From: Cetorhinus maximus | Lineage: Eukaryota | Assembly: GCF_964194155.1 (NCBI RefSeq) | Contig: NC_135901.1 | Location: 11,098,001-11,162,000, forward strand | DNA length: 64,000 nucleotides | Reading direction: 5' to 3' | Shown: in pieces, positions 1 to 64,000 of the stretch | How positions within the stretch are numbered: the first letter of the stretch is position 1 | How the letters are laid out: each line of letters opens with the position of its first letter | Notes under the pieces: model-generated | What the model was told of the DNA's origin: nothing | The model's database searches: none | What the model saw: the letters and a program-made list of their open reading frames with translations, nothing else | Made by a program: the position numbers and the translations under genes

Positions 1-90
1 GTGTTTGCCTACAGATCCCTGAAGGTAACAGCACAGGTAGATATGGTGGTTAAAAAAGCACGTGGAATATTTTTCTTTAATAGCCAAGGC
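1..90 (+). mobile_element. CR1 LINE ORF2 fragment
   Basis: cacaggtagatatggtggttaaaaaagca..ggaatattttt is the degenerate 'QVDxVVKKAxGIL' segment of CR1 ORF2 seen in other copies in the window. Confidence 0.55.
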
Positions 91-223
91 CTGCATATCT
101 CCAGCATTTTCTGCTTGTATTTAAATCTATATCCTTACGCTTGAAGTTAACAAACTGATTGGCTAAGGGGGTGTTACAATAAAATACAGTAACTACCCAC
201 ATATACTTTCTGTCAGTGTGGGG

Positions 224-576
224 TCAGTGCGCCCCCCCACCCCCACATTTCATCCAGCTCTGAAGAGCTTGGAGATTGGGATCTGTATGAGTAATGGCAG
301 CTATAGCTCCCACAATCCTCCGCGTTGGTGAAACCGCTCTATCCGCCACACGGCGGGCGACCCGGGACTGCGCATGTCCAAGGGAGAGAGAAGCTGCGCA
401 TGTGCGGAGGAGTGCCCCTGCTCTCCCCAACATGACCATTAAGTTGAGATGTTGACCAATGGGAAGACTTGGAGGACCAGAAGTACTCTGTTGCTCTAGC
501 CAATCAGAGCGCAGGCTTTGTGTCTCCAGCGCTTGAGCTTCACAGAGACGAAAACTTCCTCCTGTGTCCAACATCT
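224..576 (+). promoter_or_regulatory. CpG-rich promoter and non-coding exon 1 of ZNF-A
   Basis: ZNF143/SBS-like GCTATAGCTCCCACAATCCTCCGCG (300-324), two NRF1-like TGCGCATG sites (~369, ~395), two CCAAT boxes (~456, ~500), exon end AACATCT|GTGCGT at 576/577; inverted paralog at ~59100-59485. Confidence 0.7.
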
Positions 577-649
577 GTGCGTAAAACACTTTATTTTCTC
601 CCCCTTTCCATTTCTTTTCTAATTCTGAGTTTAAATTGTTGACTTGCAG

Positions 650-699
650 GAACTGAAGGGAAAGGAATTGAATCCAGGGAGGGTGCAGACTCTGGAAAG
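650..699 (+). other. Predicted 5'UTR exon 2 of ZNF-A
   Basis: ttgacttgcag|GAACTG...CTGGAAAG|gttggc; the same mini-exon recurs at 12484-12532, ~41100-41146, ~49494-49540 and ~58980-59029 (all minus strand). Confidence 0.6.
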
Positions 700-1022
700 G
701 TTGGCCCAGGTCTCTCTCTCTTAAAGACATTGACATCCTTTGCTCCCTCAGCTCGACACATTTATTTGTCTGGCTAAAAGGATGGTCTCTTCCTTAATGT
801 TCATAATTAAGGGGATGGTTTCCCCAGGAGATGGCTGGCATTTAAGGGACAGTGAATTAATATTGGAAGTGTTATGTCGAGTGTTGTTATATGATACATA
901 TTAGAGATATTATTTATGATTCTTTAATCATGTACATTTATTATTATTTCTATTCTTGTAATATATGTGGTGGTAGCATTTTATATTTCCAACCATAGAG
1001 TCATTTTGGCATTCAGCGACTT

Positions 1023-1428
1023 TAGTCCATGCCAACTCTCCAAGATTAGCCTGGAGTCTCCAGGAATTGAAGACCATTCGCCAATTCACTGCTGCGTGCA
1101 ACCCTGGAGAAAATTCATCAGGAAATTAATAAAGATTGTTTTTTTTTTGTAATTTTCTTAGAACATTTCACTTTGCCAGATATAAAAATATTGAAAATGT
1201 GTGTGGGGATGGAGGTGGGGTGGTGGGCGGCTGGGGAGGGTGTGGAAGGCTGCTTGGCTGACAGTTGAGTATCATCCAAGTGGGTAATGAGTCTTTTTGC
1301 TTTCCAATTGGTGTAGGAAGGCAGTGCGGCACAAGGTTGGCTGTGTTGGTTGATTAACAGCTGGAACGTGGAGGTAAATCATGCGGTGAAACCTCCAGGA
1401 ATACATTTCATCACAGTTGGCAAGCTTA
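1023..1428. mobile_element. Non-autonomous hAT-like DNA transposon (MITE)
   Basis: Ends resemble the TAGGGTTGCCAAC / GTTGGCAACCCTA TIR (..tgccaactctcc; gttggcaagctta); interrupts a CR1 tail that is contiguous in the paralogous intron at ~42190-42280. Confidence 0.5.
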
Positions 1429-1594
1429 GTCCTCACTCACTCTCCATAAAGCAATCCAGGCAGTCCCATTCACCCTGTAGATTCTCATAGTCTTGCAAGT
1501 TTATTTCCTGCAAATGCCTACTAATTTCATCCTCAAATCATTGTTAATATCTGCTTCTACCAGCATCGTAGGCAGCAAGTTCCAAGTAAATCTA

Positions 1595-2345
1595 AGAGTA
1601 CTGTATCTGTAACTCAGCATCAGAGTACTGTATCTCTAGCTCAGCATCAGAGTACTGTATCTGTAACTCAGCATCAGAGTACTGTATCTGTAACTCAGCA
1701 TCAGAGTACTGTATCTGTAACTCAGCATCAGAGTACTGTATCTCTAGCTCAGCATCAGAGTACTGTATCTCTAGCTCAGCATCAGAGTACTGTATCTGTA
1801 ACTCAGCATCAGAGTACTGTATCTGTAAATCAGCATCAGAGTACTGTATCTGTAACTCAGCATCAGAGTATTGTATCTGTAACTCAGCATCAGAGTACTG
1901 TATCTGTAACTCAGCATCAGAGTACTGTATCTCTAGCTCAGCAGCAGAGTACTGTATCTGTAACTCAGCATCAGAGTACTGTATCTGTAACTCAGCATCA
2001 GAGTACTGTATCTGTAACTCAGCATCAGAGTACTGTATCTGTAACTCAGCATCAGAGTACTGTATCTGTAACTCAGCATCAGAGTACTGTATCTGTAACT
2101 CAGCATCAGAGTACTGTATCTGTAACTCAGCATCAGAGTATTGTATCTGTAACTCAGCATCAGAGTACTGTCTCTCTAACTCAGCTTTAGGGTACTGTAT
2201 CTGTAACTCAGCTTCAGAGTATTGTATCTCTAGCTCAGTAATAGAGTACTGTATCTCTAACTCAGTAGTAGAGCACTGTATCACTCAGCAATAGAGTACT
2301 CTATCTCCAGCTCCACAATATAGTACAGTATCTCTATATCAGTAT
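1595..2345. repeat. 27-bp minisatellite (AGAGTACTGTATCTGTAACTCAGCATC)n, roughly 25 or more copies
   Basis: Near-perfect tandem array with a variant unit (..CTCTAGCTC..), degenerating after ~2160; lies in the ZNF-A intron. Confidence 0.95.
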
Positions 2346-2634
2346 TGGAGTACTGAATATTACGCACATTTTTAGTCCTGTGATAGATTTTCATGCCTCC
2401 GTGTCCAGAACAGGAAGTGGTGAGTGTGGAACTGTCAATTAGCATGATTTGCCACATTCAGGAGAATTGGGAGGGTGTACATTAGGTAATGCAGAGTTAG
2501 AAAGGAGGGAGAGTGTGTGGGATGGAGATTTACACATTTTGGAGCATAGGAGGGAAGAATGTTCCTTAGAAATTAGAATTGTCTGTTCTGAATTTTTATC
2601 CTAGACTGATGGGATGTGTGAACTCCTTTTACAG

Positions 2635-3736
<1,102 letters not shown>

Positions 3737-4009
3737 AGGTTGGATCCTGCTGCTATTGCTGCTGTTAATCATATCCAGAACTGAACCATGTTCATTCTGA
3801 AAGTTGGTAGGGCCAGAGGGTTTCTTTCTGATGAACTGGTCAGTCTCATGACTTTGCTTCCAGTGGGCTGATGCTCTTTGAATGTGGGAGAGTACATTTC
3901 CACTGAAATGATCCACAAAAGCTGATGAAGTACATTTAATTATCCTGGATAGTAAATAGTGTTGTTCCTACCAGGTTGATCTAAAATAAATAAATTTGTT
4001 TTTCTCCCA

Positions 4010-5160
4010 TTGAGTCTACAGCACATGGCCAGGCCAGTCGGCTCCATTGGTATATGTCAGTATTTGTGCTCCACGTGAGCCTCCACCCACCCCTCTTCAT
4101 CTCCCCCATCAGCATATCCTTCTATTCCTTTCTCCCTCTTGTTTGTATTTAGCTTCTCCTTAAATGTATTCATGCTGTTCACCACCACCACTCACTGTGA
4201 TAGCGAGTTCCACATTCTCACCACTCACTGGATAAAGAGGTTTCTCATGAAATCCCCATTGGATTATTGAACCCCTTCATAATCTTAAAGACTCCCACCA
4301 GGTCACCCTTCAGTCTTCTCTTTTCTAGAGAAAAGCAGCCCCAGACTTTCGCGAGGGTTGAAATGCTCTCATTTCTGGTATTATTCTTGTGAATATTTGT
4401 TGCCACTTCTCCAGTGCCTCTATTTCCCTTTTCTAAATGGAGATCAAAAATGTTAACAGTCCTCCCAGTGTAGTCTAACCACGGTTTGAAACAAGTTGAA
4501 CATAACCTCCCTGCTTTTCAATTCTGTACCTCTAGAAAGGAACCCGACAACTGAGCCCCGCACTTTAGACAAGATGTGAAATTATGCGAGAGGACGCAGA
4601 GGAGAATCGTGAGAATGCACCAGAGATAAGGGTCTTCAGTTAGTTGGAGAGACGGGAGCAGCTGAAATTTCTGTCTTTCGATCACAGAGTCATTAGGGCA
4701 GAGAAGGAGGCCATTCAGTCCATCGAGTCTATGTCGACTCGACAGAGCAAACTAATCTGTCCCATTGCCCTGTTCTATCCCTGTTACCCTGAATGTTTAT
4801 TTCCCTCAAGTGTCCAACCAATTTCCTTTTGAAATTATTCATTGTCTCCTTTTCCACTGCCCTTATAAGCAGTGAGTTCCAGGTCATTCCCACTCACTGT
4901 GTAAAATATTCTTCCTCACATCCCCCTGCATCTCCTCCCCAAAAGCTTAAATCCGTGTCCCCCAGTTCTTGTACCATCAGTTAATGGGAACAGCTTTTCT
5001 TTGTCCACTTTATGTAAACTTGTCATAATCTTGTACACCTCTATCAAATCTCCCCGAACCTGAGAAGAAATGACTTGCTGGGTGTCCTCGGGCTGGCATG
5101 GACAAGATGGGCCGAATGGTCTCCTTCTGTGCTATAACTTTTCTATGGTTCTATGTGGGA
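4010..5160. mobile_element. Old CR1 fragments forming the shared 3' flank of the ZNF cassette
   Basis: CR1 3'-end and ORF2 remnants in both orientations; the same mosaic recurs at ~8780-9380, ~37880-38570 and ~51740-52940. Confidence 0.65.
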
Positions 5161-5400
5161 ACCATGGCGTCTGGGACATACCATGGAGCATTTAAGTGGA
5201 GATTGCGCTTCTATCCAGAGTGCAATGGTAATGCTGCTGCACTTTGATACTACTGCTCAGACATGAGCAAGTGTCAGCTCTTAGTTGAATAATATCTAGC
5301 CACTGTCACCAATAAGTGTTATCACTGTGAATCATTTAAGAGTTTGGGAAAGGGGGACAAAAGGTTAACTAACTCCCTGAACCCCATTTTCTAACATCGC

Positions 5401-5985
5401 TGTGTCAAAAATAAAATCTCATCTCCCCCTGTGGCTCCTTTACCTTAGAGGGACTCATTTTCTGTTAAAGAGCCTGCCACTCTCCCTAAAGTGCATAAAT
5501 CTAATCATGTAAAGCCCAGCAAAATCAAATATTTTTTTCTGATAAGAGTTTATTCAGGAAACATAACACGGTTAAAAAGAAGAAAATTACTTAAGGATCA
5601 AAGACAACCAGAGTAAAAGGATGTGCACAATGTTCTGGACCCAAATGGTTTCTCTACAGCTCCTCTGTACGCTGTTCCCATCACTCCCCGCTTTGGTCAC
5701 AGGGGAACTGAACCCCAGGGGTCACGTCACTATCAGCCCCGGTCGCCCCCCACTCCTTCCCCAATTGGTTGGAGGCCCACTTCCCAGTTAGCCTTCCAGC
5801 ATCTTCGTGTTAGTCAATACCCATGGCAATTTCTTAAATGCGATGCAGACCCTGTTATTCTCAGCTAAATTCAGCCCTCAGCTCCATCATTGACATGAGC
5901 AAGAGACAGAAAGGAGCCAGAGGCTCAAATGGGAGTTCAAAACTTGTGGCTGTAAGCCAACACTAACATTTGTCAGTCAAATACA
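5401..5985 (-). mobile_element. Probable solo LTR
   Basis: TG...CA ends, minus-strand AATAAA near 5550, CCAAT/CRE-like block at ~5720-5775; no clear TSD. Confidence 0.3.
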
Positions 5986-6090
5986 TGTTATTTATATTGG
6001 AGTTTTGATTATTAGATTTAGGCACTAGAGGCAAAATGTGGGGAATTTAAAGGATAACTTTCCCTTTCTAACTTTGTATTGTCTATACTG

Positions 6091-6550
6091 TCAGCCATGG
6101 CTTAGTGGATCACACTCATATCTCTGAGTTAGAAGGCTGAGGGCTGAAGACTCACTCCAGGGACCTGAGGACAAAAAGCAAAGTCAATATTCCAAGTGCG
6201 AGCACTGAGGGAGTGCTGCACTGTTGGAGCTGCTGTTCTTTGGATGAGTTGCTAACTCAAGGGCCCTGTCTGCCCCTTTGGGCGGAGATGGAAGTTCCCA
6301 TGGCCAATATTTCGAAGAAGAGCAGGGGAGCTATCCCAGGTGTCCCAGCCAATATTTATCAATCAACATCACTAAAAACAGATCATCTGCTCATTATCAC
6401 ATTGATGTTTGTGGGATCTTGCTGTGTGTAAACTGGCTGCCATGTTTCCAACTTTACGACAGTGACTACACTTCAAAAGTACTTCATTGGCTGCAAAGCG
6501 TTTTGTGATGTATTGTGGTTGTGAAAGACGCTATATAAATGTAATATCTT
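6091..6550 (+). mobile_element. SacSINE1-type DeuSINE, near full length
   Basis: tRNA-like head, Deu-domain (..TTCGAAGAAGAGCAGGGGAG..GGTGTCC..GCCAATATTTATC..) and tail acttcaaaagtacttcattggctg..gctatataaatg. Confidence 0.8.
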
Positions 6551-6585
6551 AAATTTAAGATTTATATTATATGATCTTGCGATCT

Positions 6586-8080
6586 GTAACTTAATTGATT
6601 TCAGCTTGCCACTTAATAAATTCACTTTGGTCCAAACAAGATTTTAACCAATTAAGGCAAAGGCAGACTTCTCTGGATAGTAAACTTAAAAAAAAAACTT
6701 TTTTTATTCATTCATGGGATTTGGCGTCGCTGGCTAGGCCAGCATTTATTGCCCATCCCTAATTGCCCTTGTTCAGAGGGGCATTTAAGAGTCTGGAGTC
6801 ACATGTAGGCCAGACCAGGTAAGGGCCGCATATTTCCTTCCCTGACAATGGTTTCATGAGTCATCATCAGCCTTTTAATCTCATTCCTATTGAATTCAAA
6901 TTCCATCATCTGCCATGGTGGGATTTGAACCCTGGTCCCCAAAGCATTACCCTGGGTCTCTGGATTACTAGTCCAGCAACAATACCACTACACCATTGCC
7001 TCCCCCAGACATTATAAGATAAAGGTTTACTTAACGATTTTAAGACATTAACTTTTACAACTTCATGTGGGTGATCAGTCCGTAGAAGCGTCACCCTCCC
7101 TGGCTCCTTCTTTGACAGTAATTTCCTTGGAACTCAGCCTTGGGAATCTTCAGTACTTGGCTAGCAAGGAAGACCTTTGGAACCTCTACTTTTATCCCCA
7201 AAGTGACCATTACCTCACATCAGAGTGGGGCTTGTTGTAACATGACAATTGGTCAATTTAGTTGCTAGATTAATTGTATTCACAATTACTTACACGACCT
7301 TCTCTCATTATCTTTGACAGGAATACAATAGAACGGTTTCATACTATCCCTTTATCTGATTCTATACAATGACAGGTTTTCAGACAGTTTCAAATGTTGA
7401 GGCTAATCAGAGCTTGAAGGTCTCTCTTGCCAGTACATTTATCTTCATTGCACATTCTTTACATACACAGCAATGAAGGTTTCACATCTTTACAGTGAAT
7501 AAAACTCAGTCTTTTACTATAACTACTGATTCATTATTGATTCATTAATTGTAACTCAATTAAGGCTCACTACTTAAACATCTGTTACTGACTGATAGTT
7601 AATTAATACAGTAATATTTAATTAATACATTTGGTTAATACAAGATACAGTGGTTCAAAACAACAGATTATGGAAAACAATAGCTTTATTTTTTACTAAT
7701 CTTGATTGGATTAAACATGAGCCTTATTCTTAAACTAGATTTTGGCAGAATATGATGTCCTATAGCTTATCAAAATTAGAAAATAATTTATTTGTTTAAA
7801 CAATTTCTGCTAGCTCTGCAGTTCCTAGAAAAAATAAGTTTATATGGTGTTCATTTTTAAAATGCAGATGCACCCGTTATAATATAATTATCTATTACAT
7901 TGATTCACGAAGTGGTAACTTATTCAAGGTTCATTACTGAATAATCATCTGGTTCATGGCTGGCTATTAATACAAAACCAATAGGTATTTAATAAAGAAA
8001 AGTTATACAATGTGCAAAAGTTTCAAGAAGCCACATGTTAAGAGTTTAAAATGGCTTCCTTGACCTTGTTACTTATAACA
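6586..8080 (-). mobile_element. LTR-like element with nested SINE
   Basis: TGT..ACA termini; right end aaaatggcttccttgaccttgttacttataaca recurs at ~37103-37135 and ~32399-32430. Confidence 0.4.
6700..7005 (-). mobile_element. tRNA-derived SINE with LINE-derived tail
   Basis: Minus strand begins ggggaggcaatggtgtagtgg (A box) and has gggttcaaatccc (B box); its 3' tail matches the LINE end at 46686-46760; other copies at 24378-24690, ~26690-26960 and ~56030-56262. Confidence 0.8.
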
Positions 8081-9664
8081 GTGAATAGAGGATGAAAGTG
8101 ATTGAATTTTAAAATGAAATTTGACTACCCCGCCCTGTCTATAGTTTCATACATTACAATGATGAAACTTCAAAACTACTTCATTGGCTGCAGAACACTT
8201 TAAGAGGTCCTGTGGTCCTGAGAGGTGCTATGGAAATGTATTGTTTCGTAATTGTCCAGAAAATTGGATATATTACACACAATCCCCTCGTCAGAACCTT
8301 AATTTTGTGTAATAACCACATCTTTGCCACCATTTTGAATACTATGTGAAACTTCAAACACACAATATCCTGAATTATTTGTTTTAAAACACAGCAAGTT
8401 GTTGTGATTTGGAATGCACTGCCTGAAAATGGTGCGAGAAGCAGATTCACTTCTATCTTTAAAAAGGGATCTGGACAGATTCTTGAAAGGAAAAGAAAAC
8501 TGCAGGGCGACTGGATTAATTGGGTTGTTTTTCAAAGAGCCACCATGAGCATGATGGGCATAATGGCCTCCCTCTTTGCTCTGTGAGCCTCGTAGGCATT
8601 TAAAGTGAGTGGTCATGACCTGGAATCTGCTTCCACTCGAGGGTAAGAGAAGCGGGGATAATTGGGTGGACAAATAAACCTATAGGGACGTGAGGATGGA
8701 ACGGGGCAATGGAACTAACTGATTCACTCTGGAGAGCTGGCATGCAATTGATGGGCCGAATGCATAATTCTATGATCTAAAGAGAGCAATTTCATCTACT
8801 CCAGTCTCTCCAACTAACTGAAGTCCCTCACCCCTGGTGCCGTTCTCATAAATCCTGTCTCCAGCCTCTCAAAGAATTCACATCTTTCCTTTAATGTATG
8901 GTCCATATGTAGGGTTCCATTATAGAGGGATAGAATTTGAAAAGCAAGGAGTTTCTGTTCAACTTGTTTGGTTAGACTAACTGGGAGTACTGTCAACATT
9001 AGTGATCTCCATTTAGAAAAAGAACAATATCAGAACCGAAAGCATTTTCTTCACTGACACTTTTCAGAAAAAAGAGAGAAGACTGAAGGGTGACCTGGTG
9101 GGAGTCTTTAAGATTATGAAGGGATTCAATAATCCAATAGGGATTTCATGACAAACCTCTTTACCCAGTGAGTGGTGAGAATGTGGAACTTGCTCCCACA
9201 GCGAGTGGTGGAGGTGAAAAACATGAAAACATTTAAGCAGAGGTTAGATACATACACGAGGGAGATAGGAATAGAAAGATATGCTGATGGAGGGAGATGA
9301 AGCGGAGGCTCATGTGGAGCATAAATACTGACATAGACCAATTGAGTCGACTGGCCTGGCCCCGTGCTGTAGACTCAATGGAACAGAGACAAATGTATTT
9401 ATTTGTGATCTATCTGTAGTGGTAGGAAAAACACTATTACTATTTAGGATATAATGAATGTACTTAATCAGCTTTGTGGCTCATTTCAGTGGGAATGTGC
9501 ACTCCCAGGCTCAAAGAGCATCAGCTCACTGGAAGCAAAGCCGTGAGACCAGCCAGCCCAGCGGAAAGAAGCCCTCTGACCCTCCCACTTCACCAACAGT
9601 CAGAATGAACATGGTTCAGTCCTGGATGTGATTAACAACAGCAATAACAGCGGAATCCCTGCAA

Positions 9665-10759
9665 TCATCTGTGAACTCGCTGGTGTCTCATCAAGTTGGA
9701 TGACTGAGTGAATCCCTTCCCACAAGCGGAGCAGGTGAATGGCCTCTCCTCAGCATGCACTTGCTGGTGCTTCAGCAGGGTGGATGAAAGTCTGAATCTC
9801 TTCGCGCAGTTACAGCAGGTGAACGGCCTCTCCCCAGTGTGAATTCGCTGGTGCATCAGCAGGTGGGATGAATCACTGAATCCCTTCCCACACTCAGAGC
9901 AGGTGAATGGTCTCTCCCCGGTGTGAACTCGCTGATGTGCCTGCAGGGCGGTTGACTGAGTGAATCCCTTCCCACACTTGGAGCAGGTGAACGGCCTCTC
10001 CCCAGTGTGAACTCGCTGGTGTCTCCGCAGGGTGGATAAATGAGTGAATCCCTTCCTACACTTGGAGCAGGTGAACGGCCTCTCCCCTGTGTGAACTCGC
10101 CAGTGGGTCAGCAAGTTAGTTGACTGATTGAATCCCTTCCCACACTCAGAGCAAGTGAAAGGTCTCTCCCCGGTATGAAGTCGCTGGTGTGTCAGTAGGC
10201 TGGATGACTGAGTGAATCCTTTCCCACAGTCAGAGCAGGTGAATGGCCTCTCCCCAGTGTGAACTCGCTGGTGTGTCAGCAGGCTGGATAACTGAATAAA
10301 TGCCTTCCCACAGTCAGAGCAGGTGAACGGCCTCTGCCCAGTGTGAACTCGCTGGTGTATCCACAGGGCGGATGACTGAGTGAATTCCTTCCCACACTCG
10401 GAGCAGGTGAATGGCCGCTCCCCAGTGTGAAGTCGCTGGTGTGTCAGCAGGCTGGATAACTGAGTAAATGCCTTCCCACAATCAGAGCAGGTGAACGGCC
10501 TCTGCCCAGTATGAACTCGCTGGTGTCTCTGCAGGGAAGATGACTGAGTGAATCCCTTCCCACACTCAGAGCAGGTGAATGGTCTCTTCCCGGTGTGAAT
10601 TCGCTGGTGTATCTGCAGGTTGCCTGAGAGAGTGAATCCCTTCCCACAAACAGGGCAGGTGAATGGTCTCTCCCTGGTGTGACTGCGTCGATGATTTTCC
10701 AGTGCAGATGGGTTCTGGAATCCCTTCCCACAGTCCCTACACTTCCACGGTTTCTCCAT
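9665..10759 (-). CDS. ZNF-B, tandem C2H2 zinc-finger protein, 13 fingers, 364 aa
   Basis: Uninterrupted ORF from MEKPWKC; 13 canonical fingers with TGE/QRP linkers; coding exon acceptor at 11115; upstream promoter and exons at 12484-12900. Confidence 0.88.
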
Positions 10760-11359
10760 TGTGTGGGTGTCCTTGTGTCTCTCCAGTTTCAACAATCAGT
10801 TGAAAACACTTCTACAAACAGAACACGTGTACAGTCTCTCCCTGCTGTTAATGGTCTCATGTTTTTGTCAAGCTGTGTAACCTGTTAAAGCTTTCTCCAC
10901 AGTCAATGCACTGGAACACTCTCACTCGGGCCTGTGTGTCTCGGTGCTTTTCCAGTCACACTGATGTTAAAAACCTTTTGAAGCAGACAAAACAGACAAA
11001 CAGTTCTCCTTCTAGATTCAAAGGCCGATGATACTCACATCGTGATGAACCGAGTGACTGTTGACGTGACGTTTAGTTTGAGATTTCAATTTGCAAATCC
11101 TCCCCCTCTAATGTCCTGTAAAAGGAGTTTACAAAAGTCATTGCTGTCAGTACAGAGGAGAAATTCAGAACAAACAATTGTAATTTTGATGGAACATTCT
11201 TTCCTCTTTCATTCCCCAAAATCTCTGAATCTCCATCCCGCACACTTTCCCTACATCCTCATTCTGCTGTACCAACTATACACCCTCCCAATTTTCCTAA
11301 AGGTGCCGATTCAAGCTGATCGACAGATTCATGTTCACCGCTTCCTGTCCTGGAAACGG

Positions 11360-11960
11360 AGATTATAAGAAATGGGAACAGCAGTAGGCCATTCATACCA
11401 TCAAGCCTGCTCCGCCATTCAATAAGATCATGTTTGATCTGATGTGGCCTTAACTGCACTTTCCTGCCTGTCCACCATAATCATTGACTCTCTTGTTGAT
11501 CAAAAATCTGTCTAACTCGGCCTTGAATATATTCAATGACCCGGCCTCCACTGCTCTCTGTGGAAGAGAATTCCAAAGGCTAACGCTCCTCTGAGAGAAT
11601 AAATTCCTCCCCATCTCCATCTTAAATAGGAGACCCCTTTTTTAAACTGTGTCCCCTTGTTCTAGATTTCCCCATGAGAGGGAACATTCTCCCAGCACCT
11701 ACTCTGTCCAGCTTCCTCAGAATGCCATTTGTTTCAAAAAGATCACCTCTCATTCTTCTAAACTCCAATGAGTTAAGGCTCAACCTGCTCAGCATTTCTC
11801 AGATGACAATCTTTCATCCCAGGAATCAGCCTAGTGAACCTTCTACAAATGGCTTCCAAGCCAGTATATCCCTCCTTAAGGAAGGAATCCAAAACTGTGC
11901 AGAATACTCAACGTGTGGCCTCAACAATGCCCTGTGCAACTATAGTAAGACTTCCAAAAA
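11360..11960 (-). mobile_element. CR1 LINE 3' portion in ZNF-B intron
   Basis: CR1 3' end and C-terminal ORF2; a matching copy lies at the same intron position in ZNF-E (~40600-41030). Confidence 0.75.
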
Positions 11961-12483
11961 AATTTCTTTATGTGCAGTGGACCGGACCTGGAATAGGGAT
12001 AAATGGAGCTTCTAGCAAGTGTAAGTGAGCCACATTGTGAGCCCAACTGATAATCTTTTATTGGGCCTGGACCTCAGCGGGGAAAATTTGTCTAGGCATT
12101 GTGCCTTTTCAATTGAACAAAAGCTACATGGACAACTATTCCTTGTCATTTCCCCCAGTGACATCTCTCAACCAACTGGATTTGATTCGGATTTTCTGAA
12201 TTTAAATAAAAGCTAGCCATGATTGTTCCCTGGTGCATACCCCAAAGCAACAACTTGACCTGAGTACACTTGCAAAACAATCAGCTCACTGTTTTACAAT
12301 ATGAATTATTGTTCCCTTTGAAATTTGACATTCTCACATCTATTTTGATGCGTGCAAATGAAAAGCTTCGACAGAATCTCTCTTTTTACAGCAATACTCA
12401 ATGTCTATATTACTGTACTGTCTCATTAAATACCAGCCAACTACTGGGCAAACCACCCCTTTCACTGAGAGAACTGGGGCAAC

Positions 12484-13215
12484 CTTTCCAGAGTCTGCAC
12501 CCTCCTGGGATTAACTTCATTTCCTTCAGTTCCTGCAAGTCAACAATTTAAGACCAGAATTAGATTAGAAATAGAAAGGGAGAAACACTGATTTCCTCAC
12601 AGATGTTGCCCAGAGGAGGAAGTTTCAGTCTGAAGCTCATTGTCCAACTTCCGCATTGTGATGTCCACAATGGAACCCTGCCTGAATCAGCCAATTTGTA
12701 ATCACTCTGCTCCGCGGTGACGTGCTGGGGTTCCAGGCGGCAGGGCAGGCCAGGCGCGCGGACACGAGAGCCCCACCCCCACCCATTGTTCCCCTTCCTC
12801 CTGCACCTTCTCGAGCCAAGGTTTCCAGGCAACCGGCTGGCGGCTCCGGCCAGAGCGAGAAGCCGCGGAGCGAACCCCCACGGCCGTGGCTGCTGTCTAC
12901 GGCGGCCCAAAAGGAGATCGAGAACAGAAACAGAATTACCTGGAAAAACTCAGCAGGTCTGGCAGCATCGGTGGAAAGATAAAAACAAAAAGCTACTGAG
13001 AGCGGCTGCTCGTGGCAGCCGCACTGCGCCTGCTCCGGACAACACGGTCAGCAGCGCTTTCTGCGCCTGCGCGCTGGGCTGCCAGCTGAGGGAGTGGGAG
13101 AGGGGAGTTTACTATATATCTTCCCCTCATCTTCTCCAGAGTTTGGTTTTAAACAGCACAGCGTTTGTTATTAACTTCATACAGACACTTAACCTTCCTC
13201 CTCTGTCCAACATCT
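12484..13215. promoter_or_regulatory. Bidirectional CpG-rich promoter (ZNF-B on minus; orphan exon 1 on plus)
   Basis: ETS CGGAAGT (~12650), CCAAT (~12691), TGACGT (~12718), RFX X-box GTTTCCAGGCAAC (12821-12833), NRF1-like TGCGCCTGCGCG (~13062); AACATCT|GT donors on both strands (12601 minus, 13215 plus). Confidence 0.75.
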
Positions 13216-13242
13216 GTGAATAAAACACTTTCTTTCCCTCCC

Positions 13243-13526
13243 CTGGGAAGTACAGAGAGTTGTGGAACTATGTAACTGGAATTAGTGCCAAATATGCTGA
13301 GGGGGGAAATGCTGGTGATTTTGTGGAGCCTGTTTTTTATTGTATAAACTGTTTAAAGTCAAATTTATCCTGTCTATTCAAATAATATTTGTCTTTTAAT
13401 GCATGCTTCATTTTTGTTGATTTTAGTTTGATTGTTACAGAATAAGTTTTAAAAGTTAACCTTGTCCTTCGATTTATTCCGTTGAGGATTGTCTGGGAAT
13501 TTGTTTCTTTTAAGGGGATTGTAACA
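13243..13526 (+). mobile_element. LTR 3' fragment shared by the plus-strand partner introns
   Basis: Ends GGGATTGTAACA like the LTR at 56362; same fragment and junction at 41771-42070 and ~50197-50290. Confidence 0.5.
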
Positions 13527-13839
13527 ACATAGATATGTCTAGTGGTGTAATATTGTACAAATTAGATATATTATTTATGCTTCTGTAATAAAGTACATTT
13601 ATTATTATTTCTAGTCGTGTAATGTAGTACTGCAGCGATGTTATGACACAGCAGTTGGTAAAGGCTGAGTTGTTTAAATCCCAGATAGAAACTTGAACAA
13701 ATGTCATAACCTATATTTTCAATTGGTATGTTTTGAGATGCAGCTCTGAATTCAGAAATAAAACCACAGTCTCAAAAGGTTTTTTTTTTATCTAAACTAA
13801 CATAAATGTTTATTAATTTAACAAGATATTAAATACATA

Positions 13840-13984
13840 GAGATAAAAACAAAAAACTGTGGATGCTGGAAATTCAAAACAAAAACAGAAACATAAATAC
13901 CTGGAAAAACTCAGCAGGTCTGGCAGCATCGGCAGAGAAGAGTACAGTTGACGTTTTGAGTCCTCATGACCCTTCAACAGAACT
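13840..13984 (-). mobile_element. Penelope-like (Neptune) pseudo-LTR end
   Basis: Reverse complement of 23871-24012; contains a degenerate hammerhead motif. Confidence 0.7.
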
Positions 13985-13989
13985 GTACA

Positions 13990-16005
13990 GAAACTTACAG
14001 AATACTGAAAGGCCTGGATAGAGTGGACGTGGGGAAGATGTTTCCATTAGTAGGAGAGACTAGGACACGAGGGCACAGCCTCAGAGTAAAGGGAAGACCT
14101 TTTAGAACAGAGATGAGGAGAAACTTCTTTAGCCAGAGAGTGGTGAATCTATGGAATTCATTGCCACAGAAGGCTGTGGAGGCCAGGTCATTGAGTGTAT
14201 TTAAGACCAAGATAGATAGGTTCTTGGTTGGTAAGGGGATCAAAGGTTATGGGGTGAAGGCAGGAGAATGGGGTTGAGAAACTTAACAGCCATGATTGAA
14301 TGGCGGAACAGACTCGATGGGCCGAATGGCCTAATTTCTACTCCTATGTCTTATGGTCTTATGGGATCAGTGCTGTCACCTCAACCATTTACAACCTATA
14401 CTAATGACGTGGTTGAATGGGCCGAGTGTATTGCAGCCACATTTGCTGACAATGGGTAGGAAATCAAATTGTGAGGAAACAAAGAGCTAGATTAAGTGAA
14501 TGGGAAAACACTTGCAGATGGTGCATTATTTGGGAAAATGTGAGGGTTTTCACTTTGACAAGAAGAATAGAAAATCAGAAATTATTTAAGTAGAGAGAGA
14601 CTGCAGAATGCTGTAGTACAGAGGGACCTTGGGGTCCTGGCACATAAATCTCAAAAAGTTAGCATGCAGGTACAGCAAGAAATTAGGAAGGTAACTGGAA
14701 TGTTGGCATTTATTGCAAGAGGGTTGGAGTATAAAAGTAGGGAAGTTTTGCTACAGCTGTACTGGGCATTGGTGAAACCACACCTAGAGTACTGTGTACA
14801 GTTTTGGTCTCCTTACTTAAGGAGGGATATACCCAGCGTGTCCACTCTGAACCAGGTTTGCTGCTCCCTCTGTGTCCAGCACTGTCTGCATCCCAGGCAT
14901 AAGGAAATGAAATTTCAAAAGAAGGAAGGAATCTGTCAGCATTTGAAAGACATTCACAGAGAATTGAAGGGCTCCTTGGATGGCAAGCTGTAACTAGTAG
15001 GGTGCCACAGGGTTCAGTCCTTGGGCCCCAACTATTTACAATCTATATTAATGACTTGGATTCAGGGATAGAAGGTACAATAGCTAACTTTGCAGATGAC
15101 ACCAAAAATAGGTGGGAAAGTAAGTTGCAATGAAGAAATAAAAAATTTACAAATGGATATGGACAGGTTAGGTGAATGGGCCAAAATTTGGCAGATGGAG
15201 TTGAATGTGGATAAGTGTGAGGTTATCCACTTTGGTCAGAAGAATAAAAAGTCGACTTATTATTTAAGTGGAGAGAAACTTCAGAATGCTTCAGTGCAGA
15301 GGGATCTGGGTGTCCTCGTGCATGAATCGTTGAAAGCTAGTATGCAGGTACAGCAGGTAATAAGGAAGACAAATGGAATTTTGGCATTTATTGCTAAAGG
15401 AATAGAGTATAAAAATAGGGAAGTATTGTTGCAACTGTACAAGGCATTGGTGAGACCGCACCTGGAGTATTGTGCACAATTTTGGTCCCCTTACTTGCGG
15501 AAGGATGTTGTTGCATTGGAGGCAGGTCAGAGGAGGTTCACTAGATTGATTCCAGAGATGCGGGTCTTGTCTTATGAGGAGAGATTGAGCAGTTTAGGCC
15601 TATACTCGCTAGAGTGTAGAAGGATGAGAGGAGATCTAATTGGGGTATATAAGATGCTAAAGGGGATCGACAAAGTAGACATGAGCAGATGTTTCCCCTT
15701 GTGGGGCATTGTAGAACAAGAGGCCATAGTTTTAGGCTAAAGGGTGGTAGATTTAAATCAGAGATGAGGAGGAATTACTTTTCTCAAAGGGTCGTGAATC
15801 TGTGGAATTCACTACCTCAGAGTGCAGGGCATGCCGGGACACTGAATAAATTTAAGGAGGAGATAGTCAGATTTTTAATTAGTAAAGGGTTGAAAGGTTA
15901 TGGGGGGAGGGCGGGAAATTGGAGTTCAGGCCGAAATGAGATCAATTATGATCGTATTGAATGGTGGGGCAGGCTCGAGAGACTGAATTGCCTAATCCTG
16001 CTAAG
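13990..16005 (+). mobile_element. Stack of CR1 LINE fragments (RT C-terminus and 3' ends)
   Basis: ORFs 13966-14277, 14664-14993, 15090-15740 and 15689-16078 carry CR1 motifs (LVRPHLEYCVQFWSP, RTRGH, FFSQRVVNLWNSLP). Confidence 0.9.
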
Positions 16006-16146
16006 AGTTGAGATCTTTCTTTATTCTTGGAGAGTTGGACATCAGACTGCCTCCTTTCAATATGGAGCTGCATTGTAGGGCTGGGACCACCTTTGAAGGA
16101 GCTGCCAATGAGTCCCACTCCCCTGCCCTTTCCCCACAGCCTTCAT

Positions 16147-16730
16147 TAGAATCATAGAATGGTTACAGCATAGAAGGAGGTCATTCAGCCCATCATGTCC
16201 ATGCCCATGCCAGCTTTCCGAAAGAGCTACTCAGCCAGTCCCACTCCCCGGCCCTGCACATTTTTTCTGTTCAGATAATTATCCAATTCTGTTTTGAAAG
16301 GCATGATTGAACCTTCCTCCACCACTCTCTCAGTCAGTGCACTCCAGATTCTGACCATTCACTGCATAAACAGGGTTTTCCTCATGTCACCATTGTTTCT
16401 TTTTCAATTCACCTTTAACCCATGTCCCCTGGTCCTCAGCCCTTCTGCCACTAGGAATTGTTTCTCCCGATCTACTCTGTCCAGATACCTCATGATTTTG
16501 AGCATTTCTATCAAATCTCCTCTTAATATTCTTTTCTCTAAACAGATCAGCCCCATCTTTACCAATCTATCCTCATAGCTGCAGTTTCTCATCCCTGGAA
16601 CCATTCTCAATAATCTGTTTTGCATCCTCTTCAATACCTTCACATCCTTCCTAAAGTGTGGTATCCAGAATTGGACACAATACTCCAGTTGAGGTTGAAC
16701 CAGTGTTTTATTCTGATTTCTCATAACTTC
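16147..16730 (-). mobile_element. CR1 LINE 3' portion
   Basis: ORF 16404-16724 (LEYCVQFW..RGDLIE..RTRGH) and CR1 tail. Confidence 0.85.
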
Positions 16731-17229
16731 CTTGTTATTCTCGGGGAGTTGAACACCAGCCTTTCTCCTGTCGACATAGAGCTGCCTTATAGGGTTGTGA
16801 TCACCTTTGAAAGAGCTGCCGATTAGCCCACACTCCCCTGCCCTTTCCCCAGAGCCCTGCAGACTTTACCTTTTAACTGGAGATCCAACTCACTTTGGAA
16901 AGTTGTTATTGAATCTGCTCCTATCCCCTTTCAGGCAGAACGTCTCAGGTCATAACTTATTGAGTAAAAAATAGTTCCTCATCTTCCTGATGGATTTTTG
17001 CCACTTATTTGATGTGATGTGTTTAATTGTTGGTTTCCTGTTAAAGACATTTCCTGAGTGGATTTAAGGGAATACGCTCGTGATAGCTCAAAGAGACCAA
17101 ACACACGACATGCTGTATATTTGAAACAAAGCTGATTTATTTGATGTATTAAAATAGTAAACACCAGCCACATTACAGGAGATTGCTGAAAAAAGAGACA
17201 TGACTAAGCTTTTTGTCTTGCACTCATCA

Positions 17230-19310
17230 GGACAATTCACAATGTTCAGCACCACTCGTGACTCCTCAGATACTGAAACAGTCCATGTCCAAATGCAGCA
17301 AGACCTGGACAATATCCAGGTTTTGGCTGACAAATGGCAAGTAACATTCACGCCACACAAGTGTCAGGTAATGACCATCTCCAAAAATAGAGAATCCAAC
17401 CATCGCCCATCGCTGTATCCCCCACTATCAACATCCTGGGGGTTACCATCTGCTAATTAGTTTAAATCTAAGCCCTCTAGTCATTGACATCTCTGTTAAC
17501 AGAAATAAGTCCTTCCTATCCACTCTATCTATGCCCCTCATAATTTTATACACCACAGTTAAATCTCCCCTCAGCCTCCTCTATTCCAAATAAAACAACC
17601 CCAGCCTGTCCAATTTTTCCTTATCGTTAAAATTTGTCATTCCTGTCAATATCCTCATAAATCTCCTCTGTACCCTCTCTGGTGTGAACACATCCTTCCT
17701 GTAATGCACTGACCAGAACTGTACTCAGTAGACCAGCTGTGGTCCAACTAATTGTTTATTCAGCTCTAGTATAACCTCCCTGATCATATAATAAAAACAG
17801 AAAATACTGGAAATACTCAGCAGCTCTGGCAGCATCTATGGAGAGAGAGGAGTTTCAGGTCTGTGATCTTTCATCAACCGAAAATGCTAGAAATATTCCC
17901 TGTTCTTGTATTCTATGTCTCAGTTAATAACAGAAAGTATCCTGTCTGCCTTTTTAATCACCTTATCTACCTCGCCTGTCCCCTTCAGGGATCTGTGGAC
18001 ATGCACTCCAATGTCCCTCTGTTCACCTACACTTCTCACCATCATACCAGTAATATTCTTTCCCTTTGCCATGTTTGCCCTCCCCAAATGTATTTATTAC
18101 CTCACACTTCTCGAGGATGATCTCCATTTGCTACTTTTCTGCCCACCTGATCATTCTATTGACACCTTCCTACAGTCTACAGCTTTCTTCCTCACTGTTA
18201 ATGACAAGGTTGAAAATGTCTTAATCATGTCCCCATGTTAAAGTCTAAATCAGTGATATATACCACAGAAGCATGGAATCCTGTGCTGAGCCATCCAGAA
18301 CTCCATTGGAAACAGCCTTGTGATCCCAAAACCACCTCTTGACCATTCCCCTTTGCCTCCTGCTGCTCCAGCTGATGACACTTCCTGCACTTGTGATTGT
18401 CCAGCACAGAGAAGCATCCTGGTTTTCCCACATGGAACTGGATGCGCATTCTACAGGAATTTGATGCCCTGCCATGCCTTTATTTATCTGATTATTAACT
18501 CATTTAAACAAAATAAGCTAATCATTAAAATAAATAAAGATCCATCAGCTACCCACCAATCAGCTTCTTCCATTATGCTGAAGTCACCTTATTTTTTTTA
18601 CAGGGAATTAACAAAAATGTTTTTCTTAACCCTTATTATCTAAACACCTCAGAGTTTAATTTACTGAAAAAATCAGACTTCTTCACTGTTTCAACCCATT
18701 GTTAGTTAGCTTTATCATTATCCCCTAGATTTGATTAATTGAATACTGACTGCAAATTTTATGATAAATTATCAATTCGTCTTTAGTTTTAGGCTAATTG
18801 ATTACTTTATAGTTGATTAATACAGTGACCAGGGCCATACTCAGTACTCTAGCTGTGCTCTAACTAGTGTTTTACACAATTCTAACATAATCTCCCTGCT
18901 CTTATATTTTAGTCCTCAGGCAAGAAAGTGTCCCAAATGCCTTCCTGACCACCTGATCTACCTGTCCAGCCACATTCAGGGATATGTGGATGTGCACTCC
19001 GAGGTCTCTCTGTTCCTCTGTAGTTCTCAGCGTCATCCCTTTTATTTTCATTCCCTTCTCTTGTTTGCCCTCCCCAATTTCATTATCACACACTGCTCCA
19101 GATTGATTTACATTTACCAATTTTCTGCTCTGCTCATCTGACCAGTCCATTGATGTTTTCCTGCAGTCCACAGCTTTCTTCCTCATTGTCAACCACACCA
19201 GCAATGTTGACATCATCTGCAATCTTCTTGCTCATTGCCCCTACATTTAAGTCTAAATCATTGATATAAGCTACAAATTGTGGAACCCCACTGAAAACTG
19301 AAAACAGGCG
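17230..19310. mobile_element. Nested degraded CR1 fragments (mostly minus), including an ORF1 zinc-finger remnant and AT-rich LTR-like debris
   Basis: ORFs 17200-17460, 18245-18475, 18902-19222 and 19134-19319 (GVPQ..YINDLD..ADD). Confidence 0.7.
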
Positions 19311-19322
19311 TCCAGACATGAT

Positions 19323-20471
19323 TCAGTCCTGCATGTGAATAAAAGTAGCAATTACATCAGAATCCAACCCCCGCTGTCGCATATGAACTTGCTGGTGTCT
19401 CAGCAGGTTGTTTGACTGAACGAATCTCTTCCCACACACGGAGCAGGTGAACGGCCTCTCCCCAGTATGAACTCGCTGGTGTGTCAGCAGATTCTGTTTA
19501 CTTTTAAATCTCTTCTCACAGTCAGAACATTTAAAAGGTCTCTGATCAGTGTGAACAAGTTGATGTGTAGTGAGATGAGATGACTGAGTGAATCTTTTGC
19601 CACACTCAAGGCAAGTATATGGTCTCTCCCCAGTGTGAACTCGCTGGTGTATCAGAAGGTCAGATGAATCAATGAATTCCTGCCCACATTTATTGCAGGT
19701 GAATGGCCTCTCCCCAGTGTGAACTCGATGGTGTCTCAGCAGGTGGGCTAACCGAGTGAATCCCTTCCCACAGATAGAGCAGATGAATGGCCTCTCCCCA
19801 GTGTGAGTGTGTTGGTGTTTCAGAAGATCCTTTTTGCTTTTAAATTTTTTCTCACAGTCAGGACAATTAAAAGGTCTCTGCTCAGTGTGAACAAATTGGT
19901 GTGTCAGAAGGTGGGATGAAGAAGTGAATCTCTTCCCACACACGGAGCAGGTGAATGGCCTCTCCCCAGTGTGAATGTGTTCATGGTTCAGTAAATCCTT
20001 TTTACTTTTAAAGCTCTTCTCACAGTCAGAACATTTAAAAGGTCTCTTATCAGTGTGAACAAGTTGGTGTGTCAGGAGGTGGGATGACTGAGTGAATCCC
20101 TTCCCACACACATTGCAGGTGAATGGCCTCTCCCCAGTGTGAGTGCGTTGGTGTGTCAGTAGATCCTTTCTGCTTTTAAAGCTCTTCTCACAGTCAGAAC
20201 ATTTAAACGGTCTCTCATCAGAGTGAGCACGATGGTGAGTCCGGAGGTTTGACAAAGCATTAAATCTCTTTCCACATTCAAGGCAGGTGAATGGCCTCTT
20301 GCTAGTATGAACATGCTGGTGTGTGTAGAGACTGGATGACTGAGTGAATCCCTTCCCACACACGGAGCAAGTGAACGGTCTCTCCCCAGTGTGACTGCGT
20401 CGATGAGTTTCCACCTCAGATGGGGAATTGAAACCCTTCCCACAGTCCCCACATTTCCATGGTTTCCCCAT
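19323..20471 (-). CDS. ZNF-C, tandem C2H2 zinc-finger protein, 13 fingers plus C-terminal tail, 382 aa
   Basis: Intact ORF from MGKPWKC; acceptor at 20845; ends MRQRGLDSDVIATFIHMQD. Confidence 0.88.
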   Translation of the reverse strand: MGKPWKCGDCGKGFNSPSEVETHRRSHTGERPFTCSVCGKGFTQSSSLYTHQHVHTSKRPFTCLECGKRFNALSNLRTHHRAHSDERPFKCSDCEKSFKSRKDLLTHQRTHTGERPFTCNVCGKGFTQSSHLLTHQLVHTDKRPFKCSDCEKSFKSKKDLLNHEHIHTGERPFTCSVCGKRFTSSSHLLTHQFVHTEQRPFNCPDCEKKFKSKKDLLKHQHTHTGERPFICSICGKGFTRLAHLLRHHRVHTGERPFTCNKCGQEFIDSSDLLIHQRVHTGERPYTCLECGKRFTQSSHLTTHQLVHTDQRPFKCSDCEKRFKSKQNLLTHQRVHTGERPFTCSVCGKRFVQSNNLLRHQQVHMRQRGLDSDVIATFIHMQD

Positions 20472-21399
20472 AGTGCGGGTGTCCTTGTGTCTCTCCAGGT
20501 TGGACGACCAGTTGAAGCCCAGCCCCACACCCACACACAACACGTGTACAGTCCCTTCCCGCTGTGAACAGTATGATGTTTTTTCAGGCTGTGTAACTGG
20601 TTAAAGCTCTTTCCACAGTCAGTTCACTGGAAAACTCTCACTCGGGGTGTGTGTGTCTGTCTTCGTGCTTTTCCAGTCACACTGATGTTTGAAACATTTT
20701 CCCACAGATAGAACAGCCAAACATTTCTCCTTGCACATTCAAAGGCCAATGATATTCGGATCCTAATGAATCAAGTGACTCTGTCAGATCTTGATGTGAT
20801 GTTTGGTTTGAATTTCCCATCTGCAAATCCAACCCTCCGAATACCCTGTAAATGAAGTTTAAATTGAAATACTCAAAATATGCAACAGACAAACAGGCCA
20901 TTCTGTCCAACTGTTCTGCTAGTTTTATGCTTCTCCCCCCATTTCATGCAAATCATCTCAGCCTTTCAGCTTATCTTTCTAATCCCTTTTCTTCCATGTA
21001 CTCATCTAGTCTCCTGTTGAAACTATCACAATTTTTCTCCCTCAATGGTTTCCTGTGAGTTCCATATTCTCACCACTCTCTGAGTGAAGACATTTCAAGT
21101 GGAAACATTCTCTCCATATCTACCCCGTCCAACCCATTGATCATTGTAAAGACCTCTATCAGTTCCTCCCTCTCCCTTTTTCTAAAGAAAAAATGCCCCA
21201 ACCCAAACTTTCCCAACACCTGTAATTTTTTTTTTGGTTTACAAAATTCATCAGTTGGCTCAGGATAGAAATTGAGAAGAGACACACATTTCTCTCGGTT
21301 TGAGTTTGCTGTGTGTAAATCCTCCTCTTCTAAACCCCTGTAAAAGGAGTTTCCAAAATCCATCCCTGTCAGTCCAGGATAGAAATGCACAACATTCTC

Positions 21400-21700
21400 C
21401 CCTCCTGCTCCGGGTTTGTCACCGGGACATTTCCTCTCGGCTCCACTCTGTGCAAACGGAAAACCGGTAGCTTCTCATTTGGGGTTTGCAGTTTTCACAG
21501 CACGTTTCCGGAGCCTCTCCGTCCACCCGCCGGATCCATCGCTCTTTCCGCCCCGCCATCCATTGTGGATCCGGGAGAGAAGCGTCTGTCCCTGGTCATC
21601 TGACACTGCGCATGCTCCCAACACTGGGCAGCACTGCGCCTGCGCACTGCTCCCCCTGTGGTAGTGGACAAGGGACATTCTCCACCGCGGGGGATGCTGG
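21400..21700 (-). promoter_or_regulatory. CpG-rich promoter and exon 1 of ZNF-C
   Basis: CpG cluster with NRF1-like CTGCGCATGC (~21606), CTGCGCCTGCGCA (~21634), GC box and CCGGAA motifs. Confidence 0.6.
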
Positions 21701-21775
21701 GTAAAAATGCTGCCATAGAGAACCCCAATTATGAACAGGTTTTTCTTTGCTTTCACACTGGGGTCGGATGGCCAA

Positions 21776-22215
21776 TAAATAAGATTAAATTCGTGCTGGT
21801 TGTCCTCAATTAACCCACATTTATCGATGTGATTATTAATTTTATCCCGAATCCTTGCTTCTAGAATTTTCCCCACCACGGAAGTTAAACTGACTGGCCT
21901 GTAGTTATTGGGCTTATCTTTACTTTTTTTCAACAAAGTTATAACGTTTGCAATCCTCCAGTCCTCTGGAACCACCTCTGAGTCTAAGTGAAATTGGAAA
22001 ATTATGGCCAGTGCCTCTGCAATTTCCACTCTCACTTCCCTCATTATCCTTGGATGCAACTCATCCAGTCCTGGCGCTTTATTAACTTTAAGTATAGACT
22101 GGTCTATCTAATAACTCCTTCTTATCAATTTTAAATACTTTTAGTGTTTTAATTACCTCCTCTTTCACCGTGGCCATATGGCATCTTCTTCCTTGGTAAA
22201 GACAGATACAAAATA
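21776..22215 (-). mobile_element. CR1 LINE RT N-terminal fragment
   Basis: VPEDWRIANV..NYRPVSLTSVVGKILE in ORF 21475-22059. Confidence 0.85.
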
Positions 22216-22399
22216 TTTTTACAAAAGCAAAATACTGCAGATGCTAGAAATTTGATACAAAAACTCAGCAGATCTGACAGCCTCTTACTCTCTCCAATAT
22301 TATACTCTCATTCATTCTCTCTCCAGGAAGAATATGTCCATTGTCCTTTGTTGTTTCATTGGCCTTTATTACTTTTTATCATCCATAATTGGCCTTTAA

Positions 22400-23010
22400 T
22401 GTAAGCGGATTGGAGTAGAAGAATGAAGTTGTCTTGCTACAATTATACAAGGATTTTCTGAGACAACAACTGCAACCCTGTATACAGTTTTGGTTTCCAT
22501 ATTTAAAGAAGGATATACTTGCATTGGAGGTAGTACAGTGAAGGTTCACTACGTTGGTCCCTAGGGTGAAATGGTTGTCTGATGATTAGTGGCTGAGTAA
22601 ATTGGGTCTATAATCTCAGGAGTTTAAAAGGTGAGAGGTGATCTCATTGAAACATTTCAGATTCTAAGGAGCTTGATAGGGTAGACATGGAGAAGTTGTC
22701 TTTCCGGCTGAAGAAACAAAAAGATGGGGCACAGTCTCAAGACAAGGAGCCGATCATTTAGGACTGAGATGAGGAAAAATTTATTCACTCATGTTGTTGT
22801 GAATATTTGGAATTCTCTCCTCCAGAGGATTGTGCATGGTCTATTGTTGGATTCATTTAAGGCTGAGATAGACAAATCTTTGGTCTCTCAGTGAATCGAC
22901 AGATATGGGGAACAGGTGGGAAAGTGGAATTGAAGCTGAAGATCAGCTATGATCATTTCCGATGATGGAGCAGGCTCGAGGGACCCTATGGTCTATTCTG
23001 CTGCTTTTTC
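22400..23010 (+). mobile_element. Degraded CR1 LINE 3' portion
   Basis: Nucleotide similarity to the other CR1 3' ends in the window. Confidence 0.7.
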
Positions 23011-23189
23011 CTATGCACTTACGTCCAGATAATGCTTTTAACTTGTAAAACTGATTTGATTTCTGATTCCCAGCTGTTTGTGTTTTAATCTTGCCCCATT
23101 GAGTGATTTCACTGTGACTGAATATGGTTTTACTGATCAATGGACATTGAGCTCTCAGTGACTGCACTGCAGAAACCATTCGTTGTTAC

Positions 23190-24012
23190 TTAGTCTACTG
23201 CATTCGTTGCTCCCAATGCGGTCTCCTCTACATTGGAGAGACCAAACGCAAACTGGGTGACTGATTTGCAGAACACCTGCGGTCTGTCTGCAAGAAAGAC
23301 CCAAACCTCCCTGTCGCTTGCCATTTTAACACTCCACCCTGCTCTCTTGCCCACATGTCTGTCTTTGGCTTGCTGCATTGTTCCAGTGAAGCCCAACGCA
23401 AACTGGAGGGACAGCACCTCATCTTCCGACTAGGCACTTTACAGCCTTCCGGGCTGAATATTAAATTCAACAACTTTAGATCTTAAAATCCCTCCCCCCT
23501 TCCCCACCCCCATTTCCGTTTCTTCCCCCTCCCTTTTGTTTTTTTCAATAATTTATATAGATTTTTCTTTTCCCACCTATTTCCATTATTTTTAATCTAT
23601 AACTATAATACCCTGTCAGTCTTTCCACCCCACCAGAGCTGTACTTTGTGTCCTGCCATCCATTCTTAATTAGCACATTTTCTTAGATAATATCACCACC
23701 TTCAACACCTCTTTGATCCTTTTGTCTGTGACATCTTTTGATTATCTGCTCCTATCACTGCTTGCTTGTCCCTACAACACGCCCCCCTTCAAACTTCTCT
23801 CCCCCCCGCCCCCCCCCCCCCCTCCAGACCTTAAACCAGCTTATATTTCACCCCTCTCCTAACTTCACTCAGTTCTGCTGAATGGTCATGAGTACTCGAA
23901 ACGTCAACTCTTTTCTTCTCCGCCGATGCTGCCAGACCTGCTGAGTTTTTCCAGGTAATTCTGTTCTTGTTTTGGATTTCCAGCATCCGCAGTAGTTTTT
24001 TGTTTTTATCTC
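23190..24012 (+). mobile_element. Penelope-like element (Neptune type): GIY-YIG endonuclease end plus pseudo-LTR
   Basis: Translates VYCIRCSQCGLLYIGETKRKLGD*FAEHLRSV..ACHFN..LIFRLGTLQPSGLN; hammerhead-like motif at 23871-23909. Confidence 0.85.
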
Positions 24013-24054
24013 TGTGTTTATGAACCCGCTCCCGACAGTGACCTCTCACCTGAC

Positions 24055-24372
24055 AGCTCACAATGCCCGGCTGATTGACAGCAGCTCCAGACCAATAGCA
24101 GGAGGGGGCGTGTCTGCGGCAGCGGCTGGTTTCAGAGCCAATCGGAGTGATGGAGGGGCGCGGCTAGGCTGCGACCGAAGCATGCGCAGTACTGGAATCG
24201 GAGCCGGAAGAAGGCGGTCGGGTTAAGATCACAAAGGGTGAGAAATGAAGCCGACGGCTGGAGATTGGAACCGGGGGGGGGGGGGGGGGGAGCCTGGAAA
24301 CCGCGCGCGAGCTCAGAGGGCGGGTGGAGATTATGAACCGGGGAGAGCCTGGAAACCGCGCGCGAGCTCGGG
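24055..24372 (+). promoter_or_regulatory. CpG-island promoter and exon 1 of ZNF-D
   Basis: Two CCAAT boxes (~24092, ~24139), GC boxes, NRF1 GCATGCGCA (~24179), ETS CCGGAAG (~24204), donor AAGG|GTGAGA at ~24238. Confidence 0.7.
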
Positions 24373-24377
24373 GCTCG

Positions 24378-24690
24378 GGGAGACGGTGGCCTAGTGGTAA
24401 TGTCACTGGGCTAGAAACCCAGAGACCCTGTTCTGAGGATATGGATTCAATTCAGTGAATAAATCTGGAATATAAACCTCGTCTCGGAAATTGTGACCAT
24501 AAAACTATCATGGGTTGTTTTAAAACCTCATCTGGTTCACCTGCGCTCCTTCAGGGAAGGAAATCTGCCAACCTACATGTGACCCCAGACCCACAGTGAA
24601 GTGGTTCACTCTGAAACCGTCCAGCAAGCCACTCAGTTCCAGGTCTATTGGGATGGGCAATGCCCACATCCCATCATAGAATAAAAAAAA
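24378..24690 (+). mobile_element. tRNA-derived SINE
   Basis: Same family as 6700-7005; A-rich end. Confidence 0.75.
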
Positions 24691-25335
24691 CATGGTGGCT
24701 GTGGGCCTGGAAACCCTGGTAAGAGGCCTGGTTTATGCAGGCAACTGTCTATCACCATCTTGGGAGGGGAAGGTGGGGGTGGGGGTGTAAATGGGTGGCC
24801 ATATTGGTGAGGGAATTGTCATTTGTGGGAGAGAATTCCAAACTTTTGTTTTTGTGTCAACAATTGTTACCCCATTTCAATCTGAAAGACCTGGCTACAA
24901 TTTTTAGACTATGCCCCTAGTCCACAACTCCCCAGTTAACAGAAATAATTTCTCTCTATCTTGGATAAATTCCTGGAAACACAATCCGAGTTTCAGTCAT
25001 CTCTCCTAATAAATTAATTTCAGGTATCACTGTGACTGGAAAAGCATCTGGATACACAAAGCCCTGGTCAGACGACATCTGGAGAACGGTGTTCAGTTCT
25101 GGGCAGGAAGGATACATTTTCCCTGGAGGGAGTGCAGCACAGATTTACCTGAACGATACCTGGACTCCAAGTGTTAAATTGTGAGGCGAGATGACACAAA
25201 GTTGCGTTGTATTCACTGGAATTTAGAAGATTAAGGGGTGATTTGATCAAAGTTGTCAAAATATTAATTGGAACTGAGTGGATAGATAGAGAGAAACAAT
25301 TTCCACCAGTTGGGGAATCTGGGACTGTTCAATGT

Positions 25336-25688
25336 CATTAATACCTTTGGTTAACAAAGATTGTTCAATGTCAGATTTAACATTAACATTGATCTTGCAT
25401 CAACCAGGGATGAGAACTGAACATCCAGGGGTATTCAGTATTTAGGAAGGACAGACAAAAAGGAAAAGGCGGTGGAGTTGCATTGCTGGTTAAAGAGGAT
25501 ATCAACGCAATAGTGGGCATAATGTAAACATGAGAGCTAGACCTTTCAGAAGTGAAGTTAGCAAACACCTCTACACACAAAGGGAGGTAGAAGTGAGGAA
25601 CTCTGTTCCACAAACAACAGTTGATGCAAGATCAATGTTAATGTTAAATATGACATTGAACAATCTTTGTTAACCAAAGGTATTAATG
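25336..25688. repeat. 69-bp inverted repeat (25336-25404 / 25620-25688) inside a CR1 remnant
   Basis: Arms are reverse complements with one mismatch. Confidence 0.9.
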
Positions 25689-26009
25689 GATGTGGAGCAA
25701 AGGCAAGTGTATAGAGTTAGATCACAGATCAGCCATGATCTCATTTCATGGTGGAACAGACACGAGGGACTAAATAGCCATCCCCTAGAATCATAGAAAC
25801 TTACAGCACAGAAAGAGGCCATTCAACCCTTTGTGCTTCTGCTGTCTCTTTGAAAGAGCAGTCATATTTAGACCCACTCACATGCATTCTGTTTGTAATC
25901 AGTAAATTCCTCATTCTCAAATCCCTGTCAACTTCCTTTTAAAATTCCCTGTAGAATCAGGTTCCAGAGGTCAAGAGTTCCCGATCCTGACAACTCCCTG
26001 TTGGTGCAG

Positions 26010-26330
26010 AAACTGCTGAACTCGACGTTGAGTTCCGGAAGGTTGTAAAGTGTCGAATCTAAAGATGAGCTGCTGTTCCTCAAGCTCCCATTGAGCTTCA
26101 TTGGAACAGCTCAGGTGGCCAAGGACAGAGAGGTCAGAGTGGGAGTGGAGCAAAGAATTAAAATGACAAGTGACCAGAAGCTCAGGGTCAAGCTCACAGA
26201 CTGAACAGAGGTTGTTCCACAAAGTGATCACCCAATTTGTGTTTGATCTTCCCAACGTAGAGCAGACCACATGGTGAGCACTGAATAAAGAAACTAAATG
26301 GAAAAAATTACAAGTAAATCACTGTTTGTT
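26010..26330 (-). mobile_element. Penelope-like (Neptune) endonuclease fragment
   Basis: CHFNS..HSHSDLSVLG..EAQWELEEQQLIFRFDTLQPSG in ORF 25971-26270. Confidence 0.75.
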
Positions 26331-26454
26331 GTAGGCCGAAGAAAGATGCTTCATTTGAAGAGTAAGGGTTACAAAGTAAAAGAAGGCGATTTCCAGAATA
26401 TTAAATCACCAGTCCAGTTACAGAGATTATTAACATCAGCAGAAACAAACCCAC

Positions 26455-26615
26455 ACTATCAGAATGAACATGGTTCAGTCCTGGATATGATGAACAGCAG
26501 AATCCAACCCCTGGGGTCTCTGCTGAACTCGCTGGTGTGTCAGCCGGTTGGATGATGGATTAAACCCCTTCTCACACATGGAGCAGGTGTCCGGCCTCTC
26601 CCCAGTGTGAACTCT
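26455..26615 (-). pseudogene. ZNF 3'-end remnant (K): one finger plus tail, antisense in the ZNF-D intron
   Basis: Reads [46 protein letters not shown]. Confidence 0.8.
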
Positions 26616-27115
26616 ATGCTGTGCGTCTTGAAGCTGATGGTTTTCCCCATGCACCAGCTGCTCATGTCTTTCCAGGTGGTGGGGGTCATGGGTTTGGAAT
26701 TTTCAAATTCTGGTTGAATTGCAGATCTATGAAATCCATCTCCTTTTCCCCTCCTCCACCTCTCACTCTCTCTTCTCCCATAGAGGCCAGAATCTTGTGT
26801 AGGTCCAGACTGGGAGGCAGGTTCCCTTCCCTTAAGGACATTAGTGAACCAGTTGGGTTTTTATGACAATCTGGTAGCTTCCATGGTCACATTTTCCTCG
26901 TGCTGGTCCCACAAATTACCAGATTCATTCACCTCAATGTCACAGCCTGTCCTTGTGTTTTTGTCGGTTCTGTTTCACAGTTCCTTGTTTATGTTTTAAA
27001 TTCATTTTGTAGAGTATTAGAAGGATTTTCAGTTTGGAAAGTCAAACCACTATCACATCAAAATCAGCCAGAGTCACTTGATTCATCAGGACCTGAATAT
27101 TATCATCCTTTGAAC

Positions 27116-28153
27116 ATGGAAGCAAAAAGCACCGTTCACACCAGGGAGAAACCGTGGAAATGTGGGGACTGTGGGAAGGTATTCAGATCCCCGTCTGATC
27201 TGGAAACTCATCGACGCAGTCACACCGGGGAGAGGCCATTCATCTGCTCCGTGTGTGGGAAGGGATTCATTCAGTTAGTCTGCCTTCAGAGACACCAGCG
27301 ACTTCACACTGGGGAGAGGCCGTTCACCTGCTCCGTGTGTGGAAAAGGATTCACTCTCTCATCCCACCTGCTGAAACACCAGCAAGTCCACGCTGAAAAG
27401 AGAGAGTTTAAATGCCCTGACTGTGAAAAGAGCTTTAAAAACCCACATGGACTGAGGGAGCACCAGCGCATTCACACCGGGTATGCACCGTTCAGCTGCT
27501 CACAGTGTGGGAAGAGGTTCAGGACATCGCCCCACCTTCTGACACATCAACGGGTTCACACTGACGAGAGACCTTTTAAATGTCCAGACTGTGGAAAGTG
27601 CTTCAAAGGTTCTGGGGATCTGCAATATCATCAACGTATTCACACTGATGAGAGACCGTTCAGGTGCTCTCACTGTGCGACTGGGTTCAGACGATCATCT
27701 GAACTTACTGTACATGAACGAGTTCACACTGGGGAAAGGCTGTTCACCTGCTCCAAATGTGGGAAGGGATTCACCCAGTCATCCAACCTGCTGACACACC
27801 AGCTAGTTCACACTGGGGAGAGGCCCTTCACCTGCTCTGAATGTGGAAAGGGATTCACACGACCATCCCACTTGCTCACACACCAGCGAGTTCACACCGG
27901 GGAGAGGCCATTCACCTGTCCCGTGTGTGGGAAGGGATTTAATCGATCATCCAACCTGCTGAGACACCAGCGAGTTCACACTGGGGAGAGACCCTTCACC
28001 TGTCCCGTGTGTGGGAAGGGATTTACTCATTCATCCAACCTGCTGACTCACCAGCGAGTTCACACTGGGGAGAGGCCCTTCACCTGCTCCGTGTGTGGGA
28101 AGAGATTTAATCGATCTTCTAACCTGCTGACACACCAGCGAATTCACACGTGA
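27116..28153 (+). CDS. ZNF-D, tandem C2H2 zinc-finger protein, 12 fingers, 345 aa
   Basis: Intact ORF; acceptor ttttgtag at 27012/27013; first in-exon ATG gives [16 protein letters not shown]. Confidence 0.88.
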
Positions 28154-28269
28154 CTGCACTGTTCAAATTCTGCTGCTGTTAATCAGATTCAGGAGTGAAC
28201 CTTATTAATTATGATATTGGGTAAGTGTTGTTGCTAATCACAGTATCCGGGCTGGAGTTGACAGAATTG

Positions 28270-28490
28270 TAAAGTGCCTTTCACAATCTCAGGACGTCTC
28301 TGTGCGCAGTAAACCTCCTCAACAGCAATGTGATCATGACCAGAAATGACCTGTTTTTAGTCAGATTGGTTGAGGGTGAAATATTGCCCTCACCATGGAG
28401 TGCGCCCCTGCTCTTCTTAAAAATAGCAGCCATGGGATCTTTCACATCCGCCTGAGAGAGCAGAAGGGACCCTCAGTTTAACATCCTCAC
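28270..28490 (-). mobile_element. SacSINE1-type DeuSINE fragment
   Basis: Reverse complement of the Deu-domain (cccctgctcttc..aaatag..ccatgggatctt..acatcc). Confidence 0.65.
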
Positions 28491-28689
28491 ATCTCCTTAT
28501 GTGGCTCAGGGTCATCACTCCTGTGAAGCCCCTTGGAATGTTTCTCACTGCGTGAAAGTAGCTTTATAAATATGAGATGAATGCGACATCACAGACATAG
28601 ATGTGTTGGGTAAAACTGAACCAGGCGCTGCCTGCAGCTGAGAGCCGAACACACGGGAACCGTCAACAACAATTGGAATGCTGCAGTTT

Positions 28690-29530
28690 TTATAATACCA
28701 TATAAAGAATATAAGGAACAGCAAAGAATGACTAAAATATTAATAAAGAAGGAGAAATTAGACTGCAAGAGAAAGCTATCTAGAAATATAAAAACAGGTG
28801 GAGTTTCGACAAGTATTTAAAAAGGAAAAGAATCAGTAAAGTGAGCATTGGTCCTCTGGAGAGTGAGTCTGGGGAATTAATGATGGAAAATAAGGAAATG
28901 GCGGACAAACACAACAGATTTTTGCGCCTGTCTTCACTGCAAAGAATACAAATAACCTGCCAGAAATGATTGTGAATCAGGAGGTGAAAGGGAGAGAGGA
29001 ACTTAAAACAATTACAGGGAACTTATAACAGGCACCAGGGAAAATTATTAGAACTAAAAACTGACAAGTCCCCTGGTCCTGATGGACTTCATCCTAAGGT
29101 CTTAAAAGAAGTGGCTGCTGAAATAGTAGATGCATTGGTTTTAATTTTCCAAAATTCCCTAGATTCTGGAAAGATCTCATCAGATTGGAAAATAGTGAAT
29201 GTGACTCTTCTATTCAAGGAGGGAGACAGAAAGCAGGAAACTACAGGCCAGTTAGTTTAACATATGTCATTGGGAAAATCCTAGAATCTATTATTCAGGA
29301 GGTTCTAATGAACACTTAAAAAGTCTCAATGTAATCAGGCAGCGTCAACATGGTTTTGTGAAACAGAAATCATGCCTGACTGATTTATTAGTGTTCTTTG
29401 GGGAAGTAACAAGCAACAAGCTAAGGGGAACCTGTGGATGTGCTGTACTTCGATTTCCAGAAGGCATTTGACAAAGTGTCACATCAAAGGTTACTGCACA
29501 AAATCAGAACTCATGGTGTAAAGGGCATTA
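28690..29530 (+). mobile_element. CR1 LINE ORF2 internal fragment
   Basis: KSPGPDGLHP, DWKIxNV, GNYRPVSLT and DFQKAFDKV motifs readable with frameshifts. Confidence 0.85.
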
Positions 29531-29536
29531 CAGATA

Positions 29537-32430
29537 GTTTATGGGGTATAACTCATTTGACCTGATGTCCCCATTTGTGTATTATCTAATAAATCATTTG
29601 GTTCACACTAGACTCAATCATCGGACAAGACTGAATACTTCAGATGGTAAATTTAAAAGATTTGTTAACAATTAAACGGTAGAAAGGTAACAAGTTAAAA
29701 AATTAGAAAACTAAGTTTCAATTAACAGTAAAAGGAAAAAGCTTAACAACTAAGCAGACTTCTCACACCTTCCTCGGGTGATCAAGCTGAAGGTGTGAAG
29801 TGATGCTAACCCTCTGCTCGCCCGTCGACAGTCGATCTTTCAGAATCCTGTCTCAAACACTCAGTGCGTGGATAACATGCCAGCAAAATGGCTTCTCCAC
29901 ACCTTCATTTGATCCCCTTAACTCTTATTTTCTTATCTCAAATTAGCCTAACTGTCAAACAATAATTAACTGTCTGCTTATTTATAATTTGTTTCTCACA
30001 TATGTGAGCATCTTTCCACACAGTAATAAAATGGGGCTACTCCCGATGTTTCAGTATCTGATTTTTAATAATTCTTCAATAATGCCTTATTCTTTACCCA
30101 TCTTTATGTTACTCCCCAAGGACATAAAGACTTCGACTTAGCACAACTTATCTTTCTAGATTGGTCTGTGAAAGATCATTTTACAATGCACTGTCTTATA
30201 ATGTACGTTTAGTACATTTAAAATTATGGGTAAGCATTACAGACTTTCTGTCCCAGGTTATATGTCCAGCCTTTACCAATACATCTATTGATTAATTGCT
30301 TATCCTTCAACTGTCTCACAATTGAGTCTCTCTACTTTGTTCAATCATTCCTGGCCGGTTTCCATTCATGCAGTAACTGGTTTATATTACTATCACAGAA
30401 TCACAGTGCAGAAGAGGCCCTTCGGCCCATCATGTCTGCACCAACACATGAGAAACACCTGACCTACCTACCTAATCCCATTTACCAGCCTTGCCTTGAA
30501 TGTTTTAACGTGCCAAGTGCTCATCCAGGTACTTTTTAAAGGATGTGAGGCAACCCGCCTCCACCACCCTCCCAGGCAGCGCATTCCAGACCGTCACCAC
30601 CCTCTGGGTAAAAAGGTTTTTCCTCACATCCTCCCTAAACCTCCTGCCCCTCACCTTGAACTTATGCCCCCTTGTGACTGACCCTTCAACTAAGGGGAAC
30701 AGCTGCTACCTATCCACCCTGTCCGTGCCCCTCATAATCTTGTACACCTCGATCAGGTCGCCCCTCAGTCTTCTCTGCTCCAATGAAAACAACCCAAGTC
30801 TATCCAACCTCTCTTCATAACGTGAATATTTCATCCCAGGCAACATCCTGGTGAATCTCCTCTGCACCCCCTCCAGTGCAATCTCATCCTTCCTATTATG
30901 TGGCGACCAGAACTGCACACAGTACTCCAGCTGTGGCCTCACCAAGGTTCTATACAACTCCAACATGACCTCCTTACTTTTGTAATCTATGCCTCAATTG
31001 ATAAAGGCAAATGTCCCAAATGCCTTTTTCACCACCCCACTAACTTGCCCCTCCACCTTCAGAGATCTATGGACACATGCCAAGGTCCCTTTATTCCTCA
31101 GAACTTCCTAGTGCCGTGCCATTCATTGAATACTTCCTTGTCAAATTACTCCTTCCAAAGTGTATCACCTCACACTTTTCAGGGTTAAATTCCATCTGCC
31201 ACTTATCTGCCCATTTGACCATCCCGTTTATATCTTCCTGTAGCCCAAGACACTCAACCTCACTGGTAACCACCCGGCCAATCTTTGTGTCATCCGCAAA
31301 CTTACTAAACCTACCCCCCGCATAGTCATCTATGTCGTTTATATAAATGACAAATAATAGGGGACCGAGCACAGATCCCTGTGGTACGCCACTGGACACT
31401 GGCTTCCAGTCGCTAAACATCCTGTCATCACCCTCTGCCTCCTACAACTAAGCCAATTTTGAATCAACCTTTTCAAATTACCATGTATCCCATGTGCATT
31501 TGCCTTCTTTATAAGTCTCCCATATGGGACCTTGTCAAAGGCTTTGCTGAAATCCATATAAACTACATCAACTACACTACCCTCATCTACACACCTGGTC
31601 ACCTCCTCAAAAAATTCATTCAAATTTATTAGGCATGACCTCCCTCTGACAAAGCCATGCTGACTATCCCTGATCAAACCTTGCCTTTCCAAGTGGAGAT
31701 AGATACTCTGCTTCAGAAATTTCTCCAAGAGTTTCCCTACCACTGACGTGAGACTCACTGGCCTGTAGTTCCCTGGCTTACATCTACAACACTTCTTAAA
31801 TAGTGGAACCACATTAGCTCTTCTCCAGTCCTCTGGCACCTCCCCCTTGGCCAGACAGGAATTAAAAATTTGGGTCAGAGCCCCTTCGATCTCCTCCCTT
31901 GCCTCCCTCAGTAGTCTGGGACACAACTCATCTGGACCTGAAGATTTGTTCACTTTTAAGCCTGCCAACACCTCCAATACCTTGTCACTCCCTATATCAA
32001 TTTGCTTAAGAACCTTGCAGTCTCTTTCACCGAGTTCGATAACCTTCCTCCTCACTCTCTTGGGTGAAGCCGGATGTGAAGTATTCATTCAACACTCGAG
32101 CGATGTCCTCTGGCTCCACCCATAGATTGCCCCCTTTGTCCCTACTCTTCCCCTGGTTATCCTCTTCCCATTGATATACTTATAGAATATCTTGGGATTT
32201 TCTCTACTTTTACCAGCCAGAGGTTTCTCATATCCCCTCTTTGCTCTCCTAATTGCTTTCTTAAGCTCCACCCTGCACTGTCTGTACTCCACTAATGCCT
32301 CAGCTGGTTTGCTTCCCTTGTACCTGCTAAAAGCCTCTCTTTTCCTTCTCATCATAACCTGAACATCTCTGGTCATCCATGTCTCCTGGATTAGTTCAAA
32401 ATGGCTTCTTGACCTGTTAGCTTACTAACA
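29537..32430 (-). mobile_element. LTR-like element split by a CR1 insertion
   Basis: Pieces 29537-30391 and 32389-32430; terminus resembles that at 8050-8080. Confidence 0.35.
30392..32388 (-). mobile_element. Relatively young 5'-truncated CR1 LINE (~2 kb, RT domain to 3' tail)
   Basis: ORFs 32089-32376, 31339-32088, 31091-31420 ([14 protein letters not shown]) and 30706-30966. Confidence 0.95.
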
Positions 32431-32599
32431 TCTGTTAGTTCCATCTATGGCCCAATCACAGTTGTTACAATAGACAGTCAAGTCACAATAGTTACATTGA
32501 TGGCCAACAAAACTGACAAAATTACTCCGGTTACAGTATCTCTCAGGATGTGGAATCGGTTGCACTGCCGTTCTTCTTTGGGCTGCATTAGAGGGCTTA

Positions 32600-34050
32600 A
32601 GTTGGTGTTTGGTGAGTTGAGGGAGTTCAGTGAAGAGGGAAGGAGGTGATCCTTTCATTTTCTATATTTTCTCTGCCTGCAGTAGCTGACTCTTACTTTG
32701 CTACAGTGGAAGCCTATAAAGCAGCAGGAGTTCAGGGAGAAAGAGAGAGTCCAAAAAGGCAGAGAGAGGGAGAGCCAGGAGTTTACAGAGAAAATCTAAA
32801 AGTGACATGACAGGAGTCCCATAAGTTGATTAGTTGGTAAGTATCGGCCTTTCCCGACTCACCACAGAGAAGAGAGACAATTGGTAAGTGACAGGTTGGT
32901 TATTATATTGTACCATACTGTAGTAAACAGTTTATATAAAGTTTAAGATATGGGACTGCAGCTTGGCCATGTGGAATGTGCATCCTGCAAGATGTGGTAA
33001 CTTGTGCAGGCACAAAGTGCCTTCGATGACTATATCTGTAGGAAGTGTCACCAGCTGGAGAAACTTGAGCTGCAGGTTGCGGAACTTGAGCAGCGGCTGG
33101 AGTCTGTGGCGCATCCACAAGGCTGAGGATTATGTGGATAGCACGTTAAGAAAGGTGGTCACACTGCAGCTAAGAAGTACACAGCAGAGAGGGAATGGGT
33201 GATCTCCATAGTATCTGAAAGAAACAGGCAGGAAGTGCAGAAATCCCCTGAGGTTATCTTGCTCTCTAACTGCTTTTCCATTTTGGATACTGCTGATCAA
33301 GATGGTTCCTCAGAGGACTGTAACAAGAGCCAAGATTGTGGCTCAGCTGCACAAGAGAGAGCAGAAAGTGTGGAAAAGGTATAGTGGTAGGGGATTCCAT
33401 AGTTAGGGGAGCAGACAGTTGTTTCTACAGCTATAGGCCTGACTCCAGGATGGTATGTTGCCTCCCTGGTGCCAGGGTCAAGGATGTCACAGAGTGGCTG
33501 CAGGACATTCTTTTGGCAGAGGGTGAACAGCCAGAGGTCATGATCCACATTGGGACCAATGACATAGGTAGGAAAAGGAATAAGGCCCTGAAAGCAGATT
33601 TTAGGGAGTTAGGGAGGGAATTAAAGAGCAGGACCTCAAGAGTTAGTAATCCCAGGATTACTCCCAGTGCCACGTGCTCGTGAACATAACAATAGAAAGA
33701 TTGAGCTGTTCAACATTTGGCTGGAGAAATGAAGTAGGAGGGAGGGCTTTGGACTTCTGAGGCATTAGGATCGGTTCTGTGGCAGGTGGGATCTGTACAA
33801 GAAGGACGGGTTATACCTTAACAGGACTGGGACTAATGTCTTTGTTGGGAGGTTTGCTAGTGCTGTTGGGGAGGGTTTAAACTAGATTGGGAGAGGGGTA
33901 GGAACCTGAAGGAAAAATCAGATTGGAGAGCAGAAAAACTGACAGTGGGAAATAGTGAAGTATTAACTGATAAGGGGGATACATCAGAGAGTAGCACCGA
34001 GGTAAGTAGAATACTTAGGGAGTTTGATAGAATCAGAGTAGGCAATAGTA
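32600..34050 (+). mobile_element. CR1 LINE 5'UTR and degraded ORF1 (zinc finger/leucine zipper plus SGNH esterase)
   Basis: VECASCKMW..YICRKCHQLEKLELQVAELEQRL at ~32970-33105; VVGDSIVRG..CCLPGARV..IHIGTNDI in ORF 33336-33683. Confidence 0.85.
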
Positions 34051-34069
34051 AGTCATTGGATGGGGTCAG

Positions 34070-36910
34070 ATTGGTCAAGACATTGCCCTGAGGAATGAGT
34101 CAGCAAATGGCTGTCACTTATTCTGTTCAATTGAAACAGACACAATCTTTGTACATGTTCTTTCTGTCTGCAAAGAACAGGGCCTTGTGTCTTAATAGAT
34201 GTAGCTTCCAGTAGACGCAATGCACCACATTGCACGCCTGACTGGCAATCTTAAATTGGTTGTGAGTGTAATTCTAAGCACATTGAGGGTTACTTAGCAA
34301 ATGTCCAATTGTAGAATCACATCTAATGTTGGCCACTGTGTTTTGAGTTTTGCAAGCACGGGCTGGTTGTCTACAGTCTGTACCCTGCCGGTTGTGAACA
34401 GCGGCTGGGACATGCAGTTTGATAAGATCTGCCCGTCTTTGGGATGTACAGCCTACATACCCAGCATCACACTGGCACTGAAATTTATATACCACATTAC
34501 TCATTTGTGTGATAGGTAAAATGTCTTTTTGGCTTGATGGCAGCATTCTTTTAGTGGTGACTACCATTCATGTTGCTGCTGCATAGTAGCAGCATGAAAC
34601 TGCTAGCTTCATCTGTTGCATACATTTTTCAGATACCTTGCCCTTCCTGAGGTAGACTGGGCACTTTTCAGGGCCGAAAGTGGCAGCAGAAAGTTCTCAG
34701 TACCATTTGAACTTAAATTCCAATTTTGTTCATTTGAGACTTTAACGATTCAGGCAATAGGAAACAAGTGATTCAGGAAACTTTAATAAGTTCTAAGTTC
34801 ATACTTATCACAGCAGGGCAGTGACTTTACAGGCGTACTACGGTTCTTGCTTCCCGGTTCAGCTCTGGATGCAGGTCGACACTTGGTCTTCTTTCTCTCT
34901 CTGGAGCCTTCTGGTTTTCTGCTTTCAGCCGACAAGCAGTTTTCAGTTTCAAATTCAGCGTGGCTTGGTGAAAGCTGCTGCTTATTAACTCTTTACAAGT
35001 CACAATCCACAGTATGATCAATGATATTGCATTCTCATTGGCCTAAACAAGGCGAGGCTATTTTCTAATTGGCTCAAGGGGTGTGTGATCAATCTGTGAT
35101 TGGTTCCTAAGGGTGATGGTCATCGACTGATGTCACCTACCAGTATCCCTTGACTGGTTCCTTAAAATTCCAGTTACTTATAGGACCATCCTCCTCATTA
35201 AAGTTTGTTTCTGTTATTTTAATAACTTCTTGCCAAGATAAAATGAGGTTTTATGATATCTTCCTTGGCTATTTGTTCAGTATGCTGTCATGCCTCATGA
35301 ATGATACCTTGAGATGGTTGTCTCAAACTTTGCTGAATTGGTGCAGGTTCCTTATTAAATCAGAACCTTTATCAGTAACTTTGTTTACGAGGCCATTTGC
35401 TAGGTGTTTCTTTTTTGTGCTGTTGGTAATTGTTACTTTACTTTTAAAACAAAGGATAGAATAGAAAAGTTGCTTAAGACTATGTAGGCCTATTACAGAA
35501 GATTACAAAATAGGTAATACTTAAAAGTTATAAGAGTGCGTATAAAATATAAGTGCATATCAATAATTAGTGTTTAAAATGTAGGTCGTAAAGTCTCCTT
35601 CTACATTCAGTTATTACATAGTGATAAAAATCTAAAAGGATAATACAGTTACAAAACACAATGTTATAAAAATTAACAACAAAGATTAAAACAAAGAATA
35701 CATTGAGCCAAATGTAATTGCTTTCTTCGAAAACACTATAAATTAAAACTAGCTTAAGGTAGAACACAGCTGTTGTTATTCTTTCCCTCCTCTCTACAAT
35801 AAATCCTTCCTAACTTTCCTTTCCTGATAACACCAGGTTTCGATAAGGTATTACGATGTGGGGGGATGTAAGCTTGCCCATTCAACCTTGAAAGTGGCAA
35901 GTTCTCACAATGTGGCTCTGTGAAATGGAAATGCATACAACAGGGGCCTCTTCAGCAGTTGTTCTGTAATTAACTCATTAGTATGTTACCTCCATTGTGT
36001 CTAAAGTCCTGTGGTGCCTTTATTTGTCAAGTGAAGCTAAGCAGAGTCACATGATATTAAATGCTGAAGTCCTCTATTGGTTACAGTTTAAAAGGATAAT
36101 ATACCATAAAGTTAATTGATCAATATAATTTGATCGTGTGATCTAAACTAAGACTAATCAATAAACATCAATTTCCCTATATGGCCTTAGGCCCGTTCAT
36201 GAGTTTGCATGATGTACAGCACAAAACAATTTGATCAGGGTGGCCATTATTCCTCAGGATGCCTTTGATGTGCCCTATTTACAAAGTTGTCGATAGGGCC
36301 AGTCTTATAGTGTGTGCAGCTGTAAGAATCCCAATGCGTATGTTGACCAATGAAGGCTCTATCCTGTACTCAAATTCACCTTTGAAATGGAGCAGTCAAA
36401 TGAACTCCCTTTCCTTGACATACTAGTTGAGAAATCTGCCAGGGGATTATCTACCACGGTCTACCACAGGCCTACCTTCAATGTGCTAAGAATTATGCTG
36501 ACAACCAATTTAAGATTGTCAGTTGGGCTTGCAATGTGGCACATTTGCATGTACAGGAAGCTACATATATTAATACACAGGGCCCTGTTCTTTGCAGGCA
36601 GAAAGAACAAGTACATACATTGTGTCAGTTTCAGCTAAACAAAATAAGTGACAGTCAATCGCTGACTCATTCCTCAGGGCAATGTCTTGACCAATCAGGG
36701 TCAAACTACCTGGTTTAAATTTCAAACAATGCTTGGAAGCTAACTGTCAGTCACCATCAGTGGTGCATTCCCCATGGCAATGCCAGTTGCCAACCAATCA
36801 GCACTCTCTTCACATACAGTATAAATTGTTGTTACACCCTTATATTAGTATTCTTGCAAGTGTCCTGATGAGTGCAAGATGAAAAGCTTAGACGTGTCTC
36901 CTTTTCCAGT
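34070..36910. mobile_element. Penelope-like (Poseidon type) element pieces, partly inverted, interrupted by a 1.5-kb insertion
   Basis: NVVYKFQCQCDAGYVGCTSQR (34274-34567, minus); ELPFLDILV (36387 onward, plus); hammerhead motif at 36861-36894. Confidence 0.75.
34685..36181. mobile_element. Unclassified ~1.5-kb insertion (LTR-like)
   Basis: Splits Penelope sequence that is contiguous at ~54300-54330; possible TGGC target duplication; multiple ATTGG boxes. Confidence 0.4.
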
Positions 36911-38827
36911 CTTAATGTTTAAAAATAAAGATCCAGCCATTACAATATAATTGTCTTTTACATTGAGTGACTAATGATAACTTAATCAAGGCTCATTTCT
37001 CAATAATCATATGTTTTATGATGGGCTTTAATACAAAATGAACATATAGTCAATAAAGTGAAGTTGCAGAATGTGAAAAGGCAACAATCCTTGTACAGGT
37101 TAAAATGGCTTCCTTGACCTTGTTCCTTATAACAGTGAATATATTATGAAAGTGATTGATTTTTAAAACTGAATTTCATTACGCAGACCTACCTACAGTT
37201 TCCTACATTATACCATTGACTATACATCAAAACTGCTTCATTGGCTGTAAAACGCTTTAGGGAGTCCTGTGGTCCTGAGAGGTGCTACAGAAATGCATTT
37301 TTTTCTGATTGTCCACAAACTTGGATATATTTCAATCTCCTCATCAAAACCATTGATAAAGATTGAGCCTTAATTTTGTGTAATAATCACGTCTTTGATC
37401 CCATCTCGAATACTACGTGAAACTTCAAACACACTATATCCTGAATTATTTGTTTTAAAACAGTGAGTTGTTGTGATTTAGAATTCACTCCCTGAAAACA
37501 TTGCGAGAAACAGATTCAGCTCGATCTTTTAAAAGGGAACTGGACAGATTCTTGAAAGCAAAAGTAAACTGCAGGGTGACTGAATTAATTGGGTAGTTTT
37601 TCAAAGAGCCAGCATGAGCATGATGGGCCTAATGTGCTCCATCTGTGCTCTCTGAGCCTTGTGGCCATTTAAAGTGAGTGGCAAAGACCCTGAATCTGCT
37701 TCCAATGAGAGTGATAGAAGCAGAGATGATGGAGTGATTTTGAAAGGAAGTTGGGTGGGAACTTGTGGGAAATAAACCTACAGGGATGTGGGGATGGAAT
37801 GGGACAATAGGACTGACCGGTTTACTCTGGAGAGCTGTCATGCAATTGATTGGCTGAATGGTCCCATTCCTTATCCTAATGATTCGACGACACAAAGAGA
37901 GGAATTTCAGCAGCTCCAGTCTCTCCAACTAGCTGAAGTCTGTCATCTCGCAAATGCTGTTTCCAGCCTCAAAGAATTTCACATCTTTCCTTCAATGTGG
38001 GCCCATATGTAGGGTCCCTTTCTAGAGGAACAGAATTGAGAAGCAGGGAGGTTATGATACTGGTATAAGATACTAGTTCACTAGATACTAGGGAGGTCAA
38101 CTTGTTTAGAACCATGGTTAGACTACACTGGGAGTAGTTTCAATATTTGTGATTTCCATTTAGAAAAAGGAAATAGAGGCACTGGAGAAGGGGCAACAAA
38201 GACTCACAAGAATAATGCAGTTAAACCTCAGGAAAGGTTGGGGTGCTTTGCTGTAGAAAAAAGAAGGCTGAAGGGTGACCTGATGGAAGTCTTTAAGATT
38301 ATGAAGGGGTTCAATAATCCAATAGGGATTTCATGAGAAACCTCTTTACCCAGCAAGTGGTGAGAAAGTGGAACTCACTACCACAGCCAGTGGTTGAGCT
38401 GAATAACATGAATACATTGAAGAGGAAGCTAGATACATACATGAGGGAGACGGGAGTAGAAGGATATGCTGATGGGGAAGATGAAGAGGTTGGGTAGAAG
38501 CCCATGTGGAGCATAAGTACTGACATAGACCAATTGTGCTGACTGACCTGGCCTGTGCTGTAAACTCCATGGAACAGAGACAAATCTATATATTTTAGAT
38601 CTACCTGTAGTGGTAGGAAGGACACTATTTACTATCCTGGATAAAATAAATTTTCTTCATCAGCTTTTGTGGCTCATTTCAGTGGGAATGTGCACTCCCA
38701 GGCTCAAAGAACATCAGCTCACTGGAAGCAAAGTTGTGAGACCAGCCAGCCCAGCAGAAACCCTCTGACCCTCCCACTTCACCAATTGTCAGAATGAACA
38801 TTGTTCAGTCCTGGATGTGGTTAACAG

Positions 38828-39390
38828 AATCACATAATTGTTATGGCACAAGAGGCCACTCGGCCCATCCAGTCTGCACTGGCTCTCCGGATGATCATTA
38901 TGGCTTAGTGCCATTGACCTGCCTTTTTCCCGTATCCTTGCACATTGTTTCCATTCAAATAATCATCCAATGTCCTCTTGAATGCCTCAATTGAACCTGC
39001 CTCCATCACACTCCCAGGCTGTACATTCCAGATTCAAACCACTCGCTGCGTGAAAAGGTTTTTCTCTCACATCACATTTGCTTCTTTTGCAACTCACTTT
39101 AAATCTGTGCCCCCTCATTCTTGACCCTTCTTTGAGTTTCTCCCTATGTGCTCTGTCCAGCCCCCTCATAATTTTGGACACCTCTATCAACTCTCCTCTT
39201 AGCCTTCCCTCCTCCAAGGAGAACAGTTCCAACCTCTCCAACCTATCCTCATAACTGAAATTTCTGATCCCTGGAGCCATTCCCATAAACCTCTTCTGCA
39301 CTGTCTCTAATCCATTCACATCCTTCCTATAGTATGGTGCCCAGAACTGTACACAATACTCCAGCTGAGGTCGAACTAGTATCTTATACC
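38828..39390 (-). mobile_element. CR1 LINE inserted ~33 nt after the ZNF-E stop codon
   Basis: ORF 38987-39427 has CR1 C-terminal motifs; the ZNF 3' sequence resumes at ~38827. Confidence 0.9.
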
Positions 39391-39423
39391 AGTAGCAATA
39401 ACAGCAGAATCCAGCCCCTGTAA

Positions 39424-40014
39424 TCACTTGTGAACTCGCTGGTGTCTCAACAGGTTGGCTAACTGAGTGAATCCTTTCCCACAGTCAGAACACGTGAACG
39501 GCCTCTCCCCAGTGTGAACTCGCTGGTGTGTCAACAAGTTGTATGAATTACTGAACTCCTTCCCACAAGCAGAGCAGGTGAATGGTCTCTCCTCAGTGTG
39601 AACTCGCTGGTGTCTCAGCAGGCTGGATAACTGAGTGAATCCTTTCCCACACACAGAGCAGGTGAATGGCCTCTCCCCAGTGTGGATTCGCTGGTGTGTC
39701 TGCAGGGCGGAAAAATGAGCGAATCCCTTCCCACACTCAGAGCAGCTGAATGGCCTCTCCCCGGTGTGAACTCGCTGGTGTGTCAGCAGGTTGGATGACC
39801 GAGTGAATCCCTTCCCACACACAGAGCAAGTGAATGTCCTCTCCCCTGTGTGAACTCGCTGGTGTGTCAGCAGGTTGGATGACCGAGCGAATTCCTTCCC
39901 ACACAGAAAGCACGTGAATGGCCTCTCCCCGGTGTGAATGCGTCGATGAATTTCGAGTGCAGAAGGGGACTGGAATCCCTTCCCACAGTCCCCACATTTC
40001 CACCGTTTCTCCAT
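39424..40014 (-). CDS. ZNF-E, C2H2 zinc-finger protein, 7 fingers, 196 aa
   Basis: Intact ORF MEKRWKC...HQRVHK; acceptor at 40378; promoter at ~41215-41560. Confidence 0.85.
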
Positions 40015-41097
40015 GGTGTGGGTGTCCTTGTGACTCTCCAGGTTCGACGATCAGTTGAGGACTCATCCACAAACAGAACTCGTGTACAGTCACTCCATGC
40101 TGTGAATGGTCTGATGTTTTTGACAAGCTGTGTAAATGCTTAATATTGTTTCCACAGTCAGTGCACGAGAACACTCTCACGTGGGCGTGTGCATCTTGAT
40201 GCTTTTCCAGTCACAATGAACTTTAAAACCTTATGAAGCAATCAGAACAGACAAACATTTCTCCATTAGATTCAAAGGCTGATGATATTCAGGTCCCGAT
40301 GAATTGAGTGACTCCGTCAGATCTTGACATGATGTTTGGTTTGAGATTTCTGACTACGAATCCTCCCCTTCTAATATCCTGTAAAAGGAGTTTAGAAAAG
40401 TCATCACTGTCAGTAAAGGTGGGAAATTCAGAACAGGCAATTCTTGTTTCTACGGCACATTCTTTCATCTCTTGTTCCCTAAAACCTGTAAATCTCTATC
40501 CCACACACAATCGCTCCATTCTCATTCTGCTGTGCCAAAAATTCACCGTCGCAATTCTCCTGAACAGATCCATGCTCACTGCTTCCTTTCCTGGAGAGAT
40601 TATAAGAAATGGATAAGAAGGCCATTCATCCCATCAAGCCTGCTCCACCATTCAATAAGATCCTACTTGATTTGATGTGGCCTGAACTGCACATTCCTGC
40701 CTGTCCCCATAATGCTGATTCCCTTGTCGGTCAAAAATGTGTCCAACTCTGCCTTGAATGTCTTCAATGACCCAGCCTGCAGTACTCCCTGTGGAAGAGA
40801 ATTCCAAAGAGTAATGCCCCTCTGAGAGAAGAAATTCCTCCCCACCTTAAATGAGAGAACACTTATTTTTATACTGTGACCCCTAATTCTAGAATCCCAT
40901 GCGAGGTGAAGCATTCTCCAAGCATCTACCCTGTCAAACAGCCTCAGGATCCTATTTGTTTCAATAAAATCACCTCTCATTCTTCTGAGCTCCATTGAGT
41001 TAAGGTTTAACCAGCTCAGCATTTTCTCATATTACTGTACCGTTAAATTCCAGCCATTACCTGGACAAACCACCCTTTTTACTGAGTCCTGGGGCAA

Positions 41098-41743
41098 CCT
41101 TTCTAGAGTCTCCACCCTGCCTGGATTCACTTCCTACCTTCAATTCCCGCAATTGAACAATTTAAGCCCAGAATTAGAAAATAAATAGAAATGAGGAAAC
41201 ATTGATTTCCCCACAGATGTTACCCAGAGGAGGACGTTTTAGTCTGAAGCTCATTGTCCAACTTCCGCACTGTGATGTCCACCATGGAACCTTGCCTGAA
41301 TCAGCCAATGGGAATCACTCTGCCCCGCGGTGACGTCTTCGGGTTGCAGTCTGCAGGCCAGGCGCGCTGACACGGGAGTCCCGCCCCCCACCCATTGTTC
41401 CCGCTCCCCCTGCACCTCCTCGAGCCAAGGTTTCTGGGTAACCAGCTGTCGGCCCCGGCCAGAGCGAGAAGCCGCTCGGTGAATTCCCCCTCCCCCCCAC
41501 TGTCTACGGCAGTTGGCTGGGTCCAAAAATAGATCGAGAGTGACCGCTGGCGGCAGCCGCACTGCGCCTGCTCCGGACAGCTCGGGTCAGCAGCGCTTTC
41601 TGCGCCTGCGCGCTGGGGGGGGGGGGGGGGGGGTGTTTACAAAATGTCTTCCCTTCATTTATTTCTGAGTTTGATTTTAAACAGCATAGCGTTTGTTATT
41701 AACTTCGCACAGACACTAAAACTTCCTCCTCTGTCTAACATCT
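41098..41743. promoter_or_regulatory. Bidirectional promoter ZNF-E / ZNF-F
   Basis: Paralog of 12484-13215: ETS, CCAAT, TGACGT, X-box-like and NRF1-like motifs; donors at 41215 (minus) and 41743 (plus). Confidence 0.75.
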
Positions 41744-42768
41744 GTGAGTAAAACACTTTATTTCCCTCCCCTGGGAAGTACAGAGAGTTGTGGGACTCTG
41801 TAACTGGAATTAGTGCCAAATATGCTGAGGGGGGAAATGCTGGTGATTTTGTGGAGCCTGTTTTTTATTGTATAAACTGTTTAAAGTCAAATTTATCCTG
41901 TCTGTTCAAATCCTGCTTGTCTGTTAATGCATGTTTCATTTGTGTTGATTTTAGTTTGATTGTTACAGTAAAAATTTAAAAAGTGAAACCTTGTCCTTCG
42001 GTTTATTCCATTGGGTTTGTCTGGGAATGTGTTTATTTTAAGGTTATCGGTCTCCATGGGAATCATAACAACAAAGATATGTCTAGTGTTGTTATATGTT
42101 ACATATTAGGTATAATAATTATGGTTCTGTAACACATTTTGTTATTTTTAATCTTCTAATATAGTATTGTAGCTACGTTATATATTTCCAGTCACAGAGT
42201 CATTGCGGCACAGAAGGATTCTATTTGACAACTCAAGTCCATGCCGACTCCCTGTATAGCAATCCAGTCAGCCCCATTCCCCCTTTATATCTTGGTTCCC
42301 CGGCAAGTTCATTTTTTCAAGTGCACATCCAATTTCATTTTGAATCATTGATTGTCTTCACTTCCACCAGGTCATGACCACTCACTGCATAAATGGAGCT
42401 TTTCCGCACATTGCCCCCTCCACATCTAACCAAGTGATACGGGACTGTACATTATATTCATTTTTAGTCTAGTAACATAAACATATTTATATTAGGCTGA
42501 CAGCCTGCATGAAGATTTTCAGGTCTCTGTGTCCAGTACAGGAAGCAGTGAGCATGGATCTGTCGATCAGCGTGAATCAGAACCTTCAGGAGAATTGGGA
42601 GGGTGTGTTTTCGGTACAGCAGAGTGAGGGTGGAGGGAGAGTGTGGGACTGAGGTTTACAGCTTTTGAGGATTGAGGGAGGAAAGAATGTTCCATAGAAA
42701 TTAGAATTGTCTATTCTGAATTTCTATCCTGTACTGACAGTGATCACTTTTGTAAACTCCTTTTACAG

Positions 42769-44232
42769 GATACTAGAAGAGGAGGATTTACAGACAGAAA
42801 TATCAAACCAAACATCACGTCAAGATTTGATAAAGTTACCCAACGCGTTGGGACGTGAATGACATCAGCCTATGAATTTAGAAGGAGAAATGTCTGCCTG
42901 TTTCAAAAGGTTTTAAACATTAATAACTTGAAAAGCACTGAGATGCACACACCCTCGTGAATGTGTGCCACTGCACTGACTATGAAAGGAGCTTTAACCA
43001 GTTACAGAGCTGAAAAACATTCACAGCAGGAAGAAACCAGACACGTGTTGTGTGTGTCGATGAGGCTTCAACCGATTGTAGAACTTGGAGAGACACAAGG
43101 ACCCCCACACCATTGAGAAACCATGGAAATATGGGGACTGTGGGAAGGGATTCCGTGCCCCCCTGTGAACTGGAAACTCATCAGCGCAGCCACAGCGGGG
43201 AGAGGCCGTACATCTACTGTGTGTGTGGAAAGGGATTCATTGATTCATCCACCCTGCAAAGACATCACCGAGTTCACACCGGGGAGAGACCATTCACCTG
43301 CTCTGAGTGTGGGAAGGGATTCAGTGATTCATCCAACCTGCTGATACACCAGTGAGTTCACACTTGGGAGAGACCGTTCACTTGCTCCATGTGTGGAAAG
43401 GGATTCACACGGTCATCTGCCCTGTGGAATCATGAGCGATTTCACACTGGTGAGGGGTTGTTCACCTGCTCTGAGTGTGGGAAGGGATTCACTCACTCAT
43501 CCCTCCTGCTGACACACCAACACATTCACACCAGGGAGAAGCAAATCACCTACTCTCAGTGTGGGAAGGGATTCACTCAGTTATCCAGCCTGCTGAGACA
43601 CCAGCACATTCATACCAGGCAGAGGCGATTCACCTGCTCCATGTGTGGGAAGGGATTCAGTCAGCCCAGACCGCTGGGGCACCAAGGTACACAGACCAAT
43701 GAGAAACCTGTTCAATGCTCTGACTGTGGGAGCTGCTTTACACACTAAGCGCTGATGGACCATCAGGTAGGAACTCACACTGAGGAGAGACCGTTCAGCT
43801 GCTGTCACTGCGCAAAGAGCTTTAGAATGTCGTACGATTTACTGAAACACCAGCGAGTTCACATCAGGGAGAAGCCGTTCACCTGTTCTGACTGTGGGAA
43901 GGGATTCGGTGATTCATCCAACCTGCAGAGACATCAGCGAGTTCACAGTGGGGAGAAGCTGTTCACCTGCTCTGAGTGTGGGAAAGGATTCACTCAGTCA
44001 TCCCACTTGCAGACACACCAGTGAGTTCACAGTGGAGAGAGGCCATTCACTTGCTCCGTGTGTGGGAAAGGATTCAGTGATTTATCCAACCTGCTGAGGC
44101 ACCAGCGGGTTCACAATGGAGAGATTTGTTCACCTGCTCAGTTTGTGGGAAGGAATTCACTCGTTCATCCGAGCTGCTGAGATACCATGGCATTCACACC
44201 GATTAGAGCCTTTTAGATGCTCTGACTGTGGG
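42769..44232 (+). pseudogene. ZNF-F, C2H2 zinc-finger pseudogene (~13 fingers), truncated by an LTR element
   Basis: Acceptor 42768/42769, ATG 43123; stops at 43353, 43746 and 44022 plus frameshifts. Confidence 0.88.
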
Positions 44233-44696
44233 TGTTAATTGTATCAATTGAGGTTAAGTATCTGCAGGTGGAGGGCATTGATTGGATGGTTACATAAGCC
44301 CATATAAGAGACACTTACTGACAGAGTGGAGCCAGGAGGCCTATAGCTGTAATGTTTCACTCTTTGAATTAATCTATACCAAGTAAAGATTGGCTGCAGT
44401 TTCTTCTTTTACCATAAGGGTATCAGTATTATAACATGGTAACAGAGAATGTTTGTCTCATGGTGAAGGTTTGAAACTCAAGGAAAATAAGATTTCACAC
44501 AGAGACCTACAATCCTAGCAGCTTTTGTGAGAAATGGCTGAAAGCAAGTGGAAATTGTCAGGGTCTGATTACCCACGAATGCTCTCGGAGTCTGAGCCAT
44601 ATGACCAGTGGAAGAATGAAGTGGACATGTGGACACATGTTACGTCCCAACCAAGGAGGAAACAAGGAACGGCCTTGGCATTGTCACTTCTCTCAA
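44233..44696 (+). mobile_element. GalEa-like Ty1/Copia retrotransposon 5' end (LTR 44233-44436, PBS, gag start)
   Basis: 204-bp TGTTA..ATAACA LTR; PBS TGGTAACAGAGAATG resembles the tRNA-iMet complement; gag PRMLSESEPYDQWKNEVDMWTHVT..KQGTALALSL. Confidence 0.8.
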
Positions 44697-45082
44697 AAGA
44701 AAGCCAAACACCTCATTTTAGCCAATAAAGCTACACAACAAGATTTCACTTGTTTTTTTTACCAAAACAAACTTTATTGTATATAAAAGAATTAAACAAA
44801 GCAAGTACTAATAACTTAATATGGTTTTTAACTACATATGTTGTGCCCTCAGGTTTACATCTTAGTTTCCCCATGATTCTCTCATAAGACACATCAAGTA
44901 TGTCACTGTGCTCTGGAGAGTTCTCCTCAGTTCCAGCTATTCTCAGAGGTTAAACTTTCATTTATCATCTCTTGACTGTGGCTGCTCAGTCCCTTGTTAT
45001 TTTTCCAATGCTTCCAAGCTAATCTGCTGTGTAGGTCACTGGTAAAAATCTTCTTTTGCCATTTTAAGAATGTCACTCAAAA

Positions 45083-46109
45083 TGTTACGACCACAGCTGA
45101 TGTTATTGCTGCGCAAGTCAGACTCGAGTGAAGTCTGTCTCGCTGATCATAAACTTTTTTTGTGAAAACAAGGAGGAAGAGCTACTGACTTCAAAAACAC
45201 AGAGCTCCAGTCATACCTTTAGAATTTTTAAAATTAAAGGATTTATTAAAAAGGAAAACTTAAGCGCACAAGATAAAAGTTAGAACAGCCTTACAGAACA
45301 ACCCTCAAAAATATGCTTGGTCAAAAGTACACGACTGCACTACCTTTTTGGCAACAATCCCTTATAGATTTTAACCATAAAAATCCAGTAAACATTATCC
45401 AAGTCAAGGAATTATTATCACTTTAATAAAGGTGTACCTCACGACTTCTCAGGTACTTCCACTCTGATATGGGATTCCAAAAGAAGGTTCAGAAACAAAC
45501 TGTTTCCTAAAACAAAGACTCCTGGCTTAACACTGGATGGCTGCCTCCAATTCTAAACTTTTACAGTTTCTTAGCCGCACACACACAGAGAAGCTGAACC
45601 TCAGTGGGTTCACCCACAGCAACCCTCAACAGTTAAACACCCCTTTCCTTAAATATCTTTTTCCCCTTTCATCTCAGGTTCCATTGTCCTGAAACACCTC
45701 TTTGAAACTCAACTTCTCCAAATATAAAAATATTTCATGTTTTCTGTTTTGCCTCTACTTTTGGGTCAATAAAATTTAATATGCCTTCCCCTATTTACTC
45801 ATAGAATCCCTGTTAGATGCAAATGTCCCCTGTAACTTCTGAACTCCCTTTTTGAAATTCAAAGCTGAAAAACCCATTTCCCACTGATATCACAACGCAA
45901 ATTTCAGAACCAACCTATTTACTTGTAACTCAAACCCACCATAACCTCTGCACCACATGCACAAACCTAACACCTTTAACCTTTCATCTCTTACACCTCA
46001 CAGACAACCTGTCTCTAGTAACCTCCCCCTTGCTTAATTAACCCTGGACACACACCCCCAGCTTTCTACACACAAAACATCATCACAAAAATATACATCT
46101 CTCATCACA
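45083..46109 (-). mobile_element. Solo LTR (~1 kb) nested in another LTR-like sequence (~44700-46320)
   Basis: TGTTACGACC...CTCATCACA termini, A-rich imperfect TSD, minus-strand AATAAA at ~45242. Confidence 0.55.
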
Positions 46110-46685
46110 AAATGCTTTTTATGTTCAAGCAAAAATTTTTGATACTCCTGTGAGGTCTGGTCTTTGAACAGTTTATAATCCTTTCGGTTCACCTAATCTC
46201 ATTCAGATCGAGTTTAATTTAATTTCTTTCCAGTGATGTTGACAGCTTCTTCATTCTGGACTTTCAATTCTTTTTTCAAACATTTTGAGTCTTCCACGTC
46301 ACTCACAAACTATTTCATTCCAATCATTTTGGAGTTTGAAGTGTTTTTTCTGTGAACCGTCCCTTTGCCTGAACTCCTGCTGCTGTTATATCTTGTTCTG
46401 TCTCAGCACAGGCAGCTACATATAATTCAGTGTTCGGTGTCATTAATCCTTTAGGGTATCTTTTAGATCTTAGTTCCTTCTGTGGTGGGCTTTTATCTTG
46501 AGATGTTTCAGGCACTTTTCCTAACTCTGCACTGTCCATGACTAGGGTGGACACATCAATATCTTTATTTGTATCAGTTTGTTGGTTAACCGGGTCACGA
46601 ATAGGCAAGGGTTTTTTTTACTCACAGGAACATCTTCTGAACTGTGATCACGGTCCCAGAAAGTGGAAAAACAATATCACCTATT

Positions 46686-47010
46686 TTTTTTTTTAATTCA
46701 CGGGATGTGGGCTTCGCTGGCTAGGCCAGCATTTATTGCCGATCCCTAGTTGCCCTTGAGAAGGTGGTGGTGAGCTGCCTTCCTGTACTGCTGCAGTCCA
46801 TGTGGTGTAAGTACACCCACAGTGCTGTTAGGAAGGAAGTTCCAGGATTTTGACCCAGCGACAGTGAAGGAACGGCGATATATTTCCAAGTCAGGACGGT
46901 GTGTGACTTGGAGGGGAACTTCCAGGTGGTGGTGTTCCCATCTACCTGTTGCCCTTGTCCTTCTCAATGGTAGTGGTCGTGGGTTTGGAAGGTGCTGTCG
47001 GAGGAGCCTA
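46686..47010 (-). mobile_element. CR1-like LINE 3' end (tail donor of the tRNA-SINE)
   Basis: ORF 46746-46967 ending GSKSWNFLPNS..AAHHHLLKGN; tail shared with the SINE at 6700. Confidence 0.75.
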
Positions 47011-47029
47011 TATCATTCCCCAATATAAA

Positions 47030-47613
47030 ATCTACATACATAATAACACCAACAATAACAGACCTTCTACGAAAGCATAGTTTAAACTGACTTTACACAA
47101 TGGGATAGGCACACACTCCCCATCAACACCCCGAACCAATACATTTTTGTTCAGCGAACATCTTGAAGAAAAGTCTAAATCTTTTGTTAACAATAAGCTC
47201 TGAGATGAGCCAGTGTCTCTAAGGATAACAATCTTTCCAGGCTCTTTCTTGGACAAAAATGGAGTGACTTCCTCTTCAAATATAAATCCTTCATAATCCC
47301 TCAAGTCTCTATTTTCACCCATGGTAAATACATTAGAAGGTATTGATTTCTCACAAGCTTCCCCCTTTGGTGCAACTTTCTCTGGAGAAACACCAGCCAC
47401 TTTTACCAATGCCACTGGTTTACTTTTTAATCTCCAATAATCTGATTTCAAATGTCCAACTCTATGACTGTGAAAACATATCAGTCTTTTTGACTCAGTT
47501 CCATCCTCTACACTATCTCTTTACCACTCTGGGGAGTATCTTTATTTTTAATTTCTACTATCCTTTCCACAATAGTTAGAGCTATCTTCATTCTCGTACA
47601 GTCTACCTTTCCA
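47030..47613 (-). mobile_element. Gmr1-like Ty3/Gypsy gag-protease fragment
   Basis: Degenerate knuckle ICFHSHRVGHLKSDYWRLK, then protease VILRDTGSSQSLLL..VRGVDG..IPL. Confidence 0.75.
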
Positions 47614-47649
47614 CTGGATGTGAATAACAACAGAATCCAATGACTGTGA

Positions 47650-48240
47650 TCACTTGTGAACTCGCTGGTGTCTGAGCATGCTGGATAACCGAGTGAACCC
47701 CTTCCCACACACGGAGCAGGTGAACGGTCTCTCCCCAGTGTGAATTGGCTGGTGTCTGAGCAGCCTGGATAACTGAGTGAATCCCATCCCACAATCAGAG
47801 CAGGTGAACGGCCTCTCCCCACTGTGCAGTTGTTGGTGCTGCCGCAGAGTGGATGAATCACTGAATCCCTGCCCACAGAAGGAGCAGGTGAATGGCCTCT
47901 CCCCAGTGTGAACTCGCTGGTGTGTCTGCAGGCTGGATAACCGAGTGAATCCCTTCCTACACTGGGAGCAGGTGAATGGCCTCTCCCCAGTGTGAACTCG
48001 CTGATGTCGCAACAGGTTGGATAGTTGACTGAATCCATTCCCACACACACAGCAGGTGAACGGCCTCTCCCCAGTGTGAACCCGCTGGTGTGCCAGCAGG
48101 TTGGATGAATCGCTGAATCCCTTCCCACACTCAGAGCAGGTGAACGGCCTCTCCCCAGTGTGTGTGCGTCGATGAATCTCCAGCAAAGATGGAGATCTGA
48201 ATGCCTTCACACAGTCCTCACATTTCCACGGTTTCTCCAT
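47650..48240 (-). CDS. ZNF-G, C2H2 zinc-finger protein, 7 fingers, 196 aa
   Basis: Intact ORF MEKPWKC...HQRVHK; acceptor at 48599; promoter at ~49611-49940. Confidence 0.85.
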   Translation of the reverse strand: MEKPWKCEDCVKAFRSPSLLEIHRRTHTGERPFTCSECGKGFSDSSNLLAHQRVHTGERPFTCCVCGNGFSQLSNLLRHQRVHTGERPFTCSQCRKGFTRLSSLQTHQRVHTGERPFTCSFCGQGFSDSSTLRQHQQLHSGERPFTCSDCGMGFTQLSRLLRHQPIHTGERPFTCSVCGKGFTRLSSMLRHQRVHK

Positions 48241-49493
48241 GATGCAAGTGTCCTTGTTTCTCTCTAGCTTGACTGTCAGCTGAAGCCTCATCCACACACA
48301 AAACATGTGTATGGTCTCTCCCCAGTGTAAATGGTGCAAACAGGCTGTGGAACTGGTTAAGGCTCTTTCCACAGTCAGTTTACTGGAACACTCTCACTTG
48401 GGTGTGTGTGTGTCTCTCAGTGCTTTTCCAGTCATACTAATTTTTTTAAATTATGGATGCAGACAGAACAGACAAACCTTTCTCTTATGGAATCAAAGAC
48501 TGATGATATTCAGATTTTGGTGAATCAAGTTGCTGTATCAGATCTTAACGTGATGCTTCAGTTGAGTTTCCCATCCGTAATTCCACCCCTTCAAATATCC
48601 TGTAAAAGAAGTTTACAAAAGTCATCAGTCAGTACAGGATAGAAATTCAGAACCAATGGAACATTCTTTCTTCTCATTCCCCTAGGAGTTGTAAATCTCT
48701 GTCCCACACACCCTGCCTCCATTGTCACTCTGCTGGACCTAATAAACATCCTCCCAATTCTTCTGAAGGTGCCAATTCATGCTGATCAGCAGATCCATTC
48801 TCCCGAACACACACACACACAGCAACTCACTGCCGCAGAGGGTATTGGGAGAAAAGATGATCAATAATTTCAAAATGAAATTGGATGGATGTATGAAATT
48901 GATTTGAAGGAAATAAAATTGCAGAGGAACGGGGATATAGAGGGGAAATGGGACTGATTGGATTGCTTTGCAGAGAGTCGGCATGGACTTGAGTTGCTGA
49001 ATGGACACCCTTTTGTACCGTAATGTCTCTGTGACTGGAAATATATAACGTAACTACATTTCTGTAATACAAGACTAGAAATTAACTGAATGTACCTAAT
49101 TAGAGAATCATAAATAATATGTACCATATAACAGCACTAGACATATCTCTGTCTGATATTAAGTTACTGTCCCTTAAATGGACTCCTTCTAAGCTATAAT
49201 GACTCGATAGCTGGACATATACGGTGCTACATTACAAAATTGGAAATAAATAATGTACTTTATCAGAGAACCAACAATATCTAGAATGTAACATATGACA
49301 CTAGATGTACGCTATCTATACACAAGACATGTCCTACCTTACTATGTCCTCTTAAATGTTAGCCTTCTGGGAAAACCATCCCTTTAATTCTGTACATCAG
49401 GAAAGAGACCATTCTTTTAGCCAGACAAATAAATGTGTCAAGCTGAGAGAGCAAAGGATGTCAATGTCTTTGAGAGTAGAGATTGCGCCAACC

Positions 49494-50149
49494 TTTCTAG
49501 ACTGCACCCTCCCTGGACTAACTCTTTTCCTTTTAGTTCCTGCAAGTCAACAATTTAAGACCAGAATTAGAAAATAAATAGACATACAATAAATACATTG
49601 ATTTCCTCACAGATGTTGCACAGAAGTTTTAGCCTGAAGCTCATTGTTAAACTTCCGCATTGTTACGTCCACAATCGAACCCGACCTGAACCAGCCAATG
49701 GGAATCACTGCTTCGCGGTGACGTCCTCGGGTTCCAATCTTGCAGGCCAGGCGCGCGGACACGGGAGCCCTTTGTCCCCCCTCCCCCTCCTCGTCCTCGA
49801 GACAAGGTTTCCAGGTAACCGGCTGACGGCTCCGGACAGGCCGAGAAGCCGCTCGGCGAACTGCCCTTCCCACTCCCCACCTTGTCTACGGCGGCTGCCT
49901 GATCCAAAAAGAGATCGAGCGTGACCGCTGGCGGCAGCCGCACTGCGCCTGCTCCGGGCAGCTCGGGTCAGCAGTGCTTTCTGCGCCTGCGCGCTGGGTT
50001 GCCAGCTGCAGGAGTCGGGGGGGAGGGGAGGGGATTTTGTGAAGTGTCTTCGCTTTATTTTCTTCCGAGTCATGTAGTTTGATTTTAAACAGAACAACAT
50101 TTCTTTTTAGCTTCGCAAACACTAAAACTTCCTCCTCTGACCAACATCT
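49494..50149. promoter_or_regulatory. Bidirectional promoter ZNF-G / ZNF-H
   Basis: Third paralog of the same promoter; X-box GTTTCCAGGTAAC at ~49807; donors at 49611 (minus) and 50149 (plus). Confidence 0.75.
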
Positions 50150-50523
50150 GTGAGTAAATCACTTTCTTCACCCTCCCTGGGAAGTACAGAGAGTTGTGGG
50201 ACTCTGTAACTGGAATTAGTGCCAAATATGCTGAGGGGGGAAATGCTGGTGATTTTGTGGAACCTTTTTTTCATTGTATGAAAATTTTAAGGTCCAATAC
50301 AAGAAGCAGTCGACATGGATCTATCGGCATGAATCACCACCTTCAGGAGAATTGGGAGGGTGTATAACAGGTACAGCAGAGTGAGAATGGAGAGTGTGTG
50401 AGGTGGAGATTTAGAGCTTTTGGGGAATAAGAGAGGAAAAAGTTTTCCACGGAATCTAAAATTGTCTATTCTGAATTTCTATCCTATGCTGACAATGATG
50501 ACTTTTGTGAACTCATTTTGCAG

Positions 50524-51445
50524 GACAGATTGCAGACAGAAATCTCAAATGAAAGGTCACGTCAACATCTGACAGAATCACTCAATTCATCAGGACCTGA
50601 ATATCATTGGCTTATGTATTTCATCAGTTTTGAATCTAGGAGGAAAACTGTTTTCTGGTCTGTCTGCTTCAGAAGGTTTCAAACATCAGTGTGGCTACAT
50701 ACCCGAGTGAGAGTGTTCCCGTGCACTGACTGTGGAAAGACCTTTAACCAGTTACACAGCCTGAAAACACATCACACCATTCACAGCAGGGAGAAACTGT
50801 ACACGTGTTCTGTATGTGGATGAGGTTTCAACCGATCATCAACCCTCGAGAGACACAAGGACAACCGCACCTTGGACAAACCATGGAAAAGACTGTTGGA
50901 AGGGATTGCCTTCCCTGCCTGCACTGGAATTATATTGACACTGGGGAGAGGCCATTCACCTGCTCTATGTGTGGGAAAGGGTTCAGTAATTCGTCCCAAC
51001 TGCTGACACGCCTGCGAGTTCACACAGGAGGGAGACCGTTCACCTGCCCTGAGTGCGGGAATGGATTCAGTAATTCATCCACCCTGCTGACACACCAACG
51101 AGTTCACACTGGGGTGAGGCTGTTCACCTGCTCCCTGTGTAGGAAGGGATTCATTCAGGCATAGCATCTGCTGACACACCAACAGGTTCACACTGGGGAG
51201 ATGTTGTTCACCTGTGTGTGGGATGGGCTTCACTCAGTCATCTCACCTGCTGAGACACCAGCAAGTTCACACCGGGGAAAGGCCATTCACCTGCCTTGCG
51301 TGTGGGAGGAGATTTGGTGTTTCATCCTCTGTACTGGCATACCACCGAGTTCACACCATGGAGAGACTGTTCACCTGCTCCAAGTGTGGAAAGGTATTCA
51401 CTCAGTCATCCAACCTTGCTGAGACACCAGCGAGTTCACAAGTGA
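50524..51445 (+). pseudogene. ZNF-H, C2H2 zinc-finger pseudogene (~7 fingers)
   Basis: Deletions in finger 1, TAG at 51162, frameshifts at ~51215 and ~51415. Confidence 0.88.
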
Positions 51446-52169
51446 TGACAGGAGTTGGATTCTGCTGTTATTGCTGCTGTTAATCACACCCAGGACTGAA
51501 CCATGTTCATTCTGACAGTTGGTGAAGTGGGAGGGTCGGAGGGTTTCTTTCTGCTGGACTAGCCGGTCTCACGACTTTGCTTCCAGTGGGCAGATGCTCT
51601 TTGAGCCTGAGTGGGCACATTTCCACTGAAATAATCCACAAAAGCTGATGAAGGACATTTATTTTATCCTGGATAGTAAATAGTGTTCTTCCTACCACTA
51701 TAGGTAGATCTAAAATAAATACATTTGTTTCTGTTTCATTGAGTCTATAGCACAGGGCCAGGCCAGTCGGTTCAATTGCTCTATGTCAGTATTTATGCTC
51801 CACATGAGCCTCCACCCACCCCTCTTCATCTCCCCCCATCAGCATATCCTTCTATTCCTTTCTCCCTCATATATGTATCTAGCTTCCCCTTAAATGTATT
51901 CATGCTGTTCACCTCAACCACTCACTGTGGTGGTGAGTTCCACATTTTCACCACTCACTGGGTAAAGAGGTTTCTCATGAAATCCCTGTTGAATTATTGA
52001 ACCCCTTCATAATCTTAAAGACTTCCATCAGGTCACCCTTCAGTCTTCTCTTTTCTGGAGAAAAACAGCCCTCTCCTTTCCTGAGGGTTAAATGCTCTCA
52101 GCTTTGGAATTATTCTTGTGAATCTTTGTCGCCCCTTATCCAGTGCTTCTATTTCCTTTTCATAAAATG

Positions 52170-52516
52170 TGAGGGGTATAGACAGAGTAAATGCGAGTAG
52201 GCTCTTTCCACTTAGATTAGGAGAAATAAACATGAGAGGACATGGCTTTAGGGTGAAAGGGGAAAGGTTTAGGGGGAACATTAGAGGGAACTTCTTCACT
52301 CAGAGAGTGGTGAGAGTGTGGAACGAGCTACCATCTGACGTGGTAAATGCGGGCTCACTCTTAAGTTTTAAGAATAAATTAGATAGATACATGGATGGGA
52401 GAGGTCTGGAGGGTTATGGACTAGATGCAGGTCAATGGGACTAACGGAATAATATTTCGGCACAGACTAGAAGAGCCGAATGGCCTGTTTTCTGTGCTGT
52501 AGTGTTCTATGGTTCT
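52170..52516 (+). mobile_element. Young CR1 3' end
   Basis: ORF 52169-52444; AAATG target-site duplication; absent from the paralogous 3' flanks. Confidence 0.85.
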
Positions 52517-53319
52517 AAATGGAGATCACTAATGTTGACATTACTCTCAGTGTAGTCTAACCATGGTTCTAGACAAGCTCAACATAACCTCCCTGCTTTT
52601 CAATTGTATTACTGTAGACCGGAACCCCGTATACGGGCCCCACTCTTTAGGAAAGATGTGCAGCTCTTTGAGAAGCTGGAGAGAGGATTTATCTGAATGG
52701 TACTGGGGATGAAGGACTCCAGTCAGTTGGAGAGACTGGAGCAGCTGAAATTGTGCTCTTTAGATCACAGATTCAGTAGGACCGAGAAGGAGGTCTTTTT
52801 GGCCCATCGAATCCATGGTGCTGACTCTACGGCAAACTAGTCAGTCCCATTGCCCATTCTGTCACCGTAGCCCTGTGAGTTTATTTCCCACAAGTGCCCA
52901 TCCAGTTTCCTTTTGAAATCACTTGTTGTTTCCATTTCCACCATCAATGCACATGGACCCGCAGGAGCCTCTGTCCCTGCTCACTCTTTAGAACTGTGCC
53001 ATAAAATAGTGGAAGGTTCATCAACAGTGCTATCAGGCAGCGCTTACTCAGCAATAACCTGCTCACCATCTCACTGTTTGTATGAAGCATGCATGTCCCA
53101 AGATTTGATGGATAGCCCAGTTAGTGTGCTGAGGGAAACACGAGGCGCAGAGAGAGAGAGGGAGACCCCAGTCAGTAATAAAAAATGGTAACGAAATTGA
53201 GTCCAGACAAATATCAATGAATTAACACCACTTTATTAACAAATTAACAAAGTAAGCACTGTACTTGAATAAATGTTATTAACTGCCATAAATAAATCAC
53301 TTAAGGGTCAGATTAATAT

Positions 53320-55105
53320 AAAAGCAAAATACTGCAGATGTTGGAGATCTGAAATAAAAACAAAGTGCTGGAAAAATTCTGCAGGTTGGCAGCATCTGTG
53401 GAAAGGGGAACAGAGTTAACGTTTCGAGTCCAATTTGACTCTCCTTCGGAACATATTAACTACATTAATGATATTAACAGGTAGTCACTTGCTAGTACAG
53501 AACTTTAGTATTGCCGAGAAAAGAGACATGATGTCGAAGCTTTTCATCTTGCCCTCATCAGGATAGATCCACAAGAATACCAAATCTCAAAGGGAACAAC
53601 GGGTATGAAAAAGGGGTGCTGATTGGTTGGCAAGTGGACTGTGATTGGTAGAGCTGTCGCCATGGAGAATGCACCAGGGAACAGTAACTGCCAAGCTTTT
53701 CTTAAAAATTCAAACCAGACAAGTTGACTCTGACTGGTCAATTCATTGCCTTGGGGAATGAACAAGGGAATGGCTGTCCCCGAAGCTTCTGTTTAGTTGA
53801 AAAAGGTGCAATGAATGGACATGTTCTTTCTGTTTGAAAAAAATGGGGCCCGGTGTTTGAATCTTGGTGAGCCACACTGTGAGTCTGACTGATAATCTTA
53901 AATTGGTTGTTAGTTTCATTCTTAGCACAATCAGGATCGTTTAGTAAGTGTTGTCCAATTGCAGAATCACATCAGTTAGTCACTATGTTCTGAGTTTTGC
54001 AAGCTCTGTCTGGTTAACTACAGTCAGTACTTTGCCTGTTGCGAACAGCCAAAAAGATGTGCTGCTTGATATGATCCGCCAGTCATTGAGACATACGGGC
54101 TACATACCTGGCAACACCCCAGCACTGAAATTCATATACCACGTTACTCATTTGTGTGGTAGACAGAATGTCCTTTTGGTTTCACATCAGCATTCTGTTA
54201 GTGAAGAATATTACTAATGTTGCCACTGCATAGTAACAGTGTTGCTTAAATTTTTGAGACACCTTATGCTTCCAGGATAATCTGAGGTAGATTGGGCATT
54301 TTCAGGACCCAAGGCCTTAGGCCCATTCATGAGTTTGCGCGATTATACAGCGACCCCCTGGTCTGGTCATGGTAGCCATTAACCCGCAGGATAGCTTTGA
54401 TGCAGCCTATTTGGCATCAAGCTTGCAAGGTGAGCAAATGGCTCAGGGCCTTGTTTACGAGATTGCTGATTAGGCCAATCTTATAGTGCGTGGAAATGTA
54501 GGAATTGCAACACATATATTAACCAGTGAAGGCAGGCATGCAGTAGACGGTAGTAGAGAACCCATTAGCAGGTATCTCAACCACCACATTGAGGAATGGG
54601 AGCTCCTTTGACTGCTCCATTTCAAAGGGGAATTTGAGCACCGGCTGGAACCCATTAAGATAAATAAGGAAACCTTAGATGCAGCTGCAGAATCAAATAT
54701 AACTAGTATATCATCTACAGCTTGGGAATACACAAGGGGTAGGAGGTTAGGGGTTAGTCCATCAAAGACGTGTTTCTCATGGAAACTGAGAAAGATGTTC
54801 GTGATAGCTGGGCCTGGGGGGGGATTTCATGTCAACACTATCCATTTGGGCAGGCATGGTGGTCATTAAATCAGATGTCAACTGTGCGAGTTATTGAGTT
54901 CATAAGTTCAATGAATGCAGATTCAGACAATGGTGGAGGGTTAGATTGCCATGACATAGTGACTTGGTGCAAATCTCTATGGCTTCCCTGAACGGTGTAT
55001 TAGTGAATAGGCTCGCAATGTTGAACAAGCACATGGACATGGCATTGCGATCGATGTGCAAGTCCTGTATGGTCTTGGCAAAGGTGAAGGAATTCTTCAC
55101 CATGT
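53320..55105 (-). mobile_element. Penelope-like elements: Neptune pLTR end (53320-53452) and Poseidon RT-EN-pLTR (53510-55105)
   Basis: RT remnants (CLFNIASLFTN, AVDDILVIF), GIY-YIG remnant and hammerhead motifs. Confidence 0.8.
53532..53564 (-). ncRNA. Minimal hammerhead ribozyme motif in a Poseidon pLTR
   Basis: atcCTGATGAgggcaagatGAAAagctTCgaca; sister copy at 36861-36894 (plus). Confidence 0.55.
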
Positions 55106-55115
55106 ATGAGGAATG

Positions 55116-55152
55116 TGATATATATCATATATATATATATATACACACACAC
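55116..55152. repeat. (TA)n(CA)n microsatellite
   Basis: Direct reading. Confidence 0.8.
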
Positions 55153-56361
55153 ATGCATATACTGAACTAAAAATGTGTGTCGTATACACTACTCAATAAG
55201 ATAGAGATATGGGGGGATTTTCAGCGTGTGGTCATGACCTGGAACTCGCTGCCTACGAGGGTGGTGGAAGCAGAGACAGTAAATGATTTCAAAGTGAAAT
55301 TGGATGGGCATTTGAAGGAAATAAACTTGTAGGGGAACGGGGATAGAGAGAGGGAATGGAACTGACTGGATTGTTCTACAGAGTCGGCATGGACCCGAGT
55401 TACTGAGTGGATTGCTTGTGACGTAACGACTCTCCAACTGGAAATATATAACGTAGCCACTGTACTAAATTACAATTAGATTTTTACTGGATTTTTCTTT
55501 CAGTGACAAATGCATCAATTTAAAGGAGCATCGGCATTTACTTTGAAAATGCTTCTGACTTTAGGCCCCATGGAGGTCAATGTCAGGTCCCTGGTATCTG
55601 CCTGGGTGGGAGGGGGGACAGGTGGGCACCAAACTGGGCTTCAGTGCCACAAGGAGCAAAGCCGGTGTTCCTGCTCCACATGGTGATCCCACGGCTGGGA
55701 GGAAGCCTGGTGACAAGGGGAGGGTTTAGCGGCATCAACTGGGGGCAGCAGGAAGCCCGCCAAGGTCAACCAGCCTTGACTTATTCATCATGAATGTGGC
55801 TCCCTCACTTTGATGCCAGAGGGTCAATTGACAATTGGCGGAGCCAATGTGCAGCCAGTGTCAGGGTATGAACAGTAGACATTGAGAGGTTGTTGCCTCC
55901 TAGCTGAGGAATCTACAACACATGGGCACAGACTCAGGATAAGGGGCCGATCATTTCAGACTGAGATGAGGAGAAATGTTTTCACTCAGAAGGTTTGTGA
56001 ATCTTTGGAATTCTCTTACACCTGGTTCACCAATACCCTGGAGGGCAGGAAATCTGCTGTCCTTCCCTGGTCTAGCCTACATGTGACTCGGGACCCACAG
56101 CAATGTGGTTGACTCTTAACCTTCCTCGGAAATGGCTGAGAAAGAAACTCAGCTGCACCATACCACAACAGATAAGTTGGACAAGGTGGGCTGCAGCGGT
56201 TGGAGAAGGAAGATCATCACAACCGTCTCATGGGCAATTGAGGATGGACAATAAATGCTGGCATCTCTTTCTGACACTGATTGGCTTCTGCTACCTCGCT
56301 CTCTGTGGAGATTCTCACTGACCGTTTCTGGTCACTATTCTCGCCAGGCAACAAACTAGAA

Positions 56362-57095
56362 TGTTACAATCCCGGTAGGGACTGTTAATGTTTAAAGATA
56401 AGTCTAAACAGCCAGTGATTAACTGAAAGAACTACACCACAAAATTTCATGCTTTTACACAAAAACAAACTTTGTTGTATATATATCTCAATGAATAAAT
56501 CAAGAAAGCACCACTCCCTCCCCAATGGTTCCCTTACCTTACGAAATCTTGAGGCTTCATTCACTTTCTTTGGGGCCAACCCAAGGTATGCCACAGCCCT
56601 CTGGAATTTACTTTGAATTCTCCCCAGTCTGGGATTTAGATATCCAGAGCTCTTCCTCTCTGTGAGGATGCCACTGCCTTCTTCAGCTCACTTTGGATAG
56701 ACCAACTGCTTTTTCCCAGTCGGCTCCCACAGCCTCTTCATATCTCTTTCCAAGCTGATTGCTCTCTGACACAAGGCCAACTGCCTTTCACGGTGAGGAC
56801 CACTGGAGATTTCTTCCTCTAGCTTCAAACTAGGCAAATCTTCCAGCAACTTTTTCCCCTTACATGAATTCCAAGTAAACTGTAAATTACACAAGACCAA
56901 GTCTGTAATTGTCCCCCGTGAGAAACATCCAGATAAATGTTTAAAAAATATTCTAACCCCCACAGCCCATCTCCATGGCAATGAGTTATGCTTTGGGAGA
57001 AAATGGAAGGCAAACTGAATTTCTTTTTCCTTCCAAACACCCTTTCATTCTGTGATCCAAATGAAAGATGAAACTGGATATTCGCAACAAGTCTC
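56362..57095 (-). mobile_element. LTR fragment truncating the ZNF-I 3'UTR
   Basis: Terminus TGTTACAATCCC (minus-strand ..GGGATTGTAACA); ZNF 3'UTR similarity stops at ~57098. Confidence 0.5.
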
Positions 57096-57216
57096 AAAGT
57101 GCATCAGTCCACTGGAAGCAAGGTCATGAGACCGGCCAGTCCAGCTGTGAGGATGAACATGGTTCAGTCCTGGATGTGATTCGCAGCAGCAATAACAACA
57201 GAATCAACCCTTGTAA

Positions 57217-57807
57217 TCACTGGTGCAGTCGCTGGTGTCTCAATAGAAGGGAGGACCAAGTGAATGCCTTCCCACATACAGGGCAGATGAATGGCCTCTC
57301 CCCAGTGTGAACGCGCTGGTGTTCCTGCAGGCTGGATAACCGATTAAATCCCTTCCCCCACACACAGCAGGTGAACGGCCTCTCCCCTGTATGAACTCGC
57401 TGATGTGTCAGTAGGTTGGATGACTAGGTGAATCCCTACCCACACTTGGAGCAAATGAATGACCTCTCCCCAGTGTGAACTCGCTGGTGAGTTAGCAGGT
57501 TGGATGACTGAGTGAATCCTTTCCCACACTCAGAGCAGGTGAACGGCCTCTCCCTGGTGTGAACTCGCTTGTGTGTCAGCAGGTTGGTTGACTGAGTGAA
57601 TCCCTTCCCACACTCGGAGCAGGTGAATGGCCTCTCCCCAGTGTGAACTCGCTGGTGTGACTGCAGAGTGGATGACTTGCTGAATCCTTCCCCACACACA
57701 AAGCAGGTGAATGGCCTCTCCCCAGTGTGACTGCGTCGATGAGTTTCCAGATCAGACGGGCAACGGAATCCCTTCCCACAGCCCCGACACTTCCATCTTT
57801 TCTCCAT
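57217..57807 (-). pseudogene. ZNF-I, 7-finger gene with two in-frame TAG stops in finger 5 (could yield a 4-finger product)
   Basis: Same 591-nt frame as E and G; TAG at 57436-57438 and 57424-57426. Confidence 0.8.
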
Positions 57808-58974
57808 GGTGTGGGTGTCCTTCTGTCTTTCCAGGTTCAACAATCAGTTGAAGACTCATCTACAAACAGAACACATTTACGGTTTCTCCCCAGTTTGAAT
57901 GCTGTGATGTTTTTTCAGGCTGTGTAACTGGTTAAAGCTCTTTCCACAGTCAGTTCACTGTAACACTCCCACTCAGGTGTGTGTGTGTGTGTGTTTTGGT
58001 GCTTTCCCGGTCACACTGATGTTTGAAATCTTCTCCACAAACAGAACAGATAAACATTTCTCCTTCTAGATTCAAATGCCAATGACATCCACATCCCAAT
58101 GAATCGAGTGACTCTGTCAGATCATGGTGTGATGTTTGTTTTGAGATTTCAGTCTGCAAATCCTCACCTCCAGATATCCTGTGAAAGGAGTTTACAAAAA
58201 TCATCACTGTCAGTACTGGTTAGAAATTCAAAACAAACAATTCTAGTTTCTATGAAACATTCTTTCCTCTCTCATTCCCCAAAAGCTGTAAATCTCCATC
58301 CCACACACTCTCCCTCCATTCTCACTCTGCTGTACCTAATATACACCGCCCCAATTCTTCTGAAGGTGACAATTCATGCTGATCAACGGGTCCATGCTCA
58401 CTGATTCTAATACATATAATATATTTTTTGGACTAAAGATGCATGTAATATACAGTAATGTATTACTTGATTAGAGATACACGCAGGATGTGAGGAAGAA
58501 CTTTATTTAGGCAGCCTATAGCCTATGGGGATGGTGGCAGCAGAGATGATCAATTATTTCAAAATTGGATGGGCACTTGAAGGAAATAAATTTGCAGGGT
58601 GAGGAGGATATAAAGGAGGAATGGATCTGACTGGATTCCTCTGCAGAGTTGGTATGGACTCTAGTTGCCAAATGGACTCCTTCTGTGTCATATCGACTGT
58701 CTGAAAATATATAACATAGCTACAGTACTATATTACAAGACTAGAAATAATAATAAATGTACTTAATTGGAAAACCATAAATAATATGTCTAATATGAAC
58801 CACATAACATCACTTCACTTAAACCTGTCCTATATTAATTTACTGTCCCCTTAAATATCAGCCATTCCCTGGGAAAACGACCCCTTTAAATGTGAACATT
58901 AGCCAGACAAACAAATGTGCCAAGATGAGTGAGCAAACGATGTCAATGTCTTTAAGAGAGAGAGAGAGAGTAGG

Positions 58975-59485
58975 CCAACCTTTCCAGAGTCTGCACCCTC
59001 ACTGGATTCGCTTCCTTTCCCTTCAGTTCCTGCAAGTCAACAATTTAAACCCAGAATGAGAAAAGTAATGGAAAGGGGGAGAAAAGAAAGTGTTTTACTC
59101 ACAGATTTGGACATGAGGAAATTTTAGTCTGTGTTAAACTCAATCTTCATTGACACAAAGCCCGCGCTCTGATTGCCTGGAAGACAAGAGTCCTTCCGGT
59201 CCTCCAATTCTTCCCATTGGTCAATCCCCGCATGAAGACACTTTGACCCCATGACGTGTTCCAATGTTGGCCACCGTGAAACGCTTTTCTCCACACATGC
59301 GTACCCCCTCTCTTCATTGCCCATGCGCACTCCCGGGCCGTCCCGCCTGCGCGGTGGATAGACCGGTTTCCCTGAAGCGGCGACTTGTGGGAGTTACGGC
59401 TGCCATTACTGAGCCACAGCCCGGTCTCCAAACACATGGGACTGGCATGAAAAGTGGGAGTGAGGGGCGCAATGACCCCACCTTG
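58975..59485 (-). promoter_or_regulatory. Promoter and 5' exons of ZNF-I (inverted paralog of the ZNF-A promoter)
   Basis: ZNF143-like GCCGTAACTCCCACAAGTCGCCGC (~59377-59400), NRF1-like TGCGCATG, CCAAT, donor at 59103. Confidence 0.7.
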
Positions 59486-59749
59486 TCACAAAGTACATGT
59501 AGAAGTCACTGGATTTGATTTTGACATCGCTTCAACAAAATTGTTAGTTAACTTTAGGCGTAGAGATTTAGATACCTGGGTGACATATTGGGGAGGCAAA
59601 TTGTGACTCTGAAACTGAACCCGAGAATCAGCACCTTCAGGGAAGGAGAATTCTAGTTTGAGAGGGAAAAGGATTTTTTATGTCAACTGGAATATCAGTT
59701 TCTAATTTCTATTGTGTACGTACTGTAATGGCTTTAGTAAACGTCTTGT

Positions 59750-60230
59750 CAAGCATATTGGAGAAGGAGGACTTGCAGATGGGAAAATCAAATCAAACAT
59801 CCCATGAACACTTGAAGGAAATAAATTTGCAGGGTGAGGAGGATATAAAGGAGGAATGGATCTGACTAGATTCCTCTGCAGAGTTGGTATGGACTCTAGA
59901 TAGACTTAATTGATTCATCAGGACCAGATGATCATCAGCCATTGAATGTGGAAGGAGAAATATTTGTCTGTTTGAAAATATTTCTAACATCAGTATGACT
60001 GGCAAAGCATCGAGACAAACGCACCCAAGTGAGAGTGTTCCAGTGCAATGACTTTGGAAAGAGCTGCAGCTAGTTACACAGCCTGACAAAGCATTGCACC
60101 ATTTACAACGGGGAGAGACCGTTTATATGAGGCTTCAACTGATTGTTGAACATAGTGAGACACAAGGACACTCACAACAGGGAAAAACCATGTAAATGTG
60201 GGGCCTGTGGAATGGGATTCTATTACCCTC
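59750..60230 (+). pseudogene. ZNF-J remnant (leader plus start of finger 1)
   Basis: ILEKEDLQMGKSNQTS.., vestigial-finger leader, GKPCKCGACGMGF, then replaced by Copia pol. Confidence 0.7.
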
Positions 60231-60254
60231 TGCTCTCGCCCTCCTCCCTGCCCC

Positions 60255-63200
60255 CATTGCATTTGGAAAACCTGTGGATTTATGATTTACGCAATCTGGA
60301 CACTACTGTATTCCTTTAATGAAACCTAACTTTTCTATTAAGCAGATTAAAGGAGTGTTATTAGCGTCAGGGGATAGGAATTTAGAAGATGAAAAGCAAA
60401 TTGTGTTAAAATTGCACCAGCAGTTTGTCCATCCTTCTTTGCAAAGGTTAAAGATTTTGCTAAGGGATGGAGAGTACACTAAAATTACAGAGCAGATAAG
60501 CAATAGATGTGGCATACATAAGAAATGCAGAAGGACACTGTCACGGCTGATAGTGAGTCCACCTTTAGCGGGGCATTTCAATGAAGTTCTGACAATAGAT
60601 TTAAAGGTATGGGATAAAGAAAAGAACATTTTTGTTTTATATTTCGTAGATTTGGCAACAAGGTTTAGCCAGCCGACAATCATATACAGTAAAGAAGAGA
60701 AAATAATTGTGGATCAGATAATGGAGAAGTGGATAGGGACTGGATTGGGACCACCAGCAAAATTCCTCACCAATAATGGGGGAAATTTGCTAGTGACGAG
60801 CTTGTGGATATGTACAAAAACATGAATATAATAGTTATGAATGCCGCAGCTGAAAGCCCCTTTAGTAACGGAGTGTGTGAAAGGAATCATGCAGTAATAA
60901 ATGAGATGCTTCGTAAAATATTGGTGGATAGACCAAGCTGTAAATTATCATCAGCTCTAGCATGGGCTGTCCATGCCAAGAATTCACGGCTATAGTCCAT
61001 ATCAGTTGGTTTTTCGGTAGAAACCCAAAAATTCCTTCAGCCCTGAATGGTCAGCCCCCAGCTTGGGAGGGAACTACGATTAGCTCTACCTTATCTGAGC
61101 ATCTAAATGCACTGCACACGAGTAGAAGAGTGTTCTTTAAAGCCGAAGTTTCGGAAATAATCCGGCGAGCTCTAAGACACAATGTATGACCATCGGAAAC
61201 TATTTTCAATCGGGGAGACATGGTATACTGTAAGAGAGAAGGACTTAATGAGAGGAAAGGTCCAGGAAAGATTATCAGTAAAGATGGTAAAACAATCATT
61301 TACAACATGGGAACTACACTATTCGGGTGCACTCATCAAGGTTAGTTGGCACAGACTACAAATTTGCGGGTTCAGAAAGTGTAGGAAGGGACGAGGAACC
61401 ATGTGCTTCTCATACCCATATGTTGCACGATTGTGAGGACCAGGTAGATAAAGTTGACAGGGTATCTGAAGATGGAGACAGTACTTTGGACAAAGAAGAT
61501 GAAGCGATTTGTCCCAGAGGATGAATGTCGAAAGCTGGCACTAAAGTTACATGCTTGCCAGAAGGAGCCAGTCAATGGTGGGATGCAATGGTCGTAGGTA
61601 GAGCAGGGAAGGCCACTGGAAATATTAAAACTGGTTAAATGTATGAGATAAAGGCCTATGGATTGGAAACATGAAGTACAAAAGTAGAAGGCATGGAAAT
61701 GCAGTATCAGTTCAGACAGTGGGCCTGGGAGTGAACATGCCTCTCGGAGGAGATCGCGAACTGTTGAATGAACATCTATAAATGGGAGGGAGATCAAACA
61801 TAACATCCGGAGCATGATAGAAGGCAGGATAGAGAGTATAGCTTAACAAGGTCAAGGAATATAGCACAGACTGGTAACAAGGAGCAGAAGCCCATGTGAT
61901 TGAGAAGCCTTATTAGTTTCAAACAAATTAGACTATAAATTAATAAAGGATGCCAAACAGCAAGAACTACAGAGTTGGAAAGAATTTGGGGTATACCAGA
62001 TAGGGGACAACCAGCTCTGTCTCATAGGCGGATATGCATGGAAAAGGTGCTTCCTGATGGGACTTCTAAAACTAAAGCCAGACCAGTGGTATGAGGGTTT
62101 GAAGAAAAACTGCGTGACCAGGGTGCGCGAGTACATTCACCGACAGCAGGGAAAGTTATGTTGGAGATCCTTTTGGCTCTATTAGCTACAAATGCTTGGG
62201 AATGCAAGTCCATTGATATTAAAGCTGCTTTTTTGCAGGGAGACCAACTTCAAAGGGAAATTTTTCCCCGTCCACCAAAAGAGGTGCCAAACGCAGAAAG
62301 GATTCTCTGGAAGCTAAATAAATGTGTATACAGTTTAAATGACGCCTCCAGAGTTTGGTATTTCTCAGTGAGGTCAGTTTTGTTAGTGCTGGGCTGCCTT
62401 CGGTTGGAAGGCCCGGCAATGTTTTATTGGTACCATGGAGGGAACTTGCAGGCATCTTTATGATGCATCTAGATGATTTGTGTGGGGTAGTAGTAGTGAA
62501 TTTGAAACAGTTGCCATTAATGGGCTCAGAACGGAGTTTAAAAATTGGAAGTCAGCCTTTTGTTGCATTTAAGTACATTGGATTGGAAATCAGGCAGGAA
62601 GGATCACATATCCTTTTACATCAGCAATCCTACTTAGAGAACATCAATCCCGTTGCAATTAGTCATGGTAGGGCCTCCCAGAAAGATACCGCGGCTTCTG
62701 AAATTGAAAAAAAGGAATGCAGAAGTCTAATTGGGCAACTCAGTTGGCTAGGCAAACAAACAAGGCTTGATGTCAGTTCTGACATTTTGGAATTAAGCAC
62801 TAAAATGAACGATCCCAAGGTTGAAGGGATTATTCTGGAAAACAAATCATTGACAACATTAAAAATGGAACAGTGTGTTTGAAATTCCATCTCTGGGTGA
62901 TGTTAGAAAAATGAAATGGATTGTGTTTAGTGATGTGTCTTATGCACATCTATATGATGGGTTTTCAAGTGTGGGAGGATTTATAATATTTCTTATGGTG
63001 AAAAAGGCAAATGTTTCCCTTTGACATTGGAATCTAAAAAGATGCAAGGAGTTATAAAAAGTACGTTAGCAGCGGAGACTCTTGCCCTTGTTGAGGTGAT
63101 AGATATGGCATTCTATCTATCAAAGATACTGGAAGACGTTTTAAATGGAAAAGGGTATTCAGGGATGGTACCTATCGAATGTCTCATAGATAATAAGTCA

Positions 63201-63937
63201 CTTTGGGAAAATGTTCACTCTATGAAGTGCGTTAATGGGAAGAGATTGTGAATTGACATTGCAAGCTTAAAAAAGATGCTCGAGAATAAGGTTGTCAAGA
63301 TCGAATGGATTGATAGCAGCTACCAATTATCTGACTGCTTCACCAAAAGAGGAGCAAGCTCCAAGAAGTGATTAGAGATCTTCAAAGAGGGATGTCTTTC
63401 TCTTTAAGAAAAAAATACTCCTTTTCTGTGGACATATCTGTACATGTGTGGTCTTTTTTTAAGGAGGAGAATAAGGTGAATTTATTGAATGAAACAATAT
63501 ATATTGATAAAAGCAAAAATAAAAGCAAAATACTGCGGATGCTGGAAATCTGAAACAAAAACAAAAATAGCTGGAAAAACTCAGCAGGTCTGACAGCATC
63601 TGCGGAGAGGAACACAGTTAACGTTTCGAGTCCATGTGACTCTTCATCAGAACTATATACTGATGTTTGTTATTACTTTTTTTTTGTGTGATTATATAAA
63701 CTTAAAGGTTATTTTATTTTTAAGAAGAGGGGAATCTGTTAGGGAAGGAAACAGTTAAAGAAGTCCAATTGCTAATTATTAAGTTGTTTAACTAAGTACC
63801 CATTCGGTTGTATAAAAGGGATAACAGTTGAGACTAGTTGGCTCTGTGGAGAGTTTTATAACAAGCAATAAAATTCTGTCTGAAGGAGTTAGTCTTGGCT
63901 TTGGTCTTCATTTCTAAACAACTATTGGAACTTAACA
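60255..63937 (+). mobile_element. GalEa-like Ty1/Copia retrotransposon, degraded pol (IN-RT-RNaseH), PPT and 3' LTR (63737-63937)
   Basis: IN: KLHQQFVHP..IDLK..VDLATRFS..SPFSNGVCERNH; RT: SIDIKAAFLQG..LWKLNKCVYSLNDASRVWY; RH: KSTLAAETLA..DNKSL..QLSDCFTK; Copia domain order; purine tract AAGAAGAGGGGAA before a 201-bp TGTTA..TTAACA LTR. Confidence 0.9.
63616..63654 (-). ncRNA. Minimal type I hammerhead ribozyme in a Penelope pLTR fragment (~63518-63654)
   Basis: Minus strand AGTT-CTGATGA-A-GAGTC(acatg)GACTC-GAAA-CGTTA-ACT: intact core boxes, helix II and palindromic stem III. Confidence 0.75.
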
Positions 63938-64000
63938 TATAATTGTATAAGACTTATTTACACTTGTATTCCAATCCCTTTGTAATATAGGCTAACATAC

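What the first reader, a model, noticed from the sequence alone, without database searches (positions are those of the whole stretch)
224..60230. KRAB-less tandem zinc-finger gene family in a birth-and-death cluster: candidate shark-specific TE-surveillance system
Seen: at least 11 paralogous C2H2 loci in 60 kb (5 intact, 4 pseudogenes, 2 or more remnants) with one shared cassette, embedded in dense TE sequence, and no KRAB/SCAN/BTB exon visible. Established: KRAB-ZFP clusters that silence TEs are typical of sarcopterygians/tetrapods, and other lineages have independent ZNF expansions (for example ZAD-ZNFs in insects and FiNZ-ZNFs in cyprinids). Inference: this is an analogous chondrichthyan expansion whose effector may be a short motif or simple steric blocking.
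Basis: partly seen in the sequence, partly recalled or inferred. Interest (0 to 1): 0.72.

Follow-up and report, generated by a model that had tools for sequence, protein, structure and literature searches.

The report
Shark zinc-finger block copied with antibodies
This shark DNA holds eleven copies, five intact, of a gene-regulator gene made only of DNA-gripping zinc fingers, and the whole block has been duplicated as one unit with a neighbouring antibody (IgM) gene, so its recent spread likely follows antibody-gene copying, while a role in policing transposons remains untested.

Summary
Observation confirmed: 11 C2H2 loci (5 intact, 4 broken, 2 remnants) share one leader, and no KRAB, SCAN or BTB exon was found. 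The leader is a decayed non-coding relic (open in frame in 0 of 53 and 2 of 23 loci of the two subtypes), so the proteins are fingers only. Almost all carry an unusual acidic 'W-finger' at or near the start, under strong constraint, a candidate partner-binding surface. The family has about 3,500-4,000 copies along a 65-Mb chromosome and occurs in rays too. This scan noted the family before on other DNA of this genome, and published counts exist. New here: the chromosome is the shark antibody/T-cell-receptor chromosome. The window plus an IgM cluster 33-55 kb beyond it is one duplication unit (4 of 4 recent copies tested), and zinc-finger blocks lie 3' of IgM genes (92 of 93 sites; 9 of 9 tail-to-tail intervals, 0 of 9 head-to-head). 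The transposon-surveillance reading is untested: repeat content is not enriched, recent duplicates keep their DNA-reading residues, and no robust positive selection was found.

The parts
330..720 (+). Promoter arm, short exon and mid exon upstream of gene A
   Evidence: similar to arms at 12.5, 41.1, 49.5 and 59.0 kb
1595..2282 (.). 27-bp tandem repeat, 25.5 copies, in the intron of gene A
2635..3740 (+). Locus A: leader with deletion plus frameshifted finger array (pseudogene)
9665..10759 (-). Gene B coding sequence, 13 fingers, starts with the W-finger
10760..11117 (-). Gene B leader: non-coding part of last exon with three decayed fingers and in-frame stops; splice acceptor near 11117
   Evidence: contig depth falls about 40-fold just upstream
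12450..13400 (.). Head-to-head promoter block (arm for B, arm whose partner gene is lost); CpG-rich, GCGCAGGCGC motif at 13063
19323..20471 (-). Gene C coding sequence, 13 fingers
20472..20848 (-). Gene C leader (non-coding relic)
21297..21700 (-). Probable promoter of C (GC-rich, motif at 21636) and a duplicated acceptor fragment
   Evidence: role inferred
24000..24400 (+). CpG island, probable promoter of D
   Evidence: CpG o/e 0.85; role inferred
26455..26700 (-). Remnant K: one decayed finger and 3' tail
27013..28153 (+). Gene D: short leader (27013-27115) and coding sequence from 27116, 12 fingers
   Evidence: its leader is open in frame but not in 4 of 5 older intact paralogs that could be read
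39424..40380 (-). Gene E: coding sequence 39424-40014, 7 fingers, plus leader
41040..41900 (.). Head-to-head promoter block between E and F
42768..44200 (+). Locus F: leader and array with frameshift and stops (pseudogene)
47650..48600 (-). Gene G: coding sequence 47650-48240, 7 fingers, plus leader
49450..50300 (.). Head-to-head promoter block between G and H; minus-strand intron 49539-49685 and plus-strand donor at 50150
   Evidence: joints in contigs of related organisms; sequence
50524..51520 (+). Locus H: broken array (pseudogene)
57140..58180 (-). Locus I: array with in-frame stops (pseudogene)
58960..59500 (-). Promoter arm and short exons of I
59737..60230 (+). Remnant J: leader cut off in the first finger
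1..64000 (.). The whole window is the zinc-finger part of a duplication unit of 120 kb or more whose other part, 33-55 kb past the window end, is an IgM heavy-chain minicluster

Best explanation
The window is the zinc-finger part of a repeated unit on the shark antibody-gene chromosome: a block of fingers-only C2H2 genes that lies 3' of an IgM gene and has been duplicated together with it, and whose intact proteins likely bind DNA sequence-specifically and likely recruit a partner through a conserved first finger instead of a KRAB domain. Shown: each gene is one or two short non-coding exons spliced to a last exon whose 5' part is a decayed former coding linker; translation can only start at the fingers; 7-13 fingers follow; fingers are gained, lost and shuffled; about 70% of copies are broken; the unit is copied in blocks of 120 kb or more with patchy later exchange. 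Inferred: the W-finger (W, D, helix P+1, E+5 fixed; positions -1 and +3 variable) has one face for a shared cofactor and may still read DNA; the proteins are repressors of repeat-derived or other lineage-specific sites, by analogy with KRAB-ZFPs and FiNZ-ZNFs; in the proximal 18-24 Mb copy number rises mainly through duplication of IgM-ZNF units, while an IgM-poor stretch (24-39 Mb) holds the older, diverse family.
For: Leader open in frame in 0 of 53 long-leader loci (frames 20/23/10) and 2 of 23 short-leader loci. Only three clean KRAB matches in the genome, all on another contig, none on this chromosome. Contigs from related organisms join exon 1 to the leader and show a GT-AG intron in 3 runs of 2 studies. 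W-finger in 28 of 29 intact genes, E+5 96%, P+1 92%, helix charge -0.75 against +0.65; its four signature residues have pN/pS 0.10-0.14 and its scaffold 0.25-0.28 against 0.44-0.57 in other fingers; found in 5 of 10 shark and ray proteins and in 0 of 1,002 fingers of 110 other proteins. Window collinear with copies at 12.9 and 15.7 Mb over its full length, and through the IgM cluster in 4 of 4 recent copies tested; two unplaced copies show the same spacing. The constant exon is 93% identical to a shark IgM heavy chain. W-finger sites lie 3' of the nearest IgM exon in 92 of 93 cases (57% expected); tail-to-tail intervals hold them in 9 of 9, head-to-head in 0 of 9; to 17.8 Mb 14 of 18 against 0 of 18.
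Against: No binding site, cofactor or gene-specific expression was shown. Neutral controls are weak: broken copies also give pN/pS under 1 (0.29-0.58; 0.36-0.66), so finger-wide pN/pS alone does not prove selection. The W-finger's -1 and +3 positions vary like DNA-reading positions, so it may be only an odd DNA-binding finger. The polarity counts come from copies of a few ancestral units and are not independent. Identity is patchy (ZNF part 95-99%, IgM part 88-96%), so the two parts have not always moved together. Stretches sampled beside two older copies (20.4 and 26.5 Mb) showed no IgM, and the family is dense where the IgM marker is absent (21 arrays in 200 kb at 29.4 Mb). The RNA status of the runs is a guess by the tool, and they come from related organisms.
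Confidence: 0.55

Rival explanations
1. Arms race with transposons drives the expansion: new copies are kept because they acquire fingers that recognise young TEs and silence them.
For: ZNF and retroelement counts correlate across animals and sharks have high counts of both (PMC10547256). Fingerprints are diverse (188 kinds among 254 fingers). Contact residues change 2-4 times faster than the scaffold between older paralogs (pN/pS 0.9-1.3; two bands touch 1.0 at the lower bound). Arrays shuffle fingers.
Against: Recent duplicates keep their fingerprints (contact pN/pS 0.16, 0.05-0.33, 21 pairs; all 10 recent D copies identical). No class is robustly above 1. Repeat cover is not enriched. Recent copy gain goes with IgM units. 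No binding data.
Confidence: 0.3
2. The ZNF blocks matter as DNA: they form silent spacers 3' of IgM miniclusters that limit recombination or enhancer cross-talk between clusters, and the proteins are secondary.
For: Strict 3' position and tail-to-tail arrangement; V-type segments were met instead in head-to-head intervals (2 samples). Zinc-finger gene copies around shark MHC-Ia-like genes were proposed to inhibit recombination (PMC10751288, passage). Heterochromatin on mammalian and zebrafish ZNF clusters is discussed in PMC10547256.
Against: Polarity follows simply from co-duplication; the copies show patchy exchange rather than protection from it; promoters are CpG-rich and family transcripts exist; no chromatin data.
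Confidence: 0.12
3. Passenger debris: the genes ride along with IgM duplication and most intact frames are merely young.
For: 70 of 101 sampled arrays are broken; dead genes such as F are copied as faithfully as live ones; broken copies mimic the low pN/pS.
Against: Frames of 7-17 fingers stay open in paralogs whose adjoining leader is about 26% diverged and full of stops and frameshifts; W-finger signature held at protein level with free synonymous change (E+5 pN 0.05, pS 0.88) and across sharks and rays.
Confidence: 0.1
4. An unseen upstream exon supplies an effector domain (KRAB-like or FiNZ-like).
For: The last exon starts with a relic of an acidic coding linker, as in KRAB-ZFP and FiNZ genes; gene D's leader is open in frame.
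Against: Stops or frameshifts between acceptor and fingers block it in 74 of 76 loci; D's open frame is lost in 4 of 5 older paralogs read; no Pfam effector upstream; exon 1 joins the leader directly.
Confidence: 0.04

Closest known systems
FiNZ-ZNF family on zebrafish chromosome 4q (Wells et al. 2023, PMC10547256; abstract, first part of Results, sections 6 and 10, supplement rows read; PMC11075544 passages)
   Same: Hundreds to thousands of tandem-finger genes on one chromosome arm that also holds immune gene families and tRNA genes; lineage-specific; no KRAB.
   Different: No coding upstream exon here; the only candidate effector is a finger. FiNZ genes show positive selection and TE repression; here neither is shown. 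Neighbours here are IgM and TCR segments, not NLR genes.
Tetrapod KRAB zinc-finger gene clusters
   Same: One exon for the whole array after a linker, TGERPF links, birth and death, finger shuffling, CpG-rich head-to-head promoters.
   Different: No KRAB domain; linker is non-coding; copy number several times larger.
Elasmobranch antigen-receptor complex (PMC12227049; passages, section 6 and 2 supplements read) and nurse shark IgM miniloci at least 120 kb apart (PMC2435157, passages)
   Same: IgM V-D-D-J-C miniclusters with TCR-type V segments between them on one chromosome; spacing of 100-500 kb.
   Different: Neither text mentions zinc-finger genes; here they fill the 3' spacers and are copied with the clusters.
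Reported but uncharacterised shark ZNF clusters (PMC11979771, one passage: catshark chromosomes 13 and 17; PMC10751288, one passage: ZNF copies around MHC-Ia-like genes; ORF counts of 475-3,586 in PMC10547256 Supplemental Data)
   Same: Very probably the same family.
   Different: No gene structure, W-finger, selection test or link with IgM duplication in the passages seen.

Membership tests
KRAB-ZFP | KRAB-A domain in an upstream exon | tested here: not met
   None in 293 upstream frames; genome-wide PF01352 gives 3 stop-free matches over the cut-off, all on C34, one read and PRDM9-like by eye (recalled likeness), plus 2 marginal matches with stops; none on C24
KRAB-ZFP | Tandem C2H2 array in a single last exon, clustered, birth and death | tested here: met
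KRAB-ZFP | Coding linker joining effector exon to fingers | tested here: not met
   open in 0 of 53 and 2 of 23 loci
KRAB-ZFP | Binds TEs and recruits TRIM28/SETDB1 | not testable with these tools
   no binding assay or motif predictor; presence of TRIM28 in this genome not tested
FiNZ-ZNF | Conserved 28-aa acidic domain in an upstream coding exon | tested here: not met
   no in-frame route from an upstream exon; no FiNZ profile was run
FiNZ-ZNF | Positive selection at DNA-contact residues | tested here: inconclusive
   0.16 in recent pairs, 0.58-0.75 in mid pairs, 0.9-1.3 in older pairs; pairwise counts only, no site models
FiNZ-ZNF | Expression at zygotic genome activation | not testable with these tools
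   only contigs of unlabelled runs from related organisms
SCAN-, BTB- or ZAD-ZNF | N-terminal oligomerisation domain | tested here: not met
   SCAN-like matches are dispersed (4,987 candidates), none of 150 scored on C24
PRDM9 | KRAB-SSXRD-PR/SET before the array | tested here: not met
Elasmobranch antigen-receptor complex | IgM miniclusters with V and C exons linked to TCR-type V segments | tested here: met
   C1-set and V-set exons, 93% to shark IgM, 57 places of a C-exon marker in 0.29-23.8 Mb; TCR type of the V exons at 4.0 Mb judged by eye
Elasmobranch antigen-receptor complex | Linkage to PSMB5, IgW and IgNAR | not tested
   not searched

The most novel reading that the evidence does not exclude
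Sharks and rays run a thousand-gene repressor system without any effector domain, in which a repurposed first zinc finger recruits the silencing partner, and its genes are built into the antibody locus: IgM-ZNF units amplify together, and the ZNF blocks act as spacers that keep IgM miniclusters independent, which would bear on how sharks achieve heavy-chain exclusion with dozens of loci.
Probability: 0.12. Interest if true: 0.88.

Novelty: new variant of a known kind. Interest (0 to 1): 0.6.

Why it matters
Large lineage-specific zinc-finger families are usually read as an arms race with transposons. Here a vertebrate family of thousands lacks any effector domain, has a single conserved finger that can be mutated and pulled down, and in part owes its copy number to duplication with antibody genes. 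That gives a direct test of how effector-less fingers work, offers a non-TE cause for the ZNF-TE correlation in sharks, and names what fills the long spacers between shark IgM miniclusters.

Tried and rejected
Run search: no RNA holder listed on record; laying contigs on gene B was swamped by finger repeats and TEs. Structure prediction of a W-finger dimer with zinc: no answer, score 0.11 against mark 0.32, alignment not used; no evidence either way. Protein search with the leader peptide found nothing. Atlas and solved-structure searches returned generic C2H2 proteins only. Rfam: no match in the window. A conserved upstream peptide from exon 1 plus leader was considered and rejected: frames scatter and the ATG is missing in some copies. 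Read-through of the common TGA in the long leader was rejected for the same reason. The Drosophila CGxPhi dimer finger (PMC12774644, abstract only) is a different motif. Tree-based substitution counts were not obtained, so all selection figures are pairwise, uncorrected for multiple hits; the older band holds non-independent pairs, and the 'variable positions' set was chosen after looking. Pairs were chosen on upstream similarity, which biases the upstream distance downward. Literature searches found no paper devoted to this family or to its link with IgM clusters; subscription papers are not covered, and files 3-5 of the PMC10547256 supplement, bioRxiv supplements and figures were not seen and may hold more.
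Full report
Observation. The window holds 81 C2H2 motifs in 11 loci: intact B, C, D, E, G; broken A, F, H, I; remnants K and J. Twenty 10-kb controls from other chromosomes hold 2 motifs. The loci share a leader, an intron end, promoter arms and a 3' tail. E/F and G/H are head-to-head pairs round one CpG-rich block; a GCGCAGGCGC motif occurs 4 times, each in a promoter region, and never in 100 shuffles. Repeat content is ordinary for this genome: 28% against 34%, measured against a small shared library.

Scale. The window lies on a 65-Mb contig, C24, of a 3.99-Gb genome. The leader has 3,522 candidates; an exact 26-mer of the first finger has 1,028 matches, which scales to about 4,000 loci from its frequency in my sample (26 of 101); 20 evenly spread pieces give about 35,500 fingers on C24 (16,000-57,000). 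In 0.95 Mb sampled, mostly from dense places, 31 of 101 arrays are intact by a strict rule and 94 of 101 carry the leader. Named relatives come from sharks and rays, and a sawshark model keeps the leader. Published counts of ZNF frames in sharks run from 703 to 3,586, with 475 in a chimaera (PMC10547256 supplement rows); the main text does not name sharks. Catshark ZNF clusters are mentioned in one sentence of PMC11979771.

No effector exon. There are two subtypes: a short leader (about 109 nt) before MEGKST-like starts, and a long leader (about 376 nt) with three decayed fingers before MEKPWKC. The leader is open in frame in 0 of 53 long and 2 of 23 short loci (3 of 26 listed rows were long-leader loci and were set aside; two more short leaders are stop-free but out of phase). 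Gene D is one of the two, but 4 of 5 older intact paralogs that could be read are shifted or stopped. Pfam finds no effector in 293 upstream frames. KRAB occurs cleanly only three times in the genome, on another contig. Contigs from runs guessed to be RNA, from related organisms, show a GT-AG intron at 49539-49685 in 3 runs of 2 studies and three joins from the exon-1 donor to the leader. This shows family transcripts, not expression of these genes.

A conserved first finger. 28 of 29 intact genes carry a finger of the form [15 protein letters not shown] at or next to the start, with an acidic helix. Its signature residues are held while their synonymous sites change; pN/pS is 0.10-0.14 for W, D, P, E (20-32 disjoint pairs) and 0.25-0.28 for the scaffold against 0.44-0.57 in fingers 2, 3 and last (25-37 pairs). 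It is in 5 of 10 shark and ray proteins and 0 of 110 others. Positions -1 and +3 vary freely. I infer a partner-binding face on a finger that may still touch DNA; this is untested.

Selection on DNA-reading residues. In 21 recent pairs (240 fingers) contact pN/pS is 0.16 and the rest about 0.4; in mid-age pairs 0.58 (0.31-0.94, 34 fingers); between older paralogs 0.9-1.3. Arrays also change by finger gain, loss and shuffling. Broken copies give values under 1 as well, so the firmer sign of selection is that long frames stay open beside a ruined leader. A clear arms-race signal was not found, nor excluded.

The unit of duplication. B, C, D and F recur with the same spacing at five other places on C24 and on several unplaced contigs at 97-100%; the whole window aligns to the copies at 12.9 and 15.7 Mb. 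The ZNF-free stretch past the window's end holds Ig constant and variable exons, 93% identical to a shark IgM chain. In 4 of 4 recent C24 copies tested the alignment runs on from the ZNF block through this IgM cluster, at 88-99% with patches; stretches beside two older copies did not show it. A C-exon marker has 57 places in 0.29-23.8 Mb, none listed in 24-39 Mb, and more beyond (first 100 of 134 matches listed). First-finger sites lie 3' of the nearest IgM exon in 92 of 93 cases to 7.85 Mb (57% expected), and occupy 9 of 9 tail-to-tail and 0 of 9 head-to-head intervals; with a second marker 14 of 18 and 0 of 18 to 17.8 Mb, 15 of 19 and 1 of 20 to 20.6 Mb. These counts are not independent events. 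C24 thus matches the elasmobranch antigen-receptor complex of PMC12227049, whose text and two supplements do not mention zinc-finger genes. PMC10751288 notes ZNF copies round MHC-Ia-like genes.

Mechanism and verdict. Shown: fingers-only genes, birth and death, block duplication with IgM in the proximal part of the chromosome. Inferred: sequence-specific binding, repression through the W-finger, repeat-derived targets. Which partner drives the duplication is open; the family is also dense where IgM is absent, so IgM does not explain its origin. It works like KRAB-ZFP and FiNZ clusters in layout and turnover but is a member of neither. The scan reported the family earlier in at least eight other windows of this genome; the link with IgM units was not in the short notes I could see. 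New variant of a known kind; interest 0.6.

Noticed in passing
L001-L009, C24 about 11.006-11.080 Mb (18-92 kb before the window): Zinc-finger elements form a mirror-image duplication with arms of about 37 kb centred on a 200-N gap: a palindrome or a scaffolding artefact.
   Followed up: no
L014:3409-6322, L016:1-519 (33-50 kb past the window end): IgM heavy-chain minicluster on the minus strand, constant end facing the window.
   Followed up: yes
L022:5540-8598, L020:1652-2080: V-set exons that look like T-cell-receptor V segments, in head-to-head intervals between IgM clusters.
   Followed up: partly
L021, L028, L040: tRNA genes (8 in 3 of 20 ZNF-free pieces scanned, one called tRNA-SeC) in the gaps between ZNF blocks.
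   Followed up: no
G000 C34:9.12-9.40 Mb (L041-L043): Three KRAB matches close together, probably PRDM9-type paralogs.
   Followed up: partly
genome-wide: 4,987 dispersed SCAN-like candidates, probably retrotransposon capsid remnants (recalled origin of SCAN), a source that this family has not captured in the window.
   Followed up: no
window 60286-62880 and 47032-47520: LTR-retrotransposon remnants: RVT_2 match at 62095-62460, an integrase-like frame and a gag-protease-like frame judged by eye.
   Followed up: no
window 1595-2282: 27-bp tandem repeat of 25.5 copies in gene A's intron; the copies at 12.9 and 15.7 Mb break alignment at 2.0-3.1 kb.
   Followed up: no
window 534-600, 12556-12630, 13139-13215, 41660-41743, 50076-50150, 59074-59134: At least three different promoter arms end in the same 29-nt donor segment, and one arm has a second donor upstream.
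   Followed up: partly
L095 (C24 50.05 Mb): A more diverged IgM constant region beside ZNF genes in the distal part of the chromosome.
   Followed up: no
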